Origin: a virus
Lineage: Duplodnaviria; Caudoviricetes
Strand: one strand, 5' to 3'
Length of the DNA: 57,709 bases
IMG/VR virus record: IMGVR_UViG_3300025392_000646
Span: 1-57,709 of that record
How positions within the stretch are numbered: the stretch's first letter is position 1; each line of letters begins with the position of its first letter. Below the pieces are notes generated by a model. It ran no database searches, had not been told where the DNA came from, and was given only the letters and a program-made list of their open reading frames with translations. The position numbers and the translations under genes are program-made. Positions 1 to 57,709 of the stretch are shown piece after piece.

Positions 1-1186
1 ATGGTATAGTACTTCCTATATAAATTGCCAATGGTACTTTTTGTAACATTTCTTGTTGTTGTTTAGCTTCGTTAGCTCTTTGTTCTGATTGTTTGTTTCT
101 ACTCAAATCATCCAATGTTTCTCTTAATTGAGTCATTAAATTATCTTTCTCAGTTTGAGCTTCACTTCTTAATGCAGCTCCATCTAAAGATATCTCTGCA
201 CCAGGAATTGGAATAGTTGAATATTTCTCTCTAATAGCTCCCAACATTTCTTTTACCAATGCTAATGTATATTTTCTAATCCACTGCTTACCTACATCAT
301 TAATGTTACAATATGGAAGGAAATCATATCCTATGTTAGAATAATCCGCAACTACATTTTTTTGTACATGAGTTGAATTAGTAACAAAATCCTGTCTAAC
401 CATATAATCAATAAAGATATTAGGAACATTTGCAATTGAAGTTCCAGTTGGTCTTGGAAATACAGTAAGTTTATTGTCTACGATATTAAATGTAAATGCT
501 GATTTACGGAATTGGTCATTAAATTCAATAGCTTGTATTCTTAACATATCTTCATAAACAGGCATCAATACAAATTGAGCTGCTGGAGAGAATGAACCAA
601 ATCCAAATTCATCAATCAAGTTTAATGTACCTTGTCCAGAAACTGAATAAGGGTCAAAGAATCTATTAATAGCTGGAACTGGGTCGTTGTAAACCTTAAC
701 AACATCAATTCTTTGTCCACTTTCGGATACTTCGGAAATTAATTCTTTAAGGTCATACACCTGTTGGTTTTCTACCAAAGGTATTTTAATCTTTTTATAA
801 TCGGTATTCCCACCCACACCAACTAAGCTACCATATGCATCCGAAATTTGAATTATTGTTGGTAAATTAGTACCTGCTACTAATTGTTGAGAATAGTTAG
901 TACCAGTTGGTCTACCTTTTAAGGTATCCAAATTATTACGAATGTTAAATTGATTTACTTGTGCTGAGTATTCTGAAATAGATTCTTCAAAACATGCATA
1001 AAAGTTTTCATCCACCAATTCAATATTTTGAATAGGAAATCCTAATCTTCTAGCACACCAAAGTGCCATTTTAGGAGCATCATCTTGGAATGTATAATCA
1101 TCATCATAAATCCCAAAAGGTGTTTGACCTGGGAAAAACGAAGATGAACCAGGATATATTAATGTTTCTGTTACTGAAATTGCCAT
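1..1186 (-). CDS. Neck/head-tail adaptor protein, T4 gp13-like (absent from the ORF track; 3' end at the window edge)
   Basis: Hand translation from ATG at 1186: MAISVTETLIYPGSSSFFPGQTPFGIYDDD...WCARRLGFPIQNIELVDENFYACFEESI...KQWIRKYTLALVKEMLGAIREKYSTIPIPGAEISLDGAALRSEAQTEKDNL...QKVPLAIYIGSTIP. The RRLG.P...IEL and W...Y..AL.KE..G..R.K....P.PG....LDG.....EA segments match gp13-type neck proteins. The last full codon is 4..2, so the stop may begin at base 1. Confidence 0.8.
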   Translation of the reverse strand, partial: MAISVTETLIYPGSSSFFPGQTPFGIYDDDYTFQDDAPKMALWCARRLGFPIQNIELVDENFYACFEESISEYSAQVNQFNIRNNLDTLKGRPTGTNYSQQLVAGTNLPTIIQISDAYGSLVGVGGNTDYKKIKIPLVENQQVYDLKELISEVSESGQRIDVVKVYNDPVPAINRFFDPYSVSGQGTLNLIDEFGFGSFSPAAQFVLMPVYEDMLRIQAIEFNDQFRKSAFTFNIVDNKLTVFPRPTGTSIANVPNIFIDYMVRQDFVTNSTHVQKNVVADYSNIGYDFLPYCNINDVGKQWIRKYTLALVKEMLGAIREKYSTIPIPGAEISLDGAALRSEAQTEKDNLMTQLRETLDDLSRNKQSEQRANEAKQQQEMLQKVPLAIYIGSTIP

Positions 1187-1213
1187 TTTATAAGTACTTA
1201 TTTTATCGTTACC

Positions 1214-1222
1214 TATAAATAT
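1214..1222 (-). promoter_or_regulatory. Putative late promoter motif ATATTTATA (gp13)
   Basis: Exact copy of the recurrent upstream motif. Confidence 0.6.
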
Positions 1223-1253
1223 TAGAAATCAAAAGAATAGTGTTTGAAAAGAA

Positions 1254-2072
1254 TTATCGTACCCAGTACCAAATAATACCAGGGTAACCCATACCCACAT
1301 CGTTTTGCCAAGGTGCAGGATTCCAACCATTATCTGATATTAATGTTCCCCACCATGCTCCACTATCATCATGCGTTGTAGTCATAATGGCCTGTGCTAT
1401 TTTAAAATCAGAACTAACAGAATACCAAGGCATTCTATGTTCTATACCTTGGTCGTTGTAATCCCAAGTTCCACTATCAGTTGGGAATTTTTGTATTTCA
1501 GTTATATTTTGTCTAAATCCACTTGAACCATTTATCACATCACTTCCAAAATACACAGAACCAGTTGATATATATTGTCCATAATCTACTGAACCGGTAA
1601 AACTATAATTTTCATTTGCTCTCCATATTCCACCATAATGTCCTCTAGTATTTGCATCCATCATATATTGGAAACCTGAAGGAGAACTCTTTATGTAATC
1701 TGCCCACCCAATAATACTATAATTTTGAGTATCATCTCCATTAGCTACAGTTGCTAATGTTGTTGGTGGTGTTGTTTGATGTTTAAGTAATGCTTCTGCT
1801 TCACTCCAAACGGTATAATTATTTTGTAATATTAATGTCCAACCACCACCTGCTGTTGTCATATCTGCGTAAATTTGGAATGGTGTACCTCCATTTATGT
1901 TATTATTTTTAATCCAATATAATCCATCTGTTGATGATGGAAAATCCGTTTTAATTTGATATGCAGAATCTCCAGCAGATTGTGGACTTAAACCATCTTT
2001 TGTAGGTGGTTTTGGTGTAAATCTTATTTGATTTGATAATGAGATACCTTTTATTTTAAATGTAATTGGCAT
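1254..2072 (-). CDS. Fibrinogen-like (YCDxxxxGGGW-type) domain protein, probable virion adhesin/decoration
   Basis: SAYQIKTDFPSSTDGLYWI...PFQIYADMTTAGGGWTLIL matches the fibrinogen/intelectin N-terminal motif; Trp-rich C-terminus; located in the structural cluster. Confidence 0.65.
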   Translation of the reverse strand: MPITFKIKGISLSNQIRFTPKPPTKDGLSPQSAGDSAYQIKTDFPSSTDGLYWIKNNNINGGTPFQIYADMTTAGGGWTLILQNNYTVWSEAEALLKHQTTPPTTLATVANGDDTQNYSIIGWADYIKSSPSGFQYMMDANTRGHYGGIWRANENYSFTGSVDYGQYISTGSVYFGSDVINGSSGFRQNITEIQKFPTDSGTWDYNDQGIEHRMPWYSVSSDFKIAQAIMTTTHDDSGAWWGTLISDNGWNPAPWQNDVGMGYPGIIWYWVR

Positions 2073-2081
2073 ATACCTTAA

Positions 2082-4586
2082 TTATAATAATCGTTCAACA
2101 GTAATTGAACCATAGCTACCTTCATTACCTTCATCCGCAGAATTGTAAGAACCATAAAAAGTAGCTCTATATATTCTATTGTTTGTTAAATCTTGTATTC
2201 TAACAATAGCACAATCACCAGGTCCTAGTGGAGAACATAATCCATAATATCCACCAGTATTAACAATACTTGTAGGTCCTTGACTACTATAATCAACACC
2301 AGCTGAATTTGTGCATCTTTCCACACCCCATATAGTAAGATAATCCGGATAACCATTTGAATTATTACCACTAGCTATCATACTTGGTGCTCCACTATTA
2401 TATGGGTCAAACATAAAATTGTAACTTTCATATGAACCCGTTTGAGGTACATTAGTTCCCCAAGGTGAAAGTGGTCCTGTTGAAGTTGTTGTACTTAATA
2501 ATGGTTTTAATTCCTCAGCTATATTATCATAACTATCATAAGTAACCACACTTCCAGAACGTGTCATTACATATGAACCCGTAGTTTGAACCATCGTACC
2601 ATAACTAACATCAATTTGGTCTGCGTAAAATGTTCCAGTTTGATTTATTGAACCAGTTATAGTTAAATCACCACTTTCTATAATTAAATCCGTATTAATA
2701 GTATCAATAGTCCCATTATTTACAATTGTAGAAGATACTATTAAAGATGAAGATATATTTACTGAACCGCTAATTACCATTGAACCATTAACATCAATAC
2801 CACCAGGTGTTGTTAATGTATCGTTTATTCCAAAATTCCAAATACCACCCTCACCAAATGATAATGATGATGGAGATGTACCAAATGAGTCATAATAAAC
2901 ATTATATGTTCCATCTCCATTTGAAGTTACACCAGGATATAATATTGTTGCGTAACTTGATAAATTAAAACTATCATATACTTTATTTCCAACACCAATC
3001 AATCTATCCAATGGTAAAGGACTAGAAATATAATAAACCGCAGGTAATCCCCCTCCCGCACTATTACCATCTATTATTGAATATGGTCCTATTTTATCAA
3101 CTACAATATTTCCTTCGGATGGTATTGTTAAAGAACCACTTTTATCAAATTTCCATCTTTTACCAGTAGAATAAGCATCAGGAATAATATCATTAGTTCC
3201 AATTACAATTTCTCCATTTGTATTAGTTCTTACATATTGACTATCATTTCCTAAAAATAAACTTGTTACTGATAAATCTCCACTTGTTAAATGTAAGTGA
3301 TTTCCTTCACTTACTGTTGGGTAAATTTTTAATTGTTGATTTGCATCACTCCCACCATGCGGAGTTAATGTTATAGTATTACCTAGTCCAGCAGGACTAC
3401 TATCTTCTTTAATCGTTCCCCCAACAGGTAATATTAAACTATTAGTACTTCCTTCAAATTTCCAATTAAATCCACCTGCCGATGGTACTCCATTTGTTAA
3501 ACCTTCATCAGAAGTAGATATATAAAGATTATTGTTACCATCATCAACAATCATACGAACATTAGTACCACCAACCATTGCTAATGCAGTATCAGGATTT
3601 ATCCAAATATTATGTCCACTTGGTACACTAATAGTATCATATGTTGTTCCATCTTCATCATTTGTTCCTAATGTAAATGAACCACTAATTGTTTGCGTTC
3701 CAACAAAAGTATTAGAACCAGTTGTTGCAAATGAACCAGTTGAATTAATTAATAATTGTAAAGATGAAGTTGTTGCGAATGAACCAGTATCAAATTTACT
3801 ACCAGTTAAATTATTTGCATATATATTTCCACTTACAAATATAGAACCACTTACATTAATATTTCCCTTTGTAATGTTTAATGAACCAGAAGTTACTGTT
3901 GAAGTATTGTTAAAACCAATAGTAACATCGCTAGGAAGGAAAGATTTTCCATCATAATTAAATATCCAATCATTTTGAGTTGCACCATCTTTTAAAATTC
4001 CTATTGCTGCAATTGGTCCATCGGAAAATGGATATCCAACGATTTCATTTCCAAAAAAAGATGAATTATTGGATGGAACTGATGGAGTATCAGTAACTCC
4101 AAAAATAGAATATGAGTCTGATGTAACCGATACACCTGCTCCATAAGAACCACTTGCTCTTACATCAAATGAATTAGGACTTGTATTTGCAAATTGTCCT
4201 ATTGTAAAAGCTGCCCCTGCTGTTCCAGATGTTCCACTTAAAGATAAACTACCACTAAAATTTATAGTATTTGCTGATATTTTTAAATCAGTTGAAGAAT
4301 ATAGATGAGGTATTCCGGCATCTACAATTGTAAATCCGGATGAAGTAACTCCACCTTGTATTGTTTGATTTCCAATAAATGTATTAGAACCAGTAGTTGC
4401 AAATGAACCGGTATTACTAAAACTTATGTTACTTATAGAAGCACTTAAGCTATTAATTTCTGCCACCAAAGAACCAGTATTGATTACAGGTGCTAATGGT
4501 GGTAAATGAGATAATGGTATTTTACTACCACTATCCAATGGAGCATATCCATTTGCTCTACCCCTATTTATTTTACTTTCAAACAT
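2082..4586 (-). CDS. Tail fibre-like structural protein (834 aa)
   Basis: N-terminal NGYAPLDSGSKIPLSHLP fibre motif, repeated TGSFATTGSNTF.G.QTI units, beta-rich G/S/T/N composition. Confidence 0.65.
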   Translation of the reverse strand: MFESKINRGRANGYAPLDSGSKIPLSHLPPLAPVINTGSLVAEINSLSASISNISFSNTGSFATTGSNTFIGNQTIQGGVTSSGFTIVDAGIPHLYSSTDLKISANTINFSGSLSLSGTSGTAGAAFTIGQFANTSPNSFDVRASGSYGAGVSVTSDSYSIFGVTDTPSVPSNNSSFFGNEIVGYPFSDGPIAAIGILKDGATQNDWIFNYDGKSFLPSDVTIGFNNTSTVTSGSLNITKGNINVSGSIFVSGNIYANNLTGSKFDTGSFATTSSLQLLINSTGSFATTGSNTFVGTQTISGSFTLGTNDEDGTTYDTISVPSGHNIWINPDTALAMVGGTNVRMIVDDGNNNLYISTSDEGLTNGVPSAGGFNWKFEGSTNSLILPVGGTIKEDSSPAGLGNTITLTPHGGSDANQQLKIYPTVSEGNHLHLTSGDLSVTSLFLGNDSQYVRTNTNGEIVIGTNDIIPDAYSTGKRWKFDKSGSLTIPSEGNIVVDKIGPYSIIDGNSAGGGLPAVYYISSPLPLDRLIGVGNKVYDSFNLSSYATILYPGVTSNGDGTYNVYYDSFGTSPSSLSFGEGGIWNFGINDTLTTPGGIDVNGSMVISGSVNISSSLIVSSTIVNNGTIDTINTDLIIESGDLTITGSINQTGTFYADQIDVSYGTMVQTTGSYVMTRSGSVVTYDSYDNIAEELKPLLSTTTSTGPLSPWGTNVPQTGSYESYNFMFDPYNSGAPSMIASGNNSNGYPDYLTIWGVERCTNSAGVDYSSQGPTSIVNTGGYYGLCSPLGPGDCAIVRIQDLTNNRIYRATFYGSYNSADEGNEGSYGSITVERLL

Positions 4587-4595
4587 ATTTGTTTA

Positions 4596-4904
4596 TTATG
4601 CTGCGTTTTGTCCGTTGTATCCTGCTAAAACTAATTCTTTAACTCTATCTACTACTTGTTCATTTGTCCAGTTTCCAATTGCATCATATGCAGCACCTTC
4701 CCATAAAATGAATAATCTATTTTTAGTAGTCATTGCTGCGATAGTTTTAGTCATTGGATTATCAATTATTTTTCTAATCTCAATATTTTTTGCTTTAATT
4801 TCTGCACCACCAACTGTCTTAACTGCAATAGAAGACTCAAAATTTACCAATAAACCCTGTGGTTCTGGTGTTTGTGATTTTGGTTTGTAATTTGTATTTG
4901 CCAT
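4596..4904 (-). CDS. Small hypothetical protein, possibly fibre-associated
   Basis: ATG-started ORF packed between fibre genes; contains LWEGAAYDAIGNWTNEQV. Function not recognisable. Confidence 0.5.
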   Translation of the reverse strand: MANTNYKPKSQTPEPQGLLVNFESSIAVKTVGGAEIKAKNIEIRKIIDNPMTKTIAAMTTKNRLFILWEGAAYDAIGNWTNEQVVDRVKELVLAGYNGQNAA

Positions 4905-4923
4905 TTTTATTTATTTGTTTTTA

Positions 4924-7449
4924 TTAATCGTTATATAATTCTGCATCCGAATACCATTTACCACTTGTCCAAACTGCTTTTGTCATATTTTTCCAAATGT
5001 AAGTATTTCCACCATCAGTTACATTTAATCTTGCAAATGGTTTAATTGCTCCACTGTGGTCTCCTAAATTATATGCATATCCTGTCATTACTATATTAGA
5101 TGACCATAATTCAAATTGTTCAGGAGTTATTGTATGAGAACCATCACTTTTTAATATAAATGTAAGTTCTTGTCCTTCATATTCTCCATCAGGTAAATGA
5201 TAAGTTTGGAAAGTACTAATACCACTAATATCAAATGTGATAATATCTCTACTACCAAAATTAATATTTGGTCTACCACCAGTTGTTCCATTAGAACCAG
5301 ATGGGTCTTGTAATTGTGTATTTTGAAAATTACTAAATCCTCTACTAACAGTTGCATATTGTAAAGATGAAGTTATTGTTGTATTACCTATACCACTACT
5401 TTGTCCAATTTCAATATTACTAAATTCAACAGATGAACCAGATATAGTTAAATCTAAAAATCCAGAATCTTCACCAATTGAAGCATCATTTATTCCACAA
5501 TAATTATAGATATTGATATTTCCTACATATGTATCTCCGTTAATATGAATATCATTAAAATAAGAATAATTTCCTAAAGTTACATAAGTAACCTCTGAAT
5601 CAGATTTAACTGAAAAATTCTGCATATTAGAATTAGCACCTATTGTTATATTATTTATTCCAGAACCAGCATCTATTTGATGATATCTAAAATATGAACT
5701 ACTTGCTAAAGTTATAGTGTTTAATCCCGAACTATTACCAACCGATATTTCAGCTATTTGTGAATTATTTCCTATTCCAGTAGCAGTTATTACGGAATTG
5801 TTTTCCATAGATATTTTAGAAAATGTACCATATGAATCAATTCCCATACAAATAATATTGGAATCATGTTTCATATCAATATATTCAATATATACACCAT
5901 CGTTTGTACCAATATATTCTATCACAGAATTTCCACCCATTGTAATATATTGAATATTATTATTGATACCAAATTCCATATCTCCAAAATATGAATTATT
6001 TCCAACTCTAATATCACATGCTTGCGAATTATCATATAAATCAATATGTTCAAAATCTGCACCACTTTCTAAATAAATTTTGAATATTCCACTAAAATTA
6101 TATAAACTCAAATACCCAAAATATGCATTGGAATCTAATGTAATATCATACATATATGAATCAAAATAGAAAAATAAATTACGGAATGTTGAATTTTGTC
6201 CAATTGTTATATTTTTTAATAAATTCCCACCATCATCCATATCATATCCGTATATATTATACAAATATGCACCACTTTCAATTTTTATGTTACTAATAGT
6301 ACTACTAAAACCCAAATATAAATTATATATTCCACAATCTTTTCCTATTGTTATATCATACATAGAAGTTCCCCTGCCCCAATAACGTACATCAAATTCA
6401 CCACCATCCGAATCAACTGATATTCCCATAAGTTGATTATGATTGTATCCATTATAGTTAGGGAAGTTTACTAAATTGTAAATGTATCCATTATTAATTG
6501 TTACTTCGGTTACATTTTGATGTCCCCAAGGAAAATATCTAATTGCGTTAAATCCCCAATAACCATTTGTTACAGCCCATTCTGCTGATACTTCATTACC
6601 ATATGCATCTGCTCTATATGAGATATTATCAAATTCATATTCATATTTAATTTTATCTGCAACTAAAACATAATCATCCGTATTGAAAGGAACAATTTGC
6701 CAATTTGTATTATCCAAATATAATGCATCATCACCACCAAATTGAGTACCAACTTGTCCAGTTAAATTTCTATGAACTAATCCACCATATATTACTTTAT
6801 CACCAATATTGTAAGATGATGTGTAATATGCGTAATCAATACTTGCGCTTGTTGGGTTAGTATCACTTGTTGCGATAAATGGATAGTTGGCAGGATTTTC
6901 AAAGAATTTAGTGTGAGAATCTTCAGGCATCGATAAAGTCATACTTGCTCCACCAACATTTCCTACTAAATGACAATAAGAAGATGTTCCGTTTGCATTT
7001 AAATAAATGTAATCATCATGTGCAAAATATCCATTAGAAGTTGTGAAATTAAATCTATTTGTACCATCCCAAACTTTAAGACCTAAACTTGATGTTGAGT
7101 TTGAATACTTCGGGTTCCAAAATAAACCCACACCATCGTTTGATAATGAAGATGTTGTTACGGCTTGTAAAATTACTCTAGTTCCGCCATATTGAACTTC
7201 ATTAAAACTTCCAGATGATGCGTTGGTAATCATATAAAAAGTACCAATACTTAAAGCACCGGCATTAATCATATCATCCATTTCCATTTTGGTAACTTCG
7301 TTAATTCCGCTACCACCACCATAGTAGTTTCCGTTTGAGTCTTTTACTTTGATTGTATTATCCGATGCGTCTATAAACAAATTATACCCACCTGCTATTG
7401 GTAAATCTAATTCTGCGGCCACTTGCCCTTGTAATTGAATGTATTGCAT
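4924..7449 (-). CDS. Beta-solenoid/beta-helix tailspike-like structural protein (841 aa)
   Basis: The central ~350 aa have ~11-residue periodicity (ITIGQNSTFRN / ITLDSNAYFGY / IRVGNNSYFGD / ITMGGNSVIEY / ISVGNSSGLNT); C-terminal LPDGEYEGQELTFI motif typical of fibre tips. Confidence 0.6.
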   Translation of the reverse strand: MQYIQLQGQVAAELDLPIAGGYNLFIDASDNTIKVKDSNGNYYGGGSGINEVTKMEMDDMINAGALSIGTFYMITNASSGSFNEVQYGGTRVILQAVTTSSLSNDGVGLFWNPKYSNSTSSLGLKVWDGTNRFNFTTSNGYFAHDDYIYLNANGTSSYCHLVGNVGGASMTLSMPEDSHTKFFENPANYPFIATSDTNPTSASIDYAYYTSSYNIGDKVIYGGLVHRNLTGQVGTQFGGDDALYLDNTNWQIVPFNTDDYVLVADKIKYEYEFDNISYRADAYGNEVSAEWAVTNGYWGFNAIRYFPWGHQNVTEVTINNGYIYNLVNFPNYNGYNHNQLMGISVDSDGGEFDVRYWGRGTSMYDITIGKDCGIYNLYLGFSSTISNIKIESGAYLYNIYGYDMDDGGNLLKNITIGQNSTFRNLFFYFDSYMYDITLDSNAYFGYLSLYNFSGIFKIYLESGADFEHIDLYDNSQACDIRVGNNSYFGDMEFGINNNIQYITMGGNSVIEYIGTNDGVYIEYIDMKHDSNIICMGIDSYGTFSKISMENNSVITATGIGNNSQIAEISVGNSSGLNTITLASSSYFRYHQIDAGSGINNITIGANSNMQNFSVKSDSEVTYVTLGNYSYFNDIHINGDTYVGNINIYNYCGINDASIGEDSGFLDLTISGSSVEFSNIEIGQSSGIGNTTITSSLQYATVSRGFSNFQNTQLQDPSGSNGTTGGRPNINFGSRDIITFDISGISTFQTYHLPDGEYEGQELTFILKSDGSHTITPEQFELWSSNIVMTGYAYNLGDHSGAIKPFARLNVTDGGNTYIWKNMTKAVWTSGKWYSDAELYND

Positions 7450-7453
7450 ATTT

Positions 7454-8215
7454 TTATATTATTGTTCCTGTTCCTGTTATTGATGAATTACCTATTAATA
7501 TAACTTCTCCACCCACACTTATCTTACCATTATTTTCAATAACACTATCTTTAAGTAATAGATTTCCACCTATAAATATTGAACCTTCTTTTTTGAAGTA
7601 TTTGTTTGGAGAGTATTCTATTTCCTCATCACTACCTTCAATTAATAAAAATCCGTTTTCTAAAATATAATCACCTGAAAAAGTTAATTGTTCAGTTTTT
7701 CTTATTAAATATGAGTCGTATGTGTTATTCCAATTTGTATTTGCTGATAAATTTGTTAGTTGTCTACCATCTCCTAAATATGCCGATGCCGTTACAGCTG
7801 CCGTATATTTTACAGTGTTTTGTCCACCCGCATTATTCTCAATTGAGAATGATGTAGTAGCTTGTGTTTGAGCATCTACGAAAATAATTGAACCATGTGA
7901 TATATAAAGGTCTTTCCAAGCATTTGTTGCAGAACCTAAACTAAATGAAGATGTATAAGTTCCATCACCCGTTGTTGGTATGATTGAACCACTTATATAT
8001 TGAGAACCACTAAATTGATTTGAACCAGTTGTTGCGAATGTTTTATCTACACCATTAATAGATGCCGAAAATATATTATATTCCGCTCTAGTTATAAAAT
8101 TTTGAGAAGTTATATTTTTGATTTTCCAATACGTCCCTGTCCACTCGTAAGTGTTAGAACTTCCACTTTGATAAATGTGTCCTATTTCTGGGTTTAAAGG
8201 GAATACTAATGCCAT
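7454..8215 (-). CDS. Fibre/decoration structural protein (253 aa)
   Basis: N-terminal FPLNPEIGHIYQ....TYEWTGTYW motif, FATTGSNQF.GSQYISGS unit, and SLGSATNAWKDLYI fibre motif. Confidence 0.6.
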   Translation of the reverse strand: MALVFPLNPEIGHIYQSGSSNTYEWTGTYWKIKNITSQNFITRAEYNIFSASINGVDKTFATTGSNQFSGSQYISGSIIPTTGDGTYTSSFSLGSATNAWKDLYISHGSIIFVDAQTQATTSFSIENNAGGQNTVKYTAAVTASAYLGDGRQLTNLSANTNWNNTYDSYLIRKTEQLTFSGDYILENGFLLIEGSDEEIEYSPNKYFKKEGSIFIGGNLLLKDSVIENNGKISVGGEVILIGNSSITGTGTII

Positions 8216-8264
8216 TTTGTTTGTTTCTTTTTAGAAATATTGAAAAACCTTAATTGTACCATTA

Positions 8265-9824
8265 TTATCTATAAATATTTAAATTTACGTTAAGGTTGAG
8301 ATTACCAGTAACTTTTAGTGTAATTGGATTATTAAATCTATTATATACTACTTTTTGAGTACCACCTAATAAAGAATTAAAATTTGTCCAATCGTTATTT
8401 TGTCCAGTTGTATAAATTGCGTTACCACAATCATTCAAAACTATATTTTTAATTTGAGATGGTGTATAATGTGGATAATATTCAGAATAAAGTGCAGCTA
8501 TACCAGTTATTTGTGGAGTTGCCATTGAAGTTCCACTTATATTAACTTGCTTAAAATTTGAATTTGCATAATACGATGGTGCTGAAAATTCATTTATAGT
8601 TGATGTACAACTTAATATATTTGTACCAGATGAATATAAATCTACACCAGGCCCACTACAACTATAATAAGCTTTTTTATCCGTATTTGTATCATATACA
8701 CTACTATCCAATGAACCTACCATAAATGCATGAGGTGAATATGGCGATGAACCTTGATGATAATAATACCAACCATTTTCAGTTTGTATTTGGTTATTAT
8801 AATCCGGACCTGCCGATGTATCTATTTTAAAAGTACTATTTCCCGCTGCTATACAAACAATAACACCAGCATCAATTAATTCTTCCACATCAACATCAAC
8901 CGAACCTACTCTTATTGGAAATGAATATGAAGTTCCATCAAAATTATTTATAATACCATAATTAGTTTGTCTATAATTTGCATTTCCAGTTGTATTACTA
9001 TCTGAATGTTCTACACCTCTATAATTTACTTTTGATATTGTTGTATAATTTGCACTATATCCCCAGCTCATATTAACTATTGTTGGTCTACTACCGCCTT
9101 TACTAATATGCCAAAGTTTAATAGCATCAAAACAATATGTTATATCAATACCAGTTCCACCATCACCGCTTCCTTCCAATCCACTAACTTTTAAAGAATA
9201 TACATTTGCTTTTTTTGCCCAACCATATGTTTTACCAGCAGTTATACCAGCACAATGTGTACCATGTCCACTATAATCTCTATAATGATTTGGTGATTGT
9301 GTAAATGGTAATCCACTTGCAGCTGCCCAATCTATTAATTGAACTCTACTTACTCCATTTTCATCTATAAATTCAGGATGATTAACTTGCAATCCACTAT
9401 CCTGAATTACAACATCAACTCCTCTACCTGCTAAATTGTATGTATGATTTTCATTTGTAGTTGTACCAGTACCATAAGAATTTGTTAATGAATTTGCTCT
9501 TATTAATCCCCAATTTGCTACTGCCCCAACTGATGATGTAGTTTTATTAAAATCAAATATTTCCGTTGCTTTTCTTCCTATTTGTATATCCGTTCTATGT
9601 TCAGGTGGTATTTCTACACAATAAACTCTATCATCATTTTTTAATATTTCAGCTTCCGCATCAGTAAGTAAATACCAACATTGTCTTTCTGATGCAATTC
9701 TTTCATTTGTATAATTAACAGCTCTTTCAGGAATATGAGCATGATTAGGAAGTACATTTTCCATTTGATTCCAAAATGTATCATAATCAACTCCTTTTTT
9801 AAGTGCTACATTATATTCTCTCAT
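8265..9824 (-). CDS. Subtilisin-like S8 serine peptidase, probably virion-associated
   Basis: Complete triad motifs VVIQDSG (Asp), HGTHCAG (His) and SGTSMATP (Ser); oxyanion AAGN; NMSWG; N-terminal propeptide-like region ending LTDAEAEILKNDDRVYCVE. Confidence 0.92.
   Translation of the reverse strand: MREYNVALKKGVDYDTFWNQMENVLPNHAHIPERAVNYTNERIASERQCWYLLTDAEAEILKNDDRVYCVEIPPEHRTDIQIGRKATEIFDFNKTTSSVGAVANWGLIRANSLTNSYGTGTTTNENHTYNLAGRGVDVVIQDSGLQVNHPEFIDENGVSRVQLIDWAAASGLPFTQSPNHYRDYSGHGTHCAGITAGKTYGWAKKANVYSLKVSGLEGSGDGGTGIDITYCFDAIKLWHISKGGSRPTIVNMSWGYSANYTTISKVNYRGVEHSDSNTTGNANYRQTNYGIINNFDGTSYSFPIRVGSVDVDVEELIDAGVIVCIAAGNSTFKIDTSAGPDYNNQIQTENGWYYYHQGSSPYSPHAFMVGSLDSSVYDTNTDKKAYYSCSGPGVDLYSSGTNILSCTSTINEFSAPSYYANSNFKQVNISGTSMATPQITGIAALYSEYYPHYTPSQIKNIVLNDCGNAIYTTGQNNDWTNFNSLLGGTQKVVYNRFNNPITLKVTGNLNLNVNLNIYR
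8270..8278 (-). promoter_or_regulatory. Putative late promoter motif inside the 3' end of the S8 gene
   Basis: Exact motif 55 nt upstream of ATG 8215. Confidence 0.45.
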
Positions 9825-9834
9825 TATTATATTT

Positions 9835-12528
9835 TTATCCGATGTATGCTACTGAAAAGTTATCGTTTCCATCAAATGTTACTGTTCCAGTTGTAACTAT
9901 TGCATATAAAGTATCTCCAACTGCCATTTTAGTAACAGAACTACCTCCAATGTGATTTACAGTTGTGTTTGCTGCCCACTCTAACATTATTTGTGTTGTA
10001 ATTGTACCACCACTATTTTTTCTTACAATAAGTTGTGCTGCTGGATTTGAATTACCGGAACATCTTGCTACAACATTAACTTGATATAATCCTGCTATTG
10101 GTGCTGTAAATGTACCAGTTGCTTGATTCCAACCACTACCTTGCGAATAGTCTGCATTCATACTACTACTAGCTATAATTGTTGGAGATGATATTGAATT
10201 ACCGGCTCCACTTACTCTAAATGCTGGTCTATTTTGCATTGTCAACGAACCACTAATAGTTAAATCACCATTATTAGTTAAAGTAAATAATGTACTACTA
10301 TATAAACTATTAATAATTTCTACACCACCTAAATTATTTAATCTAAATGTTTTATTACCATTTGTTGTTCCAGTATAGTTGTTTGATACTTTTAAGAAAT
10401 TCAAATAACCATTACCACCATTCATATCCGAACCACTTACCCAAATTGCAGGTAAAACAGATGCGGTAGGTTGATTGATAAATAATGCCCCACTTATGTA
10501 TGTAGAACCAGTTATTGTAGTTGTACCAATAGTAGTTAAAGAACCACTTATTATTGCAGAACCCGTATATGCTGTTAAAACTGCCGATGTACCAGATGTT
10601 CCTGATGTGCCGCTACTTCCCGAACTTCCTGATGTGCCACTACTTCCACTTGTTCCATTTACTCCCGATGTTCCATTTACTCCCGATGTTCCGTTTACTC
10701 CCGATGTTCCGTTTACTCCCGATGTACCCGATGTTCCAGAATTACCCGATGTACCAGACCCAGCCAATTCTATCATTTGCAATGTTGGACCATTTGCTTC
10801 TCCAAATTGGAATGTACCAGACATTGTTCCAGTTCTTAAAGTATATATGTGACTTCCAGCTGATGGTGTATCAATTACATTTACACAATATGGTATATTT
10901 AAATTTGCCCCACTTTGTTCTGCTTGGATTATGTTACCAATAGCTGAACCATCTCTATAAATTTGTAATCTAACCCAACCAGCACCTGATGTTGGATTTG
11001 CATCTCCAGTTGCAATTATTGATACAGGTTTTCCCGTTGTTGTTATTGAACCACTAACAAGAATTGTATTACTACTATTAACACCATTTACTTGAGCACC
11101 TAATACTTGAACATAATTTTGCGTTCCTGATGGTGTTATACCACTTGTTCCCGATGTGCCAGTCGAACCAGTTGTTCCCGAACTTCCTGTCGAACCACTA
11201 CTTCCAGATGTACCCGAACTTCCTGATGTGCCACTACTTCCGTTTACTCCCGATGTACCATTTTGTCCATTAACTCCAGAAGTTCCAGCACTACCATTTG
11301 TACCACTAACTCCAGATGTGCCTGCAGTTCCACCACTTCCTGATGTACCACTACTTCCTGATGTGCCGGCCGAACCAGATGAACCTATTGAACCATCTTT
11401 ACCAGAAGTTCCTGATGTACCACTTGCCCCAGTTATTCCACTACTTCCTGATGAGCCATCACTACCACTTGTACCGCTACTTCCAGATGAACCGGCCACT
11501 CCAGTTGCATTATTTAATGAAACAGTCCATTGAGAATATGTACCACTACCAGTTACAGTTACAGGCGGACCTATTGTTAATAAACCAGTTATTTTATCAT
11601 AAGATGCTACTGAACATATTTGATGATTGTATATATCATATGCTATTATTATATCTTGTCCAATTGAGTATGATAAATCCGTTCCAATATATAATGATGT
11701 AGATACTCCTAATTGAAATGAAGTTGTTGATGTTGTTGTATATAAATCTCCAGTAAGTCCAGAAGTTCCACTACTGCCAGATGTGCCACTACTACCACTA
11801 GTCCCAGAAGTTGCGGATGTGCCACTACTTCCAGATGTTCCAGAAGTACCTTCGCTTCCTGTTGTACCACTACTCCCGCTTAAACCCGATGTTCCACTAC
11901 TTCCTGATGTGCCGCTTGTTCCAGATGTTGCGGATGTACCCGATGTACCACTGCTTCCATCAGCTCCTACTAAATCATTTACAGGTATCCAATTTGTTCC
12001 GTTTGTATCTTCGTATTGAATATATAAAGTTCCTTCATTATCGTTAAACCAAAACTTCCCGTTTGTTCCAGTTGTTGGTGCCGTTTCTGCAATATAAACT
12101 GCTGCGTATTGTGCCGAAGTTCCATCAGTACCATTTGTTCCAGAAGAACCCGATGTACCAGCAGAACCAGTTGAACCATCAGTTCCCGATGTACCAGAAG
12201 TTGCTGATGTGCCCGATGTACCACTTGTTGCAGAAGTTCCAGAAGTTCCTGATGAACCACTGCTACCCGATGTTCCGCTTGTTCCAGAAGTTCCCGATGT
12301 ACCATGAGCTCCTCTAAATCCACTACTACCACTACTACCACTTTTACCGGAAGTTCCTGATGACCCCGATGAACCATATCCACTTGTGCCACTACTTCCA
12401 GATGAGCCAGCAGTTCCCGATGTACCATTTGGGTCACCTTGAATACCTTGAGCACCTTGAATACCCCCAGATGATATTTTCAAATGTGTGTTTGGATGAA
12501 TTATTGTAATATTATGTTCGCAGCTCAT
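9835..12528 (-). CDS. Gly-X-X (Ser/Thr) repeat fibre protein with C-terminal C1q/TNF-like domain (897 aa)
   Basis: Long GTS/GSS triplet tracts; C-terminal RPAFRV...WNQATGTFTAPIAGLYQV...MAVGDTLY...FSVAYIG is a C1q-like head. Confidence 0.8.
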   Translation of the reverse strand: MSCEHNITIIHPNTHLKISSGGIQGAQGIQGDPNGTSGTAGSSGSSGTSGYGSSGSSGTSGKSGSSGSSGFRGAHGTSGTSGTSGTSGSSGSSGTSGTSATSGTSGTSATSGTSGTDGSTGSAGTSGSSGTNGTDGTSAQYAAVYIAETAPTTGTNGKFWFNDNEGTLYIQYEDTNGTNWIPVNDLVGADGSSGTSGTSATSGTSGTSGSSGTSGLSGSSGTTGSEGTSGTSGSSGTSATSGTSGSSGTSGSSGTSGLTGDLYTTTSTTSFQLGVSTSLYIGTDLSYSIGQDIIIAYDIYNHQICSVASYDKITGLLTIGPPVTVTGSGTYSQWTVSLNNATGVAGSSGSSGTSGSDGSSGSSGITGASGTSGTSGKDGSIGSSGSAGTSGSSGTSGSGGTAGTSGVSGTNGSAGTSGVNGQNGTSGVNGSSGTSGSSGTSGSSGSTGSSGTTGSTGTSGTSGITPSGTQNYVQVLGAQVNGVNSSNTILVSGSITTTGKPVSIIATGDANPTSGAGWVRLQIYRDGSAIGNIIQAEQSGANLNIPYCVNVIDTPSAGSHIYTLRTGTMSGTFQFGEANGPTLQMIELAGSGTSGNSGTSGTSGVNGTSGVNGTSGVNGTSGVNGTSGSSGTSGSSGSSGTSGTSGTSAVLTAYTGSAIISGSLTTIGTTTITGSTYISGALFINQPTASVLPAIWVSGSDMNGGNGYLNFLKVSNNYTGTTNGNKTFRLNNLGGVEIINSLYSSTLFTLTNNGDLTISGSLTMQNRPAFRVSGAGNSISSPTIIASSSMNADYSQGSGWNQATGTFTAPIAGLYQVNVVARCSGNSNPAAQLIVRKNSGGTITTQIMLEWAANTTVNHIGGSSVTKMAVGDTLYAIVTTGTVTFDGNDNFSVAYIG
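10585..12430 (-). repeat. Coding 9-nt-period Gly-X-X repeat tracts (897-aa fibre)
   Basis: Tracts at about 10585-10770, 11130-11500, 11755-11965 and 12115-12430; includes a 4x 18-bp tandem unit TGTTCCRTTTACTCCCGA at 10651-10722. Confidence 0.9.
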
Positions 12529-12546
12529 TCTTTATTTTATATTTTA

Positions 12547-15500
12547 TTACGCATGTTGTGTTATTACTACACTTATCGATGGTGTTATTGGAGTTGTTGG
12601 TGTTGTACCTGCTGCGTTAAATGGTAACGATGCATTGGTATCTTCTAATTGATACATTATTTCAAAATGTGAACCCGATGTTATGTATAATAAATTATTC
12701 TTTGTTATTACTCTTATTAAGTTACTATCTATTGTAAATATATTATTACTAAATGGCACGTCCGCACTATCTTTTCTTAACCATATATTTCCTTGTGAAT
12801 TTCCGAGATTTGTTTTTGTAACTTGTGCAGTATATTGAATATTATACCATCCAGTTGTATTTGTTGTAATATTACTTCTAGCACTACTACCAGATGCAAC
12901 AATACTAAATGCTCCACTATTACTATCAATTGTACTAAATTGTGCAGGGTATGCGGTTGTTGTACTTGCTGCCGTTTGAGATGCCGTATGATACATCATT
13001 GCGTAGTTAAATTGCTTACTACCATTTAAATAAACACCATCTGATAAATTCAATGAACCAGTCACCGTCAATGAACCACTTATTACAGCAGAACCAGTAT
13101 ATGCAGTTAGTATTGCTGATGTACCAGAAGTGCCAGCCGTTCCACCACTACCAGCTGTGCCGTTTGTGCCTGATGTGCCACTACTTCCGCTTGAGCCGCT
13201 TGAACCAGAAGAGCCTGATGTACCACCACTTCCACTACTTCCGCTTGTACCAGAAGTTCCTGATGTTCCACTACTTCCTGCTGTACCTGATGTGCCAGAA
13301 GTTCCTGATGTGCCACTACTTCCGCTTGTGCCAGAAGTTCCCGATGTACCTCCACTACCTGCGGTGCCTCTAGTCCCAGAAGTTCCTGATGTTCCGTTTG
13401 TTGCATCTAAACCATTTGTACCATTTGCTCCCGATGTACCACTACTTCCACCACTACCTGCTGTCCCATTTGTTCCCGATGTGCCACTACTTCCACCACT
13501 TCCAGCAGTACCACGTGTTCCCGATGAGCCACTTGTGCCAGATGAACCTGATGTACCATTACCACCCGCTGCTCCATTTAAATTTATTGTCCAACTACTA
13601 TATGTACCACTTCCCATTGTTTCGGAAGGAGTACCAAATGTTAATAAACCATTTCCACTATTGTAAGATATGATTGAAGATATTTGGTGATTATTTACAT
13701 CATATGCTATTAATATATCTTGTGCCGTTGTGTATGATAATCCCGTTTGTACCGTTATACTTCCCGCAACTCCTAATGTAAATGATGTTGTTGATGTACC
13801 TTGGTATTTACTTCCATCATATCCAGAAGTTCCTGAAGTACCCCCACTTCCTGCTGTGCCATTTGTACCACCACTTCCCGCAGTTCCGTTTGTCCCTGAT
13901 GTGCCACTACTTCCGCTCGTACCACTACTTCCCGATGAACCATTTACTCCACCACTACCAGCAGTTCCGTTTGTACCTGATGTGCCACTACTTCCGCTTG
14001 TGCCAGAAGTTCCTGATGAGCCACCACTGCCAGCAGTACCTCTAGTTCCAGAAGTTCCCGATGTGCCACTACTTCCACCACTACCATTTGTACCATCTAA
14101 TCCGTTTGTACCATTTGCACCACCACTTCCACTTGTACCGGATGAGCCGCTTGTGCCAGAAGTTCCTGATGAACCACCGCTTCCTGCGGTGCCATTTGTT
14201 CCTGATGTGCCAGAAGTTCCTGATGTGCCGCTTGTACCTGATGTACCTGCTGAGCCACCACTACCGGCTGTACCGTTTGTTCCAGAAGTTCCTGATGAGC
14301 CGCTTGTGCCAGAAGTTCCCGATGAACCACCGCTTCCTGCTGTGCCATTCGTTCCAGAAGTTCCTGATGTGCCGCTTGTACCTGATGAGCCGCTTGTGCC
14401 AGAAGTTCCTGATGAACCACCACTACCTGCGGTGCCTCTAGTCCCAGAAGTTCCTGATGAGCCACTTGTGCCAGAAGTTCCCGATGAACCACCGCTTCCT
14501 GCTGTGCCATTTGTACCTCCTGAACCAGACGTACCATCACCACCACTTGCTCCTGCTAAGTTTACATTCCAAGAAGAATATGTACCACTTCCTACCGTTG
14601 TTGTTGGTGGACCTACTACTAATGCTCCAGTTGCAGGATTATAACTAACTACCAAAGATGTTTGATAATTAGAACCATTAAATGATATTAATACAGATTG
14701 TGCAACCGAATATGCTAATCCAGTTCCTATTGTTAAAGTTGTTGATGAACCTAATGTGAATGAAGATGATGATGTTGTTTTATATCTGTCTGAAACTCCG
14801 CTTGTACCATTTGTTCCAGAAGTTCCTGAGGTGCCGCTTGTGCCAGAAGTTCCCGATGAACCACCGCTTCCTGCGGTGCCATTTGTTCCTGATGTGCCAG
14901 AAGTTCCTGATGTACCACCACTTCCGCTTGTACCTGATGTACCTGCTGAGCCACCACTACCGGCTGTACCATTTGTTCCAGAAGTTCCTGAGGTGCCGCT
15001 TGTACCAGAAGTTCCTGATGAACCCCCACTTCCTGCGGTGCCATTTGTTCCTGATGTGCCAGAAGTTCCTGATGTGCCACCACTTCCGCTTGTACCTGAT
15101 GTACCACCACTTCCGCTTGTGCCAGATGAACCACTACTTCCCGATGTACCACTTGTTCCAGAAGTTCCTGATGTGCCAGCCGTTCCAGAAGTTTGTGTTG
15201 TGTAAGGTGCTCCGTTTATATAAAATTCACCATTTACAAATACTTCCGAACCACTTACTTCCATTGGTATAATTGTACCATCGTTACCACTAAAGAATTG
15301 TAATTTAACATCTCCTCTAGTAACATTACCAATTAAAAAGTTTTTACCAGTTGTATATAAATAAGCATCTGATTCTTGTCCTAAGTATGTATTATATCTA
15401 CTACTATTAATACCCAAGTCCACATATGCTCCAATATCATTTGTTGCAACCAAATCTGAAGATGCTGCGTTAAGATTACTTTTGTTTTGTATATTAAGTT

Positions 15501-15795
15501 GAAGATATCCTTGTAAATTACCACCACCAGAAATAACATCCACAGTTGATGAAGTTACAAATAAAGTTCCTTCAATTTTTTGGTTTCCAGTGAAATCATT
15601 ACCACCAACCAATACTGCATAAGAACCAGTATCTAAATAGTTGTAGTATCCCAAGTCTAGCCATGCTGTTACACCATCACCTATTTTAATGTTGTTGGTG
15701 TCCATTTCAAGACCTAATTCACCTTGAGATAGTTTTGGGTTTACCGATTCCCAGTTTACTTTAATATCCCTTCTTAATTGTATTTTACTTGCCAT
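12547..15795 (-). CDS. Gly-X-X (Ser/Thr) repeat fibre protein with Mtd_N-like N-terminus (1082 aa)
   Basis: KIQLRRD...WESVNPKLSQGELGLEMDTNNIKIGDGVTAWLDLGY matches the major-tropism-determinant/hyaluronidase N-terminal domain; several hundred residues of G-X-X repeats; C-terminal BclA/C1q-like region (TGWYNIQYTAQV). Confidence 0.8.
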   Translation of the reverse strand: MASKIQLRRDIKVNWESVNPKLSQGELGLEMDTNNIKIGDGVTAWLDLGYYNYLDTGSYAVLVGGNDFTGNQKIEGTLFVTSSTVDVISGGGNLQGYLQLNIQNKSNLNAASSDLVATNDIGAYVDLGINSSRYNTYLGQESDAYLYTTGKNFLIGNVTRGDVKLQFFSGNDGTIIPMEVSGSEVFVNGEFYINGAPYTTQTSGTAGTSGTSGTSGTSGSSGSSGTSGSGGTSGTSGSGGTSGTSGTSGTNGTAGSGGSSGTSGTSGTSGTSGTNGTAGSGGSAGTSGTSGSGGTSGTSGTSGTNGTAGSGGSSGTSGTSGTSGTSGTNGTSGVSDRYKTTSSSSFTLGSSTTLTIGTGLAYSVAQSVLISFNGSNYQTSLVVSYNPATGALVVGPPTTTVGSGTYSSWNVNLAGASGGDGTSGSGGTNGTAGSGGSSGTSGTSGSSGTSGTRGTAGSGGSSGTSGTSGSSGTSGTSGTSGTNGTAGSGGSSGTSGTSGSSGTSGTNGTAGSGGSAGTSGTSGTSGTSGTSGTNGTAGSGGSSGTSGTSGSSGTSGSGGANGTNGLDGTNGSGGSSGTSGTSGTRGTAGSGGSSGTSGTSGSSGTSGTNGTAGSGGVNGSSGSSGTSGSSGTSGTNGTAGSGGTNGTAGSGGTSGTSGYDGSKYQGTSTTSFTLGVAGSITVQTGLSYTTAQDILIAYDVNNHQISSIISYNSGNGLLTFGTPSETMGSGTYSSWTINLNGAAGGNGTSGSSGTSGSSGTRGTAGSGGSSGTSGTNGTAGSGGSSGTSGANGTNGLDATNGTSGTSGTRGTAGSGGTSGTSGTSGSSGTSGTSGTSGTAGSSGTSGTSGTSGSSGSGGTSGSSGSSGSSGSSGTSGTNGTAGSGGTAGTSGTSAILTAYTGSAVISGSLTVTGSLNLSDGVYLNGSKQFNYAMMYHTASQTAASTTTAYPAQFSTIDSNSGAFSIVASGSSARSNITTNTTGWYNIQYTAQVTKTNLGNSQGNIWLRKDSADVPFSNNIFTIDSNLIRVITKNNLLYITSGSHFEIMYQLEDTNASLPFNAAGTTPTTPITPSISVVITQHA
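13115..15192 (-). repeat. Coding 9-nt-period Gly-X-X repeat tracts (1082-aa fibre)
   Basis: Tracts at about 13115-13565, 13815-14548 and 14795-15192; near-identical block with 162-bp period (14816 vs 14978). Confidence 0.9.
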
Positions 15796-15812
15796 TGTTA
15801 ATCCTATTTATT

Positions 15813-17381
15813 TTAAGCGCCTCCGCCATTTAATACTTCTGATACTGATAAATATACCGATGCTGCAGCTCCACCATCTAAATTATTTGCTCCACTTTGT
15901 TTTCCTATTCTACCACTTACACTATCCCAAACTAATACTTGAGTTGCTGTATTGTTTGTTGGTATGTTTGGAACTATTAAACCATCCGTATCTATTATTG
16001 CTGATGTTTGAATTGTTGTACTTCCGATTGGTGTTGTTTGAAACCTCAATCTAGTTCCTGCTGCCGTTGATGTAAAATCTTCAGCTGCTTCTAAATTAAT
16101 TCTAGCAATACTTCCTGCAAATGCGTTAGAGTTTGTCCAACCTTGTCCAGTAAATCTTAATAAAGTATCTCCCCCTTTTGTTTGTAATGGAGTATCAACA
16201 GTACCTCTTGCTGTTCTACCCGCATACACACTATAAGAACCCGTACCAAATGTATCAATACTAACACGACCAGGTTGATTATCCTGTGCTGTCATTTGTA
16301 GTAATGAACCACTAAAGTTTCTTGGTTGTTGATTGCCTGATTTAGAACCAATTATATTAAGTGCTGATTGAGTTCCTAATATTGTTTTTGGTGTGTATAT
16401 TGTTGTTAAACCATCTCTATTTACCGAAAATGAACCAGTTCCTAAAGTACTATTAACTTGGATAGGTCTATTAAATATTACATTACCAGTAGCTTGGGTA
16501 GTACCTATAACGATATCTCTATTAGGGTCTTTAATTTTAATTTGATTATCTTTCAAAGTAAATTCACCTATTTGCATTCCCGCTGCCCCATCAACTACAA
16601 AATCACCATCTCTAGCTGTCATTCTTAAATCTATACCCAAAGTTTCATCCTGCATATAGATTGAACCACTACCTACCCATACTTCTTTCCATCTACGAGT
16701 TGGCAAGCCTAATTTGTTTGTTGTATTTGTTAGAGGAACTACATTTGTATTAATAATTGTATCTCCTAATGCCGTAGAGTTTAAGAATATATCAGTTCCA
16801 GTTGGCGTTTGAATTGTTAATGCCGGCTTTACTAATGGTCTTAATAATTGGAAGTTAGAACCTGTTAGAGGTAGGATTTGTAATAATCCAGTCAAATCTA
16901 AATTCACAACTACTATATCAGTAAATCCACTACCACCTTTAGCTTGAACTGTTGATGGTATAATAGATGTACCTGCTAATATATCATTTACTTCAATTGA
17001 TGTTACAGGTAGTGTAGTTGCTCCTAAACGGAATGCTGTCCAAGGTGCAGGTACTCCGTTTGAAATATTGTATGTACCAATAGTTAAATTATCAATTGAA
17101 CTACTACTATAATTTACAATTTCTAAAAGAGTATAGTTTGTAATAAATGCTTCGATTGCTGTTTGGGAATTAATAAAACTACCAGTTGCAAAATCAAGTC
17201 TATCTGATATTTGTACACTACCACTTAGAAATTGATTACCTATAAAATGATTATCACCATGCAAAACTGCATATCCACTTAAATCCTGCATTCCACCTTG
17301 AGGACCTGATGTAGATATTTTTACATTAGTATATTCATTGGTTATATGAATACGATTATCTTTATCTTTGTAAAAATTCAT
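15813..17381 (-). CDS. Tail fibre-like structural protein (522 aa)
   Basis: KLGLPTRRWKEVWV fibre motif; ARGTVDTP...GDTLLRFTGQG...GTRLRFQTT repeat seen in phage fibres; N-terminal KISTSGPQG. Confidence 0.6.
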   Translation of the reverse strand: MNFYKDKDNRIHITNEYTNVKISTSGPQGGMQDLSGYAVLHGDNHFIGNQFLSGSVQISDRLDFATGSFINSQTAIEAFITNYTLLEIVNYSSSSIDNLTIGTYNISNGVPAPWTAFRLGATTLPVTSIEVNDILAGTSIIPSTVQAKGGSGFTDIVVVNLDLTGLLQILPLTGSNFQLLRPLVKPALTIQTPTGTDIFLNSTALGDTIINTNVVPLTNTTNKLGLPTRRWKEVWVGSGSIYMQDETLGIDLRMTARDGDFVVDGAAGMQIGEFTLKDNQIKIKDPNRDIVIGTTQATGNVIFNRPIQVNSTLGTGSFSVNRDGLTTIYTPKTILGTQSALNIIGSKSGNQQPRNFSGSLLQMTAQDNQPGRVSIDTFGTGSYSVYAGRTARGTVDTPLQTKGGDTLLRFTGQGWTNSNAFAGSIARINLEAAEDFTSTAAGTRLRFQTTPIGSTTIQTSAIIDTDGLIVPNIPTNNTATQVLVWDSVSGRIGKQSGANNLDGGAAASVYLSVSEVLNGGGA

Positions 17382-17384
17382 ATT

Positions 17385-17765
17385 TTATCGTGTCACATTT
17401 TTTGAAAGATTTACATATCCTTCCATTAATCTTGTAACATAATCTCCACTTACTAATTCTAAATCATAAACCGCTTTATCAAAATTCAAAAGAGATGATG
17501 AATATGCGGATATATAAACACCAATTGCTCCAGATGTAAATGGTAACAACCCATTACCTCCTCTTAAATTGATACCAGTCTTATCCGGTTGTAAATCCGA
17601 TGTAAGGGATATATATACCTCATCTGATTGTACTTGAGGTCTTATTTGCATTCTTGCTGAATATCCTGTTAAATCAATAGCAGAACCACTATTATCGGTC
17701 CAATCAATTTGAAAATCTAAAGTTGCTCCCTGCTCAATTACAAATGAGTATTTTGCTGCTGCCAT
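17385..17765 (-). CDS. BppU-like fibre adaptor/structural protein (126 aa)
   Basis: IEQGATLDFQIDW......IDLTGYSARMQIR...AVYDLELVSG..VTRLMEG.V.LSKNVTR, a widespread Ig-like virion adaptor motif. Confidence 0.65.
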   Translation of the reverse strand: MAAAKYSFVIEQGATLDFQIDWTDNSGSAIDLTGYSARMQIRPQVQSDEVYISLTSDLQPDKTGINLRGGNGLLPFTSGAIGVYISAYSSSLLNFDKAVYDLELVSGDYVTRLMEGYVNLSKNVTR

Positions 17766-17787
17766 ATAAAAATCGGTTTAATACTCT

Positions 17788-17796
17788 TATAAATAT
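17788..17796 (-). promoter_or_regulatory. Putative late promoter motif (fibre cluster)
   Basis: Exact motif just downstream of the terminator at 17821-17854. Confidence 0.6.
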
Positions 17797-17820
17797 TAAA
17801 TAGTTGGAAAGGGGTAAAAA

Positions 17821-17854
17821 TAAAAAGGTAGATGAGAATTACCCACCTACCTTT
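17821..17854 (-). terminator. Intrinsic terminator after 17877-18311
   Basis: Minus strand GGTAGGTGGG-TAATT-CTCATCTACC-TTTTT; the G-U pairs form only on the minus strand. Confidence 0.75.
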
Positions 17855-17876
17855 AATATATTATATGTAATTTATA

Positions 17877-18311
17877 TTAGATTACTTGAGCCCAACCACC
17901 ATTTGTATTAGTTCCATTATAGAAATACAAATGAGAACCACTTTGAATTAATGAACCAGTCACTGCTGTTCCAGCTGCTGCTAAACCACTTGCAGCTGCA
18001 TATCCAAATATAGGACCAGATGTACCAAACTTAACATATCCTTGTGTTGCATCTTGTTGTCCTCTAATACCAACTGTGTTTGATACGTTTACATCTCCCA
18101 TTGTTGCATCATCTCCAATTTTGAAACTATTACCATTTCCATTTTGAGTTGCGTAGAATGAAGATGCAGTTACTTGATTGAATACTGCATTTAAAGTACC
18201 ATTTGTTAATGATGAATCGTTAGTTATTCTACTATCAATATACGATTGTAATGTAGTTCCAGCTGGAAGTGTTACCGTATTTGATGTTTGTGTTATGAAA
18301 TTATCTGCCAT
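17877..18311 (-). CDS. Virion structural protein, paralog of 18351-19049
   Basis: C-terminus GYVKFGTSGPIFG...AVTGSLIQSGSHLYFYNG....GW aligns by eye with the neighbour. Confidence 0.55.
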   Translation of the reverse strand: MADNFITQTSNTVTLPAGTTLQSYIDSRITNDSSLTNGTLNAVFNQVTASSFYATQNGNGNSFKIGDDATMGDVNVSNTVGIRGQQDATQGYVKFGTSGPIFGYAAASGLAAAGTAVTGSLIQSGSHLYFYNGTNTNGGWAQVI

Positions 18312-18350
18312 TTTATTTTAATTTTATTTTTTCTATTTTTAATTTATAAC

Positions 18351-19049
18351 TTATATTATTGCTGTCCAACCATTATTAGAAGCTGCTCCATTATAGAACA
18401 TTAATTTTGATGAACTTACTATTAATGAACCAGTCACAGCGTACTGTCCATCTCCAGGTGCTGGTAAAGTTGAGTTATTACCATTATGCCCAATTACAGG
18501 TCCATTAACTCCAAATTGGAAAAACCCTCTATATTGTTGTTGTTGACCTACTACATTAAATCCATTTGCTAAATTAGAATCTTTAATATATGCATCATCT
18601 CCAGAAACTAAAATTAAACCATTTGTTTGATTAGTTCCAAATGTAGATGCTTGCACAGTATTAACAATTGGAGATAAAGTACCGTCTCCTAAATGAGAAG
18701 TATCCACATTCACTGCTATTCTAGCGTCAACTACCGAACCTAATGTTTTATCAGCAGGGATTAAAATTGGTGTTGTATATTGATATACAAAGTTAGCATC
18801 ATTTCTATTAATAGCTTTTGATGCACTTCCTGCATTATAAAAATCAGGATTAAATACCGATGCTGTTGGAGTTACATTACTTAAAGTTGTTTGCTCACTA
18901 TATGTAAAATTTGCTCTTATAGTTGCCGGATATGCGGTTTCATATGCATCTTGTGATGATGAACCGGCATTTAAACAAGCTTGTAAGATTTGATTTGAAC
19001 CAGAACCAGCTGCTACAAAGCGCTGATATAACGAAAAGCTTCCTGCCAT
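18351..19049 (-). CDS. Virion structural protein, paralog of 17877-18311
   Basis: C-terminus GFFQFGVNGPVIG...AVTGSLIVSSSKLMFYNG...NGW; preceded by a late-promoter-like motif at 19090. Confidence 0.55.
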   Translation of the reverse strand: MAGSFSLYQRFVAAGSGSNQILQACLNAGSSSQDAYETAYPATIRANFTYSEQTTLSNVTPTASVFNPDFYNAGSASKAINRNDANFVYQYTTPILIPADKTLGSVVDARIAVNVDTSHLGDGTLSPIVNTVQASTFGTNQTNGLILVSGDDAYIKDSNLANGFNVVGQQQQYRGFFQFGVNGPVIGHNGNNSTLPAPGDGQYAVTGSLIVSSSKLMFYNGAASNNGWTAII

Positions 19050-19121
19050 TTTTTATTTAATTTGAAATTTTATTTTATAACTTAACAAACATAAATATTA
19101 ACAATCTTTCAAAAATATTAT

Positions 19122-19352
19122 TTATTGTTGTACATTTCCTGCTGCCACACTATAATCCCAAGTATCTAATTCTTGAGAAGGATAACCTCTTTCCGAAACT
19201 TCTATTACATCACCATTACTATTAATTCTAGTTGTTGTTACAATTGGCATTTCAGTTCCTAAAAAGTTCTCAGGTTTACCTGCTGGGTACAAATCCTCAT
19301 AAGTTTGAAGATTTGGAAGGCCTGTTTCCGGATTTATTTTTGGATATCCCAT
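19122..19352 (-). CDS. Small hypothetical protein, paralog of 19357-19632
   Basis: PIVTTTRINSNGDVIEVSERGY is shared with the neighbour. Confidence 0.5.
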   Translation of the reverse strand: MGYPKINPETGLPNLQTYEDLYPAGKPENFLGTEMPIVTTTRINSNGDVIEVSERGYPSQELDTWDYSVAAGNVQQ

Positions 19353-19356
19353 AATA

Positions 19357-19632
19357 TTATGCTAAACCAGCTTTTTTATCGTAAGTGTTTAAATCAACAG
19401 TAGCTGCGGAATAACCTCTTTCAACAACTGTTATAGTTTGATTATTTGTACCTATTTTTGTAGTAGTTACAGTTGGTAAAGCAGTTTCTTTAGTTGAAAA
19501 GTTACTTCTACTCCCCGTTGGATATTTGTTATGAATAGCTTGTGTGTAAGTAGTTGTTGGAGAGTATGTGCTCAAATCAATATTTAAACTACTCTTATAG
19601 GTTACATCGCCTGTTGTGTCTCTATGTGCCAT
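19357..19632 (-). CDS. Small hypothetical protein, paralog of 19122-19352
   Basis: PTVTTTKIGTNNQTITVVERGY; preceded by the late motif at 19674. Confidence 0.5.
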   Translation of the reverse strand: MAHRDTTGDVTYKSSLNIDLSTYSPTTTYTQAIHNKYPTGSRSNFSTKETALPTVTTTKIGTNNQTITVVERGYSAATVDLNTYDKKAGLA

Positions 19633-19673
19633 TTAATTCTTTATTTGTTTGTTTTAAATTGTAACTTAACATC

Positions 19674-19682
19674 TATAAATAT
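19674..19682 (-). promoter_or_regulatory. Putative late promoter motif
   Basis: Exact motif upstream of ATG 19632; a one-mismatch copy lies at 19090-19098. Confidence 0.6.
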
Positions 19683-19699
19683 AAAGAAGTGTGGAAAAC

Positions 19700-20350
19700 C
19701 TATTTAGATGATTTTAAAAGATTAGTTTTCCAAGGTATCATTCTCAAATTTTCCCATTCTGCAATTACTTCTGGTTCGATTCCATTCTTCCATCCCCAAT
19801 CAATACTTCTTATATGGTCTAACTGATAAGCTCCCTCAACACCACATCTTCCTCTCTTATCCCAATTTTCCAATGTATCAATAGGTTGCTGATATGTTAA
19901 TCTCCATACTTCTCTTTTATAGAATTGTTTCTTAGGATATTTTTGTTTGTATTCATCAAAGTTTTGAAATCCGGCTTTAGTGGCTCTCATTTGTTCTATG
20001 TGTTCGGGCTTTATTCTATCTTTAAATGTTTTATTATATTTGTAATTAGAACAACTATTACATACCGTATTCTTTTTTATTGATGTTTGTAATGTACCTT
20101 CTGATACATAGCTCATTTCATTACCACAATCGGGACAATTTCGTTTGAATACTTTGATTAATTCTGCATCTTTTTTACGAGGTATTATATTAATTTCACC
20201 ACTTTTAAATTTTTGTTTTAATGTATTTGATATTTCCTTTGAATAGCATTTTCTACAAGGTTTTCCATCTCTATCAGCCCATTTAAAACTTCTTGGATTT
20301 TTATAAATTATTTCATCATTACATTTAGGACAATTTCTTTTATATATCAT
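19700..20350 (-). CDS. Free-standing HNH-type (homing) endonuclease with two Zn-ribbon repeats
   Basis: C-terminal YQLDHIRSI...ENLRMIPWKTNLLK has the HNH/HNN pattern; two KRNCPxC...CxxC repeats. Start moved to ATG 20350 because the track's start (20404) lies inside the promoter elements. Confidence 0.7.
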   Translation of the reverse strand: MIYKRNCPKCNDEIIYKNPRSFKWADRDGKPCRKCYSKEISNTLKQKFKSGEINIIPRKKDAELIKVFKRNCPDCGNEMSYVSEGTLQTSIKKNTVCNSCSNYKYNKTFKDRIKPEHIEQMRATKAGFQNFDEYKQKYPKKQFYKREVWRLTYQQPIDTLENWDKRGRCGVEGAYQLDHIRSIDWGWKNGIEPEVIAEWENLRMIPWKTNLLKSSK

Positions 20351-20374
20351 ATATCTTCTTTTAGGTGTATTTAA

Positions 20375-20407
20375 TATAAATATACGAAAAAAAGTTGAAA
20401 CCACAAA
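20375..20407 (-). promoter_or_regulatory. Hybrid host-type/late promoter upstream of the HNH gene
   Basis: Minus strand TTTG-N19-TATATTTA, where the -7-like element overlaps the ATATTTATA motif (20375-20383). Confidence 0.5.
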
Positions 20408-20418
20408 ATAAAGAGCAC

Positions 20419-20449
20419 AAAAAAGGGGAAATTTCTTTCCCCTATTTTT
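20419..20449 (-). terminator. Intrinsic terminator after the major capsid gene
   Basis: Minus strand AGGGGAAA-GAAA-TTTCCCCT followed by TTTTT; GNRA tetraloop. Confidence 0.88.
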
Positions 20450-20486
20450 GCTATGTATCGTTACACAGTTAAATCATCATTTAAGA

Positions 20487-22118
20487 TTAGATGTTATTCA
20501 AATCTTTGATGTAGATTTTACCGTAGTACTCAGGACGCACCATTTTCTTAGCGTAACGAGTCATTACACCCCTACGAGGAGTGAAATTTTGAGGGTCGTA
20601 CACTAATGGAGTCATAATCAATGGTACATATGGAGCGTAAACAGCACCTGTTTCTAAGAAGTTGTTACCTCTATATCCTAATAAGATTTCGTTAGAAGTC
20701 ATATAAGGGTTTTTGTAAACAGTGTATCTGTTAGCGATTGCACCTACTTGAGTTACACCAGCAGCGAATTGAGTAGCATCTTTATCAGATGTAGCCATAA
20801 AGCCTGGAGTTGATTCTAAGATAGTACATACATCAGGAGATGCAACTACGAAGTTAGCACCACCTCTTAATGTTAATTGATGGATTCTATTAGATACCTT
20901 ATTTAATTTGATACCTAATGTTTGATACCATGTATTCTTTTGGTAGAACTGACCGTTAGTAGCTGCTACCCATGCACCAGACGCTTGGTTATATTCTTCA
21001 CCAATTGTTGCTGACCAGTAATCAGTTGTTAAAGCGTTTGATTTTAACATATCTAAGATTTCTAAATCAATCTCTAAAGAGATATAATCAGATAACATAG
21101 AAGTTAATTCAGCTTCTGCATCGATTGAGTGGTAAGCGTTTAAGTCTTGTGCCAATTCAGGAGTCCATACTGCTTTCAACTTACGAGTCTTAGCAACGAT
21201 AGCCTCTGATTTCAATTCTAAGTCGATTTCAGGAATATCTAAAGCTGTAGTTGTGTTACCAGCTGATGGAGCTGTTTTATCTTCGAAATCACCTCTATTG
21301 TAAGCTTGAGGAACTACAGAGTAGTCTACTGATGTAGCTGCTGCTGCGATTGCACCCATACCTGTCTTAGAAGCTGATACGAATAAAGTGATGTTAGTAC
21401 CACTTGCGTAGTTGAACTGATTAACAGTAGAAACTACACCAGTTGATAATACGTTAAATGCTCTTACTGCAGTTAAGTCAGCTGTTGCATCTAAGTTAGC
21501 TTGAGAGAAAGTAATTTTAGCGATATTACCAGCTGCTACTGAAGCAGATAAGTTAGTATCGAAACCACAATCAGCCCAAGATGCTGAAGCAAAAGTTGTA
21601 TTTGCTGCAGTTACAGTACCATGACCATCGTTTACTGAGTAAGTATATCTACTTTCACCGTAAAGACCGTTAGTAGCTGCGTTAGTTCTACCGAAGTTAG
21701 TTGCAGAACCAGTTACGTTAGTACCACCAAATAATGATTTACCACCGTATTGTCCTTCAAAACCTTGAGAAGAACCATATTTGAAGTCTAAGAAGAATAC
21801 AAGACCAGAAGGTAAGTTCATAGGTTGTACACTTACAAATTCTTTTGCTGCGATTTCACCGAAGATTCTTCTTACTAATGGTAAAGCCACACCAGACCAC
21901 TCTTCAGAACCAGCTGAAGTACCTGTTTGAGTTGCCTCATCAAGCAATTGTTTTGCTTGGTTTTCTAACAATACAGCCATGCTGTGTTGTTCTCTTTCTT
22001 TCATTCCTTCTAAAAGACCAGTTTTCTCCCATTTAGCTTTTAATGCGCGTGTTTCAGCTAACATTACTGCTTGTGGGTTCTTGCCTTCCATAAGTTTACT
22101 TAAATCGAAATTTGCCAT
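20487..22118 (-). CDS. gp23: Major capsid protein, T4 gp23-like
   Basis: LPLVRRIF, VSVQPMNLPSGLVFFL, AKTRKLKAVWTPELAQDLNAYHSIDAEAEL, YAPYVPL, DPQNFTPRRGVMTRY. Confidence 0.97.
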   Translation of the reverse strand: MANFDLSKLMEGKNPQAVMLAETRALKAKWEKTGLLEGMKEREQHSMAVLLENQAKQLLDEATQTGTSAGSEEWSGVALPLVRRIFGEIAAKEFVSVQPMNLPSGLVFFLDFKYGSSQGFEGQYGGKSLFGGTNVTGSATNFGRTNAATNGLYGESRYTYSVNDGHGTVTAANTTFASASWADCGFDTNLSASVAAGNIAKITFSQANLDATADLTAVRAFNVLSTGVVSTVNQFNYASGTNITLFVSASKTGMGAIAAAATSVDYSVVPQAYNRGDFEDKTAPSAGNTTTALDIPEIDLELKSEAIVAKTRKLKAVWTPELAQDLNAYHSIDAEAELTSMLSDYISLEIDLEILDMLKSNALTTDYWSATIGEEYNQASGAWVAATNGQFYQKNTWYQTLGIKLNKVSNRIHQLTLRGGANFVVASPDVCTILESTPGFMATSDKDATQFAAGVTQVGAIANRYTVYKNPYMTSNEILLGYRGNNFLETGAVYAPYVPLIMTPLVYDPQNFTPRRGVMTRYAKKMVRPEYYGKIYIKDLNNI

Positions 22119-22146
22119 TTTTATTTAATTTTTTTGTTATGGTTGT

Positions 22147-23280
22147 TTATTTAATGATACCAGCTAATTGCTTAAAGCGGTTTGCTAATTCATTTGTGTT
22201 TTCTGCGATAATTTCCTTCTTAGGTGCAGTTGATGCTTGAGCTTTAGAAGATAACCCTTCGGTGATGTTCTTTTTAACTTGAGCAACTTTTCTTTCAGTA
22301 CCTGTGAATTTCATTGATTCAGATAAAGTAGCGTAAACTAATTTAACTTCTCTTACAGAAGAAGTTCTGTCTAAATTTTCTACAATCTTAACTTTTTGTT
22401 CGTTAGTTAAGTTATAACCTCTGAACAATTTGTTAGTGTATAATAATTTAGCGTTTAATAGATTTACTTCGTTGATTGTACCTCTTAAAGATTTGATTAC
22501 TGATAATGCTTCATCTAATTCAGATTGTAGTCTAGCTACTTCTGCTTTCATTTCTGCGCCATCATCATGCTTTTCTTCTTCAGCTTCATCATCTCCGTAT
22601 CCCATTTCTCTTAGAATTTCGTCTAAGTCGATTTCTTCATCAGTGTTGTCAGCATCGTGGTCACTTTTACCACCCATGTTGTCAGCATCTGGCTCTGCAT
22701 GAGGTTCTTCACCTTCTGCTGCTGTTTCTGGTGCTACTACTGGAGCTTCTTCTCCATCCATAGTTGGTTCTTCACCACCTTCTTCAGCGATTTGAGCTTC
22801 CAATTCTCTGATGATAGATTCTAAATCTAATTCATCTTCATCATGTGATTCTTCATCATCATGCATTTTAGTTTCTTCACCTTCCATTTTTGGTTCGTCT
22901 TCGTGATGCATTTCTTCATCATCTCCGTCTTCGCCTTCTGTAAGGTCACTAACTTTTTCGTATTCTTTTTCTTCTTCACCGAATGGTGCAGTTTCTTTAG
23001 AAATACCACTTAAGTCAGTTTCAGCTGAGTAAGCTTTGTCTGCAGGCATTTTGTTATCACCTTTACCAATTTCACTTGAAGTATCATTTGCTTCTTCGTT
23101 CATATCTTCTGCTTTATCTTCGTCATCACCTTCCATTTCGGCTTGTAATTTCTTTGATAAGATAGATTGTAAACGAGGAGTAAATGCTTCTTCCAATGCG
23201 ATTTTAGCATTAGCAATAGCAGTTTCACGTACAGCTTTAGCATCAGCAATTGCTTCTTTCAACAATTTTGAACTTGCCAT
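22147..23280 (-). CDS. Prohead core scaffolding protein, gp22-like
   Basis: Directly upstream of gp23; highly acidic centre; coiled-coil; many [IL]xE sites; ends in RFKQLAGI. Confidence 0.8.
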   Translation of the reverse strand: MASSKLLKEAIADAKAVRETAIANAKIALEEAFTPRLQSILSKKLQAEMEGDDEDKAEDMNEEANDTSSEIGKGDNKMPADKAYSAETDLSGISKETAPFGEEEKEYEKVSDLTEGEDGDDEEMHHEDEPKMEGEETKMHDDEESHDEDELDLESIIRELEAQIAEEGGEEPTMDGEEAPVVAPETAAEGEEPHAEPDADNMGGKSDHDADNTDEEIDLDEILREMGYGDDEAEEEKHDDGAEMKAEVARLQSELDEALSVIKSLRGTINEVNLLNAKLLYTNKLFRGYNLTNEQKVKIVENLDRTSSVREVKLVYATLSESMKFTGTERKVAQVKKNITEGLSSKAQASTAPKKEIIAENTNELANRFKQLAGIIK

Positions 23281-23425
23281 TTGTTTTCCTTATTTATTTT
23301 CGGATTTCTTAAGCTATTAGATTTGGAGCTTAAATAGAATTTTGATTGGCGTTTCGGTCACTTCTCATAGAACGAGAGTATTCATTTACCAATAGAAAAA
23401 CCTATATAGAATAGGTTATTATAAG

Positions 23426-23434
23426 AATAAATAT
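23426..23434 (-). promoter_or_regulatory. Putative late promoter motif (scaffold-capsid operon)
   Basis: ATATTTATT variant about 145 nt upstream of the scaffold ATG. Confidence 0.55.
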
Positions 23435-23479
23435 ATAAAACTTTATAAAAACATAAAATTCTATAATTTTCTTTAGAAA

Positions 23480-23803
23480 TTATTTTGTTGGAACACAATT
23501 AGGTACTTGCTTACCACCTTTATTTTTCATACCAACTTGCTTATATCCTTTCCAGCAATTCTCACATTGCAATTGTTCATTCATAAAAGATTCTCTTAAA
23601 GTTTCTCTTATAATTTCTCTAATGTAAGATTCAATGTGATTTGGTAATCCTTTATGTTTAGTTGCTGCAAAATCTTTAGCATCTTTTTTACTCATAGAAT
23701 CTGCTGCTTTTTCAACTTCTTTAGATGGAGCTTTCATATCTCCTTTTTGCACGGCATGAACCATACCCATAAATCTTTGTTGTGCTTTTGATACTGCTGG
23801 CAT
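23480..23803 (-). CDS. DUF3008-like internal head protein
   Basis: MPAVSKAQQRFMG...SMSKKDAKDFAATKHKGLP (DUF3008-like), plus the CWKGYKQVGMK.KGGKQVPNCVP module common in T4-like head-region proteins. Confidence 0.6.
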   Translation of the reverse strand: MPAVSKAQQRFMGMVHAVQKGDMKAPSKEVEKAADSMSKKDAKDFAATKHKGLPNHIESYIREIIRETLRESFMNEQLQCENCWKGYKQVGMKNKGGKQVPNCVPTK

Positions 23804-23804
23804 C

Positions 23805-24161
23805 TTATTTTACTTTTTTAGATTCACCTTTATATTCATAATACCCAGAAGAAGCCTGTGTAATATAGTTTTCTGCATTTGAGATATGGTCTTGAATCCA
23901 AGCAGGAATATCTTTTTCATTATCACCCAACTTCTTTCTTAATTCATAAGCTGCTTTGATAATAGTATCTAATTGGTTATGAGCCATATGAACTTCGTGG
24001 TCACCACCTTCTTTTTCATGTGATTGAGCTCCACCATCTTCACCTTCTTTAATTTGAGGTGCAAATGCTCTCGCATATGGATTAGAAACTACTTGTCCTA
24101 ATTTAACATCCATATTACCTAGCTTTACGCTATCTTTCATTAAATGTCCTAAACTAATCAT
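23805..24161 (-). CDS. Hypothetical prohead core/internal head protein
   Basis: Lies between gp21 and gp22; DHEVHMAHNQL...DIPAWIQDHIS.A module. Confidence 0.5.
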   Translation of the reverse strand: MISLGHLMKDSVKLGNMDVKLGQVVSNPYARAFAPQIKEGEDGGAQSHEKEGGDHEVHMAHNQLDTIIKAAYELRKKLGDNEKDIPAWIQDHISNAENYITQASSGYYEYKGESKKVK

Positions 24162-24162
24162 A

Positions 24163-24882
24163 TTATTTCTTTTGATTTAATTCTCTTGCTTTTGCTTCTG
24201 CTGCATCTTTGCTAGCATATCTCATAGAACCTGTTTGAGTAGTTGTAAGGTGTTTATTACCTTGTCTAACCTCATATCTTTTAGAACTCATATTTTTTGT
24301 AATATAATAAATCATATCACTAGCAGCTTCTTTTTTAATTGCCAATCTTTGATTCATTGTATCCTCACTGATATCAGCGATTTCATAATATCTATTTAAG
24401 ATGTGACCCATATCTTCATATAAAGAATGTAATCTTTCATCCATTGCTTTTGCTTCTACAGCGAACTTATCAAATGATTTACCTAATTTATCTAATTCCT
24501 GCATATTTCTTTTTACAGTCACATTATCAAACCAATCACCACTTTCTCTTAATGTCATTTCCTTTGCAGCCTCAACGATACCACCTAAAGTATTTGCTAC
24601 TTCAGTCATATCACTTTTACGCTTCATTTGGTCTTGGAAAGTATTATATGTAGAGATAATTTCTAAGAAATGCTTTTTAACTTCTGGAGATAATTTTCTA
24701 TCTTCACCTTGTAAACTTTCTTTGATACTGAATTTTCCGTTTACTATCTTTACTTCATTCAATCCAGTTTTACGGATATCATTATATCCTTTAGAAACTC
24801 TAGTTCCTTTTGGTGCTTCAACTTTCAAATTAATTTTGTTGTTGTGCACATAATCGTAAATATCAAATGGTTTCTTGCTCAT
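24163..24882 (-). CDS. Hypothetical prohead core/internal head protein
   Basis: Helical; LNE/IKE/LRE sites; position in the head operon. Confidence 0.5.
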   Translation of the reverse strand: MSKKPFDIYDYVHNNKINLKVEAPKGTRVSKGYNDIRKTGLNEVKIVNGKFSIKESLQGEDRKLSPEVKKHFLEIISTYNTFQDQMKRKSDMTEVANTLGGIVEAAKEMTLRESGDWFDNVTVKRNMQELDKLGKSFDKFAVEAKAMDERLHSLYEDMGHILNRYYEIADISEDTMNQRLAIKKEAASDMIYYITKNMSSKRYEVRQGNKHLTTTQTGSMRYASKDAAEAKARELNQKK

Positions 24883-24883
24883 A

Positions 24884-25486
24884 TTATGCTATCTCTGTTA
24901 TAATTTCTCTCATTAAGTCCTGTGCTTTGCAATAATCACCACAAACATCAGTACCTATTTGTTTTAATGGATTGTAAGATTCATTCACAGGCACCATAAA
25001 TGCACCATGTGTAGATGGGTTACTTACAAAATCCCAACCTATTAATTCGAAGTCTTCTAATACTTCTACTTTACCCTCACCAATATTACGAGTAGAACCC
25101 ATACCTCTTGATGAAATACCCAAAAGGATACCTGCTTTTAATAACTCTTTTAATATGTTTCCAGAAGGAGTAGGTAATACTTCTACAGTTCCACACAAAT
25201 CATCTCCTTCCCAATGAATCTCTCTAATATTATGAGATACATTTTTTAAGTTGATAACAGTAGAATCCGGATGGTCTAACTCACCCAACGCTCTTCTTTC
25301 TTTAATAAATTGTTCGTACTTCTTAGCTTCTCTAACTAAAATAGGTTTTGGATATACTCTACCATTTTGGTTTTCAGCTCCAGCTCTTTGCAAAATACCT
25401 TTAACGATGGTTCTTCCACCTTCATCTTCTTGTACCTTAGCTTCGAATAATTTAGTTTCTATTAATAGATTCTTATTCATTATCAT
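24884..25486 (-). CDS. gp21: Prohead maturation protease, T4 gp21-like
   Basis: NQNGRVYP, ALGELDHP, NVSH, GISSRGMGS and DFVSNPS motifs. Confidence 0.96.
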   Translation of the reverse strand: MIMNKNLLIETKLFEAKVQEDEGGRTIVKGILQRAGAENQNGRVYPKPILVREAKKYEQFIKERRALGELDHPDSTVINLKNVSHNIREIHWEGDDLCGTVEVLPTPSGNILKELLKAGILLGISSRGMGSTRNIGEGKVEVLEDFELIGWDFVSNPSTHGAFMVPVNESYNPLKQIGTDVCGDYCKAQDLMREIITEIA

Positions 25487-25497
25487 TTATCTTTTTA

Positions 25498-25791
25498 TTA
25501 TCCCCAACATTCACACATATTCATTGGCTTACCACACTTTGGACAAGTTCCTTCAGGTTTTTTACCATTCTTAGTATCATCACCATCAGCCCAGTCTTCT
25601 TTCATTTCTCTTTTTTCACCTTTAGCATCCCATGCAGCATCTATTTTATTAAAAAATGCTTTCTTTTCCTCATCACTCATAGATGGAATAGATTTACCAG
25701 CTTTTTCTAAAGCTTTTTTGAAAAAATTCTGATATTCAGTTTCTTCAGCCATTACAAACTTTACTAATTCTTTTAATTGTGCTTTGTTCAT
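25498..25791 (-). CDS. Small prohead core-like protein
   Basis: EYQNFFKKALEK...MSDEEKKAFFNKID; occupies the gp67/gp68 position; C-terminal CPKC..CEC. Confidence 0.5.
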   Translation of the reverse strand: MNKAQLKELVKFVMAEETEYQNFFKKALEKAGKSIPSMSDEEKKAFFNKIDAAWDAKGEKREMKEDWADGDDTKNGKKPEGTCPKCGKPMNMCECWG

Positions 25792-25792
25792 A

Positions 25793-26401
25793 TTACAATG
25801 TTCTTAATTTTTCAGAAAGATTCATTATTCTTTCTTTAATTTTATTTAAACTCTTATGAGTTCTTTTATAGTAATCTTCCTTCTTTAATCCGTTTTCAGT
25901 TTTTAATTTAGAATACCAATTAACAAATTTTTCAACTTCGCTTAATTGTGAATGGATATTACTAATACCTTTACCAATCTTAGCTTTAGGAGAACCTTCT
26001 TCGTTTTTAATTGCTAACCAACGATTTTCTGCTAATTTATGAGTACCACCTTCTGCTAATTCCATATCACTCATATCAGCCATAGTTTCATCCTTCTCAT
26101 CCTCTTTACCAGCTTTTGTTGCAGTACTTTTGTACTTTTCTGGCTCTAATTGAAGTATATTAGCTGCTGAACCAAATTCCTCTTTCACTATACTTTCATC
26201 TTCATGTCCAGGTACAACATCATATCCAGTAGTTGCTGCCAATCTTTTATTTTTTGCTCTAGTTGAACCAGGCTTAGAAAATGCGTTTGGAGTATCATAC
26301 CCAGCAACAGCAGCAGTTCCAGTCATTTCTTCTAAATCCTTCTCCTGCTCAATTTCTTTTATTAATTCACCAATAATGGCTTTTAATTTACTATTATCCA
26401 T
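25793..26401 (-). CDS. Hypothetical prohead core protein
   Basis: LEEMTGTAAVAGYDTPNAF motif; multiple [LIV]xE sites; between portal and protease. Confidence 0.5.
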   Translation of the reverse strand: MDNSKLKAIIGELIKEIEQEKDLEEMTGTAAVAGYDTPNAFSKPGSTRAKNKRLAATTGYDVVPGHEDESIVKEEFGSAANILQLEPEKYKSTATKAGKEDEKDETMADMSDMELAEGGTHKLAENRWLAIKNEEGSPKAKIGKGISNIHSQLSEVEKFVNWYSKLKTENGLKKEDYYKRTHKSLNKIKERIMNLSEKLRTL

Positions 26402-27269
26402 TTACCTTTGATTTTAATTCTTTGATTAACTCATAAGAAAGCATTATAGATGAAACTTGACTATCAGATACACTTTTACCAATTTTAGTTTTTTCTAATA
26501 CTGATACAGTTTCTGTTAATTTAATTTTTGTTACTTTATCGTTTATTTTAGAATTAATATTTTTTAATTCAGAAATAATTTTTGGAAGTTCTTGAGAAAC
26601 ATAATCTTTGAACTTAGATGTATTTGAAATATTATTTATATATTCTTTTAATAAATTCTTTTGAGAATCATCTAAATTAGTATATTTTTTGTTGAAAGTT
26701 TCAACTAAGATTTTGTATGTTAATAAACGAAGGTCTTTATCTTGCTTTTTATAAGCTTCTACCAATTTATCACTTTCTGATTGTTTGTTGTTAGTTACTA
26801 CGGGTCTAGAAATTATATTTTCAATTAAGGTTACTTTAGAATTGAATACATCTTTAATATCATAGTTTTCTGATTTTTTAGATTCAAAAACTTTATATAT
26901 AGATGCTAATACCTTATAATTGTTAACTGGAGAAGATAAGAATTGCTCTAAATCAAATTTAGAATTAACCTCTTTAATAAGATTATATTTTTCCTTAGAT
27001 AACTTAGTTTGATTTAATTTATTATGCGCATCTGCAACAGTATCAACGAATTTCTCCGCTCTACTTTCAGAAGCATACTTTTCTTTTAATAATAAATCAT
27101 ACAGTCTTAACTCTTTATTAAGTTCTGTATTTGGAGCAAAGAACTCTTTTACTATTTTCTTTGCGTTCTCCGTCTTGTCTCCGTTTAGAACCTCTAATGT
27201 TATTTGCTTTACTAATAATTCAAATAACACTCCAGTGTTCTTAACTTTGGAATGTTTGATTTTCTTCAT
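26394..27269 (-). CDS. Hypothetical head-assembly protein (291 aa)
   Basis: All-helical, KKIKHSKVKNTGVLFELLVKQIT start; follows the portal gene and has its own late motif. Confidence 0.5.
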   Translation of the reverse strand: MKKIKHSKVKNTGVLFELLVKQITLEVLNGDKTENAKKIVKEFFAPNTELNKELRLYDLLLKEKYASESRAEKFVDTVADAHNKLNQTKLSKEKYNLIKEVNSKFDLEQFLSSPVNNYKVLASIYKVFESKKSENYDIKDVFNSKVTLIENIISRPVVTNNKQSESDKLVEAYKKQDKDLRLLTYKILVETFNKKYTNLDDSQKNLLKEYINNISNTSKFKDYVSQELPKIISELKNINSKINDKVTKIKLTETVSVLEKTKIGKSVSDSQVSSIMLSYELIKELKSKVNG

Positions 27270-27312
27270 TTATTTTACCCTAATTTAACATGCACATGCG
27301 TAAACTAACACA

Positions 27313-27321
27313 TATAAATAT
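27313..27321 (-). promoter_or_regulatory. Putative late promoter motif
   Basis: Exact motif upstream of ATG 27269. Confidence 0.6.
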
Positions 27322-27338
27322 AATGTTCTTTTTATTTG

Positions 27339-29168
27339 TTAAATTTTCGTGTCATCTAACAAATTATTCTCATCTAAAAAGCTTGTTTTTACAGGTTTTT
27401 CAGTTTTTTCCTTTAAAATAGTTTTCTTTTTAGATGAAATTCCATTAATATATAGTTTAGCTTGTCTAGCTGTGCTTTCCATTCTAGTATCTCTTTTTCT
27501 TGGTGCTTCATTTTCTTTGTTACCTAAAGGGTCTCTACCTAATGGATGTTTATCTTTACCATAAGTGTTTCCCTCTCTTGGTCTACCACCTTTATTCTTT
27601 TCAAATTCTAACTCATCAATCATAGCCTGTCCACTTCTTTCAGCTGCAAGTTTCTCTTTAAGATTACTTATTTCTTCTTCAACATTTGTTTGTTGTGGTG
27701 GATTAGCTGGGTCTTGTCCTTGCTGTTCAATTGATGTATATCTGAATCTATCTTTTAAATCATTAATTAATCTAGTTCTTTCAGTATTTATTTCTTCTGA
27801 ACTCATTTCGAATACATTATGGAATACCCAATCAGTAGATAACATATTCAAATTCTTCATATCAGTTGCCAATCTAACTTTCTCACTCCATAAGTTTACT
27901 TTCTCTTGCTCATAAATTGTAGAAGCGTTTGTTAATTTTAATTCAAAATTAATCATTTCAGCATCATCAATACCTTGTCCAGCTAAGTGAACAATTGCAA
28001 TCTTACTTAATTCACTTACTACAGTCTTTTGTATTCTTTCAATAGTTCTAGCAAAACGAACATCTTGTGCTGCTAATGTAGCTTTACCATTTACATCTTC
28101 TTCATATCCTAAAAATGCTTTAGGTATTTTAAGTGCTGCAAATAGTTTAGCTTTTAAATAATCAATATCTTCAATTGCTGCGTATTCTAATCCTGCTAAG
28201 TTATCAATAGAAGTACCACTATCACCACCTCTAACCGGTAAGAAGAAATCTTCCGTAAGGTTTTGCATATTGTACTTTAAGTTGTAATCACCACTGTTTT
28301 GGTCAATAAAAGGAGTTTTTTTCATTTTATTGATAATCTTCTGCATGTAATTATCAACTTCGGTTGGAGGAATATTACCAATATCTATTTTAAATATTCT
28401 TTTTTCAGGTGCTCTCATAATTCTATGAATCATCATAGCATCTTCCATTAAAGATATTTGTTTCCAAACACGTCTACCACCTTCAATCATAGCTTTACCA
28501 TAAGGAAGGAAGTTTGTATCTGATAATAAACGGAAGTGAGCCATTTCATAGTTCTCATATTCCTTTTTACCAGAAGTATCTAATTCAACTTTAAATTTAA
28601 CATAGTTAGGATTGTTTGGGTCCATACCCTCTAATCTTTCTACATTATATGCTGAGTAAGGCATTACATTAATAATTCCTTTACCTGGTTCAATCTCCAA
28701 TGCTAAGAAGAAATCACCATACTTACACATATTTCTAACCCAAGGCCATAAGTTAAATTCTACATTTATTACATCATAGAATAAGTTATCTAATAAAGCC
28801 TTTACATCATCGTTTGATGAATGTATTTGTAATATATCTCCGTATTCGTTCTTTGTTGTAGATTCATCAGCGTATATATCCAATGCTGATGTAATGATTG
28901 GGTCATTATCCATAGCATCATAATCTCTGAATAATTCTCTACGAACTTGGTGATATGCCATAGATTGTGCACCACCCTGTTGTTCATAGAATGACCTTTG
29001 TAACTTAGTATATCTATCTCTAAGGTTTACAAAGTTAGTATTACGTTGTCTATAATCCGTATCTACTACTTTAGCTCTACCTTGAGCATCTCTCCTTAAA
29101 ATTGTTTGTTGTGAAAATAGCTTCTTCAGTCTATTAAAAAAACCACCTTCTTGAAATTGTTCTGCCAT
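27339..29168 (-). CDS. gp20: Portal vertex protein, T4 gp20-like
   Basis: LMEDAMMIHRIMRAPEKRIFKIDIGNIP, EDFFLPVRGG..GTSIDNLAG, IEDIDYLKAKLFAALKIP. Confidence 0.96.
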   Translation of the reverse strand: MAEQFQEGGFFNRLKKLFSQQTILRRDAQGRAKVVDTDYRQRNTNFVNLRDRYTKLQRSFYEQQGGAQSMAYHQVRRELFRDYDAMDNDPIITSALDIYADESTTKNEYGDILQIHSSNDDVKALLDNLFYDVINVEFNLWPWVRNMCKYGDFFLALEIEPGKGIINVMPYSAYNVERLEGMDPNNPNYVKFKVELDTSGKKEYENYEMAHFRLLSDTNFLPYGKAMIEGGRRVWKQISLMEDAMMIHRIMRAPEKRIFKIDIGNIPPTEVDNYMQKIINKMKKTPFIDQNSGDYNLKYNMQNLTEDFFLPVRGGDSGTSIDNLAGLEYAAIEDIDYLKAKLFAALKIPKAFLGYEEDVNGKATLAAQDVRFARTIERIQKTVVSELSKIAIVHLAGQGIDDAEMINFELKLTNASTIYEQEKVNLWSEKVRLATDMKNLNMLSTDWVFHNVFEMSSEEINTERTRLINDLKDRFRYTSIEQQGQDPANPPQQTNVEEEISNLKEKLAAERSGQAMIDELEFEKNKGGRPREGNTYGKDKHPLGRDPLGNKENEAPRKRDTRMESTARQAKLYINGISSKKKTILKEKTEKPVKTSFLDENNLLDDTKI

Positions 29169-29217
29169 AATTTATTTTGTTTGCAATTTATGCAATTACA
29201 ATATTTAAGTTATATCT

Positions 29218-29226
29218 TATAAATAT
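29218..29226 (-). promoter_or_regulatory. Putative late promoter motif (portal)
   Basis: Exact motif upstream of ATG 29168. Confidence 0.6.
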
Positions 29227-29244
29227 CGTAAAATATTAAAACCC

Positions 29245-30849
29245 CTACAACCATTGAGATAAGTCTTCCCAATCATCTCCATTTCTCATTTTCCAAGGAT
29301 TCTGGTCATTCTGCATTATATTGTTATTACCATAAACACCCATATAAGTTGTACTTTGTGTAATACCACCCAATGCTTGTTTAGTTAAATCAATACCTTG
29401 CTGTCTTAATCTTAATGCAGTATCTCTAACCCACAATCCAATTGATAATGACATTGTCAAGTCATCATTATATCCTTTCATAGCTTCTGCTCTACCATTA
29501 ATCCAAATGAAAGTAAATAACTCATCAATCAAACGAGATGAACGAATTGTAATTGCTTTCTCTTTAAAATATTCTTCTAACTTAGATATGATAAGAGGTC
29601 TAGTTCTGGATGTAGTTGAGAATCCAGCTACCAATCCTTTTTCTTGTGCTCTATATTTGTTTGTCATCTGATTTTCAACATCCACATATTTTAAGTCCGT
29701 ACTCATATAGAATAGGTTCTTATAGTTTCTATCAATGACTTGTTGGATAGCTGCCCAACCAATATTTGCATTTTCTATTACTAATAAGGCATCATTATAT
29801 TCAGTTGCAATACTAACTAAAAAGTTTCCAAAATCTTTTGTATCCATTTTACCCTTATATTCTGCAACTTGAATTGCGTTTTGAATATCTATCACATGAA
29901 ATGCGGAATAATCGGCGCTATCACCTCTGGCCACATCGGCCACAACCATATATGATTTTGAATAATCAGGGTATTCCCATCTCCAAAGATTATGGTCTAT
30001 ACCATCTTTTATAATTGGTTCTTGAGCATATGTTTCTTTATAGAACATTAATAATTCTGGGTCTATTACATTATCACCAGAAGATACGAAGTCACAATCG
30101 CATTCTTGAGCTGCTCCTTTCTTTCCTAATAATTCTTCCTGTAAATCTCTCCACTTTTGGTCTCTCTCAGGGTGAACAGTCCAGTGTAATCTGATTGTAT
30201 TAAATGGATTTCTACTTTCCTCTGCTCCCATCCAAGTTTGGTGAAACCAGTTACCCACACCATTAGGAGTAGATAATGCAATACAACTACCACCCGTTGA
30301 TAATGTAGATTGAGCTGATGTCCAAATCTCATCAATATCATCAATGAATGCAGCCTCATCAAATATAAGTAAAGATAGGGCTTCAGAACGTCCTGCATCA
30401 GGAGAACTAGCAATAGCCTTAATTTGAGAGCCGTTTGTTAATCGAAGGGAAAGTTTGTTATCTTCCATAGACCCGTTCTTAAGCCAACTAGGAAGCAACT
30501 CATGCATCACTCTTACTTTTGTAACCAAGTTCTTTGCAACATCTTGCTTTGTTGCAATAACCAATACGTTAAAGTCTTGGTTAAATATCATTTTCCATAA
30601 TGAGAATCCAGCACAAAGAGTAGATATACCCGTTTGTCTTGATTTCAATACTATATTAAATCTATTATCTTTAAATTGAGTTAATGTACTTTCTTGGAAC
30701 GGAAATAATTGAAATGGTATTTTACCTCTTACAGGGTGCTGAATCATACAATACTTTTTCATAAAGTGTATTGGGTCAGTAGCACACTTCTTATATTCTT
30801 CCGCAATAATCTCTTTTAAAGATTTCTTTTGTGTTATACCAGTAGCCAT
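29245..30849 (-). CDS. gp17: Terminase large subunit, T4 gp17-like
   Basis: KCATDPIHF, Walker A region KSRQTGIST, Walker B LIFDEAAF, coupling motif STPNG, nuclease VADVARG and NDDL. Confidence 0.96.
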   Translation of the reverse strand: MATGITQKKSLKEIIAEEYKKCATDPIHFMKKYCMIQHPVRGKIPFQLFPFQESTLTQFKDNRFNIVLKSRQTGISTLCAGFSLWKMIFNQDFNVLVIATKQDVAKNLVTKVRVMHELLPSWLKNGSMEDNKLSLRLTNGSQIKAIASSPDAGRSEALSLLIFDEAAFIDDIDEIWTSAQSTLSTGGSCIALSTPNGVGNWFHQTWMGAEESRNPFNTIRLHWTVHPERDQKWRDLQEELLGKKGAAQECDCDFVSSGDNVIDPELLMFYKETYAQEPIIKDGIDHNLWRWEYPDYSKSYMVVADVARGDSADYSAFHVIDIQNAIQVAEYKGKMDTKDFGNFLVSIATEYNDALLVIENANIGWAAIQQVIDRNYKNLFYMSTDLKYVDVENQMTNKYRAQEKGLVAGFSTTSRTRPLIISKLEEYFKEKAITIRSSRLIDELFTFIWINGRAEAMKGYNDDLTMSLSIGLWVRDTALRLRQQGIDLTKQALGGITQSTTYMGVYGNNNIMQNDQNPWKMRNGDDWEDLSQWL

Positions 30850-30850
30850 A

Positions 30851-31534
30851 TTAATCTTTTGGTGCTTTCACCAAATCGTAGTTTTTATCTTTTAATTTCT
30901 CCCAAGCTTCATTTCGTAATTTGGTTACTTCTTCAACTTCTTTTTCAAAGTTCATAATATCAACCAATATTTCTGCTTTCATTGTTTCGGCATCTTTTTC
31001 CATAGTCCATTTTTCAAGTTCTCCTTTTTCATTGGCTACTTCATATACTTGCTTAACATCATTATAAGCTTGTTTGAATTGAGCTATAACATCTTTTCCG
31101 TGGTCTATCATATTTGAGTAGATTTTATAATCCTCATACTCTTTCCATAAACCATCATATTTTATTTGAGCTTCTTTTTTTGTAAGACATCCTAAACAAT
31201 ATCCAGTTTTGGATATTAATTTTTTATCAACCCTACCAATTTTAATTGTTTGACAATCTTCAGCTTTACAGCTATTTAACTTATCTAAGTAAGCTCTTGT
31301 TTCAGCCATAATATCACCAAGCTCTGAAACTTTAATTTTACCAGCTTCCATTTGCTCCCAGCTATCACCATTAGCATCTGTCCACTTTTCACCAACCTTT
31401 CTTTTCTTTTCTTTTTTACCAGCATCCGAAAATGAAATAAATGCTTCTTTTTCGTATTCGTTTCCATGTAAAACCATATCAACCAACTTTCTACGAGTTG
31501 GGTGCATAAACTTTTTATTAAATTCCTTTGCCAT
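30851..31534 (-). CDS. Hypothetical protein upstream of TerL (terminase small subunit candidate)
   Basis: One base separates its stop from the gp17 start; Cys cluster CKAEDC...CLGC; C-terminal coiled-coil. The TerS role rests on position only. Confidence 0.4.
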   Translation of the reverse strand: MAKEFNKKFMHPTRRKLVDMVLHGNEYEKEAFISFSDAGKKEKKRKVGEKWTDANGDSWEQMEAGKIKVSELGDIMAETRAYLDKLNSCKAEDCQTIKIGRVDKKLISKTGYCLGCLTKKEAQIKYDGLWKEYEDYKIYSNMIDHGKDVIAQFKQAYNDVKQVYEVANEKGELEKWTMEKDAETMKAEILVDIMNFEKEVEEVTKLRNEAWEKLKDKNYDLVKAPKD

Positions 31535-31557
31535 ATTATATACGATATATTTGTATA

Positions 31558-31566
31558 TATAAGTAT
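31558..31566 (-). promoter_or_regulatory. Putative late promoter variant ATACTTATA (terminase operon)
   Basis: One mismatch to the consensus, upstream of ATG 31534. Confidence 0.5.
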
Positions 31567-31585
31567 ATCAAAATAAATAAAACGA

Positions 31586-34500
31586 TTATCTTCCGAACTT
31601 AAAGATACCTAAAATTTGATTTAAAGGTGCAAATGCTCCAGTTAATTTGTATGTATTTCCTTTATATGTAAATACCAATCCTTCATTTGGTACAATTTTA
31701 TCAAATCCACCTAAAGCATCCATTCTAGATAATTCTAATTCAAGCTTTTCAATTTTCTTAGCATCTCCAGTAGCTCTAATATCAGATACAGCATTTTGTA
31801 AATCAGATACTAATTTTTTCTTAGCTGCATCTGGGTTTGCTGTTAATACTGAACTCATAAATGATAATACTTCCGCACCAACTCCTAAAAATATTTCTTC
31901 AAATTTAATAAGATTATCTTTTGATATTTTATTTTGGTCTTTTTTATCTATACCATCTGCCCATGCTTTTATTTTAGCATCTTTAATATCTGCTATTCTA
32001 AATGATTTATCACCAAAAGCCCATCTCTTAATCAATCCTATTTTTTGTTGAGGGTCTAATTTTTTTGCATTCTTATCAACAAAGTTTGTCCACCAAGCTT
32101 GATGATAATCTGCTACACCATTTTTATCAGTTAATCCAAACTCAGATTGTAATTTAGAAATCATTCCTAAATATTTACCTTGTTTTGATGAAAGGTCTTG
32201 GGATTTTGGAAGTGTTTGTACTGGAGGTCCTTGTATTGTATATGTAGATTGTACATGCTGATTAACTTGCTTAATCATACCTGCCAATATTTTAGCTGCT
32301 TCTTGATTTTCTCCAATTACATTACCTGCATCATCATATTCAAATGTTCCGTGAAATACTAATAAAGGTTGTCCGTAAGGAATAACATTTGCGTTTTGTG
32401 GATATATTACTTCCAAGTTCATAAAAGATTTACCATCTTGGAATATTTTCTTTTTTTGAGCTTCCGATAAAGCAGATATTGCTTTATTTAAATCATTCAT
32501 TGCGAATGTATATGCATCGGTTAATGCACCTCTTCCGGCAAAGTTAGATGCTACTTGTCCAATTGTCATTGCACCTGCACCTTTATTCTTTAAATGTGAT
32601 TTATTACGAGCGGCTACTAATCTACCATTTACCCAACTAATTGCTAATGCCTGTCCATCGGTTTTTTCTCTAGCCGCTTCCAATTCACCATTAAGTGCTT
32701 TTTTAACAATTGTTTTTAAATCTCCAAATGTAAGATTCATAGATAAATCAAATGGATGATTCATATGTCCATAAGCCCCACCTTCTGTTATCAAACCTTC
32801 TTTAATTACAGGTATAGAACTTTTAGTTTGTACTTTTTTTAAAAATTTGTTTGGATTAACAACTTTTCTATTTGGTAATGTATGGTCCATTTGTCCATTT
32901 TCATCCGAGTGATTAAATATTGGTAATGTTAAATGCTCTATGTCTTTAAAATGGTCAGATTCATGTTTTACCATTTTCCAACCTTTTAAATCACCAATAT
33001 ATTTTTTCTTATCTCTAAATTCTTTCCAATTTGCATTATGCTCACTATTAATACCATCTGCATTTGCATAATCAAATCCACTAATTTCGTTAATATTTTC
33101 TTTTTGTAATTTTTCTATTTGTTTATTTAATTTATCAATATCTGCTCTAACTTTCATTTGTGCAGGTGAGTTTGGCATCATTTTTAAAGCCTTAATAAAC
33201 AAAGCCATTCTAACTTTTTCTAAATCTCTTACACTTACACTTTCATATAATTGTTCATTTGGTGGTGTAATTGATTGTTTTAAATGGTCAGGTGTCCCAC
33301 CTTCATCTCCACCATGATTGAAAATTGGTAATTGTCTATCTATAACAGATTTAGGGAAAGCTTTTGTATCAGTAGATGTATGCGAATGAACTTCCCAACC
33401 TGGTAATTTTGCAGTGTAATATTCTTGCTTATCAAATTCTTTCCAAGTTTTATTATGTTCAGCTCCAGTTGTTGAGTTTGCGCTATCAGCCTGTGAAGTG
33501 GCATCATTTGTTACTTTATTCTTTCCCCCAAAAGGACTTATTCCAATATCACTCATCGAACCACCACCAGTATCACTATCTTCTGTTATTACTTTGTTTT
33601 CATCTATTGGAGCTTCAATTGGTCCTCTATCATTAAACTCATCATAATAATTGTAATCTCTAGAAATATTATTTTTAGCTATTTCAACAGCTTGTCTAAC
33701 ATCAGACATATTTTCTAGTTCCCTCTGAGCTCCTCTATAAATTTGATTTTTAATATCAGATGGGTCTACTTTGTATTTAAGAGCCATATCTGAAATTGAA
33801 TTATGATTAAATTGTCCACCAACAGCTAATGCTTCTTTTTCAATTGTTGCTAACTTTTCGTAATAATGTAAATCTTCCCATAAATGGTCCATAGCAATTT
33901 CAGTAGCTATATGAGCATCTGTTGTATGTTCCATTTCAACTTTAATACCTTTTAATAATTGAGGTTTAATATATTCTTTTGCAAATTGAGTTGGTTCGTA
34001 ATATCCTTTTTTATCCCATCTTTTAGCTAAATCAATTAAAGTTTTACCTTTAGCTAATCCACCGGGTATTCTATCCTCAACACCCTCATGCTTATGTATT
34101 TCAATCGCTTTAAGTTGTCTTAATGCCGAAGCGTAGGATTTATGTGTACCTAATCTATCCCCTCCCTTTTTAGGATATACAGCCCATTCATTATCACCAA
34201 CCTTTTTAATAGTTTCATATATTGCTGAATTATCATGTCCGCATTTATGGCAAACATATGGGTCATTTCCACCATCTTTGTAAAACCATTCCCACCCACA
34301 TTTTGAACATTTTACTTTTGTATAATCAGAATCCAAAGCTTCTTCAACAGGCTCATATCCTGCTAAACCGGTTTTTTTTCTTAACTTTTTACTTAACTTA
34401 TTTGTTTCTTTTCCAGTTGGTGCACCATTAATATATCCAGAAGGTAAATTTAATCCAGTTCCGATTCCACCAGGAAATCCACCAGCAGCAGGTGCTCCAG

Positions 34501-35200
34501 CTCCAGCAGCTCCAGTCCCAAATCCAAATTCACTTAATGGTTTATATGCATATTTGTCATTTAATTCAGTAATTTGAATACTTTCATAAATTCCTTCTTT
34601 TGCAAACTTAGATAATTTAAGAGTAATTAATTTGAATATTTGCTCATCAAATTTTGGATAAGCTTTCATAAAGTTTTTCTTCTTATCAGCCTCACTTCCC
34701 TTACTTAACCAATTTCTCACATCAGTTCCACTAATAGGATTAGATACAGCAGGTGCTGCATAAACATATCCAGCATCTTTATACCCAGTATCTATTTTAC
34801 CATCTTTATATGGTCTAAAATATTTTCCACCCAATCTCATTTCATCTTTTTCACCTACCGCAGAAACCACCGCAGTTGTATTTGCATTGTATTTATCTAA
34901 TACTTCATTTGGAGCATACGGATTTTTAACCTGAACTATTTTGTTTGAAGGTATTCCAAACATTTTAGTCATTATAGCTTTTTTATCCTTAAAATCGAAA
35001 GGTGATTTGTTATTATCGGTCACATTTGAAGTTGCGATATATACATTATCAGAACCAAATTTCTTACATAGGTTTTGATATGTTGCGTAGTGACCCTTAT
35101 GAAAAGGTTGAAAGCGGCCAGAATACACACAAATTATCTTTGTGATATCCGCCGCTTCCATTAATATTGATTCAACTAAGAATTGAGATAATCCATTCAT
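31586..35200 (-). CDS. Mosaic 1204-aa protein: HxGH cytidylyltransferase-like domain, small head modules (DUF5661-like) and a DUF6267/RNA-ligase-like domain
   Basis: N-terminal YSGRFQPFHKGH ... ISGTDVR; central KGIKVEMEHT...EIAMDHLWEDLHYYEKL; C-terminal EGGAYGHMNHPFD, EKTDGQ, NLEVIY, LVFHG, NEGLVF, YKLTG. Confidence 0.75.
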   Translation of the reverse strand: MNGLSQFLVESILMEAADITKIICVYSGRFQPFHKGHYATYQNLCKKFGSDNVYIATSNVTDNNKSPFDFKDKKAIMTKMFGIPSNKIVQVKNPYAPNEVLDKYNANTTAVVSAVGEKDEMRLGGKYFRPYKDGKIDTGYKDAGYVYAAPAVSNPISGTDVRNWLSKGSEADKKKNFMKAYPKFDEQIFKLITLKLSKFAKEGIYESIQITELNDKYAYKPLSEFGFGTGAAGAGAPAAGGFPGGIGTGLNLPSGYINGAPTGKETNKLSKKLRKKTGLAGYEPVEEALDSDYTKVKCSKCGWEWFYKDGGNDPYVCHKCGHDNSAIYETIKKVGDNEWAVYPKKGGDRLGTHKSYASALRQLKAIEIHKHEGVEDRIPGGLAKGKTLIDLAKRWDKKGYYEPTQFAKEYIKPQLLKGIKVEMEHTTDAHIATEIAMDHLWEDLHYYEKLATIEKEALAVGGQFNHNSISDMALKYKVDPSDIKNQIYRGAQRELENMSDVRQAVEIAKNNISRDYNYYDEFNDRGPIEAPIDENKVITEDSDTGGGSMSDIGISPFGGKNKVTNDATSQADSANSTTGAEHNKTWKEFDKQEYYTAKLPGWEVHSHTSTDTKAFPKSVIDRQLPIFNHGGDEGGTPDHLKQSITPPNEQLYESVSVRDLEKVRMALFIKALKMMPNSPAQMKVRADIDKLNKQIEKLQKENINEISGFDYANADGINSEHNANWKEFRDKKKYIGDLKGWKMVKHESDHFKDIEHLTLPIFNHSDENGQMDHTLPNRKVVNPNKFLKKVQTKSSIPVIKEGLITEGGAYGHMNHPFDLSMNLTFGDLKTIVKKALNGELEAAREKTDGQALAISWVNGRLVAARNKSHLKNKGAGAMTIGQVASNFAGRGALTDAYTFAMNDLNKAISALSEAQKKKIFQDGKSFMNLEVIYPQNANVIPYGQPLLVFHGTFEYDDAGNVIGENQEAAKILAGMIKQVNQHVQSTYTIQGPPVQTLPKSQDLSSKQGKYLGMISKLQSEFGLTDKNGVADYHQAWWTNFVDKNAKKLDPQQKIGLIKRWAFGDKSFRIADIKDAKIKAWADGIDKKDQNKISKDNLIKFEEIFLGVGAEVLSFMSSVLTANPDAAKKKLVSDLQNAVSDIRATGDAKKIEKLELELSRMDALGGFDKIVPNEGLVFTYKGNTYKLTGAFAPLNQILGIFKFGR

Positions 35201-35219
35201 TATATAGCTCTATTTACTA

Positions 35220-35228
35220 TATAAATAT
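35220..35228 (-). promoter_or_regulatory. Putative late promoter motif (1204-aa protein)
   Basis: Exact motif upstream of ATG 35200. Confidence 0.6.
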
Positions 35229-35234
35229 AGGGGT

Positions 35235-35630
35235 TTAATCTTTTACCACTCTCATACCATCTTGTGGTTGAGATTGTTGAGATGCTTGTTCTAACATTTG
35301 CTTTCTTGTAGGTGCACCAGGTTGGTATTGAACTGTACCATTTTGTACATCTATTCTTGCTTGAGGATATTTTTCATCGACATCTTCTCCAATTTTATTT
35401 AATTTTTGATTAAATAATTTAAAATCGTTTTGAGCTTGTTCTAGCGCTTCTTCAATTTTTTCCAATTCTTCGGTAATTTCTAATTTTCTCAAATACAATT
35501 GACCTGTCTGAGCTACTACATTGTTAGTTTTAGTGTTAAACTCTTTAATTTGATTTAAAGTATCATCATCCAATTTTACAGTTTCAATTGTTAAATTTGT
35601 TTGCTGTGGGATGTTATCTAATTCTGCCAT
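35235..35630 (-). CDS. Coiled-coil protein, paralog of 38517-38801
   Basis: GQLYLR...EKYPQARIDVQNGTV aligns with GQIHLR...SQYPMGEIDLKEGTV. Confidence 0.55.
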   Translation of the reverse strand: MAELDNIPQQTNLTIETVKLDDDTLNQIKEFNTKTNNVVAQTGQLYLRKLEITEELEKIEEALEQAQNDFKLFNQKLNKIGEDVDEKYPQARIDVQNGTVQYQPGAPTRKQMLEQASQQSQPQDGMRVVKD

Positions 35631-35680
35631 AAAATATTGTTTTTTATTTGTTTATATATAATTATCCTATTTTTTAATTT

Positions 35681-36829
35681 TTATAGGAATTTTTCTAATT
35701 CTTGTATTACCATTTCGGATGTTATTGATTTAGTACACTCAAACTGTCTATCAGTTCCTTTATGGTCAGGACACCAATTCCAATCACCAGCATCTAATCT
35801 TAATCTATTAAAACATCCTTCGCATTTACCTTTTGGTGCACCAATTCTTATACATTCTTGCATTTCTGCCCATTTATAAGAGAATCCACTTATTAAAACA
35901 GTTGGTACATCTAAAGCCCAACTTAACCAACTTAATCCACTACCAATTCCAATAAATGCTTTTGATTTTTTCATTTCATCCATTACTAATTCCAATGGTC
36001 CTTCTGGGTGTTTGATTACTCCATTTGGTAAAAGATTTCCCATATAATTATCACCTTCTTTAGATAATAATCTAACAGTATATCCCCTATCATTTAACCA
36101 ATCAACTACATCTTGCCATCCAGCTTTATTATTCCAAAATTTAGATTGTGCAGTTCCAAAGGTAGCTATACATACTTGTTTAGTACCATCATTTACTACA
36201 ACAGGTCTTTGTTTTATTTTTGGTTTAACTTCTTTATATTGTAATCCTAAAATATCAGAACACATTTTTTGCATTGTTTGCTCTCTAAAATTATTTGGAT
36301 TTTTCAAATGGTTAATTGAATCATCATCGTTATAAAATAAACCAATTGCATACATTGCGTATAAGTCTTGTACATTCGTACCAGGTTTAACAAATTCTAT
36401 TTCTGGATATTGTTTTTCAAACATATCATTCATAAATGTAGATGCTACAACTTTACAATTATGTATTTTTCTAAATTCATCTAAATATGGAAACCATGCT
36501 AAAGAATCTCCCAATGCCTTTGAATCCAATGCAATATAAACTCTTTTATTATTTGCATTATAAAGATGTTCATAAAATAATTCTCCATTTTCAAATATTC
36601 GTATTTTCCATTCTACAAAATATTCAATACTGCATCTAGTCCACATATTATTTTTAATATTACCAGTATAATAATTTCTACCAGTTTTATTATCTATAAA
36701 TTCAATACGATAATCAGCATCTTTACTTCCTTTAACTTCTACAAATGGTCCTCTAACAAAATGAATTATCACTTGGTTTTTAACCTCAACTATATTATTT
36801 TCATTCTTTTTTAAATTATCGTAAATCAT
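35681..36829 (-). CDS. AAH/TibC-like (autotransporter) protein O-heptosyltransferase, GT-B/GT9-related
   Basis: RVYIALDSKALGDSLAWFPY; QSKFWNN..GW..VVD.L; FIGIGSGLSWLSWAL..PTVLISGFS; Cys motif CEGCFN...WNWCPDHKGTDRQFECTKSIT resembles the iron-binding motif of this family. Likely ATG at 36829 overlaps the upstream stop (TAATG). Confidence 0.8.
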   Translation of the reverse strand: MIYDNLKKNENNIVEVKNQVIIHFVRGPFVEVKGSKDADYRIEFIDNKTGRNYYTGNIKNNMWTRCSIEYFVEWKIRIFENGELFYEHLYNANNKRVYIALDSKALGDSLAWFPYLDEFRKIHNCKVVASTFMNDMFEKQYPEIEFVKPGTNVQDLYAMYAIGLFYNDDDSINHLKNPNNFREQTMQKMCSDILGLQYKEVKPKIKQRPVVVNDGTKQVCIATFGTAQSKFWNNKAGWQDVVDWLNDRGYTVRLLSKEGDNYMGNLLPNGVIKHPEGPLELVMDEMKKSKAFIGIGSGLSWLSWALDVPTVLISGFSYKWAEMQECIRIGAPKGKCEGCFNRLRLDAGDWNWCPDHKGTDRQFECTKSITSEMVIQELEKFL

Positions 36830-38475
36830 TAGTTCCAAGTTTTAATTGTTTCATCTAATAAAGAATATCCATCTAATTGTTTACTATATGCTTTATTTGT
36901 TGTGTACCTTAATTGAGGGTGATGAAAAAATATATGATTGAACCACAAATCACCAGCATCCCATTCTGAATCTTTTATTCTATCATTCCACCACTCTCTA
37001 TCCGAATTTCTAACCATATAAGCGTGTGCAAGGTCTTGATTATGTGCAGTTCTACTAAAATTTACATCAACATTATCTATACTCCAAGATGGATTATTTG
37101 CAAAACTTATATAATATACATCATCTTTTTCAACTATTTCACAAGCTTTATAAACAATATCTACAAATTTCTCAATAGGAGTGCTTATATATGCATCCGC
37201 TTCAAATACTAAAGTATAATCATAATCTCTATTTAGATTTTCAACCGCTGTTTTATGTGCTAAATAACAACCATAATGTCTACCAGTTATCCAACCCAAT
37301 CCAGCACCAGGATATAATTCACCAGGCTCATTTGTTTTACTTAAATGCTCAGGTCTTCTACAATGTTCAGCGGGTGGAAATCCTTTATATACTTCATTTA
37401 CAATTGGTACATAATCTATTCCATATTCTTCCAATTGTTTTATAGATTTCATACTAAACTTTTCTCTTTCATTATAAGGAGTTGTTAATAAATGTCTAAT
37501 TTGTATTCTTGGTTTTTCACCAAACCCTTCTTTAAAATCAGGCTTTAATTGAAGTAAAATTTGATTCTTAGTTTTATATGTATCATCATCTATATAAGTT
37601 ACTAATGGATTATCATCGTAAGTATCTAAATAGGTATGTAATTTTCTAAATATAGATGGCAGTTTGTATGAAAGAGCTTCTTTAACTGATAGTGGATTTA
37701 ATTCCAATTTAGAACTAAAATAAAACATATCCGATGCTGCATAGAATGTATCTACATCGTTCCTTTCACCCCATATAATACAATTATCTGGTTTATTTTT
37801 CATTAATGGTAGCCAATAATGTTCAAAGTTTCCAGCTTGATTTCCTACAAAATGAAATTTAATTTTATACTTTTCTAATTGTCTTGCTATTTCAAATATT
37901 TCACCTTGATTTTTACCAGGTGCAAACAATCCTACATTTAAAACATGCTTCCAATCAGATTCAAATCCTAATTTCTTTTGTGCAGCTTCTTTATCAAATG
38001 TATAATCTTCAATAGGATATTCCCATAATTGTAAATCAACACCAGTATCTTTAAATCTTTGTTTACTCCATTTAGATACTAAAACATATCTATCAGGATG
38101 ATAAACAATTTCATTTGGATTTGTAAAAGAACCATGTGTTGTTGCAACAATAAAATAAGGTCTATCTTTTCTAAAAATTACATCCAATATATTTGTTGGT
38201 AAATCAAATTGTGGTATTTCCTGAAAATGTATAATATCAGGTTGATACTTATCTATTATATCTAATATCTTAGATTTGTCATCTCCCAAAGTGTGGACAA
38301 TTGCCAAACTTTTAATTCTATTTTTTTGAACAACAAAAGCATCTCCACCAGAATTGTTTATTTCAACTACTTCAATATTAAAGTAATTTATAAATTCTTT
38401 TACCTGCTTATATAGATATTGTGGTTGTCCGCCCGTAGACAAATGCGGGGCAATATAAAGTAACTTTTTCTTCAT
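36829..38475 (-). CDS. Two-domain glycosyltransferase: N-terminal GT4 (GT-B) and C-terminal GT25/GT-A-like domain
   Basis: PHLSTGGQPQY, LNVGLFAPGKNQ, ELNPLSVKEALSY (GT4 E-x7-E); C-terminal GCYLAH...YTLVFEADA resembles the GT25 GC..SH...LILEDD motif. Confidence 0.82.
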   Translation of the reverse strand: MKKKLLYIAPHLSTGGQPQYLYKQVKEFINYFNIEVVEINNSGGDAFVVQKNRIKSLAIVHTLGDDKSKILDIIDKYQPDIIHFQEIPQFDLPTNILDVIFRKDRPYFIVATTHGSFTNPNEIVYHPDRYVLVSKWSKQRFKDTGVDLQLWEYPIEDYTFDKEAAQKKLGFESDWKHVLNVGLFAPGKNQGEIFEIARQLEKYKIKFHFVGNQAGNFEHYWLPLMKNKPDNCIIWGERNDVDTFYAASDMFYFSSKLELNPLSVKEALSYKLPSIFRKLHTYLDTYDDNPLVTYIDDDTYKTKNQILLQLKPDFKEGFGEKPRIQIRHLLTTPYNEREKFSMKSIKQLEEYGIDYVPIVNEVYKGFPPAEHCRRPEHLSKTNEPGELYPGAGLGWITGRHYGCYLAHKTAVENLNRDYDYTLVFEADAYISTPIEKFVDIVYKACEIVEKDDVYYISFANNPSWSIDNVDVNFSRTAHNQDLAHAYMVRNSDREWWNDRIKDSEWDAGDLWFNHIFFHHPQLRYTTNKAYSKQLDGYSLLDETIKTWN

Positions 38476-38480
38476 TGTAA

Positions 38481-38512
38481 CAAATATACAAAATTATTTT
38501 GAAAATACCAAA
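38481..38512 (-). promoter_or_regulatory. Bacteroidota-type primary-sigma promoter (-33 TTTG / -7 TAnnTTTG) for the glycosyltransferase operon
   Basis: Minus strand TTTG-N20-TATATTTG, ending 5 nt before the ATG at 38475. Confidence 0.75.
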
Positions 38513-38516
38513 TTTA

Positions 38517-38801
38517 TTATTCAGCAGATTCAAAAGTAACAGTACCTTCTTTTAAATCAATTTCACCCATTGGATATTGTGATTCCAATTCTTTAAGCGT
38601 TTCATTAAATTCTTTACCAGCTTCATCTGATTGTTTTTCGATATCAGCTTTTACTTCTTCTAATCTTTTAATTTCTGTGTTTAAGTCTCTAGTTCTTAAA
38701 TGAATTTGACCTAAATTAATCAAAAATTCATTAATTTTTGTTTGAGAAGTAGTTAGTTTATCTAATACTTCTTGTGATAATTGTTCAGTTTTCTTTGCCA
38801 T
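38517..38801 (-). CDS. Coiled-coil protein, paralog of 35235-35630
   Basis: Heptad pattern plus the YPMGEIDLKEGTVTF tail. Confidence 0.55.
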   Translation of the reverse strand: MAKKTEQLSQEVLDKLTTSQTKINEFLINLGQIHLRTRDLNTEIKRLEEVKADIEKQSDEAGKEFNETLKELESQYPMGEIDLKEGTVTFESAE

Positions 38802-38818
38802 AATATATTATTTGTATA

Positions 38819-38827
38819 TATAAATAT
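38819..38827 (-). promoter_or_regulatory. Putative late promoter motif
   Basis: Exact motif upstream of ATG 38801. Confidence 0.6.
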
Positions 38828-38835
38828 ATAGTTTT

Positions 38836-39282
38836 TTAATTTTCGTATGGAGAATTTCCCAATAAATCAATTGGCCATTTACCCTTTAATTCATTAATTG
38901 TGGTAACATCGGATAAATCCATAGTTGGTAAATCTCTTAATTTTTGTTTTTGTGATACTATATCTGCTGTTGAATTACCAATCTCCAAAGCTTTCATAAA
39001 TTCTACATCTAAAGTAGGAAATAAAATATTTCTAGAATCTCTAATATGCTTTATAAATGTTTCTTTAGCTTTTTCAATATCAATAAAATATGTTGTTGTT
39101 TCACCATTATTTAATGACCAATCAACATCATAACATTCTGCAAAATGAGAATCTCCAATAGATGATTCTATATAAAAATATTTAGAATCTGGTGGTATTA
39201 TTTTATCCAAAGAACTACTTGCAAAACTTGGTATAAAAGTTGTAATTCCCATTTCGTTTTTAAAAACAATTAATTTTTCCAT
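38836..39282 (-). CDS. Tail fibre assembly chaperone
   Basis: IRDSRNILF..LDVEFMKALE......IVSQKQKLRDLP...WP motif; immediately downstream of the giant fibre gene. Confidence 0.75.
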   Translation of the reverse strand: MEKLIVFKNEMGITTFIPSFASSSLDKIIPPDSKYFYIESSIGDSHFAECYDVDWSLNNGETTTYFIDIEKAKETFIKHIRDSRNILFPTLDVEFMKALEIGNSTADIVSQKQKLRDLPTMDLSDVTTINELKGKWPIDLLGNSPYEN

Positions 39283-39291
39283 ATTTTTATT

Positions 39292-42200
39292 TTATAAATC
39301 AGTTACTATAAATGATATAAAACCACCATTGTATCCTTCACCTATATATTGTGTACTATTATTTGTACCCATATATCTAAATGAAAATGCACTAGATGAT
39401 TTTGAAACTAACATAGCTATATCAGTTCTTGAAGTTGATGCATAATCTATATTAGAACATGTCATAGTTACAGAATAATTTGAACTTCCCAAATCATTTA
39501 AAAAATATACAGTATAAACAGGTCCATGCGTTGAACTATATCCAATATAAGGTTGGCAATTATAATTATTATAAATTGCATAATAATTTGGACTTTGTTC
39601 TTGACTACTATTTCCACTTGCACCAATATATTCTATCATACCAAATGCTTTTACCGCAGCTGGATTACCTGGTATTTTACTCTCATCAGTTAAAAATCCA
39701 GATGGATTTGCATATCCTGCTGTTCCTGCTGTTCCATATGTACCACTTATCCAAACATTACCATTAACTTTCATAGTATATGGATATGAACTATAACCAG
39801 CATTCGTTCCATCAACTACTTGTATGTATTTATCAGGAGATATTACAGATTGAAATCCACCACCATTAACAAAAGTACCTGCTGATATTGGTTTAACAGT
39901 TACACTTCCTGCGTTTGGTTGAAAAGTAACATATGCATATGAATTTTGATATCCATAGTTTGTATTACCAGATGTATCTTCTGTATTTATATTGTAATTT
40001 GCTACTATTTTAATATTATATGATTGACCAGATACAAGATTATATGATAATTTAAATGTAATATTACTATTAATATTACTTGTTTGTGGATTTGATAAAA
40101 TATCACCAGGAACTACAGTAAAATAAGATTCAGCAAATGCATATGTAGGATTCGAAGCCATTAAATAATTTCCAGAATTATCAGTCAATAACATATATGC
40201 GTATAAAGATGCGTATGCATTTCCTTCCGAATATGCTTGCCCATTTCCAGTAAATTGAAATGTAAATGTATGTTTACCACTAACCGCAGCTACAAATGGA
40301 CCAGTTGATGTATTATATTCAAAAGAACCATATCCATCTGGATTGTAAAGAGATGGATTTGCTGGGTCTGCGGAATTATTTAAAGAATATGAACCAGTAC
40401 TAGATACACTTGGAAAATATGTACCTGCTGCACCATAATAATCATGTGTTTGAATTGATGGTAGATTTAAATCAGTATCAGCTTGAAATCTTAAACTTCC
40501 AGCAGAATCATAAACTGCAATTGATGCAGAATCTCCTGCTGTAAATTGTACATCTGTATTTGATGATTCTAAAATACCAGGTGCAATTATCCAACCACCA
40601 ATACTACCTCTATCCGTAAATATTGAACCACTTAATTCTAAATTTGTATTACTCCATTTTAAATATCCACCAGAACCACTTAAAGATAATGCGGGGTTTC
40701 CTGCTGAATATCCCATAAAAATACCAGGATTTGCATATCCTTGTCCATCCGTTTGACCTATTGATATATAAGGATTTGCATTTCCAGCTCCTTCATTTGC
40801 ATTTATAGTTACTAATGCACTTCCACTAATAGCACCAACATTAACAGTCTTATCAACATAAACTTGTTTTGCAAATAATACATCAGTTGCTACAGAACTA
40901 AATTGTGCTCCAAACGATTGCCAATATGATGAATACGAACCACCAGTTACAGGCAATGTTGATGGGTCTGCTGTATGTGTTGTTGTACATAAATAATATG
41001 CCCCATCACTACCCATCACAACATCCGTTCTAGTTGATGTATGATAATAATAAGTTCCGTTTGTCCATTGTCCTCTATAAACTACACCAGGGCCAGGTCC
41101 TCCATTTGCACCATTAGTACCATTTAAACCATTTACACCACCACTACCAGCAGTACCAGATGTACCAGCTGCAGCTGCTATAATCCAAGGTCCTGTTCCC
41201 GGAGGTCCATCCGTTGCACCACCACTTATGTTTGCAACATGCGATGGATTAGAAGTACATTGCCAACTTTGTCCACTATATGTTACAATATCATTTAAAT
41301 AATAAGTAAATCCGTTTGTCCAAGCTCCTCTAATTGCTCCCTCATTAACACCAGCAGCAGTTTGTCTTATTGCTCCTTTGATTATTAAAGTACTACCATC
41401 CCAATATAATCCAGATGTTGTTGATGTACCTGCGTTTACAATTGAAAACCTACCCGTTGTACCACTTGCTCCATTTTCATAAATACCTAAGAAGATACCA
41501 CTTTGACCATATCCAATTACAGCAGGGTCTGTTGGGGAATATCCACCACCAGAAGTTCCATATGTACCATGTTGTCCTATAGCGATATATGGGTCAGTTC
41601 TACCACCAGCTATAATTACGTTTGCGAATTTTGAAGTATCTGCGTAAGTACCAACATTCAATGTATTCTTAACATATGATTCATCAAAGATAGCAAGTTT
41701 TGCAGATACAAAGAAATCTTGCGTTCCCAAATATTGCCACCAAGCATTATCTGCGGTTGTACCAGATGGTGCGTGTGCTCCAACTAAATTTGAATTTCCA
41801 TCATATGTTGAAGGTCCACTACCACTTATAGCTGCGTAATATGTTGTTGGGTTAGTTCCATATATTACGGCATCTCTACGATAATTTGTTGTTTCTACAC
41901 TTCCTATATAATTTGTTCCACTACTCCAAGTTCCTCTCATTACAACACCAGGTCCAGTATTTCCTTCATATTGAACTGCTATTGATTCGGTTTTAAATAC
42001 AGTTGCTCTACCATCTTCAATATCTATTTTATAAACAATATAACCAGTTGGATTTGTTTTTGGATAATCCCAAGCAGTAATATCACCCATAGATGCAGAT
42101 GGACCTGTTATTACATTTGATGGTAAATGTATAAATGATGAATGCGAATCTATTGATGCTGAAAACTCTCCAATAGAACCAATATAATTTCCTTGTAAAT

Positions 42201-45200
42201 CATATGTTTGATTATCATATGTTGTTACTTCTTGCAATTCTTGGCTTCCTTTATAAACTCTAATTGTTGTACCAGTTCCAGCAAATGTTGTTGCTCCAGA
42301 AACTTTATAAACAATTGATGCGTTTTCATTTGATAATACAACATTATATGCATTTCCGCCAGATTTAAGTCCTTGAATTGTAACTTCGGAAAAAGTTACA
42401 GGCGGTAAAGTTGATGAACCATCTCTAGCATCCACTTTCCAAACAGAAGTTTCTCCCGCATTTGTTGCATCGGATGATGGAATTTCTAATGTTGGTGATG
42501 TTTGTATTGTTGAGTATGCATATCCATCTTTATAAAATCTATAATAAACAGAACCAGTAAAATTAAATGGTGTTGCTGTTAAGAATATAGAACCTTGAGG
42601 AGATACAACTGCACCATCTCCATCAAAGTTTACTGTTGTTGATGTTGATGCTACCGATAAACTTCTAGCTCCTTGTCCATCTTTAGTTCTTAAAAAAGTT
42701 TGAGAACCACTTACAGATATTGAACCCGTTGTGTGACCAGGCAATAATGAATATGGATATACATCAAAATTATATTGAATACTTGCTGTTGGAGAATCCA
42801 TTCCATTAAATCCACTAACAATTAAAGTTGTTTTATCCAATAAACTACTTGTCAATGTAGCAACTGAAATATGATTTTGTATAATAGATGATGTTTGGAA
42901 TGTACCAGGTTGTTTACTAGCTGTATATACTAAATAATCACTTCCTTCTCTTAATTGTATTGTTGTATTTGCAGGTGAATAATTATTTATTACACCAACT
43001 TGAGTTGCTGATAAATTTACATTTGCTGGTGTGATTAATACTTGAATTGGCGGTGCTCCATCAACTGCTTTTGTATAATTTTGTACAACACTTTGTGTAT
43101 AATAAGATGATGTAAAATATGGATGAATTTCAAAATCATAAGTAATACTTCCACTCAATTGGGTAAGATTACTCATTGATACCATATTAAAAGATGAAGT
43201 ATCGTTATAATTAAATGAACCAGTAATTATATTAGAACCACTAGCAAATACTAAATTAAATGTACCAGGTGTTTGAGAACCACTAAATGCTAAATACTTT
43301 GAACCTTGTTTTAATTTAATTTGAGTATTAGCTGGTGTGTATGTATTAACTACACCTTTTGCATTTGAATTAAGAATTACGCTTGCCGGTGTTACTTCAA
43401 ATACAACAGTATCATCTCCCGGTTTTCCTTCAGGAACAATTTGCCAAGTTTTTGCTACACTAACTGATGAAGTTGTGTAAGGTTCGGTGTAAGTAAAACT
43501 AACATTTAAATGCCTACTTTCAGATGTTAAATAATATGTTGATGCACTACCAGGTCCAATTAAATTTTTATTATCATCAATAGCAGTAATAGTTACATGC
43601 GGGTCAACACTAAATGTAGTATAATACAAATAATAATGTGGTTGATAATCCAAATCTATTGACATTGATGGATACACATATATTGATGCAGATACTGCTT
43701 GAGTATTAGCTCCTCTAATATAAAATGATGCAGTTGCTGATGCTGATATTGGTGTGAATACAGTTGATGTTCTTGGTTGTATTGTAAAATGTTCAGTAGT
43801 ATAATCTAAGAAACCAGTTCCCAATCCATCTTGCAAATCTGTCAATAAAGTTGTTGCTACAATTGATGCTGATGTAAGAGATGAAGTTGGTATTAAGTAA
43901 ACTGATAATTGTTTATTTAATTGTGCTTTTAAAGTATCTCTAGTGAATATAGCGTTGTAGTCTAATTGTTGAGTTCCCAAAGAACCAGTTGTAATTCCTA
44001 TTAAGAATCCAGAAGATGAAGCTTGAGTTAATGTAATATATTGAGAACCACTTAATACATGCAATTTATAATTACTTCTACCTTTTATAGAAGTTGAATT
44101 TAAATTTACAGTATTAACACCATCAACTACATACGCCTGTAATTCTAAACTTTGTGTACTACTATTACGAATCTCAGTTCCGTTGTATGCTTTAATAAAA
44201 TAATTAATACCACCAAATCCGTCTAATACTCTTGTAATTACAGCGGTATCGGTATATCCTTCACATTCACCTGTAATTTCTACATATTGAACTTGTATAT
44301 CACTTCTTGAACCAGTAAAATGTTGAACTGTTAAGAATGGCACTGAACCAGTTGCATTGCTCAATAAACCCGGATATACCATATCTCCAGTTGTATATTG
44401 TGAACCGGATAAAATATTTCCGTAAAAATCAATTGATTGTGATGTAAAATTAACTATTGAACTTGTTAATAAAGTTTTTGTTAAATTAAATGCAATTGTT
44501 GTTGGTGCTACTGGGTTAGAACCTGAATCAAATTGAAAATATAATGATGATGGGTTTAATTTAAAACTTTTATTTAAAGTTTGTAAGTTACCACCATTGA
44601 ATAATTTTTGTTGCTCTACTCTAACAGGAATAAAGTTATTATTAATATCATAAAATTCAAAACGATAATCAAATGTTTCTACCGGTAAACTTCTTGGTAC
44701 TGATTGTATAAATGTTATTTCATCAGGAGAAAATGCTGTTTCTTGTGCAGATGTAAAACTAACATTTGCAATATACCAACCTGTTCCAACTACTTCAAAA
44801 TAAAGTTTAGGATTTTGAATTGAATTTGCAGTTATATTTTGTGTTATAGTACTTTTTTCTAAAAGAATATCTTCAGAAGATATTTGAGTAATAGTTTGTT
44901 CAATACCAAAAGGTGTACTATTACTTCCAGTTGATGAACCACTTAAAAATGCTCTAATATAATTATTAGGGTTTATGTTAGCTCCTAATCTTAAATTAAA
45001 ACTTAATGTATATTCCTTACCACTATTAACTGAAAGAGATTCTGATGTAAAAAAATATTGAGATACTCCACTATTATTATCTAACTTAGCAGAATCATAT
45101 AAATAAGTTTGATTGAATGTTTCTATTAAACTATTAGATGATGTTACCCAATATTGTTGTAAAAGTGGTTGTGTAAATATACCATAGTAATCTGATATTG

Positions 45201-46224
45201 CATTTGAAGAATTTAAATTAATTAATAATTCATTTGATTCTAAAGTTACTTCTTGTACAAATTGATAATCTCCAATATCCGATTGAGATTTTCTAAATAT
45301 TTTAACTCTAGCTACATCACCAGTAAATGTTGTTAAATCGGTTAAACTTATTTTTGCAAATGAACCAGTTAATGCACTTGCTGCTAAAGTAGTTCCTTCT
45401 AAATAACTAAATGAAGCTGTATATCTTTGATTTGTAAATGAGGTTACATTACCATTTGCATCAGTATATGGATTTGATACTAATAAATCAGTACTACTAA
45501 CTACTTCATTTGATAAAGGAAAATAATTTAAATCAGTTAATTCTAAAGTATTACCAACAATCGAACCAGTCCAATGTGTATTTCCATCAGTTGTCAATTT
45601 ATAATATGTTGGTAAAGTATATCCACTTAAAGATTGCCCTTGACCTGGCGTTATTGGAGTACCACTAACAGAACCACTCTGAACAACAGTTGTGATAACT
45701 GTTGCATATAATGGTTTAACCAATTCATCGATTGTTACCTTTGGTCTTTTATAAAATCTTACTTTATCTTCGTTTGAAAGTAATCTATTTGTTTTAAAAT
45801 TCTTTTGCCACTTTACATTATATACACCTTTCCAAGCATCAGGCACATCAACCAAAACATTATTTGAATCATAATATTTTTTTAATTCACCTAATACAGT
45901 AATGTTAGCATCACCAATTGGGGTATCTTCATAAACATAAACTGCTACAACTTTAGAAGTTCCTTCATAATATTGAGGAATACCTTGACCTGGTTCAAAA
46001 TAAATAGGATTTCCATTAACATCCAAAATCTCAATTTTGATTTCAGTTGTTTCCATAAGATATTGAGAACCTTCTATTAGGAACGCATTCTTACCAGCAG
46101 TAAATGTATCTTTAAATTCAGTTATTTTAAAGTATTGTGAATTTGGGTCATTATCAACAACCAAAGTTTCATAATATTTTAAATGTGGGTCTACTATTGG
46201 GGAGTACTTCTTAATTCTTGCCAT
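39292..46224 (-). CDS. Giant tail fibre/baseplate-attached receptor-binding protein (2310 aa)
   Basis: Beta-rich; duplicated Ig-like modules (TPA.V.L...GV.N.Y.PANT.I.L..GS.YL); three RG.W..G..Y CBM5/12-like modules; followed by a chaperone gene. Confidence 0.75.
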   Translation of the reverse strand: MARIKKYSPIVDPHLKYYETLVVDNDPNSQYFKITEFKDTFTAGKNAFLIEGSQYLMETTEIKIEILDVNGNPIYFEPGQGIPQYYEGTSKVVAVYVYEDTPIGDANITVLGELKKYYDSNNVLVDVPDAWKGVYNVKWQKNFKTNRLLSNEDKVRFYKRPKVTIDELVKPLYATVITTVVQSGSVSGTPITPGQGQSLSGYTLPTYYKLTTDGNTHWTGSIVGNTLELTDLNYFPLSNEVVSSTDLLVSNPYTDANGNVTSFTNQRYTASFSYLEGTTLAASALTGSFAKISLTDLTTFTGDVARVKIFRKSQSDIGDYQFVQEVTLESNELLINLNSSNAISDYYGIFTQPLLQQYWVTSSNSLIETFNQTYLYDSAKLDNNSGVSQYFFTSESLSVNSGKEYTLSFNLRLGANINPNNYIRAFLSGSSTGSNSTPFGIEQTITQISSEDILLEKSTITQNITANSIQNPKLYFEVVGTGWYIANVSFTSAQETAFSPDEITFIQSVPRSLPVETFDYRFEFYDINNNFIPVRVEQQKLFNGGNLQTLNKSFKLNPSSLYFQFDSGSNPVAPTTIAFNLTKTLLTSSIVNFTSQSIDFYGNILSGSQYTTGDMVYPGLLSNATGSVPFLTVQHFTGSRSDIQVQYVEITGECEGYTDTAVITRVLDGFGGINYFIKAYNGTEIRNSSTQSLELQAYVVDGVNTVNLNSTSIKGRSNYKLHVLSGSQYITLTQASSSGFLIGITTGSLGTQQLDYNAIFTRDTLKAQLNKQLSVYLIPTSSLTSASIVATTLLTDLQDGLGTGFLDYTTEHFTIQPRTSTVFTPISASATASFYIRGANTQAVSASIYVYPSMSIDLDYQPHYYLYYTTFSVDPHVTITAIDDNKNLIGPGSASTYYLTSESRHLNVSFTYTEPYTTSSVSVAKTWQIVPEGKPGDDTVVFEVTPASVILNSNAKGVVNTYTPANTQIKLKQGSKYLAFSGSQTPGTFNLVFASGSNIITGSFNYNDTSSFNMVSMSNLTQLSGSITYDFEIHPYFTSSYYTQSVVQNYTKAVDGAPPIQVLITPANVNLSATQVGVINNYSPANTTIQLREGSDYLVYTASKQPGTFQTSSIIQNHISVATLTSSLLDKTTLIVSGFNGMDSPTASIQYNFDVYPYSLLPGHTTGSISVSGSQTFLRTKDGQGARSLSVASTSTTVNFDGDGAVVSPQGSIFLTATPFNFTGSVYYRFYKDGYAYSTIQTSPTLEIPSSDATNAGETSVWKVDARDGSSTLPPVTFSEVTIQGLKSGGNAYNVVLSNENASIVYKVSGATTFAGTGTTIRVYKGSQELQEVTTYDNQTYDLQGNYIGSIGEFSASIDSHSSFIHLPSNVITGPSASMGDITAWDYPKTNPTGYIVYKIDIEDGRATVFKTESIAVQYEGNTGPGVVMRGTWSSGTNYIGSVETTNYRRDAVIYGTNPTTYYAAISGSGPSTYDGNSNLVGAHAPSGTTADNAWWQYLGTQDFFVSAKLAIFDESYVKNTLNVGTYADTSKFANVIIAGGRTDPYIAIGQHGTYGTSGGGYSPTDPAVIGYGQSGIFLGIYENGASGTTGRFSIVNAGTSTTSGLYWDGSTLIIKGAIRQTAAGVNEGAIRGAWTNGFTYYLNDIVTYSGQSWQCTSNPSHVANISGGATDGPPGTGPWIIAAAAGTSGTAGSGGVNGLNGTNGANGGPGPGVVYRGQWTNGTYYYHTSTRTDVVMGSDGAYYLCTTTHTADPSTLPVTGGSYSSYWQSFGAQFSSVATDVLFAKQVYVDKTVNVGAISGSALVTINANEGAGNANPYISIGQTDGQGYANPGIFMGYSAGNPALSLSGSGGYLKWSNTNLELSGSIFTDRGSIGGWIIAPGILESSNTDVQFTAGDSASIAVYDSAGSLRFQADTDLNLPSIQTHDYYGAAGTYFPSVSSTGSYSLNNSADPANPSLYNPDGYGSFEYNTSTGPFVAAVSGKHTFTFQFTGNGQAYSEGNAYASLYAYMLLTDNSGNYLMASNPTYAFAESYFTVVPGDILSNPQTSNINSNITFKLSYNLVSGQSYNIKIVANYNINTEDTSGNTNYGYQNSYAYVTFQPNAGSVTVKPISAGTFVNGGGFQSVISPDKYIQVVDGTNAGYSSYPYTMKVNGNVWISGTYGTAGTAGYANPSGFLTDESKIPGNPAAVKAFGMIEYIGASGNSSQEQSPNYYAIYNNYNCQPYIGYSSTHGPVYTVYFLNDLGSSNYSVTMTCSNIDYASTSRTDIAMLVSKSSSAFSFRYMGTNNSTQYIGEGYNGGFISFIVTDL

Positions 46225-46241
46225 TTTTCCTATTTTGTATC

Positions 46242-46267
46242 AATAAATATTGTATTTAATATTTATA
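46242..46267. promoter_or_regulatory. Back-to-back divergent late-type promoter motifs
   Basis: ATATTTATT on minus (46242-46250) faces the fibre gene; ATATTTATA on plus (46259-46267) faces the RHH gene. Confidence 0.6.
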
Positions 46268-46277
46268 ATTAGCTGAA

Positions 46278-46307
46278 TCTAAAGAATACTTTAGAAAATT
46301 TTAGAAA
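46278..46307 (+). promoter_or_regulatory. Candidate RHH operator
   Basis: Inverted repeat TCTAAAG-AATA-CTTTAGA (46278-46295) and direct repeat TTTAGAAA at 10-bp spacing, between the promoter motif and the RHH start. Confidence 0.45.
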
Positions 46308-46310
46308 GTT

Positions 46311-46484
46311 ATGAAAAAATACGCAATGATACAAATAGATGCGGAGGTGCATCAAGCTTTAAAAGAATATTGTAAGGAAAAAGGATATAAAATAAATGGG
46401 TTAGTAGAAACCCTTATAAAAGAAAAGGTGGAATCCTCAAAGAAGACCCCACCTAAAAATGTATTACCAGTTGTTAGAAATTAA
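46311..46484 (+). CDS. Ribbon-helix-helix (Arc/CopG-like) DNA-binding protein, 57 aa (below the ORF-track cutoff)
   Basis: Hand translation MKKYAMIQIDAEVHQALKEYCKEKGYKINGLVETLIKEKVESSKKTPPKNVLPVVRN*: alternating N-terminal strand, helix, Gly turn, helix. Preceded by ATATTTATA on its own strand. Confidence 0.72.
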   Translation: MKKYAMIQIDAEVHQALKEYCKEKGYKINGLVETLIKEKVESSKKTPPKNVLPVVRN

Positions 46485-49400
46485 TCTTAGAAAATCCATC
46501 TACTTTTTTAATTTCAATAAGTCCATCTACAATATCTCTCATTTGTTCTAAGTGAGAAATTACCCAAATAAAATCGAATTGAGTTTTAAGATATTGCATC
46601 ATCATAAATAGGGATGATAGGTTATCTGCATCCAATGTTCCAAACCCTTCATCAATTACTAAGAAGTTAGGCCTAGGAAGGTTGCATATGTTAATTAGAG
46701 CCACTCTAATCGCTAGTCCTGATATAAATTTCTCCATACCACTACACATCTCTAAAGCCCATTCCTGGTCTTCGTAAACGATTTTAGCGTTAATATTCTT
46801 TCCATCAGTATCCATAGCTATTGAGAAGTCTACCACTTGTCCTAATATATTATTCACTTCGTTTTCAATAGCTGGAAGTGCTTTAGATATTAATTCGTAT
46901 GGTACACCATCTTTTTTAACTGCATCCAAGTAAAATGTATATAATTGGTTTTTACTTTCCAATTCCTTTACTTCTTGCATCTTAGATACCATATTATCAA
47001 TATAAGTTTTTGTTGCACCAACTTCTGACATCAATTTTAACATCTTTTTATTTAAATCAGATATTTGTTTTTCAACATCTTGCTTTTCTGTACGAACCTC
47101 ATCAATTTGAATTACCAATGCTGAATTTTGTGTAATTGTTTCTTCGTTATCATTATATCTTTGAATATCTGCTTCGGCAGTTTCTAATTGATTCTTTAAT
47201 AATTCTATTCTGGCTTCCATTGTTCTAATATCACCATCATATCTTTCCCTTACACCAATCAATCTACTATATTCATCATTCCATTGTTTCCATTGTCTAA
47301 ATTGGTCTTCAACATTTGATATTAATGCTAATGTTGCTACCAATTGATGAAGTTGTGTATTTAAATCTTCCATTTGAGTAGCCTGTAATTCCAATTCATC
47401 TTTTGTTTTTAATGCATCTTTAACAAATACATTATTCATACAAAAATCACAATTAGGGTCATACTCATGCTCTTCTAAATGAGATAACTTTTCTTTATTA
47501 GATTCTATTGATTGTTCTAATAAATCTATTTGATGCTGAATATCATTCTTTTGAGTTTTCAACTGATTAAACTCAACAATTGCTTCTCCAATATCATTTC
47601 CATTAATCGTACTCTTAGCATCAACCATTTCCTTTGCTTCAAATACTAATTGTTTTGTTTCAGTATGTAATAGGGTTGTTTTGAACTTTAAATCAGTCCA
47701 TTTTGTTAATTCACTTTGTATCTTTGAAAGTTTATCGTTTAAAACATTGATATTTAAATTTCCTTGAATTGGAACTAATTGTTTAGATAAGTTTACAATT
47801 GTTTCTTCTAATTCAGTCTTTTTATTTTCCAATTCTGCTTTTTCCGCATCTAAACTATCATACTCCTCTCTCTTAGAATTTAATGTTGCTTCATTTTGTG
47901 CTAATTCGGAAGTGAAGTCGGTCTTTCTGAAATTTCTGATAAGTGCATTTACATCCTTAATATCATTAGTAGCCGTTTCATACAGCTTATCAAATATATC
48001 AAGTCCCATAAACTGAGCCATCAAATCCTTTCTCTCCGATTGTGATTTATCAATGAATAGGGCGTTGTTAGCTTGTAAAGAAAGTGCTGTCATAATGAAA
48101 TCCTCATATCTTCCTACATAGGTTTCAATGATTTGATTTGTATCCCTTCTCTCCGTTCCGTTTAGGGATATCTTCTCACCATCTTCGTTTTTCCAAAATT
48201 CAACATCTACCTTTACATTCTTTCCTTTGTTAATAACTCTACCTTCTCTACGAATACCATACTCAACACCATCAATAAGGAAATCTAATTGGCAATGGAA
48301 ATCTTGCTTTCTATTGTTCATAATTGCAGCTGCTTTATAAGCTCTACTACACTTATCAAAAAGGCAAAATGAGATTGCATCAAATAGAGATGATTTACCT
48401 TGTGCATTTGGTGCAAATAATCCCATCAATCCGTTTACCTTATCGAAGTTAATGATATTGTTTTCTCCGTATGAAAACATATTACTGAAATCAAACTTTA
48501 TTGGTTTCCAGCTTATGTTTCTTTGTAATTCTGATGGTTGGATTCTACTATTAATATCACGATTTATATTCTCTATCCCAGCTAAGTCCTCCTTTGTCAC
48601 AAATGGCATCATACGTTCCACATATTCCCCTATTAAAGAGTTTTGATGGTTTATATCAGCTACAGTATCAACTTCCAACCTTGCTTCTCTATCGTTGGTT
48701 TTCTTCTTATTGAATGAATCGGTTCTAATGATTGTGAAATCCTCTACACCATACTTTGCCGTAATATCAGCCATCATTCTTTTAGTATCTGCGGTATCAG
48801 TATTAGATACTCTTACTCTTAAACGAGGATACAATGGCATATCATCTACATCCGGTACAATTCCATTATCAACATCCAAAGTATAGTAACCATACTCGTT
48901 TTTGATATCAACTTCTTCGTAAGTCATTGTTTCCAAATCCCAAACTAAGAATCCGTGCTTATCAAGGGTTTCACCAAAGTTTTGTTGTACCAAAGAGCCG
49001 GCATATACCACCTTACATCCGCTTGGTGATATCATCTCTTGTCTTTTATGGATATCTCCTAATAGAGCTAAATGGTATCCATCAAATATATCAGTTGTAA
49101 AATGTCTACTACTAACTACATAACCCACATCGGTTGTAGAGTTATCAACAGGTCCATGAAATAATGCAATCTTTCTTTCTGCAATTAAATCTTCTGCTTT
49201 AGGCCAATTAGCCTGATTATCAAATATAGAAAATACAGCGAACTCACATTCACCATAATAAAATACTGATGTATCTCTTAGATAATGTAGGTTTGGCAAT
49301 TTTAATGCATCTACAATTGGAGTAAGTACATCCAATCTATCCGAATTATTCATATTACAATCGTGATTGCCAGCAATCATAATAGTTGTACAGGTATTAG

Positions 49401-49620
49401 AACATTCAGTTAATAACCAACTAATTTCTTTTACCAATTCAGGACTCATTTCTAATTTAGCATGAGCTATATCTCCAGCTAAATAGATAATAGAATCCTC
49501 AGTTCCTCTTTTATTAATCTCCTCAAACATTGAGTTAAATACTTCTCTAAACTCTTTGTGTCTTTTAATGTTACGGATGTGTATATCCGCAATGTGATAA
49601 ATTCTTTTTAATTTACTCAT
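46474..49620 (-). CDS. Fused SbcD/Mre11 (gp47-like) nuclease and SbcC/Rad50 (gp46-like) ATPase
   Basis: Phosphoesterase motifs HIADIH, AGDI, AGNHD, FHG, GDIH; Walker A APNAQGKSS; coiled coil with hook-like CDFC; signature CSGMEK; Walker B LVIDEGFG; ISH. Confidence 0.93.
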   Translation of the reverse strand: MSKLKRIYHIADIHIRNIKRHKEFREVFNSMFEEINKRGTEDSIIYLAGDIAHAKLEMSPELVKEISWLLTECSNTCTTIMIAGNHDCNMNNSDRLDVLTPIVDALKLPNLHYLRDTSVFYYGECEFAVFSIFDNQANWPKAEDLIAERKIALFHGPVDNSTTDVGYVVSSRHFTTDIFDGYHLALLGDIHKRQEMISPSGCKVVYAGSLVQQNFGETLDKHGFLVWDLETMTYEEVDIKNEYGYYTLDVDNGIVPDVDDMPLYPRLRVRVSNTDTADTKRMMADITAKYGVEDFTIIRTDSFNKKKTNDREARLEVDTVADINHQNSLIGEYVERMMPFVTKEDLAGIENINRDINSRIQPSELQRNISWKPIKFDFSNMFSYGENNIINFDKVNGLMGLFAPNAQGKSSLFDAISFCLFDKCSRAYKAAAIMNNRKQDFHCQLDFLIDGVEYGIRREGRVINKGKNVKVDVEFWKNEDGEKISLNGTERRDTNQIIETYVGRYEDFIMTALSLQANNALFIDKSQSERKDLMAQFMGLDIFDKLYETATNDIKDVNALIRNFRKTDFTSELAQNEATLNSKREEYDSLDAEKAELENKKTELEETIVNLSKQLVPIQGNLNINVLNDKLSKIQSELTKWTDLKFKTTLLHTETKQLVFEAKEMVDAKSTINGNDIGEAIVEFNQLKTQKNDIQHQIDLLEQSIESNKEKLSHLEEHEYDPNCDFCMNNVFVKDALKTKDELELQATQMEDLNTQLHQLVATLALISNVEDQFRQWKQWNDEYSRLIGVRERYDGDIRTMEARIELLKNQLETAEADIQRYNDNEETITQNSALVIQIDEVRTEKQDVEKQISDLNKKMLKLMSEVGATKTYIDNMVSKMQEVKELESKNQLYTFYLDAVKKDGVPYELISKALPAIENEVNNILGQVVDFSIAMDTDGKNINAKIVYEDQEWALEMCSGMEKFISGLAIRVALINICNLPRPNFLVIDEGFGTLDADNLSSLFMMMQYLKTQFDFIWVISHLEQMRDIVDGLIEIKKVDGFSKINF

Positions 49621-50555
49621 ATATTATTTAATTTGGATAGAACCAAATCATCCCATCCAGTTTCTTTTGCTCCCTTCAATAGTTCGTTTACTTTTTGGAA
49701 TCCCATTTCACCAGCATCTTTATCGGTTGGTATAATGTTACGAACTTTGATTCCATTCTTTAAAAAGTAATCCGTATGTTTAGTTGAATCTGCAATAGCA
49801 TCAGCATCTAACATAATAGTTACTTCTTTAACTCCCTTCTCTATAATTTTGTTCTTTAATTTACTTAGTAAGAATTTACCAAGCAATGGAATACAATTTC
49901 TCTTAATTGAGAATGAATCAAATACACCCTCACATAAAGTAATGGGCTCATTCCAATTGATTTGATTATCAAATACAATCACATCTCTATTAACTGGTGG
50001 ATTCTTATATTTCATTCGTTCTTCTTTGTAATATGAACGAGCTACAAAGTAATTCAAATCACCACTCTCATCATAAGATGGAACAATGATTCTACCACCA
50101 TACAATCCTTCATCACAATAACCAATATTGTATTTAACAATATCCGCTTGAGTAATACCCCTTTCTTTTAGGTAATTCATAGCTTGATTATATTCTGGAT
50201 TAATTCCTTTTGGTTTGAAATATAATTGTTTAAATTCCGATGGTAATTGTAACTTAGCTACATACTCATCTTTCTCAACTAATGTATAATCCTCATCTCC
50301 ATAGATATCTCTTAACTTATTAAGGTCTCTTATATCCACATTGAGTTTGCGGAGAAGGGATTGTATTGACCTACCCTTAGAATCACATACCCAACAATGC
50401 CATCTTTGAGTATCTAAGTTTACTTGAAGTTTCTTTTTATGGTGATTACAAAATGGACAATGGTGTGCCTGTTCATTACCCTTAAGTGATGAACCTACAC
50501 CCAATGCGGTGTCCAAAATGTTAATGACTGTTAGTTTATTCTTCCCAGATAGCAT
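49617..50555 (-). CDS. DNA primase (Zn-binding domain plus TOPRIM)
   Basis: CPFCNH...WHCWVC, YLKERGI, RIIVP, KYKNP, CEGVFD, MLDADA, KDAGE. Start set to ATG 50555, downstream of a promoter at 50573-50604. Confidence 0.9.
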   Translation of the reverse strand: MLSGKNKLTVINILDTALGVGSSLKGNEQAHHCPFCNHHKKKLQVNLDTQRWHCWVCDSKGRSIQSLLRKLNVDIRDLNKLRDIYGDEDYTLVEKDEYVAKLQLPSEFKQLYFKPKGINPEYNQAMNYLKERGITQADIVKYNIGYCDEGLYGGRIIVPSYDESGDLNYFVARSYYKEERMKYKNPPVNRDVIVFDNQINWNEPITLCEGVFDSFSIKRNCIPLLGKFLLSKLKNKIIEKGVKEVTIMLDADAIADSTKHTDYFLKNGIKVRNIIPTDKDAGEMGFQKVNELLKGAKETGWDDLVLSKLNNI

Positions 50556-50572
50556 ATTATGTATATTATATA

Positions 50573-50604
50573 CAAATATACGAAAATTATGGGAATTTAC
50601 CAAA
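50573..50604 (-). promoter_or_regulatory. Bacteroidota-type primary-sigma promoter for primase-sbcDC
   Basis: Minus strand TTTG-N20-TATATTTG upstream of ATG 50555. Confidence 0.75.
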
Positions 50605-50805
50605 TTAATGGGTTGCGTTCTTACAATCTCTTAAAAAATCAGCCAAAAATTGTAATTTTGCTGCTACTTCTGCTCTAGGATGATTGGCTTCAACCATTCC
50701 TTTAACATCTAATAAAGAATCTGCTGCTATTAATAAAGCATCATCTTTTGCATTTAAAAATGCTTCGGAAATTCCGTACTTTTTTGCGATTTCAGGTATT
50801 TGCAT
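50605..50805 (-). CDS. Hypothetical protein (66 aa)
   Basis: ATG-started ORF packed in the operon; no recognisable motif. Confidence 0.45.
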   Translation of the reverse strand: MQIPEIAKKYGISEAFLNAKDDALLIAADSLLDVKGMVEANHPRAEVAAKLQFLADFLRDCKNATH

Positions 50806-50807
50806 AA

Positions 50808-51221
50808 CTATTGGTTTATTATATCCTTACGGAAGAATTTTCCCATAAGGTTTTCGTTTATTGAATTTGGGTCTGAAAGTACATCGTATTTAAACTGCCA
50901 ATATACTTCAAAATATGTTAGGGATTTTTTAGAATAACAAAACTGAATAATTTCTCTTTCAAAATCTTCACTTCTTCCAGCTTTTACTTCCGATTTAATC
51001 CATTCGTTTGATGAGTAGTATTTTTCCCAATCAGATGCACTTCGTACAACTCTCTTTCGGGTTTTACCTTTTAGGGGTTTTAATCTTCTTATTTGGTTTA
51101 GGGATTTCTTACCTATATAGTATTTTCCAGTTGGTATGTGTATAATCTTATAGACAAAACCAATAGCACCTTCGGGGGTGCTTTCTTCTGTAACAATATT
51201 TCCATTAAATTTCCAGCTCAT
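50808..51221 (-). CDS. GIY-YIG family nuclease
   Basis: GFVYKIIHIPTGKYYIGKK...WEKYYSSN...FEREII...E...NEN. Start set to ATG 51221 (MSWKFNG) to avoid overlap with the upstream gene. Confidence 0.8.
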   Translation of the reverse strand: MSWKFNGNIVTEESTPEGAIGFVYKIIHIPTGKYYIGKKSLNQIRRLKPLKGKTRKRVVRSASDWEKYYSSNEWIKSEVKAGRSEDFEREIIQFCYSKKSLTYFEVYWQFKYDVLSDPNSINENLMGKFFRKDIINQ

Positions 51222-51222
51222 A

Positions 51223-51429
51223 TTATCTTTTAACCTGAGATGAATATGTTTTTTGAGAATCATATCCACCAACATTTCCATTACCACTTCCTAACTTACC
51301 ATGTCTAGAAGTTTCTAAAGTTTTATCATCTATTTTGGTATCTTCTATGATAGCTTTATCTAATCCAGCTGCATTAATTTTTGCAGTAGTAGGAGTGTTT
51401 TTTGTGTATAAATCAATTAAACTTGACAT
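51223..51429 (-). CDS. Hypothetical protein (68 aa)
   Basis: ATG-started and preceded by the late motif at 51451. Confidence 0.45.
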   Translation of the reverse strand: MSSLIDLYTKNTPTTAKINAAGLDKAIIEDTKIDDKTLETSRHGKLGSGNGNVGGYDSQKTYSSQVKR

Positions 51430-51450
51430 ATCTTAAATTGTTTTTCTTAT

Positions 51451-51459
51451 TATAAATAT
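51451..51459 (-). promoter_or_regulatory. Putative late promoter motif
   Basis: Exact motif upstream of ATG 51429. Confidence 0.6.
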
Positions 51460-51463
51460 AACA

Positions 51464-52396
51464 TTATGTGTCAAAACGAACAATAAAGTTTACAGGGTAA
51501 TCCGGTAATGACTTTACAGCCTTTGGTAATTTTGCTACTGCAACCATATTTAAATCATCATCATATAATCCAATTGTAGTAATATATGGTGCTAAATAAG
51601 AACCAGTAGGGTCTACAGAACCACTTTCAAAATAATCATCAAAACTCCCAACAACAGTCGGGTCTATTGATGAAGTAAATGGATATCCAGCGTTTCTTAT
51701 ATATCTAATCCCAGCTATATTAATAGTTTGTTCGTATGTTTGGGTTAGAGTTGGGTCATATGGGTTTGTAAGTGTTGCTACAAAAGTACTATTTCCATCT
51801 TCATAATATGATGAAGGATTTGTAGATGTATTAAATTCATTTTCTAATACTGATATAAAAATCTCATTCTCATATATAGTTTTTGTAGAACGAAAATATA
51901 AAGAATAATTTAAAAAAGAAGTACCATTTGTAATATCTTTAGTCATTACAATTAATCCTCTATCATAAAATACATTACCATATATTTCATTATTATAAAA
52001 TAAATTAGAATAACCATCATCCACATAATCATTAGTGCCATCATTTAAAATCACAGAACCTACTTTTATACCTTCTCCATAATTAATTTGAGGAATTGAA
52101 ATAACTGCTATATCATTTCCTATTACTCTCTCATCAGTTGAAGCGTATGATTTTCTATTTCCAACTTCCGTAAATAAAGAAGCAGTTGCCGAATTTAAAT
52201 AAAATTGAGCTGCAATAGAATCATATACAAGTCTTTGATACAATCCATTTGATTTTGGGTCAGATGACGGGTCAAATAAACTATCTGTAATATTAGTACC
52301 ATAAACAGTAGGTACATCATTTTCATCCAAAGTCCATTCTTTATAAACTTTGAAAGGTCTAATGATTATATCAGATTTTGAAATTTCCTTTAACAT
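51464..52396 (-). CDS. Probable baseplate/tail structural protein, paralog of 52465-53685
   Basis: GNVFYDRGLIVM, ENEFNTSTNPS and YITTIGLYDDDLNMVAVAKL are shared with the neighbour. Confidence 0.6.
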   Translation of the reverse strand: MLKEISKSDIIIRPFKVYKEWTLDENDVPTVYGTNITDSLFDPSSDPKSNGLYQRLVYDSIAAQFYLNSATASLFTEVGNRKSYASTDERVIGNDIAVISIPQINYGEGIKVGSVILNDGTNDYVDDGYSNLFYNNEIYGNVFYDRGLIVMTKDITNGTSFLNYSLYFRSTKTIYENEIFISVLENEFNTSTNPSSYYEDGNSTFVATLTNPYDPTLTQTYEQTINIAGIRYIRNAGYPFTSSIDPTVVGSFDDYFESGSVDPTGSYLAPYITTIGLYDDDLNMVAVAKLPKAVKSLPDYPVNFIVRFDT

Positions 52397-52402
52397 ATTA
52401 TC

Positions 52403-52411
52403 TATAAATAT
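52403..52411 (-). promoter_or_regulatory. Putative late promoter motif
   Basis: Exact motif after the terminator, ending 6 nt before ATG 52396. Confidence 0.6.
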
Positions 52412-52420
52412 TCTACAAAT

Positions 52421-52441
52421 GAAAAACCCCCTTTCGGGGGA
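52421..52441 (-). terminator. Intrinsic terminator after 52465-53685
   Basis: Minus strand CCCCC-GAAA-GGGGG-TTTTT. Confidence 0.8.
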
Positions 52442-52464
52442 TTCTCACTTTATCTTAATTCATA

Positions 52465-53685
52465 TTAGAATGATAATTTAACTTTGATTAGGATTTCCTT
52501 ATCAAATGATTTAGCGATTGGTTGTGAAGTTTTAGCTACTGCAATCATTTCGTTTGCATCGTTCAATAAACCAACAGTTGTTACATATGTGTAAGGGTCA
52601 GTATTGAAAGTAGATACTTCAAATGCTCCGTTTGAACCACTTACAAATGTAGGGTTGTTAGAGTAGTTAAATTCTCTATTTGTTGCTCTTACAAAGAAAT
52701 GTTGAGTTGATACATTTTCAGTTCTTCTTGCTTCAAATTCACCACTAGCACTTATTGCGTAGAATAATCTTTTGTGATTATATTGTTCAGCTGCAGTTGA
52801 TGCAGAACCACTTAAGTTACCAATTAAAGTTCCTTGTGAATCTCTAACACTACCAACAGTTGCTCCAATTGCTTTTGGATTCAATACAATAATACCTTTA
52901 TCAGGATAGAATGTACCAAAACCTAAACCAGTTGTAGTATCGGTTGTTGCTGCAATAGTTGCATCGTTTTGAGTTCCTAAATTTAATGCTCCACTTACTA
53001 CATTGAATACTCTACCTGGCTTACCAGCAGTATCAGAAAACTTCTTACCACTATCATCAATGAAAGTGAATACTCCGTTTGACCCACTTAAATATAATTG
53101 CCAGTTACCAGAATCCATTGATTCTCTATATCTTGCTCTTTGAACATTAATTACATAGATATCATCAGATGTAGTTGTTGAACCAGCTGAGTTATTAAAA
53201 TAAAATTTATCAACACCACTATCCAATAATAAACTTCTATATTGGAAATAAGTACCTTTAGTTGCTGTTAATGAGTTCTCATCTACAGTCAATGATACTG
53301 AACCACTTCCATCATAATGTCCATAAGCTACTGCAAAGTTAATTTCAGCTGCTGAGTTTAATTGTGGATTTTGTTCATATACATTTAAGAAATATTCTGC
53401 ATTAGTAGATGCTGCTTGAGTTGATGATGTATAGAATGTAGTTAAAGAACCACTATCTAAACTCCATAATCCTGTTGTTACAACTTCAGTCTTTGCATTT
53501 ACAACATCATAAGTTCCGAACATTTTGTATATTCCAGTAGTTACTCCGCCAGTTGAATTTGAAATTTGTTGACCAGCTGGTAGTACACTATTAAGAATAG
53601 ATACGATTTGATTTGTGTCAACCTGTCCAGAATTAGCTAATGCTGAAATCTGAGAGGTTATATTTGGGTCATTAATTAGTGCCAT
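52465..53685 (-). CDS. Probable baseplate/tail structural protein, paralog of 51464-52396
   Basis: GTFYPDKGIIVL, NREFNYSNNPT, YVTTVGLLNDANEMIAVAKTSQPIAK. Confidence 0.6.
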   Translation of the reverse strand: MALINDPNITSQISALANSGQVDTNQIVSILNSVLPAGQQISNSTGGVTTGIYKMFGTYDVVNAKTEVVTTGLWSLDSGSLTTFYTSSTQAASTNAEYFLNVYEQNPQLNSAAEINFAVAYGHYDGSGSVSLTVDENSLTATKGTYFQYRSLLLDSGVDKFYFNNSAGSTTTSDDIYVINVQRARYRESMDSGNWQLYLSGSNGVFTFIDDSGKKFSDTAGKPGRVFNVVSGALNLGTQNDATIAATTDTTTGLGFGTFYPDKGIIVLNPKAIGATVGSVRDSQGTLIGNLSGSASTAAEQYNHKRLFYAISASGEFEARRTENVSTQHFFVRATNREFNYSNNPTFVSGSNGAFEVSTFNTDPYTYVTTVGLLNDANEMIAVAKTSQPIAKSFDKEILIKVKLSF

Positions 53686-53701
53686 TTTATATATCTATTT
53701 A

Positions 53702-54325
53702 TTATGCTTTATAAGTTACAGTTACTGGAATAGTTTGAGAACCACCTGTTTCATTTCCATAAACAGTAATAGTAGTTTTAACATCAGATGTTAAATTTGG
53801 ATTTGGAGTAAATCTAAACTCCAAACCACTAACTACTTGTGCGGTAGTAGTAACTGATTCACCTAAGAATACAGGAATTGTACCACTTGCTGTTGAACCT
53901 TTAGTTACAGTTATTGTACCAGCTCTTTGGTCTGCTAATACCACAGTATATCCAGCTGAACTATTTCCAGCAGGAGATGTAGTAGGAGTCATACCAACAC
54001 CACCATCAGTTTGATAAACACCAATTTGTGCAATACCCAAAGAAACCACAGGTATTTTAGTTGTACCTTTTGGTAAAGTTACCAATTTATATCTTAATAC
54101 TTGAGTTTCATCAGGAGATGCTTCAGTAATTGGTAATGATAAAATTGCTGCATCGTAGTAAGCAGAACCCTTTGGATGTGCTGGTTCATATAATGCGTAA
54201 TCAATTTCATCATCTCCTAAAGCAAATTTAGTGATGTTTAAAGATTGTCCTTGTGCTAACTTTTGTCTACCTTTTTTGGTAAGAATAGCATCTACTGTGA
54301 TGGTTGTATTATCTAAATATCCCAT
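53702..54325 (-). CDS. Probable baseplate/tail structural protein (207 aa)
   Basis: VDAILTKKGRQKLAQG...ITKFALGDDEIDY resembles the LT..G...LA.....IT..A.GD start of tail-collar/baseplate proteins. Confidence 0.55.
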   Translation of the reverse strand: MGYLDNTTITVDAILTKKGRQKLAQGQSLNITKFALGDDEIDYALYEPAHPKGSAYYDAAILSLPITEASPDETQVLRYKLVTLPKGTTKIPVVSLGIAQIGVYQTDGGVGMTPTTSPAGNSSAGYTVVLADQRAGTITVTKGSTASGTIPVFLGESVTTTAQVVSGLEFRFTPNPNLTSDVKTTITVYGNETGGSQTIPVTVTYKA

Positions 54326-54347
54326 TTTATAATTGTTTTCTATTTTC

Positions 54348-54356
54348 TATAAATAT
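54348..54356 (-). promoter_or_regulatory. Putative late promoter motif
   Basis: Exact motif upstream of ATG 54325. Confidence 0.6.
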
Positions 54357-54380
54357 AACTAATTTTTATTTTTCATCAGA

Positions 54381-57300
54381 TTAATTCACTTCCAATATAG
54401 GTTCTCCCGAGCCACGTCCTGTCTTAGCCACTCTAAGAATGTTAGGATTTGTTGTGAATGTTTGAATTGGGTCTAATCCATCTGGTGTTGTTGTAGCATC
54501 TTGCGTAGAACCTTTATGGAAAGAACGCTGTAATCCTTCACTTAAAGTGTTTTTAAATTTGTAGTGTGTAGGATAATATCCATCCAAAGGAGTTACAGAT
54601 ATTGTAGTACCACCAACGCTTGGTTGATATGGAACTCCATATGATGCAGTTACAAATGGAATTATGTTTACTTCATATTTGTATTTAGTAACAGGTATAT
54701 CTTCATAAACTACTTGGTCACCAGGTTGTGCACCTATTGTTGGGTATCCAGCTATTTGAGTTGATATATTTTGTGTATATGATTTTTCAACCAAATCAAC
54801 AATAACTCTTGATGAACTTATATTACCATGTAAATCTATTGTTTTTTGAATACCAACACCATTTTTTGCATATAATCCAAATCCAGCTATATCTAATGAA
54901 TTTGCATCCATGCCAACAACAGTCATTGCAAATGCATCCACTTCTGCTGTTATAGAAGAACCAGATGGAATTTGTATTGATGTTTCATATGTTGGATATG
55001 AACCTTCTAATGAACCACTAAATCCATAATCAATCTGCCCATCATACATTGGAGTTGTACCAACTAATGTATAAGTTTCATCTGCATTTATATCACCCTC
55101 AATGTTATTGTATTCAAAATCAAATGTAGCTACTTTGGTTGCATCTAATAAAGTATCTTCACCAACTACATCACTTTCAATTACATAGTTTTCATTTGCC
55201 ACAACCTCACCTTCAATATTATTATATTCAGTTGTTGGTTTGTCCCAAAGAGTTTTATTTCTTTCTAAAAAGTGAGGTTCTATTAATAATCCTTTAGAAA
55301 CCTTTGCTCTAGCAGGTGCAATATCATGCAATACATCAAATAAAGATTTATCAATGTATTTAATTAATTGAATATATTCATTTATGTTTCTATCCAATCT
55401 TTCAAAATAATATTCTCTTAATTTTTGTAGTTCGGAATAATTTTCTTTGTATTCATCACCAGGGTCACCAATATAATTATCAATATTAAAATCACCAAAT
55501 GCTTTTAAAATATCCATATTCAACTCCTTAGTTGGAGAAAGAAATAATCCTAAACGAGATGAATCAATAGGAGCTCTATCAAATGATTTTTTAGTTGCTC
55601 TAACTTTATAAGATAAATCGCTTACCAATTCAATATCTTCAAAACGAATTTTATTTGAAAATCCAAATCCAACAGAAGGAACATTTGCTGTTACAGTTCT
55701 ATCGTATGGTTCATATTGGAAAGGATATGATGAAGCTGAATAGAAATTTTGTGCATATCCATAATCTTCACCATACTGCTGATTAATTGAAACATTTTTA
55801 ATATTATTATCATCCGTTCTATCTTTAGGATATTCAAAATCCAATCTATATAATAAATCTGCAGTTGATGCTGTATATGAATTACCATTTATTGCATCAG
55901 GGAATAAACTATGATTTTGAAATTTAGATATTTCTAACGGAACTCTCCATAAACGAAACTCATCTATATTTCCCACAAACCCATTTCCACCAACAGTTAG
56001 GAATGAACCACTTTCCCATATATCAGTAGTGGCCATAATTGACATACTAGCATATGTTAAAATTCTATGTCCATCAGTTGTTGAATAATTTATTTCATAC
56101 CAAGAAGAATTTCCACCCAAATCATGTCTATTAACTAATACACTTGAATAGTAATCCAACGATACAGGAAATTCCAAACTTCCAGTTACTACATCAGCAT
56201 CGGAAACATAGTATATAGTTTGGTCCATATAATATGTTTGAATAGAAGCGCTGGTAAATGGTTCTAAAAAGTATGAATATGCTGAGCCTGTCCCCATTCC
56301 CAAATCAATATCCAATCTAGCAAAAGAACCAGTTGTTTGAATTAAATTAATTCCAAAGTTACTTCCCGATATTAAAGAATATGTACCATAAGATGATGGT
56401 TTTATTCTAAATTCTATTGATTCAGGATAATTTGAAGTAGGTGATACAATGTGCCAAGGAATAGATAAAGATGATGATTGCTCCATTACTAATGCAGCAG
56501 TTCTATCATCAAATGTAAATTGAGTTACACCATCAGCGCTTGGGTCTTGAGGTCCACCAAATTCCATTATTGTCAACATAGATTGAGGAACACCATAACA
56601 AGCCATAATAGCTTTCATAGCTCTAGCAGTTCCTTTATGTTTTAATATATAAGGTAAATTATTTAATATTCTTCGCCAAACTTCATTATTTGCATCTTTT
56701 AATGGCATTGAATATTTTTGTGTACCATCCTTATAAGTACCAAATGCATATTCCCATAAAAAATGAGAATCAAATGCTTTTCTAGTATTCCAACCAAATG
56801 ATTCTAACATATTTTGAACCATATCGTTTGCAATACCAATAATTTGTTTTTGTTCTAATATTTTATTACTATTACTAGCATTTATATAAGCCCATACAAT
56901 ATCAAAATGTTGACCTATCATGTCTAAGAATAAAATAAAATCTGAATTTTCAGTATCATTTTTTATAAACTCAGGTATGTTATTTGATAGTGAGTTTGTA
57001 TTGTATTTATCATAATATTCCGAATCATTTAGTAATCCAGCAAACCAATCAATCACATATGAATCCGTACTAGGTATTAAAGAGCCATCTATATTTTTAG
57101 GATATGCCAAATCATTTTTTGATTCATATAAAAATGTTTCATATCCATCAAATGTTCTTACTATTTGATTTTTTAATTCTAAATTTTTATTTGCTTCATT
57201 TACTGAAGAAATTGAGTTTATCCAAGTTGAACCAGAAGCTAATGATTGATATTTTGATTCATATAATTCTATTAATTGTATTTTGTAAAAGAAATTATTT

Positions 57301-57709
57301 GCTCGTTCTGCTGCTGAACCAAAGTTTACAAAATTTGAGAACATATAATTAGACCCGCTTACATATTGTATATTAAGTTTAGTAGTATCTATATTATTTG
57401 CTTCAATATATTTGTTAAATAAATCATTTGATGTTGCAGAACCACTTGCTAACAAATCATCATAAACTTTAAATCCAATTCCATTATCAGTCATTAATGA
57501 AAAATTAGGTCCTTTTAATGGAGGACAAAATTGCTCACTTACACCAACTAAATTTAAAGTATCAATTATTGGACTTGATTGTAATTTAGAAATCCAAACT
57601 TGCTGATTTAGTTGTATTGTAGTATCTAATGGTTCGTATAATTTTAATATCAAACTATTATTACTACCAGTCCAAGTTGTAATTACTTTATTATTACCAC
57701 CTCCCAAAT
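54381..57709 (-). CDS. Large baseplate wedge-like protein (5' end outside the window)
   Basis: Frame is open to the right edge; LPYILKHKGTARAMKAIMACYG resembles the KGT motif of wedge proteins; LamG-like FVGNIDEFRLW; PARAKVSKGLLIEPHFLER. Confidence 0.6.
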   Translation of the reverse strand, partial: LGGGNNKVITTWTGSNNSLILKLYEPLDTTIQLNQQVWISKLQSSPIIDTLNLVGVSEQFCPPLKGPNFSLMTDNGIGFKVYDDLLASGSATSNDLFNKYIEANNIDTTKLNIQYVSGSNYMFSNFVNFGSAAERANNFFYKIQLIELYESKYQSLASGSTWINSISSVNEANKNLELKNQIVRTFDGYETFLYESKNDLAYPKNIDGSLIPSTDSYVIDWFAGLLNDSEYYDKYNTNSLSNNIPEFIKNDTENSDFILFLDMIGQHFDIVWAYINASNSNKILEQKQIIGIANDMVQNMLESFGWNTRKAFDSHFLWEYAFGTYKDGTQKYSMPLKDANNEVWRRILNNLPYILKHKGTARAMKAIMACYGVPQSMLTIMEFGGPQDPSADGVTQFTFDDRTAALVMEQSSSLSIPWHIVSPTSNYPESIEFRIKPSSYGTYSLISGSNFGINLIQTTGSFARLDIDLGMGTGSAYSYFLEPFTSASIQTYYMDQTIYYVSDADVVTGSLEFPVSLDYYSSVLVNRHDLGGNSSWYEINYSTTDGHRILTYASMSIMATTDIWESGSFLTVGGNGFVGNIDEFRLWRVPLEISKFQNHSLFPDAINGNSYTASTADLLYRLDFEYPKDRTDDNNIKNVSINQQYGEDYGYAQNFYSASSYPFQYEPYDRTVTANVPSVGFGFSNKIRFEDIELVSDLSYKVRATKKSFDRAPIDSSRLGLFLSPTKELNMDILKAFGDFNIDNYIGDPGDEYKENYSELQKLREYYFERLDRNINEYIQLIKYIDKSLFDVLHDIAPARAKVSKGLLIEPHFLERNKTLWDKPTTEYNNIEGEVVANENYVIESDVVGEDTLLDATKVATFDFEYNNIEGDINADETYTLVGTTPMYDGQIDYGFSGSLEGSYPTYETSIQIPSGSSITAEVDAFAMTVVGMDANSLDIAGFGLYAKNGVGIQKTIDLHGNISSSRVIVDLVEKSYTQNISTQIAGYPTIGAQPGDQVVYEDIPVTKYKYEVNIIPFVTASYGVPYQPSVGGTTISVTPLDGYYPTHYKFKNTLSEGLQRSFHKGSTQDATTTPDGLDPIQTFTTNPNILRVAKTGRGSGEPILEVN

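Follow-up and report, generated by a model that had tools for sequence, protein, structure and literature searches.

An order-dependent [S/T]-G-S signature in the tail, fibre and baseplate proteins of a jumbo-phage lineage that follows lineage rather than possession of a TibC-like glycosyltransferase

In the stretch of Caudoviricetes DNA analysed here (IMG/VR record IMGVR_UViG_3300025392_000646, 57,709 nucleotides, hereafter called the window), the tripeptide [ST]-[GA]-S is enriched in the tail, fibre and baseplate proteins, in that order of residues only; its [ST]-G-S form is restricted to one phage lineage, is conserved in position, and is enriched in members with and without the TibC-like glycosyltransferase gene (BAHT) that the window also carries. 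The interpretation favoured here, with a probability of roughly 55%, is that [ST]-G-S is an inherited, lineage-typical structural signature of beta-rich tail, baseplate and fibre proteins, and not an acceptor tag installed for the phage's glycosyltransferases (GTs). The lineage concerned comprises the window's own freshwater jumbo-phage clade together with Microcystis phage Mel-JY01, Flavobacterium phage immuto and Rhodothermus phage RM378.

Enrichment of the tripeptide in the window

Counts of [ST][GA]S in each protein were compared with the mean of 2000 composition-shuffled versions (Table 1). Thirteen proteins of the tail, fibres and baseplate, 7,565 aa in all, contain SGS 47 times where 8.8 would be expected and TGS 34 times where 8.5 would be expected, and in an unbiased scan of all tripeptides SGS ranks first by z (z 13) and TGS third, the second-ranked QHF occurring only three times; the same scan found SAS 15 times against an expected 5.1. 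When residues were shuffled only inside windows of 10-50 aa, the 81 real copies of [ST]GS compared with a mean of 17-19, none of 1000 shuffles giving more than 34, which corresponds to a z of about 15. In the non-collagen tail proteins permuted residue orders occur at about their expected frequency and only the order [ST][GA]S is in excess (in the 834-, 2310- and 1108-aa proteins, for instance, permuted orders give 1-9 matches as against 15-34 for the motif itself), while serine is almost obligatory at the third position (81 [ST]GS versus 16 [ST]GT). The excess thus survives correction for composition, and the enrichment is confirmed as real and dependent on order.

Table 1 Features of the window discussed in the text. 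Expected numbers of sites are composition-shuffled means.
Feature	Coordinates	Strand	Remarks
834-aa fibre-like protein	2082..4586	-	densest carrier; 20 [ST][GA]S vs 5.0 expected
253-aa fibre-like protein	7454..8215	-	6 [ST][GA]S vs 1.1 expected
Collagen-like fibres, 897 aa and 1082 aa	9835..15795	-	Pfam Collagen, E 1e-41 and 1e-46
522-aa tail-spike-like protein	15813..17381	-	7 sites vs 1.5; weak phrog_1171 match
144-aa and 232-aa proteins	17877..19049	-	no function assigned; motif carriers
gp23-like major capsid protein	20487..22118	-	4 sites, residues 136, 178, 191, 248
TibC/BAHT-family glycosyltransferase, 385 aa	35681..36838	-	predicted by phmmer vs PDB
GT1-family (GT-B) glycosyltransferase, 548 aa	36829..38475	-	overlaps BAHT gene start by 10 nt
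2310-aa giant fibre-like protein	39292..46224	-	34 sites vs 9.9 expected
310-aa baseplate-region protein	51464..52396	-	3 sites vs 0.55 expected
406-aa baseplate-region protein	52465..53685	-	7 sites vs 1.6 expected
1108-aa baseplate-region protein	54381..57707	-	15 sites vs 2.1 expected

The original prediction had named a set of proteins in which the motif is dense, and for the carriers of 834, 253, 522, 2310, 406, 1108 and 310 aa this holds (p<=0.015), but it was overstated for two others, of 272 aa (2 sites vs 0.7, p=0.17) and 126 aa (1 site vs 0.4, p=0.33). Two carriers had been overlooked, namely the 144-aa protein (3 sites vs 0.7 expected, p 0.03) and the 232-aa protein (4 vs 0.9, p 0.008), and an 841-aa protein shows no enrichment (4 vs 2.3). 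In the capsid protein gp23 exactly the four sites predicted were found, although the excess there is marginal (4 vs 1.2 expected, p=0.03).

The two collagen-like fibres, of which the 1082-aa member has an Mtd_N domain, are a special case. They resemble collagen-like phage fibres in containing many [ST]-G-S tripeptides, and the 897-aa protein has 36 [ST][GA]S against a shuffled mean of 16.4; however, in this pair the orders S[GA][ST] (75-104) and [GA][ST]S (82-105) outnumber [ST][GA]S (31-36). In these fibres S- and T-rich G-X-Y repeats generate the tripeptide incidentally, in contrast to the non-collagen proteins with their excess of one order only, and collagen runs were therefore masked or excluded in the comparisons.

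A further claim, that the motif marks surface proteins only, turned out to be weaker. It is correct that there are no sites in SbcCD, primase, terminase, portal, the 1204-aa protein, either GT or the S8 protease, but two sites elsewhere had been missed (SAS at residue 83 of a 159-aa GIY-YIG protein and TGS at residue 217 of a 239-aa protein), and the 29 non-tail, non-collagen proteins together have 7 sites where 8.7 would be expected, which is no depletion; the low counts match their composition, these proteins being poor in S, T and G.

Sequence context, conservation and predicted structure

In its extended form the motif is hydrophobic-[ST]-G-S-hydrophobic: in the window hydrophobic residues make up 47-48% of positions -1 and -3 and 57% of position +1, as compared with a background of 33%, and across genomes a hydrophobic residue follows 54-58% of matches in the window, G001, immuto and RM378 but only 29-42% elsewhere. 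Orthologues within the clade retain the third-position serine of the motif in 61% of cells, as against 36% for other serines, and a core of motif sites is invariant. Examples are the SGS at residue 127 of the 406-aa protein (a protein with 3,653 homologues at E<=1e-5) and the TGS at residue 264 of the 310-aa protein, the former present in 13 of 13 clade orthologues and the latter in 13 of 13 orthologues, the former also in immuto and LR756508, both of which lack BAHT; the 2310-aa fibre has 18-32 sites in every one of 21 orthologues, and the 1108-aa protein 8-20 in every one of 14.

General O-glycosylation in Bacteroidota uses the sequon D-(S/T)-(A/I/L/V/M/T) and a pathway outside the cytoplasm. 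Like the phage motif, that sequon spans three residues and has a hydrophobic residue after Ser/Thr, but the tail proteins of the window show no enrichment in it (23 observed vs 31.9 expected).

Two AlphaFold2 models were available, with mean pLDDT of only 60.3 and 58.0. In these low-pLDDT models 8 of 16 confidently modelled sites fall at a strand/loop transition, as do 365 of 639 other tripeptides (57%; p 0.62), and clear hairpin turns, subject to the same low pLDDT, are modelled at residues 200-202 of the 406-aa protein and 725-727 of the 2310-aa protein.

The glycosyltransferases of the window

Judged by its sequence, the 385-aa protein is very probably a true protein O-glycosyltransferase of the TibC/BAHT family. 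Its match to TibC (4rap_A; phmmer against PDB, E 2.9e-55, query residues 64-377 vs TibC 61-379) spans the GT-B catalytic domain and the beta-hairpin thumb as well as the iron-finger region, even though in Pfam the only match is a weak one to Glyco_transf_9 (E 8e-6). Counting along this pairwise alignment to assign equivalent residues, and taking residue roles from the accessible part of PMC4358343, the catalytic base Asp-110 is conserved (TLGDLLGWFPY in TibC, ALGDSLAWFPY in the query), as are all four iron-finger cysteines (339, 342, 358 and 370, in the contexts C-x-x-C, WCP and FEC) and three of four sugar-binding residues (Thr-226, Lys-230 and Trp-305). The fourth, Arg-286, is replaced by Val, and Pro-300, responsible for stereoselectivity in TibC, by Gly, so that the donor sugar is uncertain and may differ. 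In the window no heptose-nucleotide pathway was found; a cytidylyltransferase-like domain is nearest, and only weakly (E 2.5e-4), to NMN adenylyltransferases.

The BAHT gene lies amid late and structural genes, separated from the gene for the 2310-aa fibre by those for the GT1-family enzyme and for proteins of 94 and 148 aa. Of 77 IMG/VR loci found with the BAHT query, 76 encode proteins 71-81% identical to it and the remaining one a protein 39% identical. Only 4 of 50,697 phage records contain a homologue, and no paper on a phage-encoded BAHT was found in the literature searched. Conservation of such a TibC-type enzyme across a clade of phages is unusual.

The likeness to the BAHT systems (TibC and AAH, with acceptors TibA and AIDA-I) rests on this homology and the conserved key residues, and extends to the acceptors in so far as the phage motif likewise presents a Ser with strand-like flanks. 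In the accessible parts of PMC4358343 and PMC3835316, BAHTs are described as acting in the cytoplasm on Ser of beta-rich fibrous proteins; those characterised modify Ser and not Thr (PMC4358343), and recognise a strand-loop-strand arrangement with the acceptor where the loop begins and no sequence consensus (PMC3835316). There are also differences. The sites quoted for TibA, S-G-G and S-A-A (PMC4358343, as far as accessible), have Ser followed by small residues, unlike [ST]-G-S; the window enzyme is encoded by a phage and, unlike TibC and AAH, has no autotransporter gene within the window, its neighbours being the GT1 gene, small ORFs, the 2310-aa fibre gene and packaging genes; and [ST]GS is equally present in phage relatives that lack BAHT.

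A parallel may also be drawn with mycobacteriophages, where GT genes similarly adjoin structural genes and sugar decoration of the virion has been proposed or shown. There, however, hosts and GT families are different and the acceptor regions are extensions at the C termini of the capsid and tail-tube proteins; the [ST]GS motif is not known to be involved. The abstract of one genome announcement proposes capsid glycosylation.

Comparison across phage genomes

Observed/expected ratios for [ST]GS were determined in 11 phage genomes, which effectively amount to two or three independent lineages (Table 2). The phage's closest relatives in culture have Microcystis, Flavobacterium and Rhodothermus as hosts.

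Table 2 Observed/expected [ST]GS across genomes (permuted-order control in round brackets).
Genome	Group	BAHT	[ST]GS
Window	lineage	+	4.43 (1.29)
G001	lineage	+	4.24 (1.17)
Microcystis phage Mel-JY01	lineage	+	2.83 (1.33)
Flavobacterium phage immuto	lineage	-	2.46 (0.94)
Rhodothermus phage RM378	lineage	-	2.70 (1.00)
LR756508	lineage	-	1.40 (1.19)
LR756501	unrelated megaphage	+	1.52 (1.56)
LR756504	unrelated megaphage	+	1.23 (1.15)
T4	unrelated	-	0.70
HSE3	unrelated	-	0.67
Colly1	unrelated	-	1.47

Three of the six lineage genomes lack BAHT, and two of these three are enriched 2.5-2.7-fold, while neither of the two unrelated megaphages possessing BAHT rises above its permuted control; the enrichment follows lineage, not the presence of BAHT. 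Individual sites behave in the same way. In the 406-aa family, G-SGS follows the AYGH strand in the window, G001, Mel-JY01, immuto and LR756508, and a second site, v-SGS-l, occurs in Mel-JY01, immuto, LR756508 and RM378, the window and G001 having lost it. In gp23, fvSAS of the window occupies the same alignment column as fvTGS of RM378. The number of gp23 sites, however, argues the other way, with 4, 5 and 4 in phages with BAHT and 3, 1 and 1 in lineage members without it.

The idea that selection placed an acceptor motif for the phage's own GTs is not supported: immuto and RM378, without BAHT, are as enriched as Mel-JY01 (2.8-fold) with it, the same alignment columns are filled in phages without BAHT, and the two unrelated megaphages with BAHT show no specific enrichment. 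The intended comparison with GT-lacking relatives gave a more mixed outcome, in that relatives without BAHT are enriched, though less so than the window (4.4-fold) or G001 (4.2-fold), and these relatives carry another GT. A GT-B enzyme is present in every lineage genome examined, and PF00534 and PF00535 have no match in T4, HSE3 or Colly1; GT presence is therefore fully confounded with lineage, and the comparison is not a clean one. Immuto, which carries a whole sugar-synthesis cluster, RM378 and LR756508 each have another GT1-family enzyme, these being mutually homologous (E 1e-31 to 3e-67) and weakly matching residues 76-407 of a fusion protein in Mel-JY01 that includes its BAHT (E 7e-5). 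In the window the GT1-family gene directly precedes BAHT, an arrangement that mirrors this fusion, but orthology to the shared GT1 was not demonstrable (BLASTP E 0.24; hhalign probability 5.6%, with an overlap limited to a generic GT-B motif).

Discussion

That the excess might be a statistical or compositional artefact, due to S/T/G-rich low complexity, internal repeats or a motif at the DNA level, is suggested by the richness of the carriers in S, T and G, by the ease with which collagen-like proteins yield the tripeptide, and by a strong codon skew (the Gly codon is GGT in 86% of motifs but 52% overall). This explanation is nevertheless so improbable that it may be regarded as refuted. Quite apart from the local shuffles and the permuted orders, the 107 motif sites occur in 100 distinct flank contexts, so that internal repeats are not the cause, and the commonest nucleotide form lies in frame on the coding strand in each of its 57 copies, none being found out of frame or on the opposite strand; moreover, tail proteins of T4 and HSE3 have no such excess. 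The codon skew is explained by complete avoidance of GATC (0 observed vs 167 expected) together with a general tendency of codons preceding Gly to end in T. The signal is at the level of protein. A true sequon is a more serious candidate, but still an unlikely one. Here BAHT would act in the cytoplasm, ahead of assembly, and O-glycosylate the [ST]-G-S serines of proteins of the tail, fibres, baseplate and capsid; selection would have multiplied the motif so as to sugar-coat the virion. The strong homology including catalytic and iron-finger residues, the near-obligatory Ser matching the Ser specificity of BAHTs (PMC4358343, in part), the strand-like flanks matching strand-loop-strand recognition (PMC3835316, in part), the location and conservation of the gene, and the fact that the top enrichments belong to genomes with BAHT all argue for it, as does the finding that in Mel-JY01 the gene lying directly upstream of the BAHT fusion encodes the protein with the largest [ST]GS excess (13 vs 2.5). 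Against it stand above all immuto and RM378, which match Mel-JY01 in enrichment and share site positions with phages possessing BAHT, and the lack of specific enrichment in the unrelated megaphages, but also the different TibA sites, the uncertain donor and the failure to find a heptose-nucleotide pathway.

It is rather improbable that the motif is an acceptor or recognition site for some other enzyme common to the lineage, be it a protease, a chaperone or the GT1 that immuto, RM378 and LR756508 share with the N-terminal part of the Mel-JY01 fusion. The distribution of GT-B enzymes, the homology among these GT1s and the gene order in the window would fit, but LR756508 has the GT1 and yet is scarcely enriched above its permuted control (1.40 vs 1.19), the window GT1 is not demonstrably an orthologue, and GT presence is confounded with lineage; phage GTs, besides, often target DNA or host surface sugars. 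Finally, since the window and G001, which have the strongest enrichment, both possess BAHT, extra amplification under GT selection within the clade is possible. This widespread clade of freshwater jumbo phages might have captured a BAHT that glycosylates Ser in [ST]-G-S turns across fibres, baseplate and capsid, and amplified the structural turn that it inherited into a dense array of acceptors; this would explain the 4.2-4.4-fold enrichment there as against 2.5-2.8-fold in Mel-JY01, immuto and RM378, but we consider it doubtful.

Because relatives lacking BAHT carry the motif, a structural signature of the lineage is likelier than a purpose-built glycosylation tag. The motif would then most likely be a small-residue junction beside beta-strands, either a tight turn or a strand cap, inherited together with the tail and fibre proteins rather than installed for a GT. 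BAHT may still use some of the motif serines, but as known BAHTs read strand-loop-strand shape and not sequence, any such use would be opportunistic, exploiting a motif already present.

If the role is indeed structural, this is a cautionary case of a motif that passes all composition controls beside a plausible enzyme and fails the comparative test. Were a captured BAHT nonetheless at work, it would represent the first virion glycosylation by this family, as well as the first in which a short acceptor motif can be recognised; the phage TibC-type GT makes virion glycosylation directly testable in the cultured Microcystis phage Mel-JY01. As a structural element, [ST]-G-S would serve as a cheap lineage-specific marker for the tail and fibre proteins of an uncultured but very abundant phage group, and would point to a recurring backbone element worth solving.

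The tripeptide excess and its controls

The tripeptide [ST]-[GA]-S, which the original prediction had described as dense in the surface proteins and had read as a possible glycosylation sequon, is a confirmed and striking feature of this phage. When the expectation for each protein was taken from 2000 composition-preserving shuffles, the tail, fibre and baseplate-type proteins of 834, 253, 522, 2310, 406, 1108, 310 and 232 aa were found to contain respectively 20, 6, 7, 34, 7, 15, 3 and 4 copies, against 5.0, 1.1, 1.5, 9.9, 1.6, 2.1, 0.55 and 0.9 expected. The described density thus stands for the first seven of these but not for the 272-aa and 126-aa proteins, which, like the 841-aa protein, showed no significant excess over composition shuffles. 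In the 834, 2310 and 1108-aa proteins four permuted orders of the same residues gave 1–9 matches against 15–34 for the motif itself, so that the concern that SGS might be no commoner than GSS or SSG proves unfounded; [ST][GA]T gave 1–10 matches in these proteins. An unbiased scan of all tripeptides across the 7,565 aa of 13 tail proteins ranked SGS top (47 observed versus 8.8 expected, z 13), with TGS the other large outlier (34 versus 8.5, z 9) and SAS weaker (15 versus 5.1), while shuffling within segments of 10 to 50 residues gave a mean of 17–19 and a maximum of 34 [ST]GS in 1000 shuffles, against 81 observed. Taken together, these controls rule out an artefact of composition or low complexity. 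Internal repeats are similarly ruled out, as the 107 motif sites lie in 100 distinct flank contexts and duplication accounts for about seven. S or T occupies the first position of x-G-S in 59% of cases and S the last of [ST]-G-x in 42%, and a hydrophobic residue directly follows the motif in 57% of cases, versus a background of 33%.

A motif at the level of DNA can also be ruled out. There is a pronounced codon skew (AGT/ACT-GGT-TCW, with AGT or ACT at position 1 and GGT at 86% versus 52% overall), but T-ending codons are used in 79% of the non-motif cases where S or T precedes any Gly, and GGT in 70% of cases where Gly precedes any Ser; moreover, GGA-TCN would create GATC, which is missing from the whole window (0 seen versus 167 expected). 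Codon context and GATC avoidance thus explain the skew and, since each of the 57 copies of the most frequent nucleotide form is read in frame from the coding strand, the signal must lie at the protein level. Across positions 1–57709 CGCG (1 versus 38), ACGT (18 versus 167) and TCGA (25 versus 167) are depleted as well, and the depletion of these four tetramers suggests strong restriction-site avoidance.

As to restriction of the motif to surface proteins, it is indeed absent, as claimed, from SbcCD, primase, terminase, portal, both glycosyltransferases (GTs), the 1204-aa protein and the S8 protease. Exclusivity is a weaker matter, since the 29 non-tail, non-collagen proteins pooled contain 7 sites against 8.7 expected; these proteins contain little S, T or G, and the motif is not depleted in them. 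The four sites in gp23 are where the original prediction placed them, although the excess is small (4 versus 1.2, p 0.03).

Gene content and relatives

The 57.7-kb viral contig is present whole as the window, and all genes of at least 100 aa lie on its minus strand. Genes were identified using Pfam and PHROGs (see table); the numerous large ORFs without a family are, judged from position and composition, tail, baseplate and fibre proteins. The closest named phages by gp23 identity are LR756508 (uncultured, 484-kb; 55%) and Microcystis phage Mel-JY01 (53%), followed by Flavobacterium phage immuto (50%) and Rhodothermus phage RM378 (42%), while IMG/VR holds a complete 274-kb relative, G001.

Coordinates of features in the window and in related records
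Feature	Record	Position	Strand	Identification
S8 protease	window	8265-9824	-	Pfam/PHROGs
Collagen-like fibre (897 aa)	window	9835-12528	-	Pfam/PHROGs
Collagen-like fibre with Mtd_N domain (1082 aa)	window	12547-15795	-	Pfam/PHROGs
gp23	window	20487-22118	-	T4-type head/packaging module, Pfam/PHROGs
Prohead protease	window	24884-25486	-	T4-type head/packaging module, Pfam/PHROGs
Portal	window	27339-29168	-	T4-type head/packaging module, Pfam/PHROGs
Large terminase	window	29245-30849	-	T4-type head/packaging module, Pfam/PHROGs
1204-aa protein, cytidylyltransferase-like N-terminus	window	31586-35200	-	Pfam/PHROGs
Glycosyltransferase, BAHT (385 aa)	window	35681-36838	-	Pfam/PHROGs (glycosyltransferase); TibC homology (BAHT)
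Glycosyltransferase, GT1 (548 aa)	window	36829-38475	-	Pfam/PHROGs
Fused SbcCD	window	46474-49620	-	Pfam/PHROGs
310-aa protein	window	51464-52396	-	
406-aa protein	window	52465-53685	-	
Primase; GIY-YIG endonuclease	window		-	Pfam/PHROGs
1226-aa protein with BAHT domain	Mel-JY01 (L093)	4750-8430		annotated methyltransferase FkbM
482-aa Thr-rich protein	G001 (locus L119)	253594-255042	-	
Sugar-synthesis cluster	immuto (L123)	about 49.1-59.9 kb		

SbcD (Metallophos) and SbcC (AAA_23/SMC_N) are joined as a single 1048-aa ORF, a fusion also found in G001, Mel-JY01 and LR756508. In the same three genomes the 1204-aa protein is kept adjoining the terminase; it consists of a weakly NMNAT-like nucleotidyltransferase N-terminus, DUF5661 and a long family-less region. 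The nearest relatives of its N-terminal domain are, weakly (E 2.5e-4), NMN adenylyltransferases, leaving a role in sugar-nucleotide synthesis unsupported, and no evidence of phage-made sugar nucleotides was seen. The S8 subtilase gene lies immediately downstream of the two collagen-like fibre genes (8265–15795), and the 1082-aa fibre opens with the Mtd_N domain, named for the major tropism determinant. A conserved C-terminal block is common to the 310-aa and 406-aa proteins (…ITT[VI]GLY[DN]…AVAK…P…K…), and the 406-aa family, which is without a Pfam or PHROG family, has 3,653 metagenome homologues at E ≤ 1e-5.

Comparison across genomes

ORFs were called on ten further phage genomes, and composition-corrected ratios of observed to expected [ST]GS were obtained with collagen runs masked, the control for each genome being the ratio pooled over four permuted orders. 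Absence of BAHT, the TibC/AAH-type protein O-glycosyltransferase family, was judged by six-frame search over whole records.

Observed/expected ratios in eleven phage genomes
Genome	Lineage	BAHT	[ST]GS	Permuted
Window	yes	+	4.43	1.29
G001	yes	+	4.24	1.17
Mel-JY01	yes	+	2.83	1.33
immuto	yes	-	2.46	0.94
RM378	yes	-	2.70	1.00
LR756508	yes	-	1.40	1.19
LR756501	unrelated	+	1.52	1.56
LR756504	unrelated	+	1.23	1.15
T4	unrelated	-	0.70	1.27
HSE3	unrelated	-	0.67	1.07
Colly1	unrelated	-	1.47	1.12

Although eleven genomes provide very few independent contrasts, these ratios imply that the [ST]GS excess follows one lineage rather than BAHT, and T4 (0.70) and HSE3 (0.67) rule out a general trait of phage tail proteins. 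In the orthologue alignment of the 406-aa family, an SGS following an ‘AYGH’ strand occurs in the window, G001, Mel-JY01, immuto and LR756508, and a second SGS, lost in the window and G001, occurs in Mel-JY01, immuto, LR756508 and RM378; in gp23, ‘fvSAS’ of the window falls in the same column as ‘fvTGS’ of RM378. Judged from these alignments, BAHT-lacking phages carry the motif at matching columns. The proposal that selection placed the motif as an acceptor for the phage's own GTs thus finds no support in the comparative evidence: the original prediction had itself named equal enrichment in GT-lacking relatives as telling against it, and the enrichment in BAHT-lacking ones is in substance that case. 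The highest two ratios both belong to BAHT-carrying genomes, and extra amplification in that clade is possible; no clade member without BAHT was found among contigs long enough to judge (G002 carries BAHT, though the pattern scan missed it there, while G004 is a fragment too short to judge).

Conservation and predicted structure

Within the clade, motif density is held in every orthologue, with 8–20 sites each across 14 orthologues of the 1108-aa protein, 18–32 across 21 of the 2310-aa protein and 3–7 across 13 of the 406-aa protein, some sites being invariant while others turn over. The position-3 Ser of the motif is kept in 61% of cells in the clade alignments versus 36% for other Ser, a difference that structural and acceptor roles alike would predict, and the substitution spectrum at motif positions did not discriminate between these readings.

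AlphaFold2 models of the 406-aa protein (33 sequences) and of residues 560–1250 of the 2310-aa protein (16 sequences) were poor, with mean pLDDT of 60.3 and 58.0. Textbook hairpin turns appear at two well-modelled sites (residues 200–202 and 725–727 respectively), but strand/loop transitions coincide with 8 of 16 confident motif sites versus 365 of 639 other tripeptides (p 0.62); this tighter class replaced a ‘strand boundary’ class that was too loose, its background being 61–72%. Given poor models and no difference, no structural conclusion is drawn from them, and a structural role would instead be suggested by sequence context and deep positional conservation.

The BAHT enzyme and candidate substrates

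The 385-aa ORF, described as GT9-like, is clearly homologous to the autotransporter heptosyltransferase TibC (PDB 4rap; E 2.9e-55, TibC 61–379 aligned). Counted along the alignment, the TibC residues it retains are Asp-110 (catalytic), Thr-226, Lys-230 and Trp-305 (sugar binding) and all four cysteines of the iron finger, with Arg-286 altered to Val and Pro-300 to Gly. In Mel-JY01 the BAHT domain forms the C-terminus of the 1226-aa protein, which looks like a multi-enzyme fusion undersold by its annotation; a cytidylyltransferase-like gene, terminase and portal follow it, the same order as in the window. S/T/G-rich or poly-Thr proteins are encoded close to BAHT in Mel-JY01, LR756501 and G001 and, with the collagen-like fibres, are alternative candidate substrates. 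The 482-aa protein of G001 (29% Thr, 77 TTT tripeptides), two genes from the GT1–BAHT pair and absent from the window, looks like a mucin-like candidate.

Interpretation

On balance, we consider it somewhat probable (about 0.55) that the motif is a structural signature which the tail proteins of this lineage have inherited. That it is a true BAHT sequon has a real mechanistic footing, beyond that available to the original prediction, given the homology to TibC, which is described in PMC4358343 as heptosylating Ser, not Thr, on the TibA beta-helix, the mapped sites being Ser-313 (N-S-G-G) and Ser-322 (T-S-A-A); with the excess following descent rather than the enzyme, this nevertheless seems unlikely.

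Less likely again is a motif serving some other enzyme shared by the lineage. No member free of all GTs was found among the lineage genomes examined: RM378 and LR756508 each carry a GT1 (a GT-B glycosyltransferase), and immuto one GT1 and two GT2 in a sugar-synthesis cluster with a DegT aminotransferase, a PglD-like acetyltransferase, an epimerase/dehydratase and a methyltransferase. These three GT1 proteins are homologous to one another, and those of RM378 and LR756508 show a weak match to the N-terminal portion of the fusion protein in Mel-JY01. LR756508, however, shows hardly any specific enrichment despite carrying this GT1, which counts against GT1 as the cause. Orthology of the window GT1 to these proteins is not demonstrable (hhalign probability 5.6%), and a PDB search with it gave no match. 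The Bacteroidota sequon quoted in the original prediction is not enriched in the window tail proteins (23 seen versus 31.9 expected).

The presence of the enzyme is a separate matter. A literature search found no paper on phage-encoded BAHT, and homologues occur in just 4 of 50,697 GenBank phage records (Mel-JY01, LR756501/503 and LR756504), yet in the window clade the gene is common, 76 of 77 IMG/VR loci being 71–81% identical.
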